A DNA stretch of 64,000 nucleotides, taken from assembly GCF_037042905.1 (NCBI RefSeq), contig NC_087257.1, forward strand, positions 13,392,001 to 13,456,000. Direction: 5' to 3'. A program made the translations under genes and the position numbers. The DNA comes from Lytechinus pictus. Its lineage: Eukaryota. The notes under the pieces were generated by a model, which did no database searches, was not told where the DNA came from, and saw only the letters and a list, made by a program, of their open reading frames with translations. Shown here in pieces: positions 1 to 64,000 of this stretch; the stretch's first letter is position 1; each line of letters starts with the position of its first letter.

Positions 1-314
1 CATGGCAACGGATTAATTGTCAGGATCTCGTCATCTGATCTTTTGCTATCATGATGTCGACTTCTCAAGATAATTATCTCAACATCTCGGTGGCACTTTT
101 AAGCTTCCATAGAATATGCTTCCTCAAGTGTGTGAGCCATCTCCATCTACTGTGCTCTGAATGTGACTTTAAACTTTCTTTTTCAAATCTCTAAAAAAAA
201 ATCACAATTTATCAATACATACTTACAATCTTTAAACTTGTAACAATTTTAACCTAAAGGGCATGCCTGTGTGACTTTAAAAACAACTGTTGCATGACTT
301 CAGCCGGTCTTTAG

Positions 315-605
315 TTACTTCCCTTGTTTGGAGGGCACTTTCTTCTTCAACTTGTTGAGAAGGTTGATAACAGATTTATCAACAGGACATGCATCTTTCA
401 CCTGAAGAATTCCAAGTTGGCAAAACTCAAGAATTTTCATGACTGATGGCTCATAGGCCAAATGAAAAATGTAAAAACCAGCTACGTAACAAGCCAATGC
501 ATGCACTTTATCCTGGACTTGACAGACTCTTTGCTCCTCCAGAACAAGCTCATATGATTCCTCTTGATTGCCGGATACACGTATGTACATGGGCTTCGTA
601 TCAAC
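315..605 (-). CDS. Terminal exon of the SAMD3-like gene (VDTKPMYIRV...PSKQGK*)
   Basis: Acceptor tttttcattgacag at 606-608; phase 0 matches the exon ending at 6365; ORF 315..590. Confidence 0.7.
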   Translation of the reverse strand, partial: VDTKPMYIRVSGNQEESYELVLEEQRVCQVQDKVHALACYVAGFYIFHLAYEPSVMKILEFCQLGILQVKDACPVDKSVINLLNKLKKKVPSKQGK

Positions 606-1072
606 CTGTCAATGAAAAACAATAACAAGGGTTTCTTATTCAATGCATGTGGTTTAGCTTCTCAACAAGAAATATGTTTGTTTTTTTAAGAAACTTGGCC
701 CATCCATTATGGGACAATGGATGGGCGGGCAGAGTTTTATCAAAAACGATAAGATTTCTTGAGATTATGGTGCGTAATCATGACTGATGCATGCTAAATA
801 GCCCGTTAGCAGCGTGTCTTGCAAACGCGCGACATGCAGCATGACGACCAAGCAACACAATATTTTTCACCCTACTTGGATTGAAACATTTCTCTTTCAA
901 TAATTATTCAAATAACATTAATAAGATGTAACAATATTTTTGGCAAATAAATCACTCTGATGAAATGCAAAACTAACAAAATTCCACCACTCAGAATATA
1001 TTCAGCTTTGTTTGGTGCTGTAATTTGCAACTGCATGCTAGTGTATGGCACGCCCATAGGGAATCAATTAAA

Positions 1073-1800
1073 TATATATTTCACTTATAAAATATATGTT
1101 TCTCTTCCACTAAACCATTTCACTCAAAGAAATTTATATTTCACTTTTAAAAATATATTCCACTTTATCAAAAAAATATATTTCACTTAAAAAAAATATG
1201 TTTCACTTTTCAAAAAATATATGTTTCACTTTTCCCAAAAAATATATATATTTCCCTTTTCCCCAAAAAAAATATATGTCACTTTTCAAGAAAATATATT
1301 TCACTTTTCAAAAAAAATATATTTCACTTTTCAAACAAATATATTTCACTTTTCCAAAAATATGTTTCGCTTTTTAAAAAATATATATTTCACTTTTCAA
1401 AAAAAATATATTTCACTTTAAAAAAAATATATATTTCACTTTTCCCAAAAAAAATATGTCACTTTTCAAGAAAATATATTTCACTTTTCAAACAAATATA
1501 TTTCACTTTTCCAAAAATATGTTTCGCTTTTAAAAAAATATATATTTCACTTTTCAAAAAAAATATATTTCACTTTAAAAAAAATATATATTTCACTTTT
1601 CAAAAAAAATATATTTCATCTTTCAAAAAAATATATTTCACTTTCTCAAAAAAACATATTTCACTTTTCAAAAAAAAATATTTTACTTTTCAAAAAAATA
1701 AATTTCACTTTTCCAAAAAAATATATTTCACTTTTCAAAAAAATATATTTCACTTTTCCAAAAAATATGTTTCACTTTTGAAAGAAATATATTTCACTTT
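1073..1800 (+). repeat. Outer-domain tandem array (~22-24 bp, TATTTCACTTTTCAAAAAAATA), left arm of the foldback element
   Basis: About 30 degenerate units visible directly. Confidence 0.9.
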
Positions 1801-1930
1801 TGAAAAAAAAAAAATTTCGACGAAGATTCATTTCACTTGTTACATTTTAATTTTGAGAGAAAACAAATCCTTTCACTTTTGTTGTATAACACATGCGGCT
1901 GCTGCCGTATTATCTCCGTATACGTAAAAT

Positions 1931-2830
1931 CCATCTATCTTTCTACCTACATGATATATCTATCTATCTATCTATCTATCTGCCTAATTAGTATCTATTT
2001 GTTCAAATATGTCTATCCTTCTATCTATCTATCCATCTATCTGTCTTTTATCTATCTCTGGATCTGTCTATTTATTTTTCTATATATCTGTCTAATAATT
2101 ATCTGTTTAAATATGTCTATCTATCTATCTACAAATCTGTCTGTCTATCTATCTATCTATCTATCTAATATCTATTTATTTCGTTTAATATGTCTGTATA
2201 TCTGTTTATTTATCATTTAATTTATATATATATATCTATCTACCTACATGATATATCTTTCTATCTCTCTGCCTAGTATATGTCTATCTGTATAAATATG
2301 TTTATCTTTCTTTGTATCTATCTATCTATGTATTTAATATCTATTTATTTCGTTTAATATGTCTGTATATCTATTTATTTATCATTCAATTTATATATAT
2401 ATCTATCTACCTACATGATATATCTATCTATCTCTCTGCCTAGTATATTTCTATCTGTTTAAATATTTATCTTTATCTTTCTATCTATCTGTCTCTTTAT
2501 CTATATCTATCTATCTCTATCTATCTATCTATTAATCAGGGGCCGCGGAATGGTTTTCAAAGTGGGGGGGGGGGACCATGCAAAAAATCACAATCATATG
2601 GTCACTTTTACGTTTTTGTACACGGTTTTGGAAAAAAGTGTGGGGGGCTGAAGCCCCCCTCCAGCTTCCGCGCCCCCTGTTAATATATATCTATCTTCTA
2701 TTAATCTATCCACTTATCATTTATCTATCCATCCATCTATCTATTTATCTATCTTTCTTATATGTATCTGTTTGAATATGTATGTCTGTCTGTCTATTTA
2801 TCTTTCATACTTATATCCACTCATTTGTTT
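1931..2830 (+). repeat. Degenerate (TATC)n microsatellite domain, left arm
   Basis: Visible TATC/TCTA runs. Confidence 0.9.
2537..2679. mobile_element. 143-bp MITE inserted in the left foldback arm
   Basis: TIRs CAGGGGCCGCGGAA / TTCCGCGCCCCCTG; TTAAT duplicated on both sides; absent from the right arm. Confidence 0.75.
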
Positions 2831-4479
2831 AAATAATTATGTGTGTTTGTCTCTGCATCTACGACAGACCACCTAATTCGTCCGCCACGACGAATTGAAA
2901 TCTAGTTTCACTTGTTTCATTTTAAATCCGAGAGAAAACAAATCCTTTCACTTTTGTTGGATAACACATACGGCTGCCGTATTAGACCGTAAGTAAATTT
3001 CGTTCCTCGCGTAAATATCCATTCTTCTCGCTACGAAAAACATTTCACTCATGTTGCAAATTCATTTCACTCAATTGCAAAAAATACGTTCCTCTTTTTT
3101 CTCGGCCTGTAGGCGGCGCACACATTGTTGGTGGGACGAGGACACAGCACCACGAGGTGGGCCCATAAACACAAATCGTAAAGTTTGAATTTATCGCTGA
3201 TTATCCACAATAGCCAGTGCAATCAGCTGTTGCATTCGGCCCTATACGATCAATCACTAACCTTAGCACGGTCTGGCTATACGTTATGTAGGCATGAATA
3301 CTTCATACATACACTATCTACGGAGCTGAATGGTCAAGGTTGAAATTTCCCTTTTCTCCCTTCCGTCTGTTTTTTTTACTTCATTGACATACGATGATCG
3401 TAATGATTGATGAAATGAAGCTTACAAAAAGCTACATTTCACTGGTCAACTCGCTTGTACCTGCACTGCAAAACCAAATTCTCTCCATTTTGTATGAGAC
3501 ATGAATGGGGGGTCACCATCCTTAGAACAGACACAGTTGGGTGATGACATCATTGCTTTCGGTGGACATTCTCGGCTAACACTGAGATGTATACTAATTA
3601 CGCGTTATTAGTATATATCTCTATGGCTAACACCAACCTTTTCGGGTTGAGCGATGACGTCATCACCCAACTTCAGTCCCGTATACTCACTTTTTATGTC
3701 TGTTCTAAAGATGGTGAACACCCCCCCCCCCCCTTCATGTCTCAGACAAAATGGAGAGAATTTGGTTTTGCGGTGCAGGTACAAGTGAGTTGACCAGTGA
3801 AATGTAGCTTTTTGTAAGCTTCATTTCATCAATCATTACGACTATCGTATGTCAATGAAGTAAAAGACAGACAGAATGGAGAAAAGGGAAATTTCAACAC
3901 TTATACCTTGATCATTCAGCTCCGTAGATAGTGTATGTATAAAGTATTCATGCCTAATGCCTACAAAGGTTAGCGATTGATCATAGGGCCGAATGCAACA
4001 GCTGATTGCACTGGCTCATAGAGATGTATACTAATTACACTGGCTATTGTGTTTGTATTTGTGTTTATGGGTCCACCTCGTGGTGCATTCTCGTGCACGT
4101 GGGAAAGTGATGCAATTGGGTTCGCTGGTATTCCCATATCCTAGTTATTTTGTGTATTGCAACCGCATTCATGATTTCTCCCCTCAGTACAGCGAAAATT
4201 TTGCAACCATCTCTGTGCGCGCCCCTACAGGCCGAGAAAAAAGAGGAACGTATTTTTCTGCAATTGAGTGAAATGAATTTTGCAACAACAAGAAATGTTT
4301 TTCGTCAGTAGCGAGAGGAATGGATTTTTACGTGAGGAATGAAATTTACGTACGGTCTAATCATAGAGCAGCCGTATGTGTTATCCACCAAAAGTGAAAT
4401 GATTTGTTTTCTCTCAGATTTAAAATGTAACAAGTAAAACTAGATTTTAATTCGTCGTGCGGACGAATTAGGTGGTCTC

Positions 4480-5470
4480 TCGTAGATAAATAAACAGACA
4501 TAACTATTTAAACAAATGAGTGGATATAAATATGAAAGATAAATAGACAGACATACATATTTAAACAGATACATATAAGAAAGATAGATAAATAGATAGA
4601 TAAATGGATGGAGAGATAAATGATAGATATATATTAATATATAGATAGATATAAACAGATAAATAGGTATTAGATAGATAGACAGATAGACATTAGATAG
4701 ATATTGATTGACGATAAAAAATACGATGATGAGGAGGTTGATGCTGATAATGATTGATGGCAAATATGATGATGATGATAACGGTGATTATGATATTATA
4801 TTTGATATACACATAGATTCAGAGACAGATAGATACATGGGTACATACAAAGATAGACAGATAGATAGATAGATGGATAGATATATAGATAGAGAGAAAA
4901 TAGATCGATATATTTATTCACAGATAGACATATTGATTAACATATTAAACAGATTTAATAGATAAATATTAAGTAGATAAACAGACATAATTATTTAAAC
5001 AGATCAATAGATATTATATTAAAAACAGATAGACATACATATTTTGAACAGATAGACATAAGATAGATAGATAGATAGATAACGATAAATAGGCAGATAG
5101 ATAGAAAGACAGATATACAGACATTTAAACAGCCGGATAAATCATTAGATAGATAGATAGATAAAGAGACAGACAGGTAGATAGATTTGTAGATAGATAG
5201 ATAGACAGACATATTTAAACAGATAATTGTTAGGCAGATAGATAGAAAAATAAGTAGTTCGAGAGATAGATAAATAAATAGACAGATAGATGGATAGATA
5301 GAAAGATAGACATATTTAAACAGATAGATATATATTAGGCAGAGAGATAGATAAATAGACAGATAGATGGATAGATAGATAGAAAGATAGACATATTTAA
5401 ACAGATAGATATATATTAGGCAGAGAGATAGATAGATAGATATATCATGTAGGTAGATATATAGATAGAT
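4480..5470 (+). repeat. Degenerate (GATA)n microsatellite domain, right arm
   Basis: Visible GATA runs that mirror 1931-2830. Confidence 0.9.
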
Positions 5471-5496
5471 GAATTTTACGTTTTTATTTTTTTTTT

Positions 5497-6085
5497 AAGT
5501 GAAATATATTTTTTTGAAAAGTGAAATATATTTTTTTGAAAAGTGAAATATATTTTTTTGGAAAAATTAAAAACATTTTTTTTTAAAGTGAAATATATAT
5601 TTTGTTTGAAAAGTGAAATATATTTTTTTGAAAAGTGAAATATATTTTTCTGAAAAGTGAAATATATTTTTTTGAAAAGTGAAATATATTTTTTTGAAAA
5701 GTGAAATATATTATTTTGAAAAGTGAAATATATTTTTTTGAAAAGTGAAATATATTTTTTTGAAAAGTGAAATATATTTTTTTGAAAAAGTGAAATATAT
5801 TTTTTTTCAAAAGTGAAATATATTTTTTTTGAAAAGTGAAATATATTTTTTTTGGAAAAGTGAAATATATTTTTTTGAAAAGTGAAATATATTTTTTTGA
5901 AAAAGTGAAATATATTTTTTTGAAAAAGTGAAATATATTTTTTTTGAAAAGTGAAATATATTTTTTTGAAAAGTGAAATATATTTTTTTGATAAAGTGGA
6001 ATACATTTTTAAAAGTGAAATATAAATTTCTTTGAGTGAAATGGTTTAGTGGAAGAGAAACATATTTTTTTCAAGTGAAATATAT
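5497..6085 (-). repeat. Outer-domain tandem array, right arm (reverse complement of 1073-1800)
   Basis: Repeated AAAAGTGAAATATATTTTTTTG units. Confidence 0.9.
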
Positions 6086-6364
6086 ATTTAATTGATTCCC
6101 TATAAGCGTGCCATACTAGTGGGCTGACTGGAATGTTGTGTTATCACACATAGCATGCATGTAAATCTTAAGTACCTGCATCACATAATACCAGTGTACT
6201 TTGTGATAAACACAACCCACCAGTTGGCTCAGCAGTCTGAAGTTGTAGAGCGGAGTGCAAAAGAATGCTAAAATATGATTTTTAGGTTTTGGCTTTATGA
6301 AACTTATAATCTAGTCCATGTCAATGTTGTAAAATTACTTCTAACTGGTTATGCGGTACCATAC

Positions 6365-6435
6365 CTTGTCACTTGAGATGAATATATCACCTAGGTCTTC
6401 CTTGAAGAAGGTTGGTAGGATCTGTATGACATTTT
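6365..6435 (-). CDS. Internal exon of the SAMD3-like gene (NVIQILPTFFKEDLGDIFISSDK)
   Basis: ccag|...|gtat boundaries; 71 nt; phase 1 in and phase 0 out, consistent with both neighbours. Confidence 0.7.
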
Positions 6436-7235
6436 CTGGAATCAGATTAAGAAATGTCAATAATTTGAAAAATGCACCATGTTTTTTAATTCAAAACAGA
6501 AGCTTGTATTCTGTTAGTTGGAATCCAATGTTGATTATACCACCACGTTACCACCGCAATCTTTAGATCATGTATGGATTGAAGGGACTGAAGTTCTGAG
6601 CTGTAATTTTGCTCAAAACTAATGAAAAGCTTCCTGCCTTCAGCCTTGATTCTCATGATATCAGTTTGCAAGAATCAAGTTTGATTCACACATAAAGTTG
6701 TCTACAAGAATCTATAAGCGAATCAATTCGCACCAAATTTCTGGCCCTGCCAACGATTCCAAATTTAAATACCAACATGCTTCATAACTAACAGCTGTCT
6801 CTTAAAGCTCAAATTATTGAAAGATAGAAAAGAAAAATCCCAAATTCAATGAAGAATTATCTCATAATGTCGGCTTCAAAAATGACCACAAATGGACAGG
6901 AGTTAAACACTTTTAGGCAGGCATTAGAGACAAACTCATGAATTGTTGGACATTGATACACATCCACTTTACATCAAGTGACTAAGCCAAGTGTGAGTGT
7001 AAAGTGGTTGCATGCCTTTGTCAGCATAAAGTGGGTTGCCTGAAGGGGTTCGAACTTCAATTCTTAAAGTGTATTTACAGTTTCCTTTTATCATGTGTGG
7101 CACCCTGGAATGAAGAGATAATTATCCATTGTAATAAGGGAATAATGTTACAAATTATTTTTCCATCGTATAACATTTTGGGTTTTTAATGTGTGATGTT
7201 ACAAACAAATTAAAAATATCCGAATAACAGAATAC

Positions 7236-7376
7236 CTTCTTTACTTCCGGGAACTGACACATCTTTCTTGGCTCGTTTGCATCTATCTTTGCGAAGTCCA
7301 GAAAGGGGTTCTGCCAGTCTTTGTAGTCCTTGGTTGAACAGTGTGATTAGGTCCTCACCATGAATCCTGCGAAACT
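7236..7376 (-). CDS. Internal exon of the SAMD3-like gene (FRRIHGEDLITLFNQGL...)
   Basis: ttcttgcag|...|gtatt boundaries; 141 nt open; phase 1 out joins the 6435 exon. Confidence 0.7.
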
Positions 7377-8410
7377 CTGCAAGAAACAGAAAATATGAAA
7401 AACATCGTGACCCCTGTTCACTAGATTAATGCTGGTGTTGTTGAACATGTTGAATTATTGGTGTTTATAATGACAGGCTGATTGGATTTATAATTTTACT
7501 GACAAGACAGATACAGCTTCATCCTGTAAATCAGCTAGCTTATCATAACCACAAACACACTCCTGTAAAGATCTTGTTTAGACTACTTCAGGCATTAATT
7601 TGAAGAAATTGTAATCATAAACCCTACCATCTTTGGTAGGGTTCATGTGGTATGACGAAAGCATTATATAAGTCTATCATGAATTCATCCCAAATAGAGC
7701 ATGGCAGATAAGACTGACCATGCACTCCAGCTTTGAGTTTTGAAAATTGCAGGTGTGGTATATATCACACTCCTCAATATATTAAGGTGTGCTGTAGAAG
7801 TGCATCACAATCAAACTTGTAACTCAAATTTCAAATATTCAAATAAACCACCCTGCATACGCTACCATGGCTACGTGGCACGCAACATACCACATGTGCA
7901 GAAACGACCAAGTGTACGTGGAATTCAGGAAAAGGGCTCTTTTTTATTGCACGTGAACAAAACACTACATGACCGAACGTAAACATAAAGGCTTGAAAAA
8001 AAGGATTTACACTGAACTTTTCCTTTGTCAATATACATTTTGAAAATTTTAATTTTGTTATAAATGATTCAAGATTATTCCTGCAAGCCCAAAGACACTT
8101 TGCACTTTGTAGCCAATTTAAAAAAATAGGCGTGTGAAAAATCACACTCCTTGTGATGATTTGAAGCGTGTGATCGCACTCGCACGCCTCAAAACTCAAA
8201 GCCTGTGTACTCGTGAAATTGGCAATGTGCGTGTTGTTCGCCTGGATGGGACTAAGCATTATGGTGTTTATATTCCACCAATACGCCTGAAAATGTAAAC
8301 CAAGGTATTACATTTTATATTCCATGTACAGTACATGTGTGCATCATTTACATGTCAACAATTTGAATGTGGATACAAAATGTATATCTACATTAAAAAT
8401 AAAATATACA

Positions 8411-8798
8411 CAACAGCCATGGATATTTCTCTTTGATTACTGTAGAGCTTGCACCACCCTCCACAATTTTGTGGCGTCTATCTGGAAAAGTTAAATCCAT
8501 GCGTTGTGTGACCTCCTTAAAGTCTGGACGCTTTTTCTTGCTCTCAACTGCTAGCCACTCAATATGGGCCTTAATGGTTAATGGATCCTCTGATTTGGGT
8601 CTTTCAGGTAGGTAATTTTATAGACCAAACATTGGTGGGAATTTGGGTTTAGCTGGTTGTTTTGCTGCCAATTCCATGCTTGGTTTTTTTCATGGGTTGT
8701 TTCCTTTTTCTCATCTGAACTTGTAGCAATTTCCTTATATCGTCCGACCTATTCCGCTTGTTCTGAAATTTGTATTTGAGTTTGGCTAACCACAGTTC
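8411..8798 (-). pseudogene. Degenerate exon, paralogous to exon 9920-10315
   Basis: Translates ELWLAKLKYKFQNKR...PKFPPMFGL*NYLPERPKSED...RMDLTFPDRR...KEKYPWL, with one frameshift in a T-run near 8685 and one stop; donor site unclear. Confidence 0.7.
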
Positions 8799-9439
8799 CT
8801 GCAAAACAAAAAGTATGATCAAACAGGCTCAACAATTAACAGCAAAAGCAATGAAGTTGTTGAACCACAAGTGTCGCCTGCTTTTGCAATTACCAAGGTC
8901 AAAGTTACAAAGTTTCAGAAGCAGCTCTGCAAGTTTCTCGCATAGACGGAAATATGAAATACTTAAATTAGGTGAAGAAAAACCGGGCTGCACTTCATAG
9001 CACAGGATGCTTCCCTACTCAAATCCCATCTATTTTGCCCTTCGCTGTCCCACACACCAGTGGCATAACCTGAGGGGGTAAGGGGGCATTTGCCCCCTGC
9101 TGGAAGGCTCACCCCCCAAATAAAATGCCAAACTCCATGTCTACTAACAATAGTCGGTTATGCCCCCCTGATCACAAGCCTGTCCCCCCCATGCTCCCCC
9201 CAAATGGGAGACCCTAGTTACGCGACTACCTCACACCCTCTCCCAAACATATGCCTCATTCCAGACCTACCCACAGCCTGCCTGATCAAACACTAAACTT
9301 GCAATAGTTTAGCTCCACCGCCTGGTTACGTGCACATCCCCACATCCAAAACCTAAAAATACCCTGCCCGTACCTCAACCCACTGTCAATATTGTACAAA
9401 TCTTTATTTGACACATTCCTCCTTGTGATGTGCACTTAC

Positions 9440-9530
9440 CTTGTTATTGGTGTTGTCTAGCATGGCTATCTTTGGGAACTTTGAAACCAGCTGCTCCACA
9501 ACTCCGGCATATTCACGAGGAGTTGGATAC
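9440..9530 (-). CDS. Internal exon of the SAMD3-like gene (YPTPREYAGVVEQLVSKFPKIAMLDNTNNK)
   Basis: cctgtag|...|gtaagt boundaries; 91 nt; phase 0 out joins the exon starting at 8798. Confidence 0.7.
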
Positions 9531-9919
9531 CTACAGGATATGAATCAAATTTTTTTTAACAATTAGCTAGTCGTTTAGGTGGTGAATGCGAGCTTTTAGC
9601 GTGCTGGATGATAAACCTTGGGGGGGGGGGGGTTGCAACACCCCTCCCCCTTCTTTAGACTAAGGTTAATGCATGCAGTCATTTATATGTACAGTACACA
9701 TACAAGGCAATTTCTTGGTTCCAGGAAAATACAAAAAATTCTGTGATACCTTCTGACATATTTTTATGATTTGACTTCATAACTCAGCACTTTTGCATTC
9801 TCCTCTCTTCCTCTCTTCCTCTCTTCCCCAGTACCTTTAATGTTACTTTGTTTCTTTGAATAAAAAAACCCAAGTATATAGAATGCATATATTTCGACAC
9901 TGTTTCAAGGTATACACAC

Positions 9920-10315
9920 CTCGATACCATCATCCTTGAACAACCACAGGTATTCTTCTTTCAGCTGTGCTATTGATAGGTTTTCGTTTATGATTTCATT
10001 TCTTCTATCAGAGAAGGTTAAGGTCATCCTGGATTCCACCTCTTCGTAGTTGGGTCGCTTTTTGGTCCCTTCTGTTAGTGGCCATCGTTTGTGTGCTTTG
10101 ATGCTCTCGTCATCTTCAGAAGCCTGCCTTGATGGAAGGTAGTTGGCCATCCCGAAAATAGGAGGATACTTCACCTGCTCCTTTGGTGTCTTGAAAATAT
10201 TCCGGGTTGGTGGTTGCTTCCTCTTTCGTTGTTGAACTTCCAAGCTGGCTCTCATGGTACCATCCCGTCTCCTGCTGTTCTGAAACTTATACTTAAGTTT
10301 TGTAACCCACAGTTG
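9920..10315 (-). CDS. Open exon of the SAMD3-like gene (QLWVTKLKYKFQN...WLFKDDGIE)
   Basis: tttag|...|gtgtgt boundaries; 396 nt open; includes ORF 9905..10255. Confidence 0.7.
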
Positions 10316-12129
10316 CTAAAAAAGAAGAACAGATACAAATATATATAAAGAGTTAGGCCTATTCAATATTTATAAGTGTCACATATAAAGTAGATAGAAT
10401 AGACAAATTGATTGTATGCATGCAGAATGGTTGATATTATGTACATGTCTAATAGATTCAAACATCGACTGCAGAATATTCACCACACCAAGAATATCTC
10501 AAGATAACACCGCAAGCCTTGTTCCTTGCAACTAATTATAAATACAACTACCTATATACACAGGGGATTAATTTGTAGTTATTTTTCTGTCTGTAAGTTT
10601 GATTAGCAGGCTTCTTGAGCAGGTTTGCAATTAAAATATTTCATATTGTGCTTAGAAAGATGAACTGAATATAAAAAAGTGGGGATTTAATTTAGAAAAG
10701 AACTAGATAGATGAGAATTAACAAAATGGTTCCAGTTTATCATGCAGAAACTCTCCCAGTATATCGTCAGACAGTTACTTGCGTATGTGTGTGAGGGGGG
10801 TGTCTTCACAGCAGGAGGCAATGTTGCTCAGAGTAATAAAATCTAGCACTGCCAATCCCAAGGTGATTGCATATATATAGTGGAGACAGATCCCATCGGT
10901 CTAGGGCTAGTTACGCTGCGAACGTTCGAACACCGGTAAGACGCAACTTAGCCCTATAACTAAGCCTACATGTATGCTTGCAGAGGTGGGTAAGACGGGT
11001 GGGGTTGTATTTCCGATCACTTAACATTCCTTAATATTCTAGACTTTGCCGTGTTTGTTGTCTGATTCTACTAAAAATACACATCAAATTTCACTAAAAT
11101 TATCCAAGTTTGTCTTGCATACATTTAAGACATCATATTGTGTTAAAAGAGTGAGAACATGTTCATGTTATATCGTGAATTTTGAGTAACAAAGTTAGGC
11201 GTTCGGAATTAGGACCCGTTCGGAATTTCGACACCTTGGTAGTTTTAGTACCATATACCGGGTCGTAGCCCGAGACCAGTCCATGGCATCATGTCATCAT
11301 GCCGGATTCAAGGCTCAAGCTATCATATAGAGCAAACAAACAAACAAAAAGAAACACGTAAAACTCACCAAAAAACCCCAAAACTTCTGTTACGGGTAGG
11401 CCTATAAATTTTTGTAAAGGTACATCTTCTCATACACCGTACCTCGTCGCATGTCCGCATCCGACCGACATCCCGCGGCGCGCTCGATTGACCGGGCGCA
11501 GATAGTACTCGTGATCTGAGTAGGCGTACCGGACGCAACATTTAAAATTACGCATATCCAATAAAATTACTCGCAAAGACTTTCATGAGACCCCGAGACT
11601 GTCGTGGTTTACTCATCTAGTGAATTAAGGTATTTCTCAGCAATTCTCACTTTACTCGATTGTTAGTGTTTTCACCCGTTCATCCACCAAGCCGTACCAG
11701 ATTAAAGAGAAACTCACTTTGCACATTTGTTTGACGTAATTATTTGTGTAAGGGATACTCAAGAAAAAAAAAGAGTATACTGGAAGAGCGGATGTAATTT
11801 TTAACAGAAACACAGATTCTGAAGTAAAAATACGTAATATACGAATAAAAGGCACTCGGTTCCATGAGTAGCCGTGAGTAGCAAAAGATTTTACTCATGG
11901 AAACTAGTTATTATTTTTTGTGCGTACCTTTTCTAATCATGGATAGGATGCGTGGGCTCATAAACTAAACAATTCGAGCGCGAAGCTAGAGCCGAAATTT
12001 TTGATGTATTGTCATGAAAAAGGGGGAGTGTTTGTAAAATAATTTATCATTTACAGCGCCGTAATTTTGGGCATTATATCGCCGTAATTGGGCAGCATAA
12101 CGCCGTAATTTAGAATATGAGACCAGATT

Positions 12130-12730
12130 CCTTCAGGAATATCTAGATAGGGTTTTATCATTGCGTAGTCTTAACAAGATGCAGTTGAACGCCAGTAAAA
12201 CCAAAGCAATGAGAATTGCTCCTTGTAAAAAGAATGTTGGTAATACTAGTTACATGATAGATGATGGGGTAATTGAACAGGTCAGTTGTATCATAGAGCT
12301 ATTCCTCTATGGTTGTATCAAGTACTTCTCAATTCCCAGTTAACCGTGGGATGACCATGTAAATCATGTTGTTTCAAGGTGTAGCCGTGTGCTCGGACTC
12401 CTTTCCCGTATGTCGGCTGGCCTCTCTTCACGAGCGCTTCTGACATTATACAAGTAATTTGTGCTGCCCATCCTTAATTTTGGTGTTCATATTGATATAC
12501 TCGAGCACATTCAGAGAAGGGCAACACGAATGATACTCAGACATGAGATGCCATATGACCAGCGTTTGCGATTTATGGCATACGTTGAACCTAGGATGAT
12601 TTTTTGATGGTGTTCTTTTTTCGTTAAATTGTTGTATGGCTTGATCGTATGCGATGTCGTGAGGGACAATATTTTAATACGTGTAAGGCGTTCTGAGGTA
12701 GATGTTAGAATTGATTTGTACACCTACAGG
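12130..12730 (+). mobile_element. Old, degraded non-LTR retrotransposon fragment (RT C-terminal region, CR1/L2 group)
   Basis: Broken frames give MQLNASKTKAM, WDDHVNHVVSRCSRVLGLL, LLTLYK*FVLPILNFG and LEHIQRRATRMIL. Confidence 0.7.
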
Positions 12731-14655
12731 CACCGATATTCCATTGTATGGGAAGCCCAGCCCTCTGGATGCAGAGTCGAAATAGTATCAGGAGACATTG
12801 AACATGTTCTGGGTGTCCTCAAGAGAGATGAGATCCTAAAATGCCAGTTAGATTAGAAAATAAATCAAAACTATATCTAAAGATCCACAACACCTTTTTC
12901 AAGTTTCATTTTCCCAAACGGTGTCCAATATTCTGATTTATATTATATGATATTATATCTTTAATCTCATACGTTATAAAGTTGTTTCGACTGCTCCCTG
13001 TTTATTCCAGCTCAATTATTTTAATTAAGTATTAATTAAGTTAAACATAAATTGGTTCATTTTTGTGCAACCAACCTGTTTTATACTATCATGTTATTCC
13101 ATTTTGTTACTCTTGTATGTAATGATTTTTGTTCTCCCAATCAGGTGTGGGAGGGAAGGCCTGTGTGCCATGGCCGTTAAATTGGCCTTTTCCCTACCCA
13201 GGCTACCTGGTTTTGTGAGCAAGGGTCTAAAAAAATTGTATTTTTTTTTTTACTATTTTCATTCTTGCATTGTACATGCTGTCCTGTTTTTCATTTCTGA
13301 AAGTGCCATTGGTCAAACGATGTCACATGATTAGAGGATAATGGAAGCACAAAAATGTTTGGCAACTCCCCCCCCCTTGGGCGACAGGGGACGGGTACCA
13401 TCTTTTTTTTTCAAAAAAAGGGTGTTTTTACCCGTTTTTTTTTTTTTTGCTAGGGGAGGGGGCCCGGGCCCCCCCCCCCTCCCTGGATCCGCCACTGACA
13501 TATTGATACGCCGGCCATTTGTAGACATCACATGTGACAATTAATTTGGCGTCGTGCTTATGAACAAAATTAGATAAAGTTTTACAAAAAGAAGCGATTA
13601 TAGGTTACAATTTAACAGCAAAGTCACTTGCTTCTTTTTGTTAAAGTATTTGGCAAAAAGAGGAGTATGTGATAATTTGATTTTTTATGTCAATTAATTG
13701 CTTTCGTAAAATTATCTCCTCAAATATAACATTTGAACAAATTAAGGGAAGCATGTTTGTGTCACGGTAATTGCATTATATGTAGCAGTTGAAGTTAATA
13801 GTCGTAGAGAATTGTTTATATATTATATGTTACTGTAATTTTAGAATATGTATTTAGTTTCCGAATTTTGTTAAAAGTACAATTAAGAGAGATATTAAAT
13901 TAAGCCCACATGTTCCATGTATGTTGAAATAAAAAGTGACTTCAAGGTTCAAGCCAAATATTCCATTGTTAGTAGTTCGTGTTTGTGAATGTCTAATCGA
14001 GTAACTTAGCTGGACATGCTAAAAAATGGCCCTTTAGCAGAACTATTTTTGTATACCACCATATATCCATAACACCGCAATGATTTCGGCTGTTTTTATG
14101 GTTTATTTTATTAGCTAACCATAATTTATAATTAGCAATTTAGCTGCAAAATGTCAGTTACCTCTTTAGATATATAGATGTTTTACTTTTAGGCCCCAAA
14201 CTTTGTCCAGCTGTTAGTTTTCATCACCAGCTGATGGCATATAAATACTACGTTAATTAGCGGACTCTATGGTACTTTGAAAACTCGATGCTGGGGCGAT
14301 CGAACCTTGTATTTCAAAGAAGTTAAAATGTTCAGGAGAGTGAAAATTATGGCTACCATAGCACTAAAAGAAATGAGACTGCTTTCTCTTTGACATGCTG
14401 TAGCGGCTTCATTTTGAGGAATAGAGAGCTAGGATTTGGACAGGACATCACTTGACCGATATTTGCTAGAGATAAGTTCAAAAACGGTAATTTTCACCAA
14501 AATTTGAGATACAAGTTGATATCACCCCAGCGACGATGTCTTCTTCCGCTTTCTATCCCTTAATTCTCTACTTTTTCAGTTTCCATTTCCCTTCCTTTTT
14601 CTTCTTTCCTTTCCTTCTTTCACTTCTTCCTCCTTTCATTTCCTACTTTTCCTTC

Positions 14656-14817
14656 TGTAGTATTTAGGAACTCAGAGACATAAAACTAGATATAATGAAT
14701 TTAGAAGTTGAGATGATTTAATCTATTCCAAGATGTCCGATCATATTCAGATCATGTGTACATAAAGGGGATTGAGCCCTCGACGTTGACTGTTAGCACA
14801 GTCTTACAAACACAACA
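14656..14817 (-). repeat. Gypsy 3' LTR
   Basis: Direct repeat of 19003-19164; preceded on the minus strand by a polypurine tract. Confidence 0.95.
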
Positions 14818-15027
14818 TATTTCCCTCCTTTAAAGAGATGAATAATGTTATATAACTAAGTCCAGATATGAGTTCAAAAGTTTATGAGTCTAGAAAATAA
14901 AACTTGTTTATTAACAACAAGCCTGAAATTTTATTAACCTATATTGAGCAATTGTTTCATATGAGTCCAGAACTTAAACGTTCCAGTTTTTTAATTTCTA
15001 TGCTCAATACTTGTCGGCTCTAAGGAT

Positions 15028-18000
15028 TTAAGATCTGTAATCTCGTAGATATCCAGGTCGTCTCCTTAGACGCTGAGAACGACGAACAGTTCGCGGTTCT
15101 GCTCGCTGTTGCTCTTGATCTTCAGTGCTTGTAGGGAATGGAAAGGTGTCTTCCCAATCGCTTTCATTCATGTTGCCTGGCTTGCTCGCGATAAGGCGTC
15201 TGGTGTTCCATCGCGTTCCGTCATCTAGTACAAATGCATTCGAGCCGAGCTTCTTCACGATCTGTTTGGGTTTCGATACCCCCGAAGCTAGCTTGTGCTT
15301 GCGATTTGGACGCTGTACACGAACCCAGTCACCGATAGCGAATTTCGGTGTGATTGCTCGTCTGCGTTTGGCAGTGTACGCTTTCATGCTTTGCTGTTTC
15401 CTCTCAATCTCTCTCGCTTCAGCCTGTGTGCTTGCAGGCTCTGAAACCGGTTCTTTCAGGATGTTGAATGGCATACGGAGGTTCCGTCCCAACATCAACT
15501 CTGCTGGAGTATTTCCGGTTAGCGAGTGAGGTGTTGAGCGATACGTGCGTAGTAGGGTCTGGATGGCCTTATCGAAGGTCATTCCATCTGCGAGATTCGC
15601 TTTCAAGCTCTCCTTGATTACCCGGTTGAAACGCTCTACGCCGCCATTGCTTTGAGGGTTGTAGCGAGTTGTGAGGCGATGTTGAATTCCTTTAACGGCT
15701 AGGAATTCTTCGAACTGTTCAGACGTGAACTGTGGTCCATTGTCCGTGGTGATAGATTCTGGAAGACCCCACTTGGTAAACATCTTCTCCAAGATGCTAA
15801 TGACTGATGTCGTAGTGACTGAGCTTGTTGCTGCTATCTCAGGCCACTTGCTATGGAGGTTGTGTACAACTAACAAAAATCGCTGACTTTGAGGAGCGGC
15901 TTGGACTTCCCCAAAGATGTCGACTTGAAGTTGCTGCCATGGCTTCTTCGGCCATGGGGTCGGCTGCAGTGGTGCTGGCCGCGGTTGAGTTTTCTCGCTG
16001 AGAGTACACGCTTCACAAGATCTGACGAGATCTTCTACGCGTCGATCGATCGCTGGCCACCAGATTGCTTCGCGACATCGTTGCTTCATCTTCACCACAC
16101 CTGGATGACTTTCATGTGCGGTTTGTAACACACGATGTTGAAGCGATTTCGGGATTACCGCTCGGGTGCCACGGACGATACACGTGTCGTCGAAGATAGC
16201 TAGCTCATTGCGAACACAATGATATGGAACGAGGTCTTCGGAAATCTCTCTAGGCCATGCTGTTTGGAGATAATGACAGACCTTCTGTAGAGTTGCATCT
16301 GCGGCTGACTCTGTTTTCAGCTGCTCACGCGTCACAAGCTTTGCGGTCACGTGAGAGATCACCATAAGAACGTAGTCTTCGATGTCGCTTCTTGCATGGC
16401 TATCGCGATCGCGTTCGGTGTACGGCTAAGCATATCTGCTACTCGGTTGCGTGAACCCGCGAGATATTCGACCTTGAAATCATATTGGTGCAGTCGATCT
16501 GACCATCTGTAGATGCGGAGTGGGCGGTGTCCAGATCCTGAAGTGCTCAACAAGGTTGTTAAGGCTTGATGGTCAGTACGAAGTGTGAACTTGCGACCGT
16601 AGAGGTACATATGCCAGTGTTCGCAGGCATAGATGCATGCGAGAGCTTAGCGTTCTCCTGTAGAATACTTTCGCTCTGTGTCCGACAACGCTCGAGATGC
16701 GAATGCGACCGGACGTACACTGCCGTCGATCGTTTGCGATAACACTGCTCCGATAGCGAACGCTGACGCGTCTGTAGTCACGTACGTTTCAGCGCTTGGA
16801 GTGAAGTGAGCGAGAACTGGTGGCTCTGCGATTCTTCCCTTGAGAGTGTTGAATGCGGTCTCTTGTGCGTTGTGCCATTCCCAAAGCGCGTCCTTCCGGA
16901 GAAGCTTCTGCAGAGGTTCTGAGATTTCTGCGTATTGTGGCACGAATTTGCGGTAGAAGTTCGTTGTTCCCAAGAATGAGGCTAGCTCCTTCACATTCGT
17001 TGGGGCTGGGAGTGTTCGGATAGCTGCAACGTTGTCGAGTGTAGGCGTCAGACCACTTGCAGTGACATGATATCCCAGAAAATCAATGTCCGAAGCAGCG
17101 AACGTGCACTTGGCCTCGTTGAGCGTCAAGTTATGCTTGGCGAGGCGCGTCATGACTTCTGCTAATCGTTGATTGTGCTGAGCCTTGTCCTCTCCGAAGA
17201 CTACCACATCATCAAGGAGATTCAACGTGCCCTCGATTCCAGCTAGAACTGAAGAAACGATTTTCTGGAATGCGCTAGGTGCTGAATTCAGTCCATAGGG
17301 CATACGGCGATACTGAAACATGCCTATGTGTGTGTTGAATGCAGTGAGATGGCGGCTCTGCTCTGCTAGCGGAACCTGGAGATAGCTACGTCTCATGTCT
17401 AGTTTAGAGAAAACTTTAGCTCCGTGGAATGAAGCTGAAAGTTCATTCATAGTAGGAAGTGGATACTTATCCGGAATGATTGCCTTGTTGACTGCCCTCA
17501 AATCTACACAAAGTCTAAGATCTCCATTCTTACGGCGTGCGATGACCAGATTAGACACCCACGGGGATGAATCGATGCGCTCGATGATGCCATCGGATTC
17601 AAGCCTATGAAGTTCCTTTGAGACTTCATCCCTGACAGCTAACGGAAGTCGACGGAGACTCTGTGCAGTAGGTGGGACTGAGGAATCCACCCTTGGTGCA
17701 TGACAATATCCTTTGCATTTACCAAACTCGTTGAAAAGTGCAGCATAGCGTTCTCTATACGCATTGTCTATGAGCCGAATGCGTTCACCAGTGTGGTCGT
17801 TCATCTGAAATCCTAGGGCGTCGAACAGATTGACTCCCATAAGGCTCCCGCCCTTCGCTATGTAGAACGTAAAGCTGTCGAGATGTACATCCTTGTACCC
17901 GACAGGAAGCTCAACCGTGCCCAGAACGGAAATCAGTGTAGGTGGTTCACCATATGCTATGAGCTTGCTCGATGTCGATGACAGGCTACAATGTGAGAAA

Positions 18001-18989
18001 TGTCGATGATACAGTTTATCACTAAAAATTGACACTTTGGCCCCCACATCAATCATCAAAGAGAGGTTAGTACCAGCAATCTGCACTTCACATTCTTTGA
18101 ACTGACCTGAATTTGCTGAAGAAATCCGGTCTGAGAGTGTGAACACGCTGCTTGCTATGTCGCCCTCTATTGGTTCATCAACGTGTCGAACTGAAGATGC
18201 ACTTTTCTTGGTAGATCTGCATACGCTAGAGAAATGGTTCATCTTCGAGCACGAATTACAACGTTTTCCAAACGCTGGACACGCTTTCGGAGGGTGTGTC
18301 CGTCCGCAGTTCGAACACGACTTCAAGTTAGCATGGTTAGAGCGGGCTTTGTTATGATATGGTCGTTTGATGTTCTGTACTGGAGTTGCCTGATGTGCAG
18401 TACGACTATGTCCTGTACTGGCACTCACAGTCACATCGTGTTGTTTGAGGAGCTTGGCGTCCAGCATTGCGGCTTCGATCTGGATCGCTAGATCGAGCGC
18501 CTTCTTAAGTGTCAGACCGTCATCCTCCATTAACAGACGTTCTCTAATACGGGGAATAGACGTCTTTTCGATTAGTTGATCTCTAACCAGTTCATCGTTT
18601 AAGGTGCCAAACTTGCACTTGGATGCCAGTTCGGTTATGGCTGCCACATATTGTTTTACTGGCTCCCCATGACCTTGTACTCTCTGTCGGAAACGATATC
18701 GTTCAATCATCACACTTGTTTTTGGCCCAAAATATTTCTCAAGTTCATCAACAGCTTTATCGTACGTACCGGTAGTAGACACTTCCAGCTGTCCGAAGAT
18801 CCGCTGCCCCTCTGCGCCCAAACAGTGGATCAGGATTGCGCGGCGGCGGAGGTCGGGTATCTCCGCTGTGTCCAACCCGCTTGCAGTCAAATACGTTTTG
18901 AAGCTCAAAATCCATCGTGACCAAGGCACAGGAGGTTCTCCTGGGGTTGCTAGGAATGGGTTAGGTGCTACAAGACCTATTCCAGCCAT
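15028..18989 (-). pseudogene. Gypsy gag-pol polyprotein (2 CCHC knuckles, protease, RT, RNase H, integrase), interrupted
   Basis: CSNCGRTH...C and CNSCSKMNH...C; IDVGA; LLDD; TDAS; HPG...C..C; TDNGPQF; NGGVER. In-frame TAA at 16647-16649 (ER*AL) and a frameshift near 16365-16400. Confidence 0.92.
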
Positions 18990-19000
18990 TCTCGTCGCCA
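18986..19000 (-). promoter_or_regulatory. Gypsy primer-binding site, complementary to the tRNA-Ser(GCU) 3' end
   Basis: TGGCGACGAGAATGG lies 2 nt after the 5' LTR and overlaps the gag ATG; the tRNA assignment is from recalled sequence. Confidence 0.75.
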
Positions 19001-19002
19001 GA

Positions 19003-19164
19003 TGTAGTATTTAGGAACTCAGAGACATAAAACTAGATACAATGAATTTAGAAGTTGAGATGATTTAATCTATTCCAAGATGTCCGATCATATTCAGATC
19101 ATGTGTACATAAAGGGGATTGAGCCCTCGACGTTGACTGTTAGCACAGTCTTACAAACACAACA
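19003..19164 (-). repeat. Gypsy 5' LTR
   Basis: Direct repeat of 14656-14817; followed by the PBS. Confidence 0.95.
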
Positions 19165-21164
19165 CCTTCTCTTCCTAATTCTTTCTTTTTTCGTATTTTC
19201 TTATTCTCTTCCATCTTTCCTTTACTCCTTTTCCTTTTTTTCTCATCTCATTCAATATTCAATGTCGCCACATCATCACATACAAAATAAATTGGCATAT
19301 TCAGCAGAACTCACAAACATCACTGCAGTTTAAAACCCAAAGTTTTGACATGGGAGTATATATAGTGACATACATTATTGGGTTAAGGGAAACTTAATCC
19401 TTGGACAGAATTGAAAGTGAAAGAAACAGATTTCCAGTATTAAGCTTTTATTCAACTTAAATAAAACAAACTGGATTAAAGAACACAGATTTTTTTTCTG
19501 ATCTAACAACCTTCACAAAAGAATTCTTAGTACACATTATTACAACACATGAAAACTCACACTGTATGCATATTCATTGTAAGAGTTGTGGTCATGTGAC
19601 TGTGCATGATGCCATAGTTAAGCAACTATCCAAATGTTTTGTCATATATAGAGTGAACTTCCTAACTTTCAATTGGAGAAATGTTGCTTACTGTTATGAG
19701 TGTGTAGAAACACACTATCCTTCATAATAAACATTGAACATAAAGATAACATGGAAGAAGACTAAGATGAGGAGATAGAAAATGATGCAGAAAGAGAAAA
19801 GAAGTTTGAAAAGTTGTTGCACTGCTTGATCGAGAGAGAGAGAGATAGAGAGAGAGGGAGAGAGGGAGAGAGAGAATGATGCCTGTACAAGTACTATATA
19901 TATATAAATGCAGGAATGCCTGGAATGCTCAGCGGGCACATATGCCAAGTGGTGACCATGTCAACCATTGTTAAACTAGGAAACATGGTTAACAACCTAG
20001 CTGGCACGAGCCTGTCGAGCATCCGAAGCCTGCCCGCATGTATGTTACAGATATTAAAACATAATGTAAAAGAAAAACCTAAAAATACTACATTAATATA
20101 TATAGCCACTGAAGGTACTGAGCTATGATACAGGATAACAAAGCTAAGGAGGGAAATTAAGCAGTTACCCTTAATTATTTAGATAAATATTACTCCTACA
20201 ATGAAATTCCCTCTGAGATTGGTAGAAATAACTTTCAATCTAGACTTGCAAGGCTTTCAGTTACTAACCAATACTCCTAGACAGGTTTTGTCATTTATTA
20301 GGAACAGTTTTACAGGTTTTACAGACAAACTCATGTTCATACCAACTACAGGAAATAATAACTAAAGCAGGGACATCTTTCATAACACTTTCTGTTATCT
20401 CAGTTGAGCGATAAGTCTGTGACATCTTTTTGGGAAGCATCTAGAGAAAGGCCTTATTCATATGTAAGAGTTAATATATCACAATTGCTCCATGCACTAA
20501 TTGCATAATACATAACCTATTTTCACTTTACACATCCCCCCCAAACAAAAATAGAAATAAGTCATGGACTTAATTGTTAACAACTTGAGATAAGAAGGTG
20601 TCATGAGAGCTAGTCCAGGTGCTCTTTTTGGAAGAAAGCAAAAACTCTCAAATGAATGAAACCTTCCTCTCCTTGAAAAAAAAAAAGCATCAGGAGCTGG
20701 AATGAAAATACAACAAAAATTCTCACACAGGGGCATAAATCAGCAAGATTTTCTATTAATCAGGGAAGATGAATAAATACGCCATCATCCCCCTGAACAA
20801 ATGAAAACGCTCGCAGATTTATGCCAGTGCTCACACATACATATGTGATTTTCACGATGTGATAAATATGCAATTTAGGCAACGTTTTTGTAGTAATGAG
20901 CAGACACCAAAGTTCTAACTTTTATGGTGGTGGACTAGAAAAATTCACAAAAATAAAACCATACAATGTGCTACAAAATAGAATTTGACAGAGCTTTTAT
21001 TGCTACCAAACAATATAGTACAGCAATCATTTATCATCAACAAATTAAATGAAATCGAACGATAGTATTCCAACAAAATTTAAATAGCTTTAAATATATT
21101 TGGCTTGTAGTTCTTAATAAGAAATATATTTGAAATATATATGTTTAAAATATAATTCAAAGAA

Positions 21165-21540
21165 AATAGAAGAAAAAAATAGGGAAAAAATATATTTTTT
21201 CCTATTTTTCTTGTCCAAAAAAAAAAATATTTCAAATAGCATAGATTTGGAACAAAAAAAATAGGAAAAAATATATTTCAAAACTATTTGTGGCTTTATT
21301 TTTTTCCTATTTTTGTTCCAAAACTATGCCATTTAAAATATATATTTTTGGGGGGACAAGAAAAATAGGAAAAAATATATTTCAAAACTATTTATGGCTT
21401 TATTTTTTTCCTATTTTTTGTTCCAAAACTATGCTATTTGAAATAGATTTTTTTGGGACGAGAAAAATAGGAAAAAAATATATTTTTGCATTTATTTTTT
21501 CCCTATTTTTTTTCTATTTTTTTCCTATTTATTTTTTACT
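21165..21540. repeat. AT-rich inverted/tandem repeat block (AAAAATAGGAAAAAATATATTT motif in both orientations), probable MITE remnant
   Basis: Motif and its reverse complement alternate through the block. Confidence 0.6.
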
Positions 21541-21944
21541 AGGGTAGGTTCATACTGAGATCTGTATCTTCTCCTCCACCTATACATCCCTGGAGCAAGA
21601 CCTGGATCTCGAGCCCCAATCCCTCCTGGAGTTCGATCGAGACACTGATATGGACCAACTTTGTATCATATGTTTGGTCAAAATCCGCTGAAGGACATTG
21701 CAATGTACATGAGACTGTACGTGTTAACAATATTTCCCAAGTCTAAATTTCACCCTGACCTTTAACCTTGAACTCTGACCTTGAATTTTTGTATTGAGTT
21801 TTGAGACATTGATATGGTGTAACTATATGTACCAAGTTTGGTCAAAATCCGTAGGACATGAGGTCTATCGACTGTTCACTAGATTTGTTATGGACAGATC
21901 AGGACGGAAGGGACCTGCCGTGTGACTGTTGCATATATACTAAC

Positions 21945-22007
21945 CCTTCTTGCTGGTTCCTTCACCACCAGACTTGTGCTCATCGGTGGGTGCCCCACCA
22001 ACACCTC
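21945..22007 (-). CDS. Probable SET-YR exon 6 (GVGGAPTDEHKSGGEGTSKK)
   Basis: tattcag|...|gttagt boundaries; 63 nt; phase 1/1, compatible with exon 5. Confidence 0.55.
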
Positions 22008-22244
22008 CTGAATAATTCAAATATAATATAATATGCTGTGTAACAACTTGTGCCAGTATATTAAAAAAAAAACCAGAGTTAATCTGAGTATATACTGCAA
22101 TCATACAGATATAGTAGGGGAAATAAAGAATCAATTTTAAAATAAAAATTCAATCCTTAATTGGAACTCCACAGATAATCATATAAGCATATGTTGCACA
22201 TTGTGAGAGAATTTTCAACCTAGAAATATAGATATCTTAATGTA

Positions 22245-23587
22245 AACAAGTCAAAGCAAAGCGTAGCATTCCCTCGCAAGGTACAAATATGGCCTATAAG
22301 TTAGCTTCATTAGACTATATACTATTATATTACTATATAGGCAAGGAAGTTATATATATAACCACATTTTCACATATAATTAGGTGTTTTTGCATATTCA
22401 ATGAGCCATGACCTTTCACCTTTGACCTACATACTCAGAAATCAAACTTAGGCTGTATTTTGATACCATGTACCTTCATATTAAATTTCATTAAAATTCG
22501 TCAAACATTACTAAGGTTATCGAATGGAAACCAGATTCGCATACCGGTATTTAATGAGCATCAAGAAATAAGTGAGATTTATTCATGATATTTTGTTTGA
22601 TTAAAAACCATCTTAATAGGCTTTTCCCATGAAGTTGGCGGCATCGAAGATCAGCATGAAAGACAGCAAAGCATCTGGGGAGCGTTTCATCAATATTTTC
22701 ATCTGACAAGTTGTCAGATCTGACATCTTTCTCTGATGTTGATTGGCTGAGAGGTACTGTTACTATGGTAACTGTCGGATAAAATGGGACTTGTCGGATA
22801 AAACGTCCGACAAGTCCTTTCATGAAACGCCCCCCTGGAAAACCACATTTTCACATATCTAATTAGGTATTTTCGCATATGTAATGAGCTATGACCTTTC
22901 ACCTACATGTACATACTCGAACTTAGGCTGTGTTTTGATACCATATACCTTCATATAAAATTTGATTAAAATCCGTCAAACATTATTGAAGTTATATCGA
23001 TCGGAAACCAGATACGCATATTTAATGAGCTATGACCTTTGACCTACATACTCTTAAATCAAACTTGGGCTGTATTTTGATACCATATGTACCTGCATAT
23101 CAAATTTTATTAAAATCCGTCAAACATTACTAAAGTTATGTTTATAAATAATTGAAATTTCTCCCAGGATGCGTTACGTACATAAAAAATTACTAAAGTT
23201 ATTGAACGGAAACCAGATTTGCATATTTAATTAGCTATGATCTTTGTCCTACTGTACATACTCCGAAATCGAACTTAATTATTAGGCTGTGTTTTGATAC
23301 CATGTACTTTAATTCATATCAAATTTCTTTAAAATCTGTCAAACATTACTACAGTTATAATTATCGAACGAAAACCAGATTCACATATTTAATTAGCTAT
23401 AATCTTTGACCTACATACTCAGAAATTGAACTTACGCTGTGTTTTGACCATGTACCTTCATATCAAATTTCATTAAAATCCTTCAAACATTACTAAATTT
23501 ATCGATCGGAAACCAGATTTGTTACGGTAGAACGGACGGCAGCGTTACTAATATCCCCTCCGACTTCATTGGCGAGGGGATATCAAA
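22245..23587. mobile_element. Helentron/DINE-1-like non-autonomous element with an internal ~155-bp tandem array
   Basis: Starts AACAAG; subterminal ATTCCCTCGC; ~5-6 copies of the GCATATTTAATGAGCTATGACCTTTGACCTACATACTC... unit; ends in hairpin ATATCCCCTCCG...GGCGAGGGGATAT followed by A-rich sequence. Confidence 0.7.
22678..22834. mobile_element. PIF/Harbinger-like MITE
   Basis: TIR GGGAGCGTTTCAT / ATGAAACGCCCCC; 3-bp CTG duplication. Confidence 0.65.
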
Positions 23588-23749
23588 CAATTTTATACAA
23601 TATTTTGAGTAAAAAAAAAAAAGTGCTCACTACATTTTTACCATTTCATTCATTATTTGAAAGTTGAATGTTCTGCCTTTTGACATGCAACAGAGTTACG
23701 CATTAATGCAAACAACAACAATAATGCAAACTAGAATATAGGAACTTAC

Positions 23750-26344
23750 CATCAATCTTGCTCAAAGATGCTCCCACTTTTACGACCTCCATCAGAGCAA
23801 GTGGAGCTTGATACGTATTTCTATTCATTTCCTCACTATGACCCATGTGTGAGTAGAAGTACTTCCTCTCAGAGGGTTCCACATCCATTGCTGCATAAAG
23901 TGTGCTTATTCTGTGCCTGTTATGTGTTGCCGTAATGAGAGTAGGCCGCTTCAGGTCAGGAGCTTTTTTGACCACACGATGCACAGCGCGTGCCACCCCG
24001 AAACATGTGAAATTGAACCTTGAGTAGATAAAAAGATGTACTTGTTTCCTTCCAAAATGCCTGCACTTTCACGTACTTCATCATGATCAACTAGATGGAG
24101 AGCTTTATCACAGTCTTCTGGTATCAAGACTGGGACTAATTTCCGTAGACCTTTTCCGGTCTGATACGTAACTTTGTAGTTTCCAAGAGACTTCTTCTCT
24201 GCTGGATTTAGATGTTGGAGTGCTTGTTGATTAATCCAGGTTCCTTCTTTTGCTTCTTTCCACTGATTCCTTGTTAATCTACAGGGTTCACCACCCCTTC
24301 TTGCGTTAAAAAGTGTCAGTCTACTTGCAACTAGGTCACGCAATTCTACATAGTGATCACCTTCATGAACACCATATGTTTCTTTTTCCACTAGCTCTTT
24401 CATTGTGGAGAGGGTGTATTCCCGGACGCTTTGAAGATCTTCTAGAGGGAGCGTTTCTGGCTTTCAAAGTTTCTCAGTACGGGCCTTGCCTACTGCATAG
24501 GTCGCATCACCAAACACAAGGTCATGGTTAAGAATCAGAACCTCATCAAATTTATCCAAGGCATGAGCTGCATCATCATCTTCATTTCCTAGAAATGTGC
24601 CCTTCATGATCTTACACGACCGCTTGATGAGGTAGTATAGTGCAGACTTTAATCCGTACTTCAGGTTCTCTCCTTCCCGACAGTATTCGTTCACGGCAAC
24701 CTTCAGATGTTCAAAATTCCTGCGATTGAACATGTCAAGTGAATAGCCATAGGATTCCAAATAGGAACCCAGTTCATTCTCGGTATCCTTGAAATGGATA
24801 TACAAACTACCCAATCTCCTCATTGAAGTCATTACGCTCTTCTTTACTTCTTCTCTTTTGTCCACTTTTGTTCTCTCCTTCTCCCACAGTTTTCGACCAA
24901 TTATCAGTATCATTTGATCTCTCCTACACAAATAACCTACATCATCGTTTCTGAACAGACACAGAATGTTTATTGTGAAGCTCTCATCGGTTGTGTGTTG
25001 AAAGTCCATGTGCATTAATGTATTGACAGGGATATTTATTGTTGTTCCACACGACTCCTTTGCACATGTTTTTCTATGTCTGCTCAAGAATCGTGAGTTA
25101 TAGAAGCCTTTGCACAGTCCGCACATAATGAGATTGCATTCTTTTTTTGATTTTTTTCTCTTGCTGGAAACATGGATGAGGTTCCCCTAAAATTTCCTTG
25201 TTGTGTTTCAGGATCCCATTCTTCTTGAATTGCGCAAAGATCTCATCACGCTCTTTCTTTGGTAATTCTAGAGCCTTTCTTACATCTTCCCTATCTTTGT
25301 GTCGTAGAGTAATGTGTCGCGATAACTTTGTGTGGGAAATATCACATAAAGGACAATAACGTCTTGTATTATTACTGTTGCCATTCCCTGTCACTTCCTT
25401 TTTTATGGTTTCATTTTGCAATTTCCTTTTTCTTTTAGTGTCGCTGTGATGATCAGTATAGCTCTCCTGTTCATTCTGGCTATCCTCTGACATATGTTCC
25501 GATGAGTGCTCCGACTTATCCTCCGATAGGTGTTCTGACGAGTGCTCTGACTTATCCTCTGAGATGTATTCCGATGTGTCCTTCGGCATGTGCTCCGATT
25601 CGTGCTCTGACATATCCTCTGATAGGTGTTCTGACGAGTGCTCTGACTTATCCTCTGAGATGTATTCCGACGTCTCCTTCGGCATGTGCTCCGATTCTTG
25701 CTCAGACATATCCTCTGATAGGTGTTCTGACGAGTGCTCTGACTTATCCTCTGAGATGTATTCCGACGTCTCCTTCGGCATGTGCTCCGATTCGTGCTCT
25801 GACATATCCTCCGATAGGTGTTCTGACGAGTGCTCTGACTTATCCTCTGAGATGTATTCCGACGTCTCCTTCGGCATGTGCTCCGATTTGTGCTCTGACA
25901 TATCCTCCGATAGGTGTTCTGACGAGTGCTCTGACTTATCCTCTGAGATGTATTCCGGCGTCTCCTTCGGCATGTGTTCCGATTTGTGGTCTGACATATC
26001 CTCCGATAGGTGTTCTGACGAGTGCTCTGACTTATCCTCTGAGATGTATTCCGACAGCTCCTTCGGCATGTGCTCCGATTTGTGCTCTGACATATCCTCC
26101 GATAGGTGTTCTGACGAGTGCTCTGACTTATCCTCTGAGATGTATTCCGTCTCCTTCGGCATGTGCTCCGATTCGTGCTCTGACATATCCTCCGATAGGT
26201 GTTCTGACGAGTGCTCTGACTTATCCTCTGATGAGATGTATTCTGACGTCTCCTTCGGCATGTGCTCCGATTTGTGCTCTGACATACCCGCTGACATGTA
26301 TTCTACTGACACAACTCCAACACCATTCTTTGAGCTGGCATGCC
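23750..26344 (-). pseudogene. SET-YR exon 5: acidic repeats, C2H2/C2HC zinc-finger-like motifs, helical region and tyrosine-recombinase-like catalytic domain
   Basis: cattgcag|...|gtaagt boundaries. ORFs 25098..26312, 24464..25126, 23951..24403 and 23703..23996 are joined by a frameshift (~25150), a TGA at 24464-24466 (EKL*KPETLP) and a 2-bp insertion (~23988). Confidence 0.85.
25480..26290 (-). repeat. Coding 96-bp tandem repeat (~8 copies; SEHKSEHMPKETSEYISEDKSEHSSEHLSEDM)
   Basis: Period 96 seen (e.g. 25591 vs 25687); built from 12-bp SEx-x subunits. Confidence 0.92.
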
Positions 26345-27908
26345 CTGCAATGATTGCAAAAGTTTAGTTCAAGGTCAAATATCAAAACTTTACAATTGTT
26401 TCTCATAGTCCTTTTGCCAAAACCTCAATCTCATTTTTGCAATAATGGAATGAATACAGATATACTCCCGCTATAACGAGCATGGCTACGTGATATTGAC
26501 TTGAAGAGGGGATTTTCCCAGTCTCAATTTCAAACATGCATGCGTGTCTATATATGTTTTCAGTATAACAATTAAGATTTCATTAATATAAGTGGCTTAA
26601 TTGGTCCCGAGCACCTCACAGGAGTGGACATGTGTATGGTAAAATAGCAAGCCCAAGCTTCGTTCACATCAGTGAAAACAAAGAGAAATTACCGTGAATC
26701 ACCTTATAGCGGTGACAATGAACTGCACAATATGGTTGTTTTCCCCATTGAGGTGTCATATGAAAAGGCAGAAAACAAACTATCAGGTCAGCATATTAGT
26801 GGGGGACCTATATAGCTATAAATAGGCTTGGAGTACATGCAAATCTGGCTAAAATTTTGATTTTTGGCACACAAACGGTTATAGCCATTACTGATCAATA
26901 AAAGTGATGGAAGCACTTTTCTAAACCCAATCTAAGGCGGCCATCTTGGATTTCAAAATGGCCGCCATACAAAACGTATTTTCCTCAATATTGGACATTA
27001 AACGAGCTAGAGTTAATTTCAACAGCAAACCCCCATTATCGGAATCAAAAAATCATATGAACAAAGATTAAAAAAGGTCTTATATGCAGAGATGCCAACC
27101 TCTTGACACAACTCCAACACCATTCTTTGAGCTGGCATGCCCTGCAATGATTGCAAAAGTTTAGTTCAAGGTCAAATATCAAAACTTTACAATTGTTTCT
27201 CATAGTCCTTTTGCCAAAACCTCAATCTCATTTTTGCAATAATGGAATGAATACAGATATACTCCCGCTATAACGAGCATGGCTACGTGATATTGACTTG
27301 AAGAGGGGATTTTCCCAGTCTCAATTTCAAACATGCATGCGTGTCTATATATGTTTTCAGTATAACAATTAAGATTTCATTAATATAAGTGGCTTAATTG
27401 GTCCCGAGCACCTCACAGGAGTGGACATGTGTATGGTAAAATAGCAAGCCCAAGCTTCGTTCACATCGGTGAAAACAAAGAGAAATTACCGTGAATCTCC
27501 TTATAGCGGTGACAATGAACTGCACAATATGGTTGTTTTCCCCATTGAGGTGTCATATGAAAAGGCAGAAAACAAACTATCAGGTCAGCATATTAGTGGG
27601 GGACCTATATAGCTATAAATAGGCTTGGAGTACATGCAAATCTGGCTAAAATTTTGATTTTTGGCACACAAACGGTTATAGCCATTACTGATCAATAAAA
27701 GTGATGGAAGCACTTTTCTAAACCCAATCTAAGGCGGCCATCTTGGATTTCAAAATGGCCGCCATACAAAACGTATTTTCCTCAATATTGGACATTAAAC
27801 GAGCTAGAGTTAATTTCAACAGCAAACCCCCATTATCGGAATCAAAATATCATATGAACAAAGATTAAAAAAGGTCTTATATGCAGAGATGCCAACCTCT
27901 TGACACAA
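26307..27908 (+). repeat. 797-bp tandem duplication (26307-27103, 27104-27900) with TGACACAA junction microhomology
   Basis: Copies differ at about 3 positions; TGACACAA occurs at 26307, 27104 and 27901. Confidence 0.92.
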
Positions 27909-28703
27909 AAAAAAACACATGACGAAAAACTCTTCGTTTAAAATTGAAACCCCTAGAGCTGAGATATAGCATTAAGCCTAAAGTAAACACTAGCTCTGTC
28001 CAATGTAATCCCCCCCCCCCACACACACCGAGACCTTGAAGGGGTGATAGAGAGGGAGAGAGAGAGATATATATATATATATATATAAGCATGATATAGA
28101 GGGAGAGAGGAAGGGAGAAAGTGTGATAGTTTTCAGAGTTAAAATGTTTGTTATAATTATATCGCCAATTCTGGGTCATTTTGCTTCGTTCGAACATTCA
28201 TTTTGGTCTTCATCTAAATTATGAGTGACTTTTGGACATGAAAATATCTTAAAGATAAAGACCAGTTCTGGTTTTGTGATTGCATTGTGAAAGAATCGTT
28301 GTGGAATCGATCAGAAAAGGTTGATCATCTAGCATATAGGTGTGTACTGCAAGGTTCTGGAATCATCAAAATGATAAGAAAAATGGGACTACGCGACCAC
28401 ATGCGCGATATCTATTTGGTCCCAATAGATATAATAATTTACCAAATATATCAATTAGTAGGCGGTTTCCCGACTTTCCCGGCAAAATTTGTATCATCAC
28501 GTATTAGTCAAAACATATTCTTTCACATGATTGGTAATACCTTTATACCTTTATACCGCATCTACTGGAAAAATACAGTTGTTCCTGCAGTCAAGTTTCC
28601 AGGTCTATCTTGTTGTCTTCCTAGCTTGGATAAGTTCGAAAACTGAGTCTGTGCTATTTGTGCAATGTGCTGTGCCAATTAATGTATTGGAATGAAATAG
28701 GCA

Positions 28704-31700
28704 CTATTCCCATGCGTGAACATAATGCCACGCAGACCAGAACTTGTCTAACTTTGTCTTGAAGCCATTGATTGTTGATGCTGTGACTACCTCAGTAGGC
28801 AAAGAGTTCCAGTCATTAACCACTCTAACACTGAAGGTGTTTTGTCTCACTGCCAGTCTACTCCTTTTCAAAAATAGCTTGTAAGGGTGGCCACGCGTTG
28901 CTTGAGTGGTAGCTGATGTGAAGAATAGGTCTCTATTCACATCATCAATGCCATAAATTATTTTATAGGTTTGTATCATGTCTCCTCTGCGCAGTCTGTA
29001 CTTGATGGAGGGTAATTTCATTTCACGCAGTCTTCTGCCATAGTCCATTTCTTTCAGGGCTGGTACTAGCTTGGTCGCTCGTCGCTGGACTTTCTCAATA
29101 GCCTTCAAGTCAGAAGCATATCTTGGGTACCATATTCCATTCGCATATTCAAGAATTGGTCTCACGAGTGACTTGTACAACCTTTTGATGTTTTCTTTGT
29201 CTCTATGCAAGAAAGTGCGTCGAATCATAGCAAGCACACGATTAGCTTTCAAGACTGCGTTGGCTACTTGGGAATGGAATTTCAGTTGAGAGTCCATAAT
29301 GACTCCCAAGTCTTTTTCCTCTGAAACTTCCTCCAGCACATCTCCATCTAGATGATACTGATGATGGGTATTCTGTTGACCTAGATGGAGGGATCTGCAC
29401 TTTGTTGTATTAAACTGGAGCTGCCACTTCTTGGACCACTCAGCTAAGTTGTCTAAGTCAGCTTGTAGCCTGTCATAGTCATCTTCCATTCTGATCTCTC
29501 TGAAGAGTTTGGTGTCGTCAGCGTATATCTTTACGATACTGCTTACTACTTCAGGGAGATCGTTGATGAATACCACAAAAACTGTCGGTCCGAGGACACT
29601 ACCCTGAGGCACTCCACTTCTAACAGGTAACCACTGTGAAGTTTTTCCATTCACGACGACTCTCTGCCTCCGATGGGTCAAGAAGCTGTAAAGCCATTTC
29701 CCCAGACTACCTGTTATACCATAGGATCTGAGTTTGTTCATCAGTCGTTCATGGGGCACAGAATCGAAAGCTTTACAGAAATCAAAGTAGATGGTATCAA
29801 CTTCACATCCTTCATCAAGAGAGGCAGTCCACAATTCCATGACTTCAAGCAGTTGTGTGACACAAGACCTTCCTGGTAGATCCGTGTTGTGCATCACACA
29901 ATAAGTCATTCTGAATAAGTTGATTGAGAATGGCATCACGCACAACAGATTCCATGATCTTTCCGATAACTGAAGTCAGGCTTATTGGTCTGTAGTTTTC
30001 AACAGCATCCTTCTTTCCTTTCTTATGTATTGGTGTGATATTTGCATCTTTCCATGACTGCGGGAGATTACCTTCTTTCAAGGACTTTCTGAAGATAAGT
30101 GCAAGAGGTGTGCAAATTGTTCCAGCAGTTTATTTTAGAACTCTCGGGTGAAATCCATCAGGTCCAGCTGATTTTGAACTTTTCAGCAATTTCAGTTTGT
30201 TCTTTACATTACTTGTGGTAATGTCCAGATCAGTTAGGAGATTACCCTTATGTCTATCTTCCAAAGTTGGAATCTGCTGCACATTTTCATCTGTAAATAC
30301 ACTGTTGAAGAAGAGGTTAAAGAGTTCTGCTTTGTCCTCGTCATTCTCAGCAGTGGTTCCATGTTTATTTTTCATGACCCCAAAATTAGCTCTGCATCTT
30401 CTTGAGCTATTTGCATATCTCCAGAAGGCTTTGGGGTTAGACTTGATATTGTTTGCAATGTCCTTTTCAAACTTCCTGCGAAGATTCCTCGTCATTTTAC
30501 GAAGTTTGATGGCCTCTTTTCTTGATCGCTGATAGTCGACATCATCTCCACTGTCACGAAATCTTTTCCAAGATCTCTGTTTCTTCTTGTGTTGTCTGAT
30601 AGCTTCCTTTGTCATCCAGAGTTTCTTCTTTTTTAGCCTAACCCCTGTGGTTTTAGGGATGTGTTGGTCTATTGTTGCTTGATAGATGGTTGAGAAGAAG
30701 TTCCATGACTCATCTACATTCATAGATTCCAGTTCACTACACCAATCTATGTCAATGATGGCATCATTCATTGCCTGGTAGTCGCCTTTATGGTATCGAT
30801 ACCTTTCTTCTTTTCTCAATGTTTGTTCGGCATACAATTTCACATGAATAAGGATACATTGATGATCGCTTAGACCCAGGCCAGGTAAGTAAGAGATATT
30901 TCCAATCATTCCTTCCTCATTAGTGATCAATAGGTCCAGTATATGTGGTTGTTGTCCTGTCCGGTATCGTGTGCACTCATCTATATATGCTGATGGAGGA
31001 AACAGTCACTCAAGCAGTCGATAAACTTCTGTTCATGTGAATGATGGGATGTCCAGTTCTCCCAGTTGATGTTTGGGTAATTAAAGTCACCAACGATGAT
31101 AAGGTGCGAAGGATTGCTATCTGCAACTTTACACAGCATCTCAGTCATCATATCAGTAGTTGACATATATATGTTTGGAGTTGGACTACGGTAAATGCAT
31201 CCCAGAGTTAATGAGTCCATTCCCTTCAGCTTCATATTTATCCACACACAATCGTTGAAGTTTGACTCAAAAAATATTTCCTTGACTAAAGTAGCATAAC
31301 GTTTGTGCACATACACCAAGACTCCTCTTACATCTTCTTTGTCAATGTTTAAAAACTGGACATAGTCTTCAAGCTGATAATTTTGCACAGTCAGCTTGAT
31401 ATCACAATTTTTGGGCAGGCATTCACAGATGACAATAATATCAATAGTTCGTTGTTCCAGCAGCAGGGAAAGTTCATCCAGTTTGTTGAGTAGGCAGTCA
31501 CTATTGGTATACAAAATTTTCAATTGTCCAATATTGGAGTCGGCACCTGCTTTCCTGTGCGTCTCGCCAAACTCTCCTTCGCTTACTGTGTCATCATCAG
31601 TCAAACGCCTCTCATCAGATTCTTCTTCTGTTTCTGTTTCGGTATCATCTGAGTTAGTTTCTCCTGTTTCTGAATTATCATCATTTTCTTCATCTTCTGT

Positions 31701-33104
31701 ATCTGCTTCTTCAGAGTTAAATTCCTCACCCTCTATATCAGTATTATCTGAGTCAATTTCTCCTATTACTGAATTTCCAATATCAGAGTCAATATCTCCA
31801 ATTTCTGCATGAATTGAGACAATTTCCTCAATATCTCTGTCTGCATCGTAGTCATTTACCTCCGTAGGATCTGAGTCTATTTCTCTAATTTCTGTGTTTG
31901 GAATGTCAAAGTCACGGTCTCCAGTTTCCGCAGTGTTTGCATCAATTTCTCTATCATAAGTATCAACAAGTACATCAAGTATTGTACGTGCATCAATTGA
32001 GAGAATTTCTCCCATGTCTGTGTCAGAGTCCTTATCTCCATTTGAGTCAGATTCTTTAGTGTTTCTTTTTGCATTAGATTCCTCTATATCTTTCTCCACT
32101 TCTGCATCAGATTTGTCCATTTCTTTCTCCATTTCTGAATCAGGTCTCTCTATTTCTGCATCACTTTTGTCGATTTCTTTCTCTATTTCTGTATCAGATT
32201 TATCTATTTCTTTCTCAATTTCTGTAGGAGACTCCTCTATTTCTGTCTCTATTTTTGCATCAAATTTGGCTATTTCTTTCTCAATTTCTGTATCAGTTAT
32301 GTATTTTTCTTTCTCAATTACTGGATCAGACTCCTTGATTTCTTCCTCTATTTCTGCATCAAATTGCTCTATTTCTTTCTCTATTTTGGCCTTGGATTTG
32401 TCCATTTTATTCTCAAATTCTGCATTGGACTTGTCTATTTCTTTCTCCATTTCAATGTCAGATTCCTCTATTTCTTCCTTCATTTCTACCTTAATAGATT
32501 CCTCTATTTCTTTCTCCACTTCTGCATCTGGTTCTTCTATTTCATTATCCATTTCTGCATCGGATTTGTCCACATATACTCCTTTCTCCATTTCTGTATT
32601 AACAGACTCCTCTATTTCTGCCTTCGATTCCTCTAATTCTTTCTCCATTATGGAATTGAATAGGTTTATTTCTGTCTCCATTTCTGCATCCGATTCCTCT
32701 ATTACTTCCTCCATTTCAGCATTGGATTTGTCTATTTCATCCTTAATTTCTACTTTGGATTTGTCTAGTCGTTTCTCCATTTCTGTAACAGACTCCTCTA
32801 TTTCTGTCTCCATTTCTGCCTTCGATTCCTCAATTTCTTTCTCCATTTCTCCATTGAATTTGATCATTTCTGAATCAGATACCTCAATTTCTTTCTCCAT
32901 TTCGGCATTGGATTTGTCTATTTCTTTCTCTATTTCTGCACCAGACTCCTCTGTTTCTACCTTAGATTCTTCTATTTCTTTCTCTGGTTCTGCATGTGAT
33001 TTGTCTATTTCTTTCTCCATTTCTGCATCAGATTCTTCTATTTCATCTAAATGTACTTGAGCAGATACTTTTAAAAGAAATGTCTGGTTTGTTCTTGATT
33101 CCAA
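28704..33104 (-). pseudogene. LINE ORF2 (acidic N-terminal extension, endonuclease, reverse transcriptase), interrupted
   Basis: YTNSD, CIYRSP, GDFN, SDH, GPDG, YRPISLTS, DFCKAFD, GVPQGSVLGP, YADD. Frameshifts near 30983 and 29880; stop at 30130-30132. Confidence 0.92.
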
Positions 33105-33627
33105 TCCACATATACATGTATATGTTGAAGATATCTTGTGAGATCTATCTGTTTTTCCAATTCCTGCACGGCTCGGAGTGAAAGCATTTAGTCAGATACT
33201 ACATGCTCCACCCTCATTACTTGTAGGTACATGTAAACGAGGTTCAGCTTCAGCAGATGCTTCATTTCCTAGTTTCCTACTTTCACTCCCCTCATCCTCT
33301 GCATATGGTCTCTTGAAGTTGGCCCTGACATCTGCACTTTCTGGCATGCCATGTGGTTGTGTGTTTTCAACTACAGCATATGAACCGCAAATTTCATTAT
33401 CAATTCCTTGTTTTCTTGGGGCATGTACTTCAATTTTCTGATCAATTTCTTGTTTTCCATCTTTAGAATGCTCCTTACCGAAGGAATGTTGAGTTTCCTG
33501 ATAAGTTCCTTCTTCGTTCATTTCTGGCTTATTTCCATTCCGATTTAGCACAAGATCTCCTTGAGCTTGTATTTCTCCTTGTACATGTAAACCCTCTACA
33601 GCTTCAATAGTTCCATCTCGTAAGTGT

Positions 33628-34889
33628 TCAGTATCGGCAGGAACTGCTTGTACCTCGCTTCTTGTGCTTTTGGGGTCTTTTCCTGGACTGTATGATTTTG
33701 TCCAGTTTGATGTTGATGTTCTGTTCACCTGCCTCTCTTCGTCTTTTGAGTTCTGTACGAAGCTCCTTGTGCTGTGCTCTTTGTTGAGGGGTTCTATCTG
33801 GGTCAATGTAAGCATTTGCCCAATTTTCAGAATGACGCAAGTTTCTAGCTTTAGAGAGGACTTCTTCTCGAGAGCCTTCAATTTCTACCAGAAGCAGTCG
33901 GGGCGTCTTGCCTTGTCTTGGTATTTACCACCAAGTCTAACAGCCTTCTTGATTTTCACATCGTCAATCTGTAACTCGCCGTTGATAATTGTCTGCACAA
34001 TATCCTTATCTTTCTGCTGTCTGATCTTCACATCTCTACTTTCGCTTTCAGGAATGTTGTGGACAATGAGATTCTTACTCCTTTTTTCTCTATCAGCATG
34101 TTCTTCAAGTAGATCTAGTCCTGCACGATCATTTTCCTTTCGAGTTCCTTTGACAACTTCAGAGAAAAGCAAAGTCTTTTCAACTTTTGATGTTGATGGT
34201 TGTTTATCGTCAGGGGTGGTTTCTGCATTCTGGGCTACAGATATCTGCCTTTGATCAATCAACTTGTCACAGCTTATTTGTATTTGATCAACTTTTGATT
34301 TTAAAGATATGATGGCAGTTTCCATGCTCTGTATATGCGACTTCTCTTTTTGTATTCTGTCACAGACTTCAGTTTGGGAACTCCTGTGATTTTGGGCCAG
34401 ATTTCCATTACTGAGCAACATATTTACCTGACTTATGCATTTACCACAGTACCAATGCAGATTGTTGAATTCTCCTATTTCATTGAACACTGCTTTTGAG
34501 AGACAAGAACATTTTATGCAGTTCCAATTATCACAGAAATTACAGCCAACAAGAGCAGGTACAGTAGTATTGCATGTGCTGCAGCTAAACTCAGAATGTT
34601 GTTTAACAGGATTGCTGCTCTTGAGTTTGGATTGGGTTGGTACTTTCCTATCCTTTTCTCTTTCAGTATTTGGTTTTGGCTTTGTTCCCCTAGAGATTCC
34701 CGTTTTCTTTTTACGGCAAGATTGACTTGATTTATTCCCTTGTGATAGGTCATTTTCTGATAATCCTAACACACTATCTTCCTCTTCACTAGTACCGGTA
34801 ATCAAACTTGCATTGGCTCCAGTAGCGATCTTTTTGGCTCTTGTTTTATATTTGCCAGATGGCAAAATCTTCTTTAAAAATAGAGACAT
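33628..34889 (-). pseudogene. LINE ORF1 (PHD finger, coiled coil, RRM-like and C-terminal region), one frameshift
   Basis: CSTC...CNFCDNWNCIKC...WYCGKC; REKRSKNLIVHNIPES; RLG; frameshift near 33902 restores PRLLLVE...YIDPDRTPQQR. Confidence 0.85.
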
Positions 34890-35943
34890 TATGTATCTAG
34901 TTGGGCTGCAGGTCAACTCACCATACAAATTGGAGTGATGTAGCTCTCAAAAATAGGGTGAACTCCAAAGCAATGGCAATGCAATACAAGTCCAAAGCAG
35001 AAAACTGAAGTAAAATTTCCCTTTTGAGCAAGATGAGCCTCAACTAAAAACAGGTGAAGAATGCAGTTATATACGATGATGCATCAGGATACAACAAAGT
35101 TTGTGTTTCACTGAGGATTGTTATAGTTGAATGAGAAATCCAATCACCAATGCTATGTGCATGTACAGTACATGTATATACAAACAACAGAGCCTATGTC
35201 TGGGACCAGGATGAACACTGGTCACGTCTTTCAGATTGTGATGTTAAAGGTCGGTCCCAGACGTAAATAATCATATCTGCTTGATACACGTCTGACAAAA
35301 CTCAAATACACACACATCTCCTGTCTTCCAGAGACTTCTCACTGTCCTTCCCAATTCAGTTGTGGTACTTCTGAGTTCTCCATCATCTCTTTGTTTCGCC
35401 GGACGGAAACGACAGGCCTGTTGTACACTTCCCCAGTCCTCTTCGATTGAGCAAGTTGCCCGTTGACTTGTTGTAGAAACAAAGTGTGGACTCCGAGTTA
35501 TTGTCCCTTTACTCGTCGCTTTCGCTCGAACTGCTTGGCTGGCTCTGCTGGGACGGCCGCGCCCGGGAGCGAGTGACCACAGACAGTGAACAAATACGGC
35601 ACGACCACTACCGGTAGGCGGTACCAGCTGAAGAAGATGAAACTCTCGTAGTTTTAACTCGTAATTAAAAATGTCAATAATAACGCGTAAGAGAACTTCA
35701 GAAGATAGAAACACTTAAACAGTAAAAACGTGATCAAAACAAAAACAATGTCGAGAAGAGCTATTTTGGCTTAATCAAGGACAAGGTTATCGAGAGCGGT
35801 TTGTAATCAACAGATGTCATGTTGTGAAAAAACAAGTACCGGTATGCGTTCGAGGTCCGTGGCAGCGGTGCGCTGCATGATATGCAATGAGAGCTTCCAT
35901 TTTATATTTTTGAGAGAGGGGCGTTTCCAAAACTGGTCTTTAA

Positions 35944-36538
35944 AGGGGAATCCAGCCTTGGCCATAAAATGTTGTGTTGGGAAGGAGAAAAATAAATTAA
36001 ACAGAATGGTGAAAGTTTGAAAGAAATCGGACAAGCGATAAGAAAGTTATAGCTGCTTTGAAATTGAGATCACTGATACTGTGTAGATTTCAAATTGGCA
36101 ACTGGGTAAGTAAATCATGACAAGGGGCAAGGAAAACTTTCCCATAGGCCATGTACTTTATTATCAGGGATTTGTGGTTTTCTCCTAAGTACCCATTCCC
36201 CTGGGGCAGTAATCTAAATATAACCCAGGTAGTATATTGTTTTATGTCCTCATGAAAGAAAAATATAATTTGAAATAATACTTTTGGGAAAAATTACATT
36301 TTAGCCATAGTATGTATTGGAGTACATAGAAGAGTAGTCCTTGCCTTACATCACTATGACATCCCATATGCAGCCAATTTGAAGTCTCCATGGGTATAGT
36401 GATTACCAATATTTACAACTTTTAAAAATTCATAACTTACTTATTGTTTGTCCAATATTGTTCAAACTTTCACCTATCAACTTGTCTGATTTTTCTTTTC
36501 CTTATAAAAACAAGTTTTTATTTGGGTTGGATTCCCCT
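35944..36538. mobile_element. Kolobok-like MITE
   Basis: TTAA|AGGGGAATCCAGCC ... GGTTGGATTCCCCT|TTAA. Confidence 0.8.
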
Positions 36539-36693
36539 TTAATTACCTTTAAAAGAAGCAAAATATATATTTCCTACTTCTCATTTCCTTTCAGCCAGAG
36601 CCCCAGTAAGAGTTTGTTTACACTATTACGTAAGATGATGAAGATAACAGCTGCAATCCAATATCATAATCTCTCATGCACGCAGAGCTGCAA

Positions 36694-36868
36694 GGCTCTG
36701 TCCAAGTTTTAACGAGAGAAACGAAAGTGGGGTCCAGCTGATACCCCACCTGATTTACATTGGTTCCTGTGTTATAGTGGTGGCTCTGTCCAAGTTTTAA
36801 CGAGAGAAACGAAAGTGGTGTCCGGATACCCCACCTGATTTACATAGGTTCCTGTGTTATAGTGGTGG
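36694..36868 (+). repeat. ~88-bp tandem duplication
   Basis: GGCTCTGTCCAAGTTTTAACGAGAGAAACGAAAGTGG... occurs twice. Confidence 0.85.
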
Positions 36869-37299
36869 CGGGGTATAGTTTTAACAAGAGCTTTTCGTAA
36901 TGCAGAGTGAATATCATAAAAAATCAGATTTTGGAGAGAAAAATCAGTGTTAAATTGAAAAATGTGTAACTGCACGGTAAGAATTATAATAATGGTCAAG
37001 TAAAAATGAGAAAATTGTAAAGCAAAGTTTTTGTTGGGGTTCCGGGGTTTACTTGTACATGTTACTATGCGATTCCGCGATTTTTATGGTTTAAATTTTT
37101 TTTCTTTCTTTTTTTGTTGTTGAAAAATCGTATTTTAAAGGTACTATGTCCTATTTGCAGGCAAAAAAATGAAAAGGTTAAATTCCAACGGCATTTGAAA
37201 GACGATACTAATTTAGAACTTCCCTAAAAAAAAGTGGGCTTGAAAATGTCTTTAATTGGGAAAATAATGACTACCGGTATTAGTTGTCGAATCAACTTA

Positions 37300-37954
37300 T
37301 ACCCCTTTCATATTGCGCTTTTCACCGGCGAAGTTCGCCAGCGAAGGGGAAAGTGTCCAGTATGAAAGGTACACAGGAGAACTTCACCGGTGAAGTTCGC
37401 CGGCGAACTTCTCCACCTCTAGAGGTGGAGAACTTCGCCGGTGAAACTGTTTCACCGGCGAAGTTCGCCGGTGAAAAGGCCAGTATGAAAGCAAACCGGA
37501 GAACTTCTCCTCTTTAATGACGTCAGAGGTCAATTTTTTTCTCTCCCGAAGTCCCCTGTACCGAGATTCCGCGCGCGATAAGTTGCAAGCTCAGCTGAAT
37601 GCTATGGCCAAGTAGATACCCTCGAACATAATTTTTTTTTTATAACAATATTTATTAAAAAGCACTTTTTACATGTATAAAATGCGCTAAAATATAAAAA
37701 CAAGGTGATATTGTTTGTTTTTCTCGTAATACTTCCAAAATATGTTGTAATTAATTTTTTTTATACCTTTTTGTAATAGGTAAGAAGTAATGTTTACAAT
37801 TGTCTTTCGTTTTGTTCTGCAATCGCCCGTTGACTTTCGCCGGGGAAGAAATGGCAGTGCGAAAGGGTACATTTTTTTCTTCGCCGGGGAAGTGAGGAAT
37901 GCGAGGCGGAGAAGTTCGCCGGTGAAAAATGAAGAGGGTAGTATGAAAGGGGTA
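37300..37954. mobile_element. PIF/Harbinger-like MITE (655 bp)
   Basis: TIR TACCCCTTTCATA / TATGAAAGGGGTA; TTA TSD; internal CACCGGCGAAGTTCGCCGG motifs; empty paralogous site at 45348-45350. Confidence 0.88.
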
Positions 37955-38307
37955 TTAGGAGCTATAGAGCCAGTAGCTAGGTAATAGTCTGATTTTTCAG
38001 ACCATTGTACCGAATGGTCGTACGTTTTATGCTGCGCAAAGATTCAATCAGTTTAATTTTGGCCATTACAAGAAGTACGTGGGTTATTGATGTAGACAAA
38101 TGCTCATGTACCCTTTACAGCTCACTTTATGTATGTTATTACCAAAAAAAAAGCCAGTTAGTCACTCAATAGTGTCTGACAGTAAAGTCTAGCAAGTAAA
38201 CAGGTTTCCTTGCATAATTTGAATATTAGGACACTGCTAACATTTCAAATTTCACACTAGGCGTTCAGTGGCGTGCGCCTGTAATCCAGCTAACAGTTAG
38301 CCTCTTG

Positions 38308-38739
38308 TCAATGGCCCTGGCGCTGTTGGAGTCCGTAAATTCTGGCGAGCGAAGCGAGCTAGATACGAGGCGCTTGCGCCGAGGGCCTCTTAACAAGTGA
38401 TCTGAATTTCTTATGTTTTTCCTTGTTTGGCGAATATTCCGACCCAACTGAAGTTCGGTGAAAATCATCCAATCAGAGAGAGCTAATATGACGTAATATC
38501 TACCGCTCTGTGCGGATTTCCTCCGTGAGAGCAGTGAGACTGGCCGGGGCCGGGTCTGTTTTGGGCAATCGCTGCGGTGGTTACATTATTCACGTATACA
38601 TGCATAATTCAGTAGGAAATCGGGTCTTATGAATATATAATTCAGATCACTTGTTAAGAGGCCCTCGGCGCAAGCGCCTCGTATCTGGCTCGCTTCGCTC
38701 GCCAGAATTTACGGACTTCAACAGCGCCAGGGCCAATGA
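38308..38739. mobile_element. MITE with ~100-bp terminal inverted repeats
   Basis: 38308-38408 is the near-perfect reverse complement of 38639-38739; TSD not resolved. Confidence 0.75.
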
Positions 38740-38829
38740 TGGTAGGGTATATAGGAGCCCCCCGCATACATATTCATACATTATGTGTGTGATTGGAGGC
38801 CTAGCTGTGGCGTTTGTATAACAAAAGTA

Positions 38830-39002
38830 CAGTCAAACCTGCTTTAGTGACCACCTGTCTACAAAGACCACATTTTTTGTTCCCCTTGAAAATGGTTTCT
38901 CATTGAAACATGTACTAAATGAACCTGTCTATAAAGACCACCTGTCTACAAAGACCACTTTTTCTGTTTCCCTTGGGCGGGCGCTATAGACAGGTGTGAC
39001 TG
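38830..39002. mobile_element. Tc1/mariner (pogo-like) MITE
   Basis: TA|CAGTCAAACCTG ... CAGGTGTGACTG|TA; internal AAAGACCAC repeats. Confidence 0.8.
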
Positions 39003-39359
39003 TACAACAAAAACTCAACGTTATATTACCTTCTAAATTATTTGGGGGCTACGAGGGGACGCCCCCTGCCCCACACCCTTATATGAATAGTTATGCCGGG
39101 GACTAGCCAACCCTAATATCGTTCAATACGTCCTAAGGAAGCCCTGTACCAAAAATGGCATTTGTACAACAACGACTCAATGTTATAAAATTATATGGGG
39201 GCTCCATAAAGTCGCCCCCGCCCCATACCCTTAAATTGAAATTTTTGCCGGGGGCTCCTAGCCTAATATCGTTTAGTAGGTCCTAAGGAAGCCCTGTACC
39301 AAGAATGATGCTTTATCTGGCAATTATTCGATAATTGATACATTTGATGCTAATTAAGC

Positions 39360-40443
39360 CAGTCAGACGGCAGGTCCCAAGAAAGTGGCTTCTTTCATCC
39401 AAGTGATATTCATGACTTGAGATGTTTTGCATATTTAATGAGCTTGATGCGGACCAAAACACCTCTTTTCATTCGGTCATTGCTGCTCTAATTGTGCATC
39501 GAATTTCATAAATTTGGTATCATTGTAAAGAAGAAGAATCATTCTTTCAGGTCATGTGTTTGAATTTATTCAAAGATTGTGTAATGTAGGTTAAAATTTT
39601 GATCTAAAATATGCTACAAAATAATTATTTTCACCTGACAAAAGCTGCTATTTTTACACTTTATTTTTGTTTGAGCCCAAATGATTTTTAGATCATGATA
39701 AAGCTGAATATGTATGCTTTAAAATGATATAGGTTTCAAAATAAGAATTGGTTTAATCGGGTCAAGATCACATTTTTCATTTGCCAAGTACATAAAGCAG
39801 CTTGAAAACAAGAATACTGCACACTGATTGGTCAAAGAGACCACCCATTGGCAAATTCCAACGGTTCCAGTGCCTGGGTTCATGGGAAGGTCACACTTCC
39901 CATGTGGTAATCTCCTCAAATACCCCGCGCCTGTTGTTCTGTGAACCTTATCCAGCCAATCAGAACTCTGGATTTCATGCAAGTACAAAATTTTAGAAAT
40001 CTCGTCTTGTACCTTGGTGGGAAAAGTGTGATCTTGACCCGATTAAAAGGTGCCGCATATCAAGAGTGGCATTGTGAAAAAGTACAGAAGTTCAGCTTTA
40101 TGGTGATATAGATATCATTGAGGCTCAAAATAAAAAGTTTTGCACAATTTGCAAAAGAAAACAGAGGAAGAAAATTCAGTTTTGAGGCACATTTTCAGGC
40201 CAGACATTTACTTATTTAACAAAATATTGTATACAAAATAAATGACCAATATGAAAGAGTAACATTTACTCTATCTGATGGTGCAATAATATTTCATTTA
40301 ACTTGAGGTTAAAACAGGTAAATTCTTCGAGAAAGAAAATCTCACGAATTACGAGATTTTGCAAGGAGGAGGATTCAGCCACGAGATGATTTGGATGAAT
40401 CTGGCCTTTTTGCTCATTAGCATAGGGACCTGCGGTCTGACTG
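39360..40443. mobile_element. Non-autonomous TIR element with CAGTCAGAC termini and 4-bp TSD
   Basis: AAGC|CAGTCAGACGGCAGGTCCC ... GGGACCTGCGGTCTGACTG|AAGC (TIR match 18/19). Confidence 0.85.
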
Positions 40444-40842
40444 AAGCCACCTGACTAATAGAACCAACAGATCTATGTATCTCATGAATATTCATTATTA
40501 CTTTACTGACACGTGTCACAGAAAAATACATTTATCATGATTTAATTGTTAAGCAAATTATGACAATGCACATAAATTTTGTGATTTGTATTTTCCTTCG
40601 GCAATTATTGACCAATAGATTATTTGTCCGATCATGTTATAATTATACATTCACGTTTTAGCAATAGATATATTGATTATACGATTACTAACCAAAAAAC
40701 TTAACATGTACATGTTTATTATACATATGTGTATGAGCCTACACTTTTACCAGAGTCAATTTTGAATCCACTTCAAATGATCTTTGTGATGGAGTTAATG
40801 CAATGGAGATTCGAATATACCTATTGGTGGACACTTGCAAAT

Positions 40843-42723
40843 CCCAGGTCGAAATTCCAATAGGATCCGATAGCCTATTGGACCATCAGAAACCATTAGA
40901 GCTATTGGTGTCTAATGGTTTCAATAGGGAAAGTGAAATATTGGACCCACAGAAACCAATAGAAAATATCTATTGGACCAACACCAACCCACAGAAAAAA
41001 ATGCTGATGGACCAACAGAAAGCTTCTATTGGACCAACATCCACCCACGTCTTCTATGGGTTTCTGTTGGTCCATTAGATATTTTCTATGGGTTCCTGTT
41101 CGTCCATTACAGACTTTTCTTTGGGTTTCTAATGGTCCTATATTCTGAACTCCCTATTGAAACCAATAGTCCAATGGCTCCTATTGGTAAATCAATAATG
41201 ATAATGATCTGAATTCCCTATTGAAACCAATAGTCCAATGGCTCCTATTGGTAAATCAATAATGATAATGATAAATCAAAAATCGATTTTATCAACTGTC
41301 CACTGAAAAGGTATATTCCAGTCTCAATTGCATTAACTTCATCACAAAGATCACTTGAAGTGAGTTTTAGAGTATCCTTTAATCGATGAAAGGCTTGTAC
41401 TATTCTATATAATAAACATACATGAATTGTTTCTTGGTTAGTAATCATTATAATCAATATATCTATTGCTAAAACGTGAATTTAATAGTAACATGATCAG
41501 ACAAATAATCTATTGGTCATTAATTGCCGAAGGAAAATAAAAATCACAAAATTGATGTGCATTAATTGTCATAAGTTGCTTAACAAATTATGATAAATGT
41601 ATTTTTCTGTGGAGACGTGTAAAGTAATCATGAATATGCATGAGATAGGTTTAGCTGTTGGTTTCTATTGGTTTCTATTGGTTTCTATGTTTCTTAATTC
41701 TATTGGTCATATTGGTTTCTATTGGTCCCTTTGGGTTCTATTGGTCTCATTGGTCCTATTGGTCCTATCAGTTCTATTGGTTTCTATTGGTCTTAATTAT
41801 TGGTTTCTATTGGTCCTATTGGTTTCTATTGGTCCTATTGGTTTCTATTGGTCCTATTGGTCCTATCAGTTCTATTGGTTTTATTGGTCTTATTAGTTTC
41901 TATTGGTCCTATTGGTTTCTATTGGTCCTATTGGTTTCTATTTCTATTGGTTTCTATTGGTCTTAATTATTGGTTTCTATTGGTCCTATCAGTTCTATTG
42001 GTTTCTATTGGTCTTAATTATTGGTTTCTATTGGTCCTATTGGTTTCTATTGGTCCTATTGGTCATATTGGTCCTATCAGTTCTATTGGTTTCTATTGGT
42101 CTTAATTATTGGTTTCTATTGGTCCTATTGGTTTCTATTGGTCCTATTGGTCCTATTGGTTTTATTGGTCTTATTAGTTTCTATTGGTCCTATTGGTTTC
42201 TATTAGTTTCTATTGGTCCTATTGGTTTCTATTGGTCCTATTGGTTTCTATTGGTCCTATTGGTCCTATCAGTTCTATTGGTTTTATTGGTCTTAATTAT
42301 TGGTTTCTATTGGTCCTATTGGTTTCTATTGGTCCTATTGGTCCTATCAGTTCTATTGGTTTTATTGGTTTTATTAGTTTCTATTGGTCCTATTGGTTTC
42401 TATTGGTCCTATTGGTTTCTATTGGTCCTATTGGTCCTATCAGTTCTATTGGTTTTATTGGTCTTAATTATTGGTTTCTATTGGTCCTATTGGTTTCTAT
42501 TGGTCCTATCGGTCCTATTGGTCCTATTGGTTTTATTGGTCTTCTTAGTTTCTATTGGTTTCTATTTCTATTGGTTTCTATGGGTGCTATTGGTTTCTAT
42601 TGGTTTCTGATCGTTTGAATGGTCTATATTGGATTCAATTCTATGGGTCCAACAGAAACCATTAGAGACCAATATAATTTTTCTAATGGTCTCTATTGGT
42701 CTCTATGGGATTTTCGACCTGGG
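40843..42723. mobile_element. EnSpm/CACTA-type (CCC...GGG) non-autonomous element with expanded subterminal repeats
   Basis: AT|CCCAGGTCGAAA ... TTTCGACCTGGG|AT; CTATTGG motifs at both ends. Confidence 0.75.
41660..42610 (+). repeat. 9-10 bp minisatellite (CTATTGGTC / CTATTGGTTT)
   Basis: Directly visible array with higher-order blocks. Confidence 0.92.
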
Positions 42724-44212
42724 ATATTAATTATGAAGTATCACTTTATCATTAGATCTTCTACCCAGATCGATTTACCAATAGAACACCAGTACTGATA
42801 AGTGATGGCGATCAATCACCTTCATTTATGTTAGCCTGCCTTTTAGATTAGCATGTTAAGATTAGCCTGCCTAATTTACATAATTCAGCGTTTTTGCAGG
42901 TTAGTGCAGACTAAAGATATAGGCAGTCTAACAAAGCAGGCTAATTGAGCAGGTTAAAATTATTTTGCAGGCTCTTTATATAAGCAGGCTAAAATAAGCC
43001 TGCTTTTAAAATGTACAAGCTAAATTAAGCCTGCCTAATTTGCATATTTCAGCGTTTTTGCAGGTCATTGCTTGCTAATTAGGAATTAACCTGCTTTTTA
43101 GCAGCTATATGCAGGCTTGCGGCAGGCTATAAGCAGGCCTGCCTTTTCGGAAACACTAGGCCAGGCCATCGTCACCATGTCTTACTCTCACTCTGTCTCA
43201 CTCGACTCATTTTTGTATCATCGTTAATCTGCGGCTCACTGAGCGCTGCATGGCTAGCCTCGATCGCCACATCGTCGAACCGTGCCGGCCTCGTCCTCGT
43301 CAATATCGTTGCGACGCGTTGTCAGCTAGCTAGGCGCAGGCGATACGTATACTTTACGTACGTACATACACAAATCATACATATTACGGTGACGTCATGA
43401 CTATAATCTTAGTAACAAGCGCTTGCAATTTTTAAAATATTGATTAACACTCACGTCATGTTTTGGTAGACGTACATGATCATTCGTGTTTTACCGGTGT
43501 GGAAAACAACGAAGGGTAGGCCCTACAATGTAAATTAGAGTCACCTATTTTACAAAACAGCACGAAACAGCGCAAAACGTGAGCGTGACACGTGATATGT
43601 GACTGTTCGTTGCAAGCCCACTCCATATGGCGAATAATTAATTGGTAATACATGAAATCTATACAAATTCTTGATTGGTTAAGTTGATTGATTAAATTGG
43701 TAAAGTGGATTTCCCCCCCCCCCCCAACCACCCTGGGGGGGGGGGCACTTAAATTATTTTTTGACGTCGGTGTGCCCCACGACACCCTTGAATGGGGGTC
43801 TTAAGAGCCGACTATATGCACAGGAACTTTAAAAATCCCTGAAATGGGAGTTTAGGGGGTCCAGGAAGCAGACTAATAACACAAAATACATGGACTTTGG
43901 AGCTACCACAGGCCTATGAAAACCCTCTTCATTGGGAAAAAGGGGGTCTTTTAAGCGGTACATACCCGTCTGACTTTATACATGAGTGCCCCCCGGCTGT
44001 GAGCTAGGTGACCAAAATACCCCGGCCCTTTTAGGGTTAAACCAGTGTTTACAATATTTTCTCCAAGATATTTACTTTGATATCATAATATCTATAAGTT
44101 GCTGTCAGGACACGGCCTCTGAAGTATTTAGTCTATAATAATATTTTTATCCAAAAGGAGAAACCTGAGAATATGACACAGGGACAGTTTTTACTATTCT
44201 ATATATACATAC

Positions 44213-44264
44213 CTTTCAATTTGTCTTGCTCTTGTTCGCCATCTACTTGTACTTTTGGGGTGTC
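44213..44264 (-). CDS. SET-YR exon 4 (DTPKVQVDGEQEQDKLK)
   Basis: cttcctctag|...|gtatgt boundaries; 52 nt; phase 0 in and phase 1 out bridges exon 3 and exon 5. Confidence 0.65.
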
Positions 44265-45077
44265 CTAGAGGAAGTGATAATAAATTCAGTTCTACATTGT
44301 TATAGCCAGAACATGTACATGTACATGCACAAGGTCCATTTTTCCAGAATGAATAACTTCATGCATGCACAGCATGTCACATTTTGCATATGAATGTCAG
44401 ACCAAAAATGGTTTCAAAACTTGATTTTATGTACAAAACTAATGCAGATTGAGTTTTTATAATCAATTAATAAAAATATGATTATTTCTACTCTCAATTT
44501 CTACTTTTCAACAAAAACATTATTTTGAGTTCTACCCAGTTTAAATTTGGAATTTGTGTAAATTTCAGAGTCAATCTTGACTAATTACGTCGTAACGTCG
44601 TACATCACAGAACATGACCAACTTGATCGCCATCCAACTGCATGGGTTTTTTGTACAGAATTTGGTATCAATATGAACTCGACAGCTAGACTAGCTATAT
44701 ACTCGTCATCTGAAACTACATTGTATATAGCGCCTGAAATGAGTACTTTTAAAGCAAGTTCCGACATATATACATGTAGTCCAGAATTTTGATAGCTAAA
44801 TCAGAGAAAGAAGTCATGATTATTCATGCTGTTGTATAGCTAATGAGTCTATATTATAAGTGACCGTCTGATGTCCATTCAATAGTGTACATGTATAGTG
44901 CATCTGTGCCTTTTTTTGTATTGTTCTGATATAATTGCGTCAAAAACTATAATGCATAAAATCCTTCAGTTCCGACAGCGATTATACCGAGTTTAATAAT
45001 TTTTGTCAAAGACTCAAAGCTGGATGATTAATCCTGAATATTTTGTTTCTTTGTCAGAAGGAAAATCTATAGTTTAA

Positions 45078-45511
45078 AACTAGATGGAACTTCAACTGCG
45101 CGCAGTCGAAAATGATGCCTCCGCCATAGAGCGATTTTAAAAACCAAAACAGAAGCAATTTTTAATATTCAACTTTGATAGTAATCCATTAAAGGTACTA
45201 TGTCCCATTTGCAGGCCAAAAAAATGAAAAGGTTAAATTCCAACGGCATTTGAAAGACAATATACTAATTTAGAACTTCCCTAAAAAAAGGGGGGCTTGA
45301 AAATGTCTTTTAGTGGGAAAATAACGACTAATAGTTGTCGAATCGACTTAGGAGCTATAGAGCCAGTAAGTAATAGTCTGATTTTTCAGACCATTGTACC
45401 GAATGGTCGTTTGTGTTGTGCTGCACAAAGATTCAATCAGTTTAATTTTGGCCATTACAAGAAGTAAGAAAGCATAATGCCTCTGGCTACTTTGTAGCGG
45501 AGGCATAAAAA
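45078..45511. mobile_element. Short Helentron/DINE-like element
   Basis: AACTAG start; subterminal ATGCCTCCGC; terminal hairpin ATGCCTCTGGCTAC-TTT-GTAGCGGAGGCAT followed by AAAAA. Confidence 0.55.
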
Positions 45512-45613
45512 TACAACGTACAGAAGTCATCATGTATGTGTATTGAAAAGTTACACATTTTTTTCAGTATTAGCATATATATACAAGTATTTTTAAGGCA
45601 CATATTTCATTAG

Positions 45614-45733
45614 CAGTGTTGTGGTCTCGAGGTCCAGGTCTCGGCCAATACAGATCTGTCCCGGCCAGAAGAGAGTCAGCCTCAGACCATAAAGATCTCG
45701 GCCTAGGAAGATGTGGCCTCAACTACAACACTG
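45614..45733. mobile_element. hAT-like MITE
   Basis: CAGTGTTGT ... ACAACACTG; 8-bp flanks TTCATTAG / TTCATTAT. Confidence 0.7.
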
Positions 45734-46229
45734 TTCATTATTTTAAAGACTACAATATCATAAGAATCATATAATCATGACTAACAACAGGTAAGGATGA
45801 TCTTTATAGTTTTTCAACTTCCACTATCAATTTAATAATTGCTAGGACATTGCAAGTCAACATTTTAATTACTACAGTACAGGTTTTTAAAAAAGCGCGC
45901 TAGCTATAGGTCTCAACTAATTGGGCTATTTTAGTCCGAATTTTTTTGGTTGCAACGAATTGTATGCAATGCTTTCTCTATGGACCAATTGGTTACAACT
46001 AAATTCCCAACTAAATAGCTGAAGCCTTTCTTATGACCTGTACTGTAGGTGTCATCGATATTGTGAATACCCTGGTAATATTTATATGAAAGTCCAACTC
46101 TGGTCGCCCATACTTCATGTGGGTATTTCCATTGCTACATATTTATGCATGTATCACTGCAACCATATGGTAAACAACAAATTATTTTGTGTTACAGCAC
46201 TAAATAACTAACAATTAGTTTGCACTTAC

Positions 46230-46494
46230 TGTATGTTTCTGTAAGTCTTCTTGCATTCTTCCGATTAGTTGAGAATAATATGGTGTATTCCAATTGTGTC
46301 CCTGTGGAAGCCCATAGTCATATAAGATTTCAGACTTGGCTGGAATGTCTTTCATAGCATACAGGCAGAGAACAGGTTTTCCGTCTACCGTTTTAGCTGT
46401 CATTTTGCTGTTTTGTTCCTTTCCTTTGCTATGATTGACAAGTCTTCCAAGTTGGCACTTGGACTTGGGATCAGGCTCATCTGTAGCATCGACA
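46230..46494 (-). CDS. SET-YR exon 3, SET catalytic core (CVDAT...LGRLVNHS...EILYDYG)
   Basis: tttcag|...|gtaagt boundaries; ORF 46215..46505; canonical SET NHS and YDYG motifs. Confidence 0.9.
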
Positions 46495-47275
46495 CTGAAA
46501 TGCAATACAAAAACAAAATTTAAAAAACATAGTGGAAGTCAAATGAAGGTAATTTTAGGGAGTTGTTAGAGTAATACAGACAACACGTATTCAGCTAGAG
46601 TTAGACCACAAGAAATAGCCAGCTGATTGGGAAAAAGTCTGCTTCTCTACCATTACCACAGAAAGGCGACTCTGGAGAGCAACCACAATACATCCATTTT
46701 GATGAAAGTGCACTCGGAATTCTTTATCACTCAAGTCAATTGTTTATTTTACCATTGAACAGCATGAAATATATTATGTAATAGCACTTCCTCAGGCAAT
46801 GTGTCTTGCCTGGTATAGCGCCATCTACTGCTGTGCACACTTGATACACACTCAGAAGTCACCATGCCCACCCACTTTTTTTACTGGAGGGGCATGGCCC
46901 CCTACTATATTGGTCAGTGAATTTTTGTTTTGTCGGAACATTTCATATTGTGAAGACAAAATATTTTATGTACCAACGAAAGTATACAAAGAAATGACTT
47001 AAAATGTGAAAGTACTAACAAATTCAAATCTCGCTCGCTCCGTTAGCTCGCTCGCATTCAATCTTGTATTAGGGTGTCTGAACGATTTTTCAATTTTCCC
47101 TTTTGGATCGTTTTTCACCATTTTGGTTGGATAATTGAAAAAATTATTTACTCAGAATAATACATTTCAAATTTCAAGACTCTTCGATGTTTCTATCAAA
47201 AGTTACAGCCCCTTCAATTCCCTACAATATTCATCCATTTTTTGTAAGAATCGACGAAAAAGACGTATACCGTAA

Positions 47276-47862
47276 GGGCACTAGTATTCAACCCGTTTGG
47301 AGAGTTTCCTCAAATATATAGAAATATAGAATTTACCTGAATTTCAGACCCGTCTTATTTTCAAGAGCAAATGCTGGTTATTCTTTTTCTTCAACCAGTT
47401 GACTGTGTGCGCGGGTGATCGAATTATACGGCTACGGATTTTGGTACTAGTATTCAACCCGTCGGCACTAGTATTCAACCTAGCGATGAAAGATGGCCCT
47501 GTCTCTCAATCTGCCCTTGTCCCATCCGACTATGGACTAGACCATTTGAGATGAGACCAAACAGGGAATTAATCAAATCCAGAGACTTACATAGATCTAG
47601 ATCTAATTTAGCAATCTAAACCCTTTTGAGATTTGCTATCAATCCTCACTAGGTTGAATACTAATGCCATTCAGTGCAAAAGGCCATCGCCGCATAATTC
47701 GATCCTCCGCGCATACAGTCGACAGATTGACAACGAAAATACCGACAACAGATTACCCTGGAAATAACAAAGGTATGAAATTAAGATAAATTCCCTATTT
47801 CTAAATATTTTGGGGAATATGTCAAAATCTTTGAATTATGCCGGGTTGAATACTAGTACCCT
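47276..47862. mobile_element. Palindromic MITE
   Basis: GGGCACTAGTATTCAACCCG ... CGGGTTGAATACTAGTACCC, with internal copies of the motif; exact ends and TSD unresolved. Confidence 0.65.
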
Positions 47863-48750
47863 ACTTAGCTGATCCGAAAAATGTGGGGAAGGGTATTTTC
47901 AAACTGTAATTGTTTGTGATCCCTGGGGGCTAGCGAAAAAATAAGCGTAGGGATATTTTCCTTACGACTGGGACTACATATCGCCAGGGGCGTCATATCT
48001 CATAAGTGGCAAATTTCGGAGTAAGCCAGGAAACAATGTTTAAATAGCTGTTTTGACCAAGATATTTTTAGAATTTCGAGATGACGCCCCTCTGGAAATA
48101 TTGGAATTAATCTGCTCTTTCATATGACACCTCATTTATTGAGTATCACCTTCAGGATCACAAAGAATAAAGGTTTGAACTTCAAAAAAAAAAAAACTTT
48201 GACCAATTTTGCATGATCGCGTAATGCACATAGACTGCATAGGGCTGTGTGCAATCTCTATGGGAAGGATTTTAGCACACAACATCGGGTGCGCGATCAG
48301 ACACCCTACTTGCGCAAACAAGATAAATTACTATTTCTGCACCAATACTGCACAGAATTTATACAACATTTAATCACCCCATTAAACCCGTTCGGGAATG
48401 ATCTAAACTGCGAGTTTTATAGTCAGGTTTTTGAAGAAAAATACTGTGGGAGGGGGGGGGGGGGCACTCACTCATGTATAATGTCAGACGGGTATGTGCC
48501 ACTTATACAACTGTGGGAGGGTTGTAAGCGGGAGTGGGAGGGAGGACAATCCCCTCCCACACGCTCCCTCGCAATATCTGGCAACCTTCCATTTTCCATT
48601 AATATTACCTCATGACTGGCCCACCCACATTCAAAATTGTTCCACCGCCACTGTAACCGCCTGCCCGACCACACTCTGATTCCTATAGAGCCCCTTCAAC
48701 GTTTGTTTGGCGGGTATAATATTATAATAAGCAGAAACTTTATTACTTAC

Positions 48751-48922
48751 CAAAGTGCGATTCTTTTATTTGTCATGGGGTTTATCCACTTGAAGAAATA
48801 GCGGAATCCAGTCTGTTCCATTGCCTCCCTCCCATCTCCTTCCTCTCCTGTTATAAGCTCCCCAATATAGCAAAGGAGAAATTCTCCTTTAACCCTGCCT
48901 ATTTGTGTAATGACAGCTCGGC
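48751..48922 (-). CDS. SET-YR exon 2 (RAVITQIGRVKGEFLLCYIGELIT...FRYFFKW...IAL)
   Basis: tttgcag|...|gtaagt boundaries; 172 nt; not in the ORF track; matches the SETD8-type G.F..EY.G.LI...Y.F pattern. Confidence 0.85.
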
Positions 48923-49160
48923 CTGCAAATTAAGAATATAAATTATGCAAGTAATATTACATGTACTGTATATGTTAATAGTTGGTACCATTGTACATTA
49001 ACTGGTAGTCATAATTGTTGTCCCATATGTACGAATATGTGATGTTTTGACTGCTGATTTTTTTTATACTGTTGTTGCGCATATGCCGCACCCAGACTTT
49101 TTGATATTTTCTCTTCCGAAAATACTCAGGCCTTTACGCCGGCAAATACGGTACATGTAT

Positions 49161-50498
49161 TGTCACGAATTCGTAAGTTCTGACATGTTGTTGCAATGAA
49201 CTACAAGGAAGGCGTCTGTGAACTATATGCTCCCATTTATTAGATTATGTCTAATAACATTGTAGTGTTCAGTTATTCAACAACTGTGTGAGATTCCTGT
49301 AAATAAACAATAAAGGATAAACATATCTTAGTAAAGAAAGCATTTCTGTACATGTATCATCATTCTTTCCCAAAAAATTCATTAAAGACATAAGGAATAA
49401 TCAATCATGCCCTTTAACCATTTTGCTGTCAAAGGTAGAATTTAACTGAAAGTAATAAGAGAGAATTAATGAAACTTTCCTAATTCAGTCTTAATATCAT
49501 TGTTTCCCAATTCCAACAAATCTACCCTATATGATAAGATATCATAATTATCTAGCAACAAACATCTGTGAAAATATATTTGTCTTCAAAATAACAAAAG
49601 GTATAGATTTAATCATTTAAATCTCTAAAACTGTAACAGAAAATTCCTATTGTTTTGTTTCCCTTCTAAATCAATAAAATTCACTTGAAAAACAATTATC
49701 AATATTAGTGGTGATTGAATTATTATTTCACGAATTTTGTGTAAGCAATGTAATTTTAAAGACATCAGTTCTAAGTAACAAGAATTAACTGTAAGACAAC
49801 ATTAACTATCAACAAGAATTAACTGTAAGACAACATTAACTATCAATACTACTGAAAGATAAACAATAACGTCATGAAACCCTGCTATAACACGTGTAAA
49901 CTCCGGGCGGCGGATCACACCAAAATTCCTGGAAATATCAATCTGCGAGCCAACTCGCACGTAAGTTTGTGACCATACCACACCAAATGAGTAGGAAAAA
50001 TAGTGCATAACTTAACTGGCTTGTAAATATGTTAAACAACAATAAATCCTACAAACTTGGATTTAAGAAAATACTCTAAATTCGTAGAGTCATAATCATG
50101 AGTACATCTTAAGAATTGCGTGTCACAAGACAATATTTTGAAGATATCGACCGCAGAGAACTTCCGCGTGTATTCAAGATACGCAAGGTCCTTCGTTGGA
50201 AAGTGTGATGGATTTTCAAAGTATAATCTAAACCTAAATCTCTTCAACAAGGTATTTAAAAGAGGAATACAAAGATATTAATAAACAACACATTCTCATT
50301 AAATCTACAAAAGTTTTTGAGCAAATCTCAACATACCTTGCATAGCATAAGCGTGAAAACTAAGGAAATCTTGTGATCAATCGAATGAAGCAAACTGCTG
50401 TTATTTTACGAACTCGTGTTGTTCTAACTAGTCTACGTACAAGGACACGCGCAAGCGCACAATTTAAAAATACACATATACTTCAACATGTCATGACA
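49161..50498 (-). repeat. BEL 3' LTR (1338 bp)
   Basis: Direct repeat of 56126-57458. Confidence 0.95.
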
Positions 50499-50807
50499 TC
50501 CCATCCCCCCAAAGGTGACGGAATGTCACTGAATACACATACATTGTAAACATAACAATACTGAAAATATCACTGGTGGTTGTTCATATAAAAATAAACA
50601 AAACAGTTGATAGAAGTCCAGAGTTCAAGGTTCGAAATTCAACACTTAGATTTCGATGAAAAACGTCCAAAGTTTGATGTTGATGCACTCAAGTTCGAAG
50701 TTAGATATACTAAGAGTCTGGTGAAAATATCCCAAGGTGAAAATATCTCAAGGTGAAAATTTGGCAGAGTTCGGTGTCACCCAACTACTAAAGCCTAAAA
50801 CGTTAAT

Positions 50808-53800
50808 CTATGAACGTTCAGATTCCTTCATTAGCAGAACAAGCTTTGTCACAGGTCTTTTCAGTTTTGTACCGTCCGCGAATCTCACGTCCACTACTCT
50901 GACGAGGTCATCTTTTCCTGGGTAGACACACGTGACTTCCGCCATCTTCCAGGAGCCGCGCTTCAGGTTCTCACCGATGACGAGTACGATGTCCCTCTCT
51001 CCTAAGTTCTCAGCAGATTTCTGCCACTTCTGGCGTGGTGAGAGTTTGTGGATGCACTCCATCCAACGTCGCCAAAACCCATCTACCATGAAATTGCAGA
51101 TCTCCCTACGTTTCCGGTGGTTTCCTTTGTATTCTTCACACGGGACTTCGGGGCATGGTAAGTCACCTCTACCTATCAGGAAGTGGTTTGGCGTTAGTGG
51201 AGGATGATCCGGTGACGATGATTTTGCAGTTAGGGGTCGACCATTGATCAGGCTGGATATCTGGCAGAAAACAGTCTCCCACTCGACGAAAGTCAAACGA
51301 TCAGCTATCACCAGGTGTCTCATACCTTTCTTAACTTCTTGGACCAATCGTTCAACGGCCCCCTGGTGGTGAGGTCCTCCTGGAGGTCCGAATTTCCACT
51401 GAACATTGTACCGTTGGCAATGGTCCTTCAGTACTGTCTGATTCAGTTTCAAGTTCAGTTCATTGATGGTGTTATCAGCTCCTCTGAAGGCAGTGCCATT
51501 ATCGCTGACCAGCAAGGATGGCGCCCCTCTGATGCTTATGAACCGTTCTAGTGCCTGTAGGAACGCTTGTGTAGACAGGTCTTGAACACAGGTGAGGTGC
51601 ACGGCTCTGGTCACTGCACACGTGAACACAGCACAGTAGCCCTTTGTCGTGGTATTCCGGTTCAGCTTTACATTCACTGGTCCAAGGTAATCAACCAATG
51701 TAGTCTTGAATGGGGGTGAGCAAGGAGTGACTCGGAATTCTGGCAAGTCGGCCATCTTCTGTTGAATTGGCTTGCCTCTGTGTCTCCTGCATACGACACA
51801 GTCGTACACCACGCGTTTGGATATGTTCACGTCTCCGACAATCCAGTAATGCTTCCTAACTTCTGTTGCCGTTCTCAAGTGACCCCCGTGAAGGGCATGT
51901 GCATGTCTATCTCTCACGATCAGCAGACTGATGTGGCTCTTCTTAGGGAGAAGATAAGGATGTCGCACATCATATGACAATGGAGCCCTGTCAATTCGTC
52001 CGCCAACACGGAAGACTTGGTCTTCTTCATCGAAGAATGGGTCCAGTTTCATGATGTTAGGATCCTGGAAGTCAACATCTCGCTGTGCTTGTCTTATCCA
52101 GTATAATTCAGCCTCCTTGACAAGTTTTGGAGAAGGGTACATAGAGATCTGTTTTGCGAGCTGCTTCAGCCATTGGTTCTTGGGCAGTTTTTTCACGGAG
52201 AGAACTCTAGCGGTCACCATCTTTAACCTGCACCAGCTGGAGAACTTGGTTGAGTCAACTATCGGAGAAGGCTTAGAGACGACGTTGATTCTGAGAGCCA
52301 GTGTCTTGGCATTCCGGACATGGAATTTTTTCTGTTCTTCGTCTCCAAGGCTCACAGGAACATTTTCTGGTGTCTTTGGCCAAAACGTAGGTGATTGCTT
52401 CAAGTACAGTGGTCCCTCAATGACTTGTCTCATTTCATTGGCAGTTCCTCCTCTGGAAACCAGATCGATAACATTCTGATCTGATGGTACATATGCAATG
52501 TCCTTGATGGGGTCGAACTCTGTTGTGATCTCGCCAACACGATATGCGACGTAGGACCGGAAGGACTTGGATTGACCTCTTACCCAGCTAATGGCAGTCA
52601 TGCTGTCTGTCCAGATCTTGGAATAGGCGATGTTGAGCCGCAAGGCTTTCTTCACAGTAAGCATGAGCCTCGACAACAGAAGGATCGCCTAAAGTTCCTT
52701 TCGAGGAATGCTAGACTGCTTCAGTGGAGTGAGTTTGGCTTTTGCACATACAAATGATAGATGTGCTTCAGTGTCCTCAGGGTGAGACCATCGTAGCCAA
52801 ACACCAATACCCATGGCATCTTCTGAAGCATCGCTTGCTCCGTGCAGGGACACTTCTGGTAAAGGCCTTATCCCCTTGAAAGGCTCTGGGATCAAGCACC
52901 TTGGAATCTCAATGCTAGCTACCTCCTCAAAGTCTCTATTGATGTCTCGTAGAATGGCACAAAGCTCACCCTTGTCGTTGAGAGGGGTAACCCAGTCTAG
53001 GTTTAGCTGCCATAGCTTTTGCAGGAGAATCTTCGGTCTAACGAGGAGCCCAGATAACATGCCAAACACATCGTAATACGAAGCAGTTTGGGCCAGGATA
53101 TTGCACTTGGTAGGAACAAGTAGAGTCGACTTCACCTCCTTTACCCTCAACGTGTCTTTTGAGAGGTTCCATTTAGTGCCCAGGGCAGTGGCATCTGTGC
53201 TGTCTTCTGTTTCGTCGCAGGCTTCTGTCGCATTCGATTGCCATTTTCTGATGGTGAAGTTGCCTTTCTGAAGAGTCTTGCTAAGCTTAGATTTGAGCTC
53301 TAGAGCCTCTGGGACATTAGTGCCAGATTCATTGAGGTCATCAACGTAGAACTGCCTGGCAACCACTTCCTTGAGTTTGTCGTCTTCCGGTGCATGTTCA
53401 TCTACCACATGTCTAAGGGTGACTATAGTGGCAGTTGGTGAGGGCTTGTCCCCAAAGGTGACAGTTGTCAGTTCGTAGACTTGAATTGGGTGGCTAGAAT
53501 TCTCTCGAAACACAAACCTGTGGAATCGAGCATCATCAGATTTGATTTTTATGGCTTGAAACATCTTGCTGACGTCTGCAATGATGCCCACCTCGTTCTC
53601 TCTGAACCTCAGGGCAACTTCAAAGAGATCAGAGTTGATATTCTCACCTTTCATGAGGTAGTCATTCAATGAGTGGCCCTGGAACCTGGCCTTCGCGTCA
53701 TATACCACTCTGACAGGAGTTGTCTTCGAGTCCTTGGTGACAGCGAAATGTGGCAGGAACCACATCTTTTTTCCAGTGCTTCTGTCTCGCTGTAGCTCCT

Positions 53801-56075
53801 CTTCTGAGACATGGCGCGAAACACCCCTCTTTAACTGGTCTCTCATCTGTCTACAGTAGATGTCCCAATCTTCATGCCTGTTTTTGAACTGATTCTCAAG
53901 GCTTCTCAACCTTTTGACAGCATAGTTGTAGTTGTCCGGCAGGTCATCGGGTGACTTCCTCCATGGCAGTCTGACTTCGTACGATCCATCAGAAAGCTGA
54001 GTTACGCTCCGTTGCATTGCCTCAGTTGCTTCTTTGTCCAATACATCTGAGGAGCACTTACACTTCTTGGGCTCCAGACCCACAGTCTCCAGACCTATGA
54101 ACTCTTCCAATGGTCCAATGGCTGACACATTGATGTAGTTCAGCAGTGAAGTTGAACTTGTAGACCGTCCTCCTTGAACAAACCAGCCAAAGGGGCATCT
54201 TACAGCGACAGGATCATCAAACTTTTCGCCAAGGATGTATTCTTCCCAGATCATCAAGTGTGTGTTGTCCACACCAAGGAGTCCGTCGATGGTTTCGGAT
54301 GGGGCAGCATGGATATCAATGGCGCTCAGATGCTCATACTGCCGAAGCTGTTCTGGTAGTACAATAGGAGTATCACCGCAGGGTTGATTTATCTCTGTCA
54401 TGGTTAAAGGACATGACCAATTCCCTGCAATATCTTCAATGTAGCAGTCGAACAGTCTCAATTTCCTTGTTATCTTGCTGCCACCAACAAGACTCAGATC
54501 ATGGTCCTGGAAAAGGCCTCTCTCTGTCCTTGGAAGAATCCCTTCCCTTAACAGTGTAGCTTGGCTGCCACCATCCAACAGGATGCGCACCAGGTGCCGG
54601 ACATCGCCACATCGTAGATAACCAACAACAGTAGGTAAAGTGCTTTGAAGCTTCCCTGTCTCGTTGGTGTGGGCTGTTGTCACGTTGATTGAGGTTGAAC
54701 GTGGAGATTCCATAGTGTTGCGTGTTTGGTTTGCAGGACCTTGACCACTCTCTCCGTATATGACAGGGCAGACAGCTGCGAAGTGTGAGTCACTGCCACA
54801 CGTTTGGACTCTGCATGGAGCAACAAACTGACAAGAGTTTTGGTCATGTGGAGGCTTGCCAGCAACACAGTTGTTATGCCCACATCGGTAACAGATACCA
54901 TTCTTTCTCATTACTTTATATTTCTCATTCTGTGGCAGGCTCTTGAACTTGTTGCAGGTCTTCAAGTAGTGCGAGTCTGCATTGGGGTGGATGGCACACT
55001 TGGCGACCCCGGAGTGTCTGGCCTTGCTTGGTTGGCTCTGGTTATCAGAAGTATATGAAGCAGCGCTTGTAGACTTATACACCTTATGTTGTCTTTGTGG
55101 AGGGCCAGGCGAATTGTCCCCACTGTTAGGCTTCGCCTTCTCGAGCAGCAAAAGTTGGCTGTATAACCACTTGACCAGACCGGTGAGGGAATCATCAATC
55201 CTGTCATCTCTAACACCTTTATAATATGCGATGCGGTGTTCCTCTGGGAGCTTCTGCTTAATCTGACTCAACATGATCTTACTGTTAAGCTCTCCAGATA
55301 GGCCAATGGTCTCAGCTTGGGTTTCGAAGTTTTGAAGAGTCTGGACAAAATGACCCATGGCGGGGAGGTTTGTTTTGCCTTTGATCTCGTATGTCCTCAG
55401 GTTCTCTAGATCTTTTAGTAGGCTGTCTACTACTTTGTCCTGATCGCCGTAACACTCATCAAGTACCTGCCAGGCTCGTTCAACACTAATGCACCCTTTG
55501 ATTTTGTCGCGTTCTTTGACATTAATCATTGATTCGGTCAGTTGATGGAAGCATTCCATCTCTGTTAACTCTGTTGCACAGTGGGTGAACAATTCTTTGA
55601 AACGCTTGTAGTCTCGAAGGTTCCCATTGAAAGTTGGGAATCTCATTCTTGCCATTCTTGGAGCAGCCGACGTAGCGGTGTGGGGCATAGGAGATGGCGC
55701 ATATGAAGCTGGACTGGATCTTGGATGTGGAATTGTAGGTGAAGAGGGGAGAAACTGTTGATTGTCCAGGGGAGATTGAGACTGACGGTCGACGACCCTC
55801 CTTCCCCGTATTAACACCTGGACGTACTCATTTTCACATTCTCCCATCCATTTCTCCTCCACCTCATACTCTCTCTGATCTTCGATGATATCCATCAGCG
55901 CCGAATGTTTCTCTTCCACTTTCTCAAATTGTTGCTCAGCTTTAGTGATGTATTTCTTTAACATGTCTAGATCACCAACGGCATCTGTTGTAAGGCTGTC
56001 AATTGTCGATAATGTTTGCGTCAACTGACCCTTGATGTTTCGTCTTGATAGCTTCAACTTGTTGACGTCAGCCAT
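50808..56075 (-). pseudogene. BEL/Pao gag-pol polyprotein with one in-frame stop
   Basis: FPTFNG; CYRCG..; LLDGGSQ; LPHFAV..KTTPVRVVYDA; YVDD; SDASEDA; SIPRKEL*A (TAG at 52689-52691, same frame continues); SDNGT; LTPNHFLIG; RPVTKL. Confidence 0.93.
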
Positions 56076-56125
56076 GATGTAAGTTGAAGCAGGTTGATAT
56101 ACACTATTATAATAGTTGTTGAAGA

Positions 56126-57458
56126 TGTCACGAATTCGTAAGTTCTGACACGTTGTTGCAATGAACTACAAGGAAGGCGTCTGTGAACTATATGCTCCCA
56201 TTTATTAGATTATGTCTAATAACATTGTAGAGTTCAGTTATTCAACAACTGATTCCTGTAAATAAACAATAAAGGATAAACATATCTTAGTAAAGAAAGC
56301 ATTTCTGTACATGTATCATCATTCTTTCCCAAAAAATTCATTAAAGACATAAGGAATAATCAATCATGCCCTTTAACCATTTTGCTGTCAAAGGTAGAAT
56401 TTAATTGAAAGTAATAAGAGAGAATTAATGAAACTTTCCTAATTCAGTCTTAATATCATTGTTTCCCAATTCCAACAAATCTACCCTATATGATAAGATA
56501 TCATAATTATCTAGCAACAAACATCTGTGAAAATATATTTGTCTTCAAAATAACAAAAGGTATAGATTTAATCATTTAAATCTCTAAAACTGTAACAGAA
56601 AATTCCTATTGTTTTGTTTCCCTTCTGAATCAATAAAATTCACTTGAAAAACAATTATCAATATTAGTGGTGATTGAATTATTATTTCACGAATTTTGTG
56701 TAAGCAATGTAATTTTAAAGACATCACTTCTAAGTAACAAGAATTAACTGTAAGACAACATTAACTATCAACAAGAATTAACTGTAAGACAACATTAACT
56801 ATCAATACTACTGAAAGATAAACAATAACGTCATGAAACCCTGCTATAACACGTGTAAACTCCGGGCGGCGGATCACACCGAAATTCCTGGAAATATCAA
56901 TCCGCGAGCCAACTCGCACGTAAGTTTGTGGCCATACCACACCAAATGAGTAGGAAAAATAGTGCATAACTAAACTGGCTTGTAAATATGTTAAACAACA
57001 ATAAATCCTACAAACTTGGATTTAAGAAAATACTCTAAATTCGTAGAGTCATAATCATGAGTACATCTTAAGAATTGCGTGTCACAAGACAATATTTTGA
57101 AGATATCGACCGCAGAGAACTTCCGCGTGTATTCAAGATACGCAAGGTCCTTCGTTGGAAAGTGTGATGGATTTTCAAAGTATAATCTAAACCTAAATCT
57201 CTTCAACAAGGTATTTAAAAGAGGAATACAAAGATATTAATAAACTACACATTCTCATTAAATCTACAAAAGTTTTTGAGCAAATCTCAACATACCTTGC
57301 ATAGCATAAAGCGTGAAAACTATGGAAATCTTGTGATCAATCGAATGAAGCAAACTGCTGTGATTTTACGAACTCGTGTTGTTCTAACTAGTCTACGTAC
57401 AAGGACACGCGCAAGCGCACAATTTAAAAATACACATATACTTCAACATGTCATGACA
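56126..57458 (-). repeat. BEL 5' LTR (1333 bp)
   Basis: Direct repeat of 49161-50498. Confidence 0.95.
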
Positions 57459-57479
57459 TGTATACTATTCTTCCTGAGG

Positions 57480-57720
57480 GCCTAGCTGCAATCATATCAT
57501 ACCCCAGCTGTAGCCAAGCTACAATGATAAGGCGCTCCAAGCATTCAAGGAATTTTTTCCTACCGGGAACCCACTTATTACTGCACCTGGGTGGAGAGTG
57601 AGAAATGTAGATTAATTCCTCGCCAAAGGGCATACATGTAAGTGCTGCAGCGGGAATTAAACCTTGAACCATGTGAGACATAGTCCATGAATCTTTGGGC
57701 CAGAAGTACCTCGTGAAAAG
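57480..57720 (-). mobile_element. Degenerate tRNA-derived SINE
   Basis: Minus strand shows a B-box-like GGTTTAATTCCC, a CTCTCCACCCAGGTG...GGGTTCCCGG core-like segment and an AATTCCTTGAATGCTTG motif. Confidence 0.55.
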
Positions 57721-57844
57721 ATATACACTGCATGATATGAACAGGGCAATGGGAAGTATACATGTATGCACACTATACACACAATGATGGATACCACACA
57801 AAAGGATGCAAATAAAATCGAAGTTTCAATACAGAATAGTATAC

Positions 57845-57969
57845 CTTTTTTAGGCAGGATTATTATTTCAAATCCTTCCTTGTCCCGCTCGCGAAATTAC
57901 TTTTCCCACTGAGTTCTGGACCAACATATGAATATTCATGACTTGCGTCTTCGGATTAAGAGTACGCAT
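57845..57969 (-). CDS. Probable exon 1 of the SET-YR gene (MRTLNPKTQ.../...ERDKEGFEIIILPKKG), frameshifted
   Basis: Ends AAAAAAG|gtat; G+GC gives KKGRAVIT, the SET N-terminal strand. An in-frame TAA lies just upstream of FRERDK, so the start codon is uncertain. Confidence 0.6.
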
Positions 57970-60130
57970 GCGCGTGGACTTCGCCTCGACCAGTGCCGGT
58001 AGGTCGTAAGCATTCACGTTCAGTTGCTCAGAATGAATTAGCATCGTCAAATTACCGGTACCTTTACATAGTTACATAGGCCTTACAGGCTTAGATCTAT
58101 ACATATATATATATATATATATCCAATTCTTAAACACTTATTAAACTAGCTGCCATTAATGGCAATTAGACATGTGCTAGGCTAGCAGTCAGACCGCAGC
58201 TCGCGCGATAATGAGCATATTCACGGAAATTTATTCAGCGGCCCTCTAGCGGTCTCCGAAGGAAAACGTGCGATCAATTTGGCTTGATTTTCCCACTGAA
58301 TTGGAGGGGCTGAAGTTATAGCTCTGTACTGGTCGCTAACTTCAGTTTACGTCGAAACGAATTGTGGTAAGTTATTCTCAAGACCTTCATCTACAGTTTG
58401 GTATATAATTTTCCATATTTCGACATTTTCAACCTACCATTTTTACCTCTTTAATTGATGCTTATTTTAGTAATATTTTAACTGTGATTTTGTAGTCGGA
58501 ATTTCACTTTTGGTTCCTGACTTTGCTACATAACCAAATTGTTTCGATCAGGATTTTTTAGAAAGAAGAAAAGTCACTGTTCAAAATATGTCAGAACCAA
58601 CTTGACGCAAACTCACCTTATATTTTTATTTTAGAGAAAATGATACCCTAAAAATCGAGAAATTTACGTTTTACCCGGAAGTAACCTTCTCGTTCACTCC
58701 ACGATGGCGCGAAATAACGCCAAAATTACGTTCGTCGCGGGTTGGTAGAATTTCGCCTTTGGTCCCATACGTTGAAACTTCTGTAATGATGGCAGATGGC
58801 TCGCATTATATGTGTCTGTGGACGGTGGACTTGTTTTTTTTAAATTAAGACTTAATATAAACGAAGCTTAATAAGTAGATCCCTTCTAAAGTTTTATTCA
58901 ATGATTATCAGGTTTCCGAATTCCATCAAGTTTTTATTATAGATTGAGATATTTCTTGATTTATGTTGAAAATTGTTAACCTTTTTTCTTAATTAGTCGA
59001 AGTTGAGCCCCATGATGATTTTTGCCCCAGCCCAGCCCAGGCTGCGGTTAAGAATTAAATGATGATTAGCTCAGACAGTCTACTCTAGAGACTATAAACA
59101 GTTTAAAGTCAAACTAAAAAGTCTGGTACTACCGTATTTATAAACCATTTTGTTCAAATAAAAAAATTGTGGCTGTCACAGACAGTACTTAGACTTAACT
59201 TTAATAGTTAGTCTCTTAATTGACGTACATGTAACATAATTCATACTTTGAATGGTTATTTAGTAATTTAGACTATTTCTCTCTTTTTTTGTCTCTTCTA
59301 CACACAGATCTGCATACTTGCTGACTCTGGTCTCTGCTTGCTACTTCATTCTGGGAGAGTCCATCATGTACTATAATGGTCAGACTATGATTTCGACAAA
59401 GCCCTTATTTCGTTTGCAAATTTTGGACTGATACAACAGAAAATTTATCTTTATCGATATTGGAAACAAAAAAATTAGAGCACAGTTTTGGGGAGGACTA
59501 AGAATACTGACTTGGACAGGAATACAGCTTGACAAAAATAAAAATTCACAATTCAAAACCAAAGAACATTTTTAATGTTACTATATAGTGCATTGCAAGA
59601 AACTTTTTACTCAATCACACATTCCAAAATTAAGGGTAAGTCCTTTGATCAAACACAAACATGTAGTTGATTTGCAATTGAAATTGAACATAAGTTTCTT
59701 GCAATGCCCCATAATCATATTTTGTTCTCAAGCAACTCTGTTATATGTTATCTAATGTGCTGAAGGTTAAGTGCCATGTATGTTCACAATTTTTTTTTTC
59801 GAAGGTATAATATATTTGTCCTTTTAAACGGTATTTGAATGTGGTTACGCCTTGTTTTTGTTTTCCACAGTAATTATTGCATATATGAACAGAAGTGAAA
59901 TATTTGTTGTGAAGCACTGTATGAATGTTGTGTGATCATGGAGCTATGGTGTGATGGTATTATAATTAATTCATCATTTTTGTTATAAGACTGTAAACCT
60001 GGTGGATGTGAGGGAGTGGCCTGGATGAAAGGAAAGTGAGCATGTGTCCAATTACGGATTTGCATATGTTTAGACAATTTTGTTCGTGGATAAATATTAA
60101 TGTGCATTCCCTATTCCAAGCAAAGAGTAA

Positions 60131-60665
60131 AGGAGAAGTCCACCCCACCAAAAAATTAATTTGAATTTAAAGAAAAATAAAGTATTGCAGAAAATTTCAT
60201 AAAAACTATGATTCAAAATTAAAAAAATTACTATTTTGACATTGAGAAATTTGCCTAATTTTATAAAACAATTATATGCTCATCTTGGTCAATGTGCAAA
60301 TTACAGAACCGATTATGTCACAAGCACTCTAAATTCTTGTGTATTTTTTTGTTTGATACATGTACATGACATGTATATTTTATTTTAATTTTCATTAACA
60401 AATTTTGAGAGGGATTTTAATTCCTCCATTAACATTCGTAGTTTCCATAAATGTAACCTATTGTGATTCGAGGAAGATTTTTTAGATCAAATTTGCTAAA
60501 ATTTATGTAATAAAAATGCAACAAAAATTTAAAAAGTAATGTGATGTAAGTGACATAATCAACTCTATTTGCATACCATTGTTTTGTGTATATAACTGTT
60601 TTGTGTTAAAAAAGGGAAATTTCTGGATTTATTCAAATAATTTTTTGTTGATGTGCACTTGACCT
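60131..60665. mobile_element. Degenerate Kolobok-like MITE
   Basis: GTAA|AGGAGAAGTCCAC ... GTGCACTTGACCT|TTAA. Confidence 0.55.
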
Positions 60666-60933
60666 TTAACTCACTTCCCTTCCCACCCCTGCCCAAATAA
60701 GTGTAATCAAGAACTTGAAAATCAAAAGCAGTGATTAAGAAGAAGAAAGAATTAATCATAGAGCTATTAATAGCTCCATGATTTAATAAATACAGGCCTA
60801 AATAGAACTTCACATGAAAGTAAAAAGAGAATAAAGCTGGGGAGGAACGATGAAGGAATATGATTTAAAGAAAAAGCATAAACATATACCCATCACCCCC
60901 CCCCCCCAAAAAAAAAAAAAAAAAAAAAAAAAA

Positions 60934-61000
60934 CAGTCCGGCGGGTTCGAACCAGGGTCCTTGCACACGCCAAAACAATGCACTTACGCAATTCGCCATC
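60934..61000 (-). other. tRNA-derived fragment with Pol III A and B boxes followed by a T-run
   Basis: TGGCGAATTGCG (A-box-like), GGTTCGAACCC (B box), then ~26 T; no convincing cloverleaf. Confidence 0.45.
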
Positions 61001-64000
61001 GATCTCTTCCATACTACTTCAGGGTTTTTTAAGCTATATAAAATGTTGCAAGTCTGTGCGCCGCTGTTGACCAATCAGAACGCGTCGGCAATTCTACTGC
61101 AATTCCAATCATTTTGCGATGGACATTGCCGGGGTTTTTTGTGGTTCCTGACTTTGCTACATCATGAAATTTCATAATTCTTTTTCAGTCGTAAAGAAGA
61201 ATGTCTACGCTTTATATTGATTATAATATCAATTTGACGCAAGTGTAATTTCGGTGCAAAAATGCGCTCTGTTTATTCACATATATTTCTTGAAAAAAAT
61301 CATTTTTTCTAAGCTAAATATCGGTCTTCAAAATACATTAAATGTGCATTTTATTTAGCTGATCAGAAATTTCAAAGTTTTATCTATAAAATAAGACCAA
61401 TTTTGTGAGGAATAAACGATTCTAAGAGCAAAAAACACCGATCGGAAAGTTCGTCTTCACAGCTCATTACGTATGCAAAACCACGGACGGCTATGCATAC
61501 CGCTGAATAAAATAGAGCACTTTCGGACGGGCTGCGGACTGACTGTAGGGCTCGCTTAGGCTAGCGCATTAACTTTACCTCAAATCTGGACCTGTCTAAT
61601 GCCTATACTAATCAGTGTTGTAGTGCCTTGATGCTCGGCCTTGGCCTTAAGGCGCCTTAAGGCCTACTTTTTCAAAGCCTTGGCCTTGAGAGGGCCTTGG
61701 CCTTGGGGACTTTGTCACCATTATCAAGAATTTTCAAACAAAGAATACATCAGTTATGAAAAATAGCATTATGTATTGGTAATGTGTTGTAATCATGACT
61801 AATGATGATAATGACAGTAAATAATAATGATCATGATCAAGATAATAGTGCTTTGATGACAAGAATAAATTTGACATCTGACAGCAATTTTGACAACAAT
61901 TTTCATACTGTAAACATAGCTAATTCTAAAGAACGATAACAAGGTTGATATCTATTCCATTAGGATTTTCCTTGTATTATTTTCTTTGGCCAACAAGAAT
62001 GTTTTAAGATATTCTGAAAAGATTTGGTAAACTTGAACACAGTCTTCAATTTTATCATATCCAAATAGGTTATGTCAATGGCATGATGAGCCAGAAACTT
62101 TGAGGGGCCAAGCATGGCATATAGAGCAAAATTTCTGTAAAAAAAAGAGAAGAAAACGATTGAAGCGAGCGAGTGAACAAAATTTGTCCCCCTCTTTCTA
62201 TAGGAAAAGCTAATTTTGCGATAGATTGTTTAAAAAATAATATCACATTTATACTCCATCTTTTCCTTTCCCTTTCTCCCCTTGTCTAAGTTTATTCTTG
62301 GTGGTGGAACTTCTTCTTCTCTCTATCTCTTTTCTAAATTGTATATTTGTTTTGGGTCAGATTGACAAAACAAAGGGGAAAAAATGTTTACTTCTTTTTA
62401 ATCATATATCGTTCAACAGTGAATTTCATGTCTCTACAGTTTCAAGGAAATAAACAACGTATTTGTTTTGTGTCAATATGGTTTCAAGAAATAATAATTG
62501 ATAAAAAATAATAATTGAATAATTAATAATTATCAATTTTATCAATAAGTATTAATAATTAATGATTGATTAACTGTTTAAAGAAATAATTAAGATTTAC
62601 CCTCTCCCAACTAAGGATATGGGGTGCACCCTGTTTATTTTATATCCTTTTGAATATAACTTTATTTTGTAAGTATTCTTTATTCTGTTTTTTTAAGGTA
62701 AAAATAAGTGTAGAAGATACAAGAAATGAGAATTGAAATTTAAAAGTGGTTGTAAGCAGAAAAAAATATGAAAACTGACAAGTCCTAAAAATGACTCATT
62801 TTCAGTTTAAGCATTTGAAAATTTTAGCTTGCGCTTTGTGCTCTCTTGCCCCCCCCCCCCCCCCCCAAAAAAAAATCCCTGTAGGATTTTTTTTTCCAAA
62901 TGAAATATGCCCTTTTTAAAAAAGAAATATACCTTCTTTAATAATAAGACATAATACATTTTAGGTTCGAAAATCACAGATTTTGAATCGTGCTTGCATC
63001 AATTCTTGTTTAGTACAGTACTAATCCTGCTCATGGTTACAAACATGTATAGAATGTTGCTTTATGGTTGGAATATCAAAAATTGTTGGCTCGCTTCCTG
63101 CACTCGCATCAATTATTGTACTCGTTCTCTTCCCGTTCACAAAAAAAAAATGCTTAGAATGTCCAGTTTTCTTTGGAATATCACAAATTTTTGAGCTCGC
63201 GCTTTGCGTTCGCATTATATTTATTGGTGAGTTATGTATCCTATTAAAAATGCAGTAAATAACTGCTTCCTTTACTGGTGAGTATATAAAAAAAAATTAG
63301 CGAGCGTACAGTTATTTTTAGTTAGATACACATCTTTTTCATGATTACAAAACCAGCTCAGAATATTTAATTTCCATGTCTTATTACACGACATGTCAAG
63401 AAGTTTGAGCTGGTGGTTCGCGCTGGCAACATTGCGCAAGGATGCCCTTTTAACAATGATTAGCCCCATAATTGACCATAAATCAAGTTTTACAACTTTT
63501 TTTTCAAAACCGCTTGCTCGCTATGCTTTGCCGCTGAGAAGTAAAACCTAAATCAAAATATCTATCTTATAATTAAAAATCACTTTATAAAGCCTTTGCT
63601 CAACTTAATTTCTACAAAACACACAATTACTTCACGCAGTTCATAATCTCATTTTGAAAATACATGTATTTGTTTGCACAAAAAACTCATTTTTATAAAT
63701 GAGTGCCTTTTTGGCGTTGAACCCCCCCCCCCCCAATAATAATTTTCTGCTGCCCCTGTCCCAGGGAGTGGAGAAAAACATACGTTGAGAATGCCAGGAT
63801 CAGATGACCGTGGTAATAATAATTATTGCAATGTAAATTGCCTAGAAAAATTATGGATTATGTGTACACAGGTAACTATATCATTATTTTAATATGTCTC
63901 TATCATGAAATTATTTTTGTTTTAAATGTACAAAGGTTAATTTTTTTCTCGCTCAGTCCCCTCGCTCACATACATTTTACCATGTGTGATGTCTGCCGCC

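Follow-up and report, generated by a model that had tools for sequence, protein, structure and literature searches.

Does a set of exons scattered over one strand of a 64,000-nucleotide stretch of the Lytechinus pictus genome (the window) join a histone methyltransferase-type SET domain to a tyrosine recombinase (YR), and if so, is the result a working gene, a mobile element, or a relic? The initial annotation had proposed a six-exon gene running from an ATG at 57969 to a sixth exon ending at 21945. Our results lead us to regard the locus as, quite probably, a transcribed, spliced, and decayed member of a multi-copy metazoan SET-YR gene family.

Exons and transcripts of the window locus

Exon 1 (57845 to 58013, minus strand, as are all features below), placed by sequence and frame analysis, encodes an N-terminal leader to ...EGFEIIILPKKG in which 'SRRSPR...QW...DKEGFE' is homologous to the N termini of family members, and a donor, AAG/GTATAC, follows 57845. 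The homologous frame begins with the ATG at 58013; the ATG at 57969 does not share the reading frame of ...EGFEIIILPKKG. Exon 2 (48751 to 48922) carries the SET domain's N-terminal half (GRAVITQIGRVKGEFLLCYIGELI...KRIAL) and was located by an RNA contig, X1, and by tblastn to SET domains of the family; the C-terminal half, with CVDAT, RLVNHS, EILYDYG, and a post-SET tail, lies in exon 3 (46230 to 46494), located by Pfam SET, PDB matches, and the same contig. Exon 4 (44213 to 44264) is a 52-nt linker mini-exon (DTPKVQVDGEQEQDKLK) defined by an X1 joint, an AG acceptor, and a GTATGT donor. Exon 5 (23703 to 26344) holds an acidic repeat, zinc fingers 1 and 2, a helical core-binding-like domain, and the YR catalytic domain, and it matches family proteins in tblastn with E values of 1e-114 to 1e-128. 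The equivalent of exon 5 in intact paralogs is a large, intronless exon.

Canonical GT-AG ends, as predicted, were found at every junction of exons 2 to 5: the exon 2 donor CTTTG/GTAAGT at 48751, the exon 3 acceptor TTTCAG/ at 46494 and donor ACA/GTAAGT at 46230, the exon 4 acceptor TCTAG/ at 44264 and donor AAAG/GTATGT at 44213, and the exon 5 acceptor TTGCAG/GG at 26344, whose phase agrees with exon 4. In-silico splicing of these exons gives a single open frame up to the zinc finger, uninterrupted across the junctions and rebuilding KKG/RAV and IAL-C/VDAT as had been claimed, with a product that runs from the SET domain through the linker and eight 32-residue acidic repeats to the zinc finger. 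The repeats come from a tandem array (25491 to 26286) in which a 96-nt unit, present in 8.3 copies, encodes a 32-residue acidic SEH/SED repeat; Tandem Repeats Finder gives 94% matches at period 96. Zinc finger 1 (25290 to 25361; RRYCPLCDISHTKLSRHITLRHKD), recognized by its C2H2-like sequence, is conserved in paralogs and has a weak Pfam match to CCHC_ZFPM2 (E = 0.0019). The proposed sixth exon has no homology to the C-terminal domain of the family. Most of the six-exon chain is real; the sixth exon lacks support, the 57969 start is out of frame, and the product is broken.

The structure and splicing of SET exons 2 to 4 are shown in RNA. The X1 contig, from a public run (790 nt, depth 10.9), maps to 48751-48924 and 46229-46494 and contains both joints flanking exon 3, 46494 to 48751 and 44263 to 46229, with GT..AG ends (48751/46494 and 46230/44264), the latter being a joint that the initial annotation had singled out for RNA support. 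It runs for exactly 52 nt on exon 4 (44264-44213), leaves the genome at the 44213 donor, and continues for another 137 nt; a further 158 nt before exon 2 are unplaced. Depth in the intron bins is zero, and X1 therefore behaves as RNA. Among words sampled from exon 5, 63% are present in run X1. Exons 2 to 4 have zero depth in the raw RNA runs X20, X21, and X23, and expression of the locus is therefore low or stage-specific.

A repeat search found a perfect 300-nt duplicate (27104 to 27403, 100% identity, spacing 797) of 26307-26606, which carries a second exon 5 acceptor together with the initial 38 nt of that exon, and beyond exon 4 the X1 contig could enter this duplicated acceptor at about 27141 or go elsewhere. 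Intron 1 contains a BEL/Pao-type LTR retrotransposon (49161 to 57459), identified from its open reading frames (50808-52676 and 52689-56075) and from alignment of its LTRs (49161-50499 and 56126-57459), which are 98.6% identical, and intron 4 contains a LINE (28704 to 33104) with endonuclease and reverse transcriptase (RT) open reading frames, recognized by RT motifs in their translations.

The SET domain, the recombinase module, and the lesions of this copy

By sequence comparison, the SET domain is of the KMT5A/SETD8 type, in agreement with the earlier assignment to PR-Set7/SETD8. The half-domain in exon 3 scores 35.4 bits against the Pfam SET cut-off of 22.4 (full SET domains of family members reach 52 to 66 bits), and its best PDB match is KMT5A (E = 7.7e-8), with ASH1L at 8e-4. 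For P0019, a protein of the paralog clade, the top 14 PDB sequences are all KMT5A/SETD8 (E = 3.5e-24 to 6e-23), followed among named human families by KMT2A (3e-9). The spliced window translation reads ...IALCVDAT...GRLVNHS...EILYDYG; many paralogs have N-D for N-H, such as WINDD in paralog C8 and GRYANDA in P0003. The SET domain is N-terminal in every fused model checked, whereas canonical KMT5A has it at the C terminus.

Three-frame translation of 23740 to 24330 recovers the YR catalytic motifs in order: LFNARRGGEPCRL (Arg I), YQTGKG (hairpin Lys), HVSGWH, ITATHNRHR (Thr-x-x-Arg II), HMGHS (His III), and NTYQ (Tyr). Among 43 homologs the conserved residues of the module are R306/R307, E310, K355, T428, R431, H432, H454, H457, and Y466; R306/R307, K355, R431, H457, and Y466, mapped by motif order and spacing, are invariant or at least 90% conserved. 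K355 sits in a predicted beta-hairpin turn, and the His II position is occupied by a conserved Thr (T428). Fold matching of a paralog model indicates two domains, helical core-binding and catalytic, of the Cre/Xer/IntI type, with Xer, IntI, and Cre as structural neighbors. As modeled, the C-terminal region is thus a complete two-domain tyrosine-recombinase fold, and the expectation of a Cre/lambda-Int-type fold was borne out. Intact members usually end with a small three-helix DNA-binding tail after the YR. Pfam YR models recognize the family poorly: none is above its cut-off on SET-YR members, PF00589 (Phage_integrase) does not match the window pieces or the C8 module and matches 5 of the 43 members weakly (best E = 1.3e-4), and family loci are absent among the 78 PF00589 matches of the genome.

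The window module itself is broken. Between zinc fingers 1 and 2, tblastn segments change frame from one ending at 25152 to one starting at 25135, and this frameshift (25136 to 25150), within two A7 runs, could be real slippage or an assembly indel. An in-frame TGA (24464 to 24466) replaces a nearly invariant Arg of the L-R-K-P motif (R251 in alignment A1); tblastn aligns EKL(stop)KPE of the window with EKLRRPS of the family, which is consistent with a CGA-to-TGA change at a CpG. Another tblastn frame change marks a frameshift (23960 to 23984) between HVSGWHAL and ITATHNRHR, adjoining an A6 run, and judging by their position in A-runs both frameshifts may be assembly errors. Exon 1 contains TGA at 57938-57936 and TAA at 57899-57897, both of which depend on the chosen homologous frame, and homology search did not detect the terminal DNA-binding (tail-domain) exons at the window locus. 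Because of the TGA and two frameshifts in the module, the exon 1 stops, and the lack of tail exons, the window copy is a transcribed, spliced pseudogene from which full-length protein is no longer made.

A multi-copy family and its possible origins

The genome of L. pictus contains about 25 loci with the recombinase module, most with stops. At at least 10 of them, SET exons lie upstream on the same strand, at distances of 3 to 24 kb in C13, C3, C16, C9, C2, C10 (two loci), C1 (two loci), and C21, and paralogs have a common layout of exons 1 to 3 plus two terminal exons; the C9 copy is compact, with about 400 nt between its SET exon and the large exon. Fused RefSeq models exist in Strongylocentrotus purpuratus, a crinoid, a sea cucumber, Hydractinia, Clytia, Hydra, and Mytilus. 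The proposal of SET and YR in one gene architecture therefore holds at these loci and in models of three phyla. PF00856 was found in 15 of 120 database homologs, N-terminal in all those checked. It is absent from the RefSeq models P0001, P0002, and P0017, two of which (P0017 and P0002) match the Lytechinus copies C2 and C9/C16, and from these models the fusion would not be demonstrable for every family member. Across animal genomes and marine metagenomes, homologs form 915 clusters at 50% identity.

Copy C8 and its syntenic homolog L038, whose synteny covers the 5' flank and extends 8 kb or more downstream, have a module dS of 0.40 and dN of 0.047 (dN/dS of 0.12), with a dN/dS of 0.52 in the variable region. 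Codon comparison of this pair, which represents another paralog than the window copy, has shown the YR module to be under purifying selection, and because of this ratio the data favor a host-maintained (domesticated) family rather than an active transposon. Paralogs in the genome are 43 to 65% identical, and the only near-identical copies (98 to 99%), C3, C16, and C9, lie inside a segmental duplication of more than 45 kb, with similarity extending far past the gene. Of the two options initially offered, a mobile element or a domesticated derivative, the former is weakened and the latter is in line with this ratio and this divergence.

Could the window locus nevertheless be the dead copy of an active, intron-containing Crypton-type DNA transposon that spread a SET-bearing recombinase by YR excision and integration? 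The conservation of YR catalytic residues across phyla, including the Tyr nucleophile, speaks for it, as do the roughly 25 loci with their many stops, the 915 clusters, the patchy taxonomic distribution, and the activation of the 'KMT5A-like' genes alongside transposons at genome activation (PMC10368294). Fungal DUF3435 YRs are among the nearest language-model clusters (score 0.88), which we treat only as a lead. Orthologous transposon insertions are expected to drift neutrally, however, and the C8/L038 ratio does not fit this expectation; moreover, the paralogs are only 43 to 65% identical, near-identity is confined to the segmental duplication, no termini, target-site duplications, or circle junctions came to light in the sequence covered, and the genes span 10 to 36 kb with large introns. 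We consider this origin unlikely for the window copy.

An intact, functional window gene, with lesions that are assembly errors or strain polymorphisms, is very unlikely. Both frameshifts do fall in A6-A7 runs, transcripts of the locus are correctly spliced, and all catalytic motifs are present, but the TGA at 24466-24464 and the two exon 1 stops are substitutions rather than homopolymer indels, the tail-domain exons are undetectable, and introns 1 and 4 have taken up the LTR element and the LINE. In a related species, the protein encoded by contig L032 (88% identical) loses its frame elsewhere in the same domain. Least probable of all is that the SET and YR-like regions are two adjacent genes, joined by gene prediction or read-through. 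The SET-less RefSeq models would fit such an artefact, and RNA joints reach exon 4, with the joint from exon 4 to 5 resting on splice sites and frame across an 18-kb intron with a LINE inside. Against it, the order and strand recur at the loci and phyla above, the X1 contig exits SET exon 3 at a GT donor upstream of the stop codon of that open reading frame and continues via exon 4 and 137 nt, the open frame carries into exon 5, and the C9 exons are close together.

We therefore return to the decayed family member. Its intact relatives encode, in order, KMT5A-type SET, a paralog-specific low-complexity repeat, two zinc fingers, YR, and usually a tail, and they may be chromatin writers that are targeted to DNA. 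Specific DNA would be bound by the zinc fingers and YR clamp, and conservation of the nucleophile Tyr and of both Arg residues suggests that this DNA may still be cut and rejoined. For the SET domain, the methylation target would be H4K20 or a different lysine on nearby chromatin. Most likely, the family arose by capture, in either direction, between a Crypton-like YR element and a KMT5A duplicate, the joining predates the cnidarian-bilaterian split, and the members are now mainly host genes with rapid birth and death. More tentatively, and with considerable doubt, intact members may be catalytically active, site-specific eukaryotic recombinases tied to an H4K20-type methyltransferase, either as a new, chromatin-writing 'SET-Crypton' class of YR transposon or as a host strand-exchange or cleavage and histone-marking system of early embryogenesis.

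Relation to known systems

The 'KMT5A/SETD8-like' genes of Hydractinia, Hydra, and S. purpuratus (PMC10368294) belong to the same family as the window gene, and models from S. purpuratus and Hydractinia match the module directly. These long, expanded genes, with dozens of divergent copies per genome, an N-terminal SET domain, and C-terminal ends conserved between cnidarians and sea urchins, are zygotically activated and were described as predicted H4K20 methyltransferases, with the C-terminal part unidentified and the words recombinase and integrase absent from the text (PMC10368294); here, that part is found to be zinc fingers and a modeled two-domain YR fold. The suspicion that such proteins already existed under SETD8-like labels was correct and takes away part of the novelty; the recombinase half appears undescribed so far. 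The window member differs from these genes in being a pseudogene, a decayed example only, and the value lies in the family. The puzzle of dozens of 'KMT5A-like' genes activated zygotically in Hydractinia and sea urchin can be reinterpreted, as these genes would encode methyltransferases with a transposon ancestry that are targeted to DNA and possibly cut it. KMT5A is single in Nematostella (PMC10368294) and the family is present in hydrozoans, a patchy distribution that a transposon family would resemble.

Cryptons and their DUF3504 derivatives (ZMYM2-4, QRICH1, KIAA1958, KCTD1, and WOC) are eukaryotic YR-only elements and genes, some with introns, that occur in sea urchins, cnidarians, and molluscs and have repeatedly been domesticated and fused, including to zinc fingers (PMC3212892). 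The SET-YR family shares the joining of a YR domain to other domains, zinc fingers among them, but it keeps R, R, Y, Lys, and His III, whereas most of the R-H-R-Y tetrad is gone from DUF3504 proteins, and no Crypton termini are defined for it. PF12012 (DUF3504) is absent among the families listed for the 43 members, no ZMYM or QRICH1 protein is among the structural neighbors shown, and a SET fusion goes unmentioned in PMC3212892, where 'SET domain' occurs zero times. The bacterial and phage enzymes XerC/D/H, IntI, Cre, and Tn1549 Int are about 12 to 15% identical to the module and have His II where the family has Thr; the family adds an insertion between Arg I and Lys, zinc fingers, SET, and the three-helix tail in a multi-exon eukaryotic gene.

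Chromatin writers are, to our knowledge, rarely fused to a transposon-derived DNA enzyme, the textbook case being SETMAR of primates, in which a SET domain is fused to a domesticated mariner DDE transposase. In both, a methyltransferase precedes a transposon-type DNA enzyme in one spliced, host-maintained gene; the resemblance would be an analogy only, the fusions not being homologous. SETMAR is a single young primate gene with a DDE enzyme and another type of SET domain, whereas the SET-YR family joins a KMT5A-type SET to a YR fold that keeps its nucleophile and both arginines, in an ancient, multi-copy fusion common to hydrozoans among the cnidarians, echinoderms, and bivalve molluscs.

Exon structure and transcript of the fusion gene

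All pieces of the gene lie on the minus strand of the window. The ORF list includes half of a SET domain (46215-46505) and four consecutive ORF pieces (26312-23703) whose translations run from an acidic repeat through two zinc-finger motifs and a helical stretch to a region of tyrosine recombinase (YR) motifs, among them LFNARRGGE, TGKG, HVSGWH, ATHNRHR, and HMGHS..YQ. Three-frame translation revealed a further SET piece, GRAVITQ...KRIAL, at 48929-48750. The initial annotation joined such pieces into one spliced gene, and canonical splice sites are indeed present in the sequence at each junction that it named: the exon 2 donor ...CTTTG/GTAAGT (48751), the exon 3 acceptor TTTCAG/TGTCGATGC (46494) and donor ...ACA/GTAAGT (46230), the exon 4 acceptor TCTAG/GACACC (44264) and donor ...AAAG/GTATGT (44213), and the exon 5 acceptor TTGCAG/GGCATG (26344), all on the minus strand. 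Once joined, exons 2 to 5 form a single open frame, GRAVITQ...KRIAL-C-VDATDEP...GRLVNHS...EILYDYG...QKHT-DTPKVQVDGEQEQDKLK-GHASSKNG..., which continues into eight acidic repeats of 32 aa (tandem unit, 96 nt) and then RRYCPLCDISHTKLSRHITLRHKD.

Among reads and contigs placed on 43400-49300, a 790-nt contig from RNA run X1 covers 48751-48924 and 46229-46494 and contains the joints 46494->48751 and 44263->46229, whose CT..AC ends on the plus strand are GT..AG on the gene strand. The proposed 46230/44264 junction is therefore present in RNA. Exon 4 carries exactly 52 nt of this contig, the length of 44264-44213, and the contig extends 137 nt past exon 4 (outside 43400-49300) and 158 nt before exon 2. 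Since X1 has no depth in unique intron bins, it behaves as RNA, and 63% of the words sampled from the large exon 5 occur in it. Raw RNA-seq runs X20, X21, and X23 have zero depth over exons 2 to 4, which we treat as low or stage-specific expression rather than absence. The joint between exons 4 and 5 (44213->26344) is predicted from its splice sites and the open frame; a protein search for the junction-spanning ORF (window:25101-26342, residues 1 to 45) returned no match. A perfect 300-nt direct duplication (26307-26606 = 27104-27403) copies the exon 5 acceptor together with the first 38 nt of the exon, and this duplication may be recent, may supply an alternative acceptor, or may be an artefact of the assembly.

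The gene owes its 36-kb span to elements lying between its pieces, namely, a BEL/Pao-type LTR retrotransposon in intron 1 (49161-57459, minus strand; LTRs of 1.34 kb, 98.6% identical; gag-pol ORFs of 1128 and 622 aa) and a LINE with reverse transcriptase and endonuclease ORFs in intron 4 (28704-33104, minus strand). Upstream of the LINE, within 28704-34928 on the same strand, a 707-aa ORF whose acidic periodic region is very long precedes a 347-aa ORF. Downstream of the gene are Gypsy-like ORFs (15028-18989, minus strand) of 780 aa (gag-protease-RT) and 445 aa (integrase). A dispersed repeat of about 280 nt (45076-45465, 37135-37299, and 37955-38077) shows very high RNA abundance, with a depth of several hundred in X23 and a summed contig depth above 100,000 in X1, and an Rfam search with it found no match.

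Lesions of the window copy

In intact paralogs, the repeats through the end of the YR domain form one intronless ORF of 1062-1575 aa, while tblastn of the window against family proteins needs three segments for this region. The segments reveal a frame change inside two A7 runs (between 25152 and 25135), an in-frame TGA at 24466-24464 (EKL*KPE versus EKLRRPS, at an Arg nearly invariant in the family), and a second frame change beside an A6 run (between 23984 and 23936), all on the minus strand. Exon 1, read on that strand in the family-homologous frame M...SRRSPR...QW...DKEGFEIIILPKKG, begins at ATG 58013 and contains the in-frame stops TGA (57938-57936) and TAA (57899-57897); the ATG at 57969, previously taken as the start, lies in a different frame.

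The family has a conserved C-terminal tail, RKYTxW...LPG...FL...R.K.MNER, that is encoded in paralogs by two terminal exons, as at C16 and C9 (L014/L025 and L017/L027). In the window, tblastn with family tails and a tail-domain HMM run on six-frame fragments of the whole stretch gave nothing below E 0.2, so that a sixth exon ending at 21945, as had been proposed, is unsupported. The tail itself is a domain of about 70 aa (e.g., P0003:1460-1531), modeled by AlphaFold2 as a three-helix bundle (pLDDT 83); a fold search found it weakly similar to homeodomains (E 0.3-3, rmsd about 2 Å), and a Pfam search gave no match.

The only close database fragment, P0121 from the related-species contig L032, is 88% identical to the window copy, matches 24088-24473, and stops short of the junction; the frame of L032 is broken elsewhere in the same domain than that of the window copy. 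We conclude that the window copy is a transcribed pseudogene without terminal exons, and the initial annotation otherwise holds in large part, the fusion and the YR fold being real. Just upstream of exon 1 (58640-58753, minus strand) is a faint, stop-containing, tail-like remnant, '...RRLLPGKT*ISRFLG' (E 0.02), perhaps left by a neighbouring copy.

The two halves of the fusion in the family

The SET-YR fusion is real beyond the window locus. Searching the genome with the two SET exons and a profile of the recombinase module located about 25 module loci, at least 10 of which are preceded on the same strand, at a distance of 3-24 kb, by SET exons: C13 (the window), C3, C16, C9, C2, C10 (two), C1 (two), and C21. 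Copies with the same exon order, which the initial annotation had proposed to seek, thus exist, and the SET-YR genes on C3 and C16 are intact. The layout of exons 1, 2, and 3 is common to paralogs, the compact C9 copy has about 400 nt between the end of the SET exon and the large exon, and at C20 the SET/module order appears reversed at one locus. Among 120 database homologs, 15 contain PF00856, the metagenomic entries being single-exon calls unable to reveal the fusion. RefSeq models that bear PF00856 include those of S. purpuratus, the crinoid Anneissia, Apostichopus, Hydractinia, Clytia, Hydra, and Mytilus, and in all seven models checked the SET domain lies at residues ~40-160 or after a kinase. 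The latter arrangement is seen in Hydra vulgaris P0078 and P0074, in which an added N-terminal protein kinase gives the order Pkinase, SET, zinc fingers, and YR.

The half-domain of the window scores above the cut-off of the Pfam SET model, among solved structures it comes closest to KMT5A/SETD8 (E 7.7e-8), and the motifs CVDAT, NHS, and ELxYDYG are all present. For the S. purpuratus member P0019, compared with sequences of solved structures, KMT5A/SETD8 is matched at E 3.5e-24, and KMT2A, the next named human family, is weaker by about 15 orders of magnitude.

An alignment of the module from 43 homologs (~490 aa) reveals as invariant or nearly invariant R306/R307-G-G-E310, K355, T428..R431-H432, H454-G-H457, and Y466, and the window copy retains all YR motifs conserved in the family when translated in three frames. 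With paralog C8 as the target sequence, AlphaFold2 built from this alignment a model (pLDDT 85, pTM 0.75) whose top PDB matches in Foldseek are XerH, Tn1549 Int, IntI, XerA, Cre, and poxvirus topoisomerase IB, in agreement with the Cre/lambda-Int fold anticipated for the C terminus. In this model, K355 sits at the turn of a predicted beta-hairpin and R431 at the start of a helix. H457 lies nine residues before Y466, the spacing found in XerD, and by motif order and spacing a conserved Thr replaces the first His of HxxR, a position at which the YR superfamily tolerates change (Lys in type IB topoisomerases and Tyr in telomere resolvases). A profile search of the PDB found no YR match for the family module, Pfam gave no YR match above cut-off for window pieces or family members, and PF00589 matched weakly in 5 of the 43 members; sequence-only methods fail to recognize the YR domain, and fold comparison alone was decisive. 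Outside the SET-YR family, the genome has at least 78 further loci that match Pfam Phage_integrase, many with intact frames of ~330 aa, and they probably represent elements of the DIRS, Ngaro, or Crypton type.

Mobile element or domesticated gene

A transposon past fits the stops in most loci, a family of 915 clusters at 50% identity with a patchy distribution, and cross-class identities (61-69%) that equal those among genera of sea urchins, but we consider a still active element improbable. Paralogs within this genome are just 43-65% identical, which speaks against recent mobility, as does the nature of the sole copies that are 98-99% identical (C3, C16, and C9). Their similarity runs on for more than 45 kb, which rules them out as transposed copies, and they belong to a segmental duplication of 98.6-99.2% identity (C3:57907000-57956999, C16:11885000-11934999, and C9:8844000-8873999) whose C9 copy is shortened and stop-containing. 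Further evidence against an active element comes from C8 (G000 C8:19462000-19492200) and its closest foreign locus, L038 (GCA_040938485.1, protein P0001, labelled Diadema antillarum), which at 83-89% nucleotide identity are collinear over a 5' non-coding patch, the exons, and 8 kb or more of downstream sequence; the SET exon at L038 22511-22717 is intact though skipped by the foreign gene model. Neutral drift is expected of orthologous transposon insertions, and the dN/dS of 0.12 in the module of this pair (dS 0.40, dN 0.047) therefore points to host-level maintenance; in the variable repeat region dN/dS is 0.52.

L038 is closer to C8 (dS 0.40, alignable flanks) than its species label would readily allow. 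Horizontal transfer of the 'Diadema antillarum' protein, 90% identical to C8, was dismissed as unproven, since synteny extends into the flanks; the conflict therefore concerns species labels or distance and not the gene alone. Three RefSeq proteins labelled Lytechinus pictus each match a different locus of this genome at 98-99.8% identity, which places the genome in or very near L. pictus. The selection argument requires synteny alone, which is shown for C8 and L038. Low paralog identity, the duplication, and the dN/dS of 0.12, taken together with the signs of a transposon past, lead us to favour an ancient Crypton-like origin, after which the family would have been domesticated while undergoing birth-and-death turnover. 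Our preferred reading of the family is a YR, domesticated or semi-domesticated, that is fused to a KMT5A-type writer, and of the two possibilities first put forward, a mobile-element recombinase or a domesticated derivative, it is the second that gains from the syntenic pair, the active element being the weaker.

Genes of this family are already known and annotated as uncharacterised, as had been cautioned, and it is the identity of the C-terminal half that appears to be new. A previous study counted 65 KMT5A-like genes in Hydractinia, 24 in Hydra, and 61 in S. purpuratus, with the SET domain N-terminal in most, and the words 'recombinase' and 'integrase' are absent from its text (PMC10368294). 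In full-text literature searches, no paper connected tyrosine recombinases or Cryptons to KMT5A/SETD8/PR-Set7 or to a SET domain. The domestications of DUF3504 described for Cryptons are without the catalytic tetrad, and no SET fusion is described among them (PMC3212892). The family also differs from canonical KMT5A in that its SET domain is N-terminal.

What the first reader, a model, noticed from the sequence alone, without database searches (positions are those of the whole stretch)
23750..24403. Complete-looking YR catalytic constellation with a variant HxxR box
Seen: LTLFNARRGGEPCRL (candidate box I Arg, ~24290-24310), GKGLRKLVPVLIP (candidate Lys strand), KYIF, ITATHNRHRIST (TxxRH in place of HxxRH, ~23910-23930) and HMGHSEEMNRNTYQ (box II His and candidate Tyr nucleophile, ~23810-23846). 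Inference: the ancestor was catalytically active. No reverse transcriptase belongs to it, which favours a Crypton-like DNA element over DIRS.
Basis: partly seen in the sequence, partly recalled or inferred. Interest (0 to 1): 0.7.

Follow-up and report, generated by a model that had tools for sequence, protein, structure and literature searches.

The report
Decayed recombinase gene with threonine active-site variant
This sea-urchin stretch is a recently broken but still transcribed copy of a little-described, widespread marine-animal jumping-gene family whose cut-and-paste enzyme always carries threonine where relatives carry a histidine; some family members also carry a histone-marking domain.

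Summary
On the minus strand, 24403-23750 encodes a tyrosine-recombinase (YR) catalytic domain. Arg I, Glu, Lys, Arg II, His and Tyr are all present, and Thr sits at the His-II position of the HxxR box.

The Thr is not decay. About 230 homologues carry Thr (213) or Ser (9) there and none carries His. The other catalytic columns are 95-100% conserved. A confident model (pLDDT 92) matches XerA, XerH and Cre (Z 13.4 to 10.8). A profile alignment puts the six residues on XerD R148, K172, H244, R247, H270 and Y279.

The window copy is a pseudogene with one in-frame TGA and two frameshifts. Contigs of a sister Lytechinus lack both frameshift insertions, so the decay is recent. Contigs also show a GT..AG splice from 23749/50 to 22006.

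The YR is one exon of a larger architecture: KMT5A-like SET, acidic repeats, two zinc fingers, YR, and a C-terminal domain. This is found in echinoderms, cnidarians, molluscs and a tunicate. No relative has a reverse transcriptase. Three dispersed Hydra copies are 98.5-99% identical with unrelated flanks, so the family is or recently was mobile.

It is Crypton-like in the broad sense but fails the CryptonA (DUF3504) test. The scan had already met this family on another piece of this genome (s1-294485) and on this window (s1-319998).

The parts
48786..48929 (-). upstream SET-domain exon piece (matches aa 38-85 of the crinoid relative P0130)
   Evidence: tblastn, 37.5% identity, E 6e-6. P0130 has an exon boundary at a similar point in its SET domain.
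46308..46505 (-). SET-domain exon piece (C-terminal half of a KMT5A/PR-Set7-like SET domain)
   Evidence: Pfam SET, E 1.5e-8. tblastn to P0130 aa 92-151, 48% identity, E 1.4e-12. A relative's SET domain hits KMT5A/SETD8 at E 2e-30.
25491..26286 (-). coding acidic linker made of 8.3 tandem copies of a 96-bp unit (SEHxSEHLSEDMSEH..)
   Evidence: TRF score 1390, 94% matches. It is in frame with finger 1.
25146..25367 (-). zinc finger 1 (CxxC..H..H) plus a short helical stretch
   Evidence: Translation. tblastn to the same region of more than 20 relatives.
25151..25157 (-). frameshift site: a run of 7 A. The sister-species contig has one base fewer, which keeps finger 1 and finger 2 in one frame.
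   Evidence: The window state is confirmed by run X3, of the window's own species label.
24467..25126 (-). zinc finger 2 (CxxC..H..C) and the helical core-binding-type domain
   Evidence: P0001 is 52% identical over it. The model aligns this part to the N-domains of Cre and Tn1549 Int.
24464..24466 (-). in-frame TGA at a position that is Arg (LRKP) in at least 90% of homologues
23997..24463 (-). first part of the YR catalytic domain: Arg I 24296-98, Glu 24287-89, hairpin Lys 24152-54
23986..23989 (-). frameshift site: cgcg. The sister-species contig has two bases fewer, giving the ..SGWHAVHRVV.. reading seen in P0002.
23750..23984 (-). second part of the YR catalytic domain: Thr (His-II position) 23925-27, Arg II 23916-18, His 23913-15, His III 23838-40, Tyr 23811-13
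22007..23749 (-). intron (GT..AG on the minus strand), filled with high-copy repeats
   Evidence: The joint 23749->22006 appears in contigs of two runs. An intron directly after the YR domain is also seen in S. purpuratus P0136 and in Hydra.
21945..22006 (-). 62-nt micro-exon encoding a Gly/Ser-rich linker, followed by another GT donor

Best explanation
The stretch is the catalytic exon of a recently inactivated copy of a YR-encoding, RT-less ('Crypton-like') DNA element family of marine metazoans. In full form the family protein has five parts: a KMT5A-like SET domain, a low-complexity linker, two zinc fingers, a two-domain tyrosine recombinase, and a conserved C-terminal domain of about 70 aa. 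Intact members most likely move as proposed for Cryptons, by YR-catalysed excision and re-integration through a 3'-phosphotyrosyl intermediate. Arg I, Lys, Arg II, His III and Tyr would do the chemistry. A Thr or Ser hydroxyl (or water) would stand in for the dispensable His II. The fingers, the core-binding domain and the C-terminal domain would bind DNA. Where present, the SET domain would act on or dock to nucleosomes. Shown here: the fold, the residue mapping, family-wide conservation, absence of RT, recent dispersed copies in Hydra, and the breaks and splicing in this copy. Inferred: catalytic activity, the excision/integration route, and the role of SET.
For: Fold: the AF2 model has pLDDT 92 and pTM 0.84. 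Every top PDB match is a YR or topoisomerase IB: XerA Z 13.4, XerH 13.2, IntI 11.9, and Cre 10.8 over 262 residues. Residue mapping: hhalign against 80 XerD relatives maps R163, K211, T286, R289, H315 and Y326 onto XerD R148, K172, H244, R247, H270 and Y279. Conservation in 88 homologues: R 88/88, E 87/88, K 84/88, T 79/88 plus S 3, R 84/86, H 83/83, Y 82/83. In about 230 proteins the count is T 213 and S 9, with no His. All substitutions of the equivalent Cre His289 except D, E, K, R and W retain recombination in vivo, and His II is only 87% conserved (PMC2943603). Architecture: SET-finger-YR-C-terminal proteins occur in Anneissia, Hydra, Haliotis and Diadema, and the parts lie contiguous on a 3.7-kb contig. 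The window's SET exons match them. Mobility: clusters at 90% identity or more hold 4-7 loci on different chromosomes in Hydra, Apostichopus and S. purpuratus. Three Hydra loci share 4.6-5.7 kb at 98.5-99% identity with unrelated flanks and one gene only. The tree shows several deep lineages per echinoderm genome and class-incongruent pairs. Decay is recent: the sister-species contig is 99% identical and lacks both frameshift insertions.
Against: No element ends, target-site features or further close copies were defined in this genome. The window holds one copy. The known L. pictus paralogues found here are 45-52% identical to the window copy or to its close relative P0002. The locus looks gene-like: it spans at least 27 kb with large introns, is spliced, and is present in two Lytechinus species. 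Styela and Hydractinia show a single locus with many isoforms. Raw RNA reads gave almost no depth on the exon. Activity of a Thr-bearing YR has not been assayed. Active-site geometry could not be measured because model coordinates are not exposed. The sequence link to PF00589 is weak: 9 of 88 members, best E 1.7e-5, and none for the window pieces.
Confidence: 0.7

Rival explanations
1. It is a member, here a young pseudogene, of a host gene family derived long ago from such an element. The family would be kept for a cellular function, such as chromatin-linked DNA binding or programmed recombination, and would no longer be mobile in echinoderms.
For: The gene structure is spliced with long introns. 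An intron directly after the YR domain is shared by the window, S. purpuratus P0136 and Hydra. The locus is present and spliced in two Lytechinus species. Styela and Hydractinia have single-locus genes with many isoforms and intact catalytic residues. L. pictus paralogues are old, at 45-52% identity to the window copy or to P0002.
Against: Near-identical dispersed copies with unrelated flanks exist in Hydra. Multi-locus clusters at 90% identity or more exist in S. purpuratus and Apostichopus. Many truncated or broken copies exist, and the tree has class-incongruent pairs. Known domesticated Crypton genes have lost the catalytic residues (PMC3212892), whereas here they are kept.
Confidence: 0.2
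2. The Thr for His II marks a catalytically dead, DNA-binding-only recombinase fold.
For: His II is part of the canonical R-H-R-Y tetrad. The Pfam integrase model barely recognises the family.
Against: A dead enzyme would not keep Arg I, Glu, Lys, Arg II, His III and Tyr at 95-100% across phyla. Most substitutions at Cre His289 are active, and topoisomerase IB works without an equivalent residue. Fresh copies in Hydra imply a working mobility function.
Confidence: 0.08
3. It is the YR remnant of a DIRS/Ngaro-type retroelement whose RT part was lost.
For: DIRS and Ngaro elements are the other YR carriers in animals. RT ORFs lie in the same window on the same strand (28.7-33.1 kb and 50.8-56.1 kb).
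Against: Those RTs belong to a LINE (Exo_endo_phos + RVT_1) and a BEL/Pao element (Peptidase_A17 + RVT + rve). None of about 200 relatives up to 1,116 aa shows an RT domain. None of the loci L001-L006 and L090-L097 shows an RT gene. The copies retain introns, so they are DNA-level copies.
Confidence: 0.03

Closest known systems
Crypton DNA transposons (Goodwin 2003; Kojima & Jurka 2011, PMC3212892)
   Same: Eukaryotic elements whose only mobility enzyme is a tyrosine recombinase. They have no RT and no LTR or TIR, can carry introns and extra domains, and are patchy and multi-lineage in marine animals.
   Different: The YR is not recognised as DUF3504 (the CryptonA signature), and there is no GCR1_C domain (CryptonF). 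Animal Cryptons are described as lacking a C-terminal domain, whereas this family has one, plus two N-terminal fingers and often a SET domain. His of the R-H-R-Y tetrad is Thr or Ser. The Hydra copies end in (TA)n tracts.
Xer-type bacterial/archaeal recombinases (XerA, XerH, XerD)
   Same: These are the best structural matches (Z 13). Motif grammar is the same: ..R..E..L, GKG..LVP, ..xxRH..T, GH........Y. His-to-Tyr spacing is also the same.
   Different: Sequence identity is 16-20%. His II is replaced by Thr. The N-terminal helical domain is much larger and carries zinc fingers. The setting is a eukaryotic gene with introns.
SETMAR (SET domain fused to a mariner transposase in primates)
   Same: A histone-methyltransferase SET domain and a transposase-type enzyme sit in one protein.
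   Different: SETMAR is a host fusion of a host SET gene with a DDE transposase. Here the SET domain is KMT5A-like, is joined to a tyrosine recombinase, and appears to travel with the multi-copy element.
Domesticated Crypton genes (DUF3504: ZMYM2-4, QRICH1, KCTD1, KIAA1958)
   Same: A YR fold embedded in spliced animal genes.
   Different: Those genes have lost the Tyr and Arg II. This family keeps every catalytic residue except His II, and it does not match DUF3504.

Membership tests
Tyrosine recombinase superfamily (DNA breaking-rejoining fold, Pfam clan of PF00589) | Two-domain fold: helical core-binding domain plus catalytic domain | tested here: met
   The model has pLDDT 92. VIA gives XerA Z 13.4 (176 aa, rmsd 3.7), XerH 13.2, Tn1549 Int 11.1 over 260 aa and Cre 10.8 over 262 aa. 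All top Foldseek hits in PDB and BFVD are YRs.
Tyrosine recombinase superfamily (DNA breaking-rejoining fold, Pfam clan of PF00589) | Catalytic Arg I, Lys, Arg II, His/Trp III and Tyr nucleophile at homologous positions | tested here: met
   hhalign maps them onto XerD R148, K172, R247, H270 and Y279. They are 95-100% conserved. All are present in the window.
Tyrosine recombinase superfamily (DNA breaking-rejoining fold, Pfam clan of PF00589) | His II of the HxxR box (R-H-R-Y tetrad) | tested here: not met
   The position is Thr in the window. Family-wide it is Thr 213 and Ser 9 of about 230, never His. His II is the least conserved pentad residue (87%) and is dispensable in Cre.
Tyrosine recombinase superfamily (DNA breaking-rejoining fold, Pfam clan of PF00589) | Significant match to Pfam PF00589 | tested here: inconclusive
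   The window pieces and P0002 have no hit even at E 1-10. Of 88 homologues, 9 hit, with best E 1.7e-5.
Tyrosine recombinase superfamily (DNA breaking-rejoining fold, Pfam clan of PF00589) | Catalytic residues clustered around one pocket in 3D | not testable with these tools
   Model coordinates are not exposed. There is only indirect support. Lys sits in the turn of the hairpin E203-209/E216-222. Thr and Arg sit at the start of helix 285-298. Tyr lies just before helix 331-346.
Crypton (YR-only DNA transposon, broad sense) | YR without RT/RNase H in the element | tested here: met
   No RT domain in relatives up to 1,116 aa. No RT in loci L001-L006 and L090-L097. The window RTs belong to a LINE and a BEL/Pao element.
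Crypton (YR-only DNA transposon, broad sense) | Dispersed multi-copy with young copies (mobility) | tested here: inconclusive
   Met in Hydra: three loci at 98.5-99% identity over 4.6-5.7 kb with unrelated flanks. Multi-locus clusters at 90% identity or more occur in three species. Not shown in the window's own genome, where one copy lies in the window.
Crypton (YR-only DNA transposon, broad sense) | No TIR/LTR; short direct repeats at the termini | tested here: inconclusive
   The Hydra copies begin and end in (TA)n tracts. Exact ends cannot be fixed from three copies with different truncations.
CryptonA | YR domain recognised as DUF3504 (PF12012); no C-terminal domain | tested here: not met
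   DUF3504 is not among the Pfam hits of P0002 at E 10. It is also not among the 25 most-hit families listed (of 35) for the 88 members at E 0.1. A conserved C-terminal domain is present in many members.
CryptonF | GCR1_C DNA-binding domain after the YR | tested here: not met
   The C-terminal parts of P0004 and P0048 give no GCR1_C hit.
DIRS/Ngaro/PAT YR retroelements | RT/RNase H (and gag) in the same unit | tested here: not met
   The copies also retain introns.
Starship 'Captain' (DUF3435) | DUF3435 YR; giant fungal cargo element | tested here: not met
   No DUF3435 hit in the Pfam scans. The family is found in metazoans, and the unit is about 5-6 kb in Hydra.

The most novel reading that the evidence does not exclude
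This is an unnamed, metazoan-wide superfamily of tyrosine-recombinase DNA transposons, separate from Crypton A/F/I/S. It is defined by a Thr/Ser in place of His II, twin N-terminal zinc fingers and a private C-terminal domain. One branch carries its own KMT5A-type (H4K20) histone methyltransferase. The family is still transposing in Hydra, with (TA)n tracts as its ends or targets.
Probability: 0.45. Interest if true: 0.7.

Novelty: new variant of a known kind. Interest (0 to 1): 0.55.

Why it matters
YR-only transposons of animals are few and poorly understood, and none has been shown to transpose in vitro. This family offers intact, apparently recent copies in Hydra for such tests. It also offers a natural experiment on the His II position of the recombinase active site. 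And it is a case of a mobile element that brings a chromatin-writing domain with its recombinase, the mirror image of the host fusion SETMAR. For genome annotation it explains many 'uncharacterized protein' gene models in echinoderms, cnidarians, molluscs and tunicates. The window copy itself is an ordinary young pseudogene.

Tried and rejected
- Pfam on the four window ORF pieces found nothing useful.
- phmmer of the pieces and of P0002, and hmmsearch of the family profile, against PDB sequences found no YR. The only hits were spurious alphaRep and zinc-finger matches.
- hhalign of the family profile against the single lambda Int sequence failed. It worked only against a profile of 80 XerD relatives.
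- tblastn of the catalytic part against phage records found no match.
- I searched for the conserved C-terminal domain in the window with an HMM on six-frame pieces. There was no credible hit on the minus strand; the best hit, E 0.1, is on the wrong strand at 21785-21922. In S. purpuratus this domain is split into small exons 18-30 kb downstream, so it may be missed or lie outside the window.
- P0025 loci L001-L004 turned out to be one locus sampled four times, so they are useless for element ends.
- P0002 and P0019 gave no DNA.
- Literature searches for CryptonV, 'Crypton + SET domain' and 'tyrosine recombinase + SET domain + transposon' found no description of this family. The ALOG/DIRS-like class (PMC3537659) is a different family, reported as absent from Hydra and Strongylocentrotus.

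Full report
**1. What is in the sequence**

The finding lies on the minus strand. Three-frame translation of 26500-23600 shows one long decayed reading frame. In order it contains:
- an acidic linker encoded by 8.3 tandem copies of a 96-bp unit (25491-26286);
- a CxxC..H..H finger;
- a frameshift;
- a second finger (CxxC..H..C);
- about 200 residues of helical domain;
- an in-frame TGA (24464-24466);
- the first half of a recombinase catalytic domain;
- a second frameshift (about 23986-23996);
- the second half of the domain, ending ..KIDG directly before gtaagt.

The codons are:
- Arg I: 24296-98
- Glu: 24287-89
- Lys (GKG): 24152-54
- Thr: 23925-27
- Arg II: 23916-18
- His: 23913-15
- His III: 23838-40
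- Tyr: 23811-13

The window holds one copy only. The genome is a Lytechinus sea urchin.

**2. Is it a tyrosine recombinase, and is TxxRH real?**

Pfam sees nothing in the window pieces. The middle piece finds an L. pictus protein (P0001) and an intact 370-aa paralogue (P0002) that is 84-89% identical over the recombinase part. P0002 finds 128 relatives.

In an alignment of 88 relatives (A1) the candidate catalytic columns are almost invariant:
- Arg I: 88/88
- Glu: 87/88
- Lys: 84/88
- Arg II: 84/86
- His III: 83/83
- Tyr: 82/83

The HxxR 'His' column is Thr in 79 and Ser in 3. Over all roughly 230 proteins collected, it is Thr 213 and Ser 9, with no His. The Ser cases form a group that includes the mollusc proteins P0178 (Haliotis) and P0106 (Dreissena).

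An AlphaFold model of P0002 built with A1 is confident (pLDDT 92, pTM 0.84). All its best PDB and viral matches are tyrosine recombinases or type IB topoisomerases:
- XerA: Z 13.4
- XerH: Z 13.2
- integron integrase: Z 11.9
- Tn1549 Int: Z 11.1 over 260 residues
- Cre: Z 10.8 over 262 residues

So both the core-binding and the catalytic domain are present.

For a residue-level test I fetched E. coli xerD by reference and 80 relatives, and ran hhalign against A1 (E 0.004, 252 columns). Family R163, K211, T286, R289, H315 and Y326 fall on XerD R148, K172, H244, R247, H270 and Y279. The XerD numbering was checked.

The variant box is therefore a fixed family character, not decay of this copy. It is compatible with catalysis. 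In Cre every substitution of the equivalent His289 except D, E, K, R and W still recombines in vivo. His II is only 87% conserved among YRs, and topoisomerase IB has no equivalent residue (PMC2943603).

Direct 3D clustering of the six residues could not be measured, because coordinates are not exposed. The secondary-structure positions are the expected ones.

**3. State of this copy**

Contigs of public runs laid on 20500-26400 show three things.

First, a joint 23749/50->22006 with GT..AG on the minus strand appears in one run of each of two Lytechinus species labels. So ..KIDG|gt is a used splice donor. It is followed by a 62-nt micro-exon (22006-21945) encoding a Gly/Ser-rich linker and then another donor.

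Second, the run that is letter-identical to the window (X3) confirms both frameshifts.

Third, the contig of the other species (X1, 99% identical) has one base fewer in the A7 run at 25151-25157 and two fewer in cgcg at 23986-23989. These are exactly the two frameshift sites. With the shorter forms the reading matches the homologues.

The state of the TGA codon in that species was not shown. Raw RNA-seq reads gave almost no depth on the exon, so expression is low at best.

The breaks are thus younger than the split of two closely related species.

**4. The larger unit**

A search with a 638-aa sea-cucumber relative found longer proteins (830-1,075 aa) in crinoids, sea urchins, brittle star, sea cucumbers, Hydra, Hydractinia, abalone and Styela. 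Several carry an N-terminal SET domain of the KMT5A/SETD8 type (E 2e-30). Many carry a conserved C-terminal domain of about 70 aa after a low-complexity linker. On a 3.7-kb contig the SET, finger and YR ORFs are contiguous.

The window has two SET exon pieces upstream on the same strand (48929-48786 and 46505-46308). They match these relatives, with an exon boundary where the crinoid gene has one.

The intron directly after the YR domain is shared with S. purpuratus P0136 and with Hydra copies.

The C-terminal domain was not found in the window.

**5. Mobile element or gene?**

No relative or locus carries a reverse transcriptase. The two RTs in the window belong to a LINE and a BEL/Pao element with their own integration enzymes.

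Clusters at 90% identity or more contain several loci on different chromosomes in Hydra, Apostichopus and S. purpuratus. Three Hydra loci share 4.6-5.7 kb at 98.5-99% nucleotide identity. They have unrelated flanks, a single gene and (TA)n tracts at the shared ends.

The family tree shows at least three deep lineages, each spanning several echinoderm classes. It also shows class-incongruent sister pairs.

This is the pattern of a DNA-level mobile element that keeps its introns. Gene-like traits remain: long introns, presence in two Lytechinus species, and single loci in Styela and Hydractinia. So a partly domesticated family remains a live rival.

**6. Comparison with known families**

It works like a Crypton, meaning YR only and no RT. 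But it fails the CryptonA signature (no DUF3504 match) and the CryptonF signature (no GCR1_C). It also has domains that animal Cryptons are reported to lack (PMC3212892).

I found no paper describing a SET-YR element. This is a search of one library, not proof of absence.

The scan had already met the family. Note s1-294485 reports it on another piece of the genome as SET-repeat-ZnF-YR-Myb. Note s1-319998 reports it on this window. Their architecture agrees with what I found independently in homologues.

**7. Verdict**

The new points are:
- Thr/Ser at His II is a family hallmark.
- The copy decayed very recently.
- It is spliced.
- The family is widespread and recently mobile in Hydra.

This is a new variant of a known kind of element, of moderate interest.

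Noticed in passing
window 22076-23651: The intron after the YR exon is filled with high-copy repeats. They include a 144-bp tandem unit at 22874-23139 and reach depths of thousands in contigs of organism A, with clear raw RNA-seq signal. Many internal 'skip' and 'go back' joints suggest rearranged repeat copies elsewhere in the genome.
   Followed up: no
window 22673-22837: A segment of about 165 nt has very high depth in the RNA run of organism B (about 500 on each strand). Variable loose ends on both sides suggest a short, very abundant, transcribed interspersed repeat.
   Followed up: no
window 26221-27960: A unit of about 797 bp is duplicated in tandem just upstream of the acidic-repeat exon. 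The same ORF sets recur at 26221-26916 and 27019-27713.
   Followed up: no
window 28704-33104 and 50808-56075: A non-LTR LINE (endonuclease + RVT_1, with a long acidic N-terminal extension) and a BEL/Pao element (Peptidase_A17, RVT, rve, DUF5641) lie on the same strand. Both are inside the presumed introns between the SET exons and the finger-YR exon.
   Followed up: partly
L095:9364-15585 (Hydra vulgaris CP147937), L096, L097: The Hydra relatives are units of about 5-6 kb, 98.5-99% identical, on two chromosomes. Their shared sequence starts and ends in long (TA)n tracts. One copy lacks the first 474 bp and another lacks the last 1.15 kb or so.
   Followed up: partly
window 21195-21534: A 104-bp AT-rich tandem repeat (2.6-2.8 copies) lies downstream of the micro-exon.
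   Followed up: no
window 21785-21922 (+): A weak match (E 0.1) to the start of the family's C-terminal domain (..YQVWSKSVGHEVYRLF..) lies on the opposite strand. It is probably chance.
   Followed up: partly
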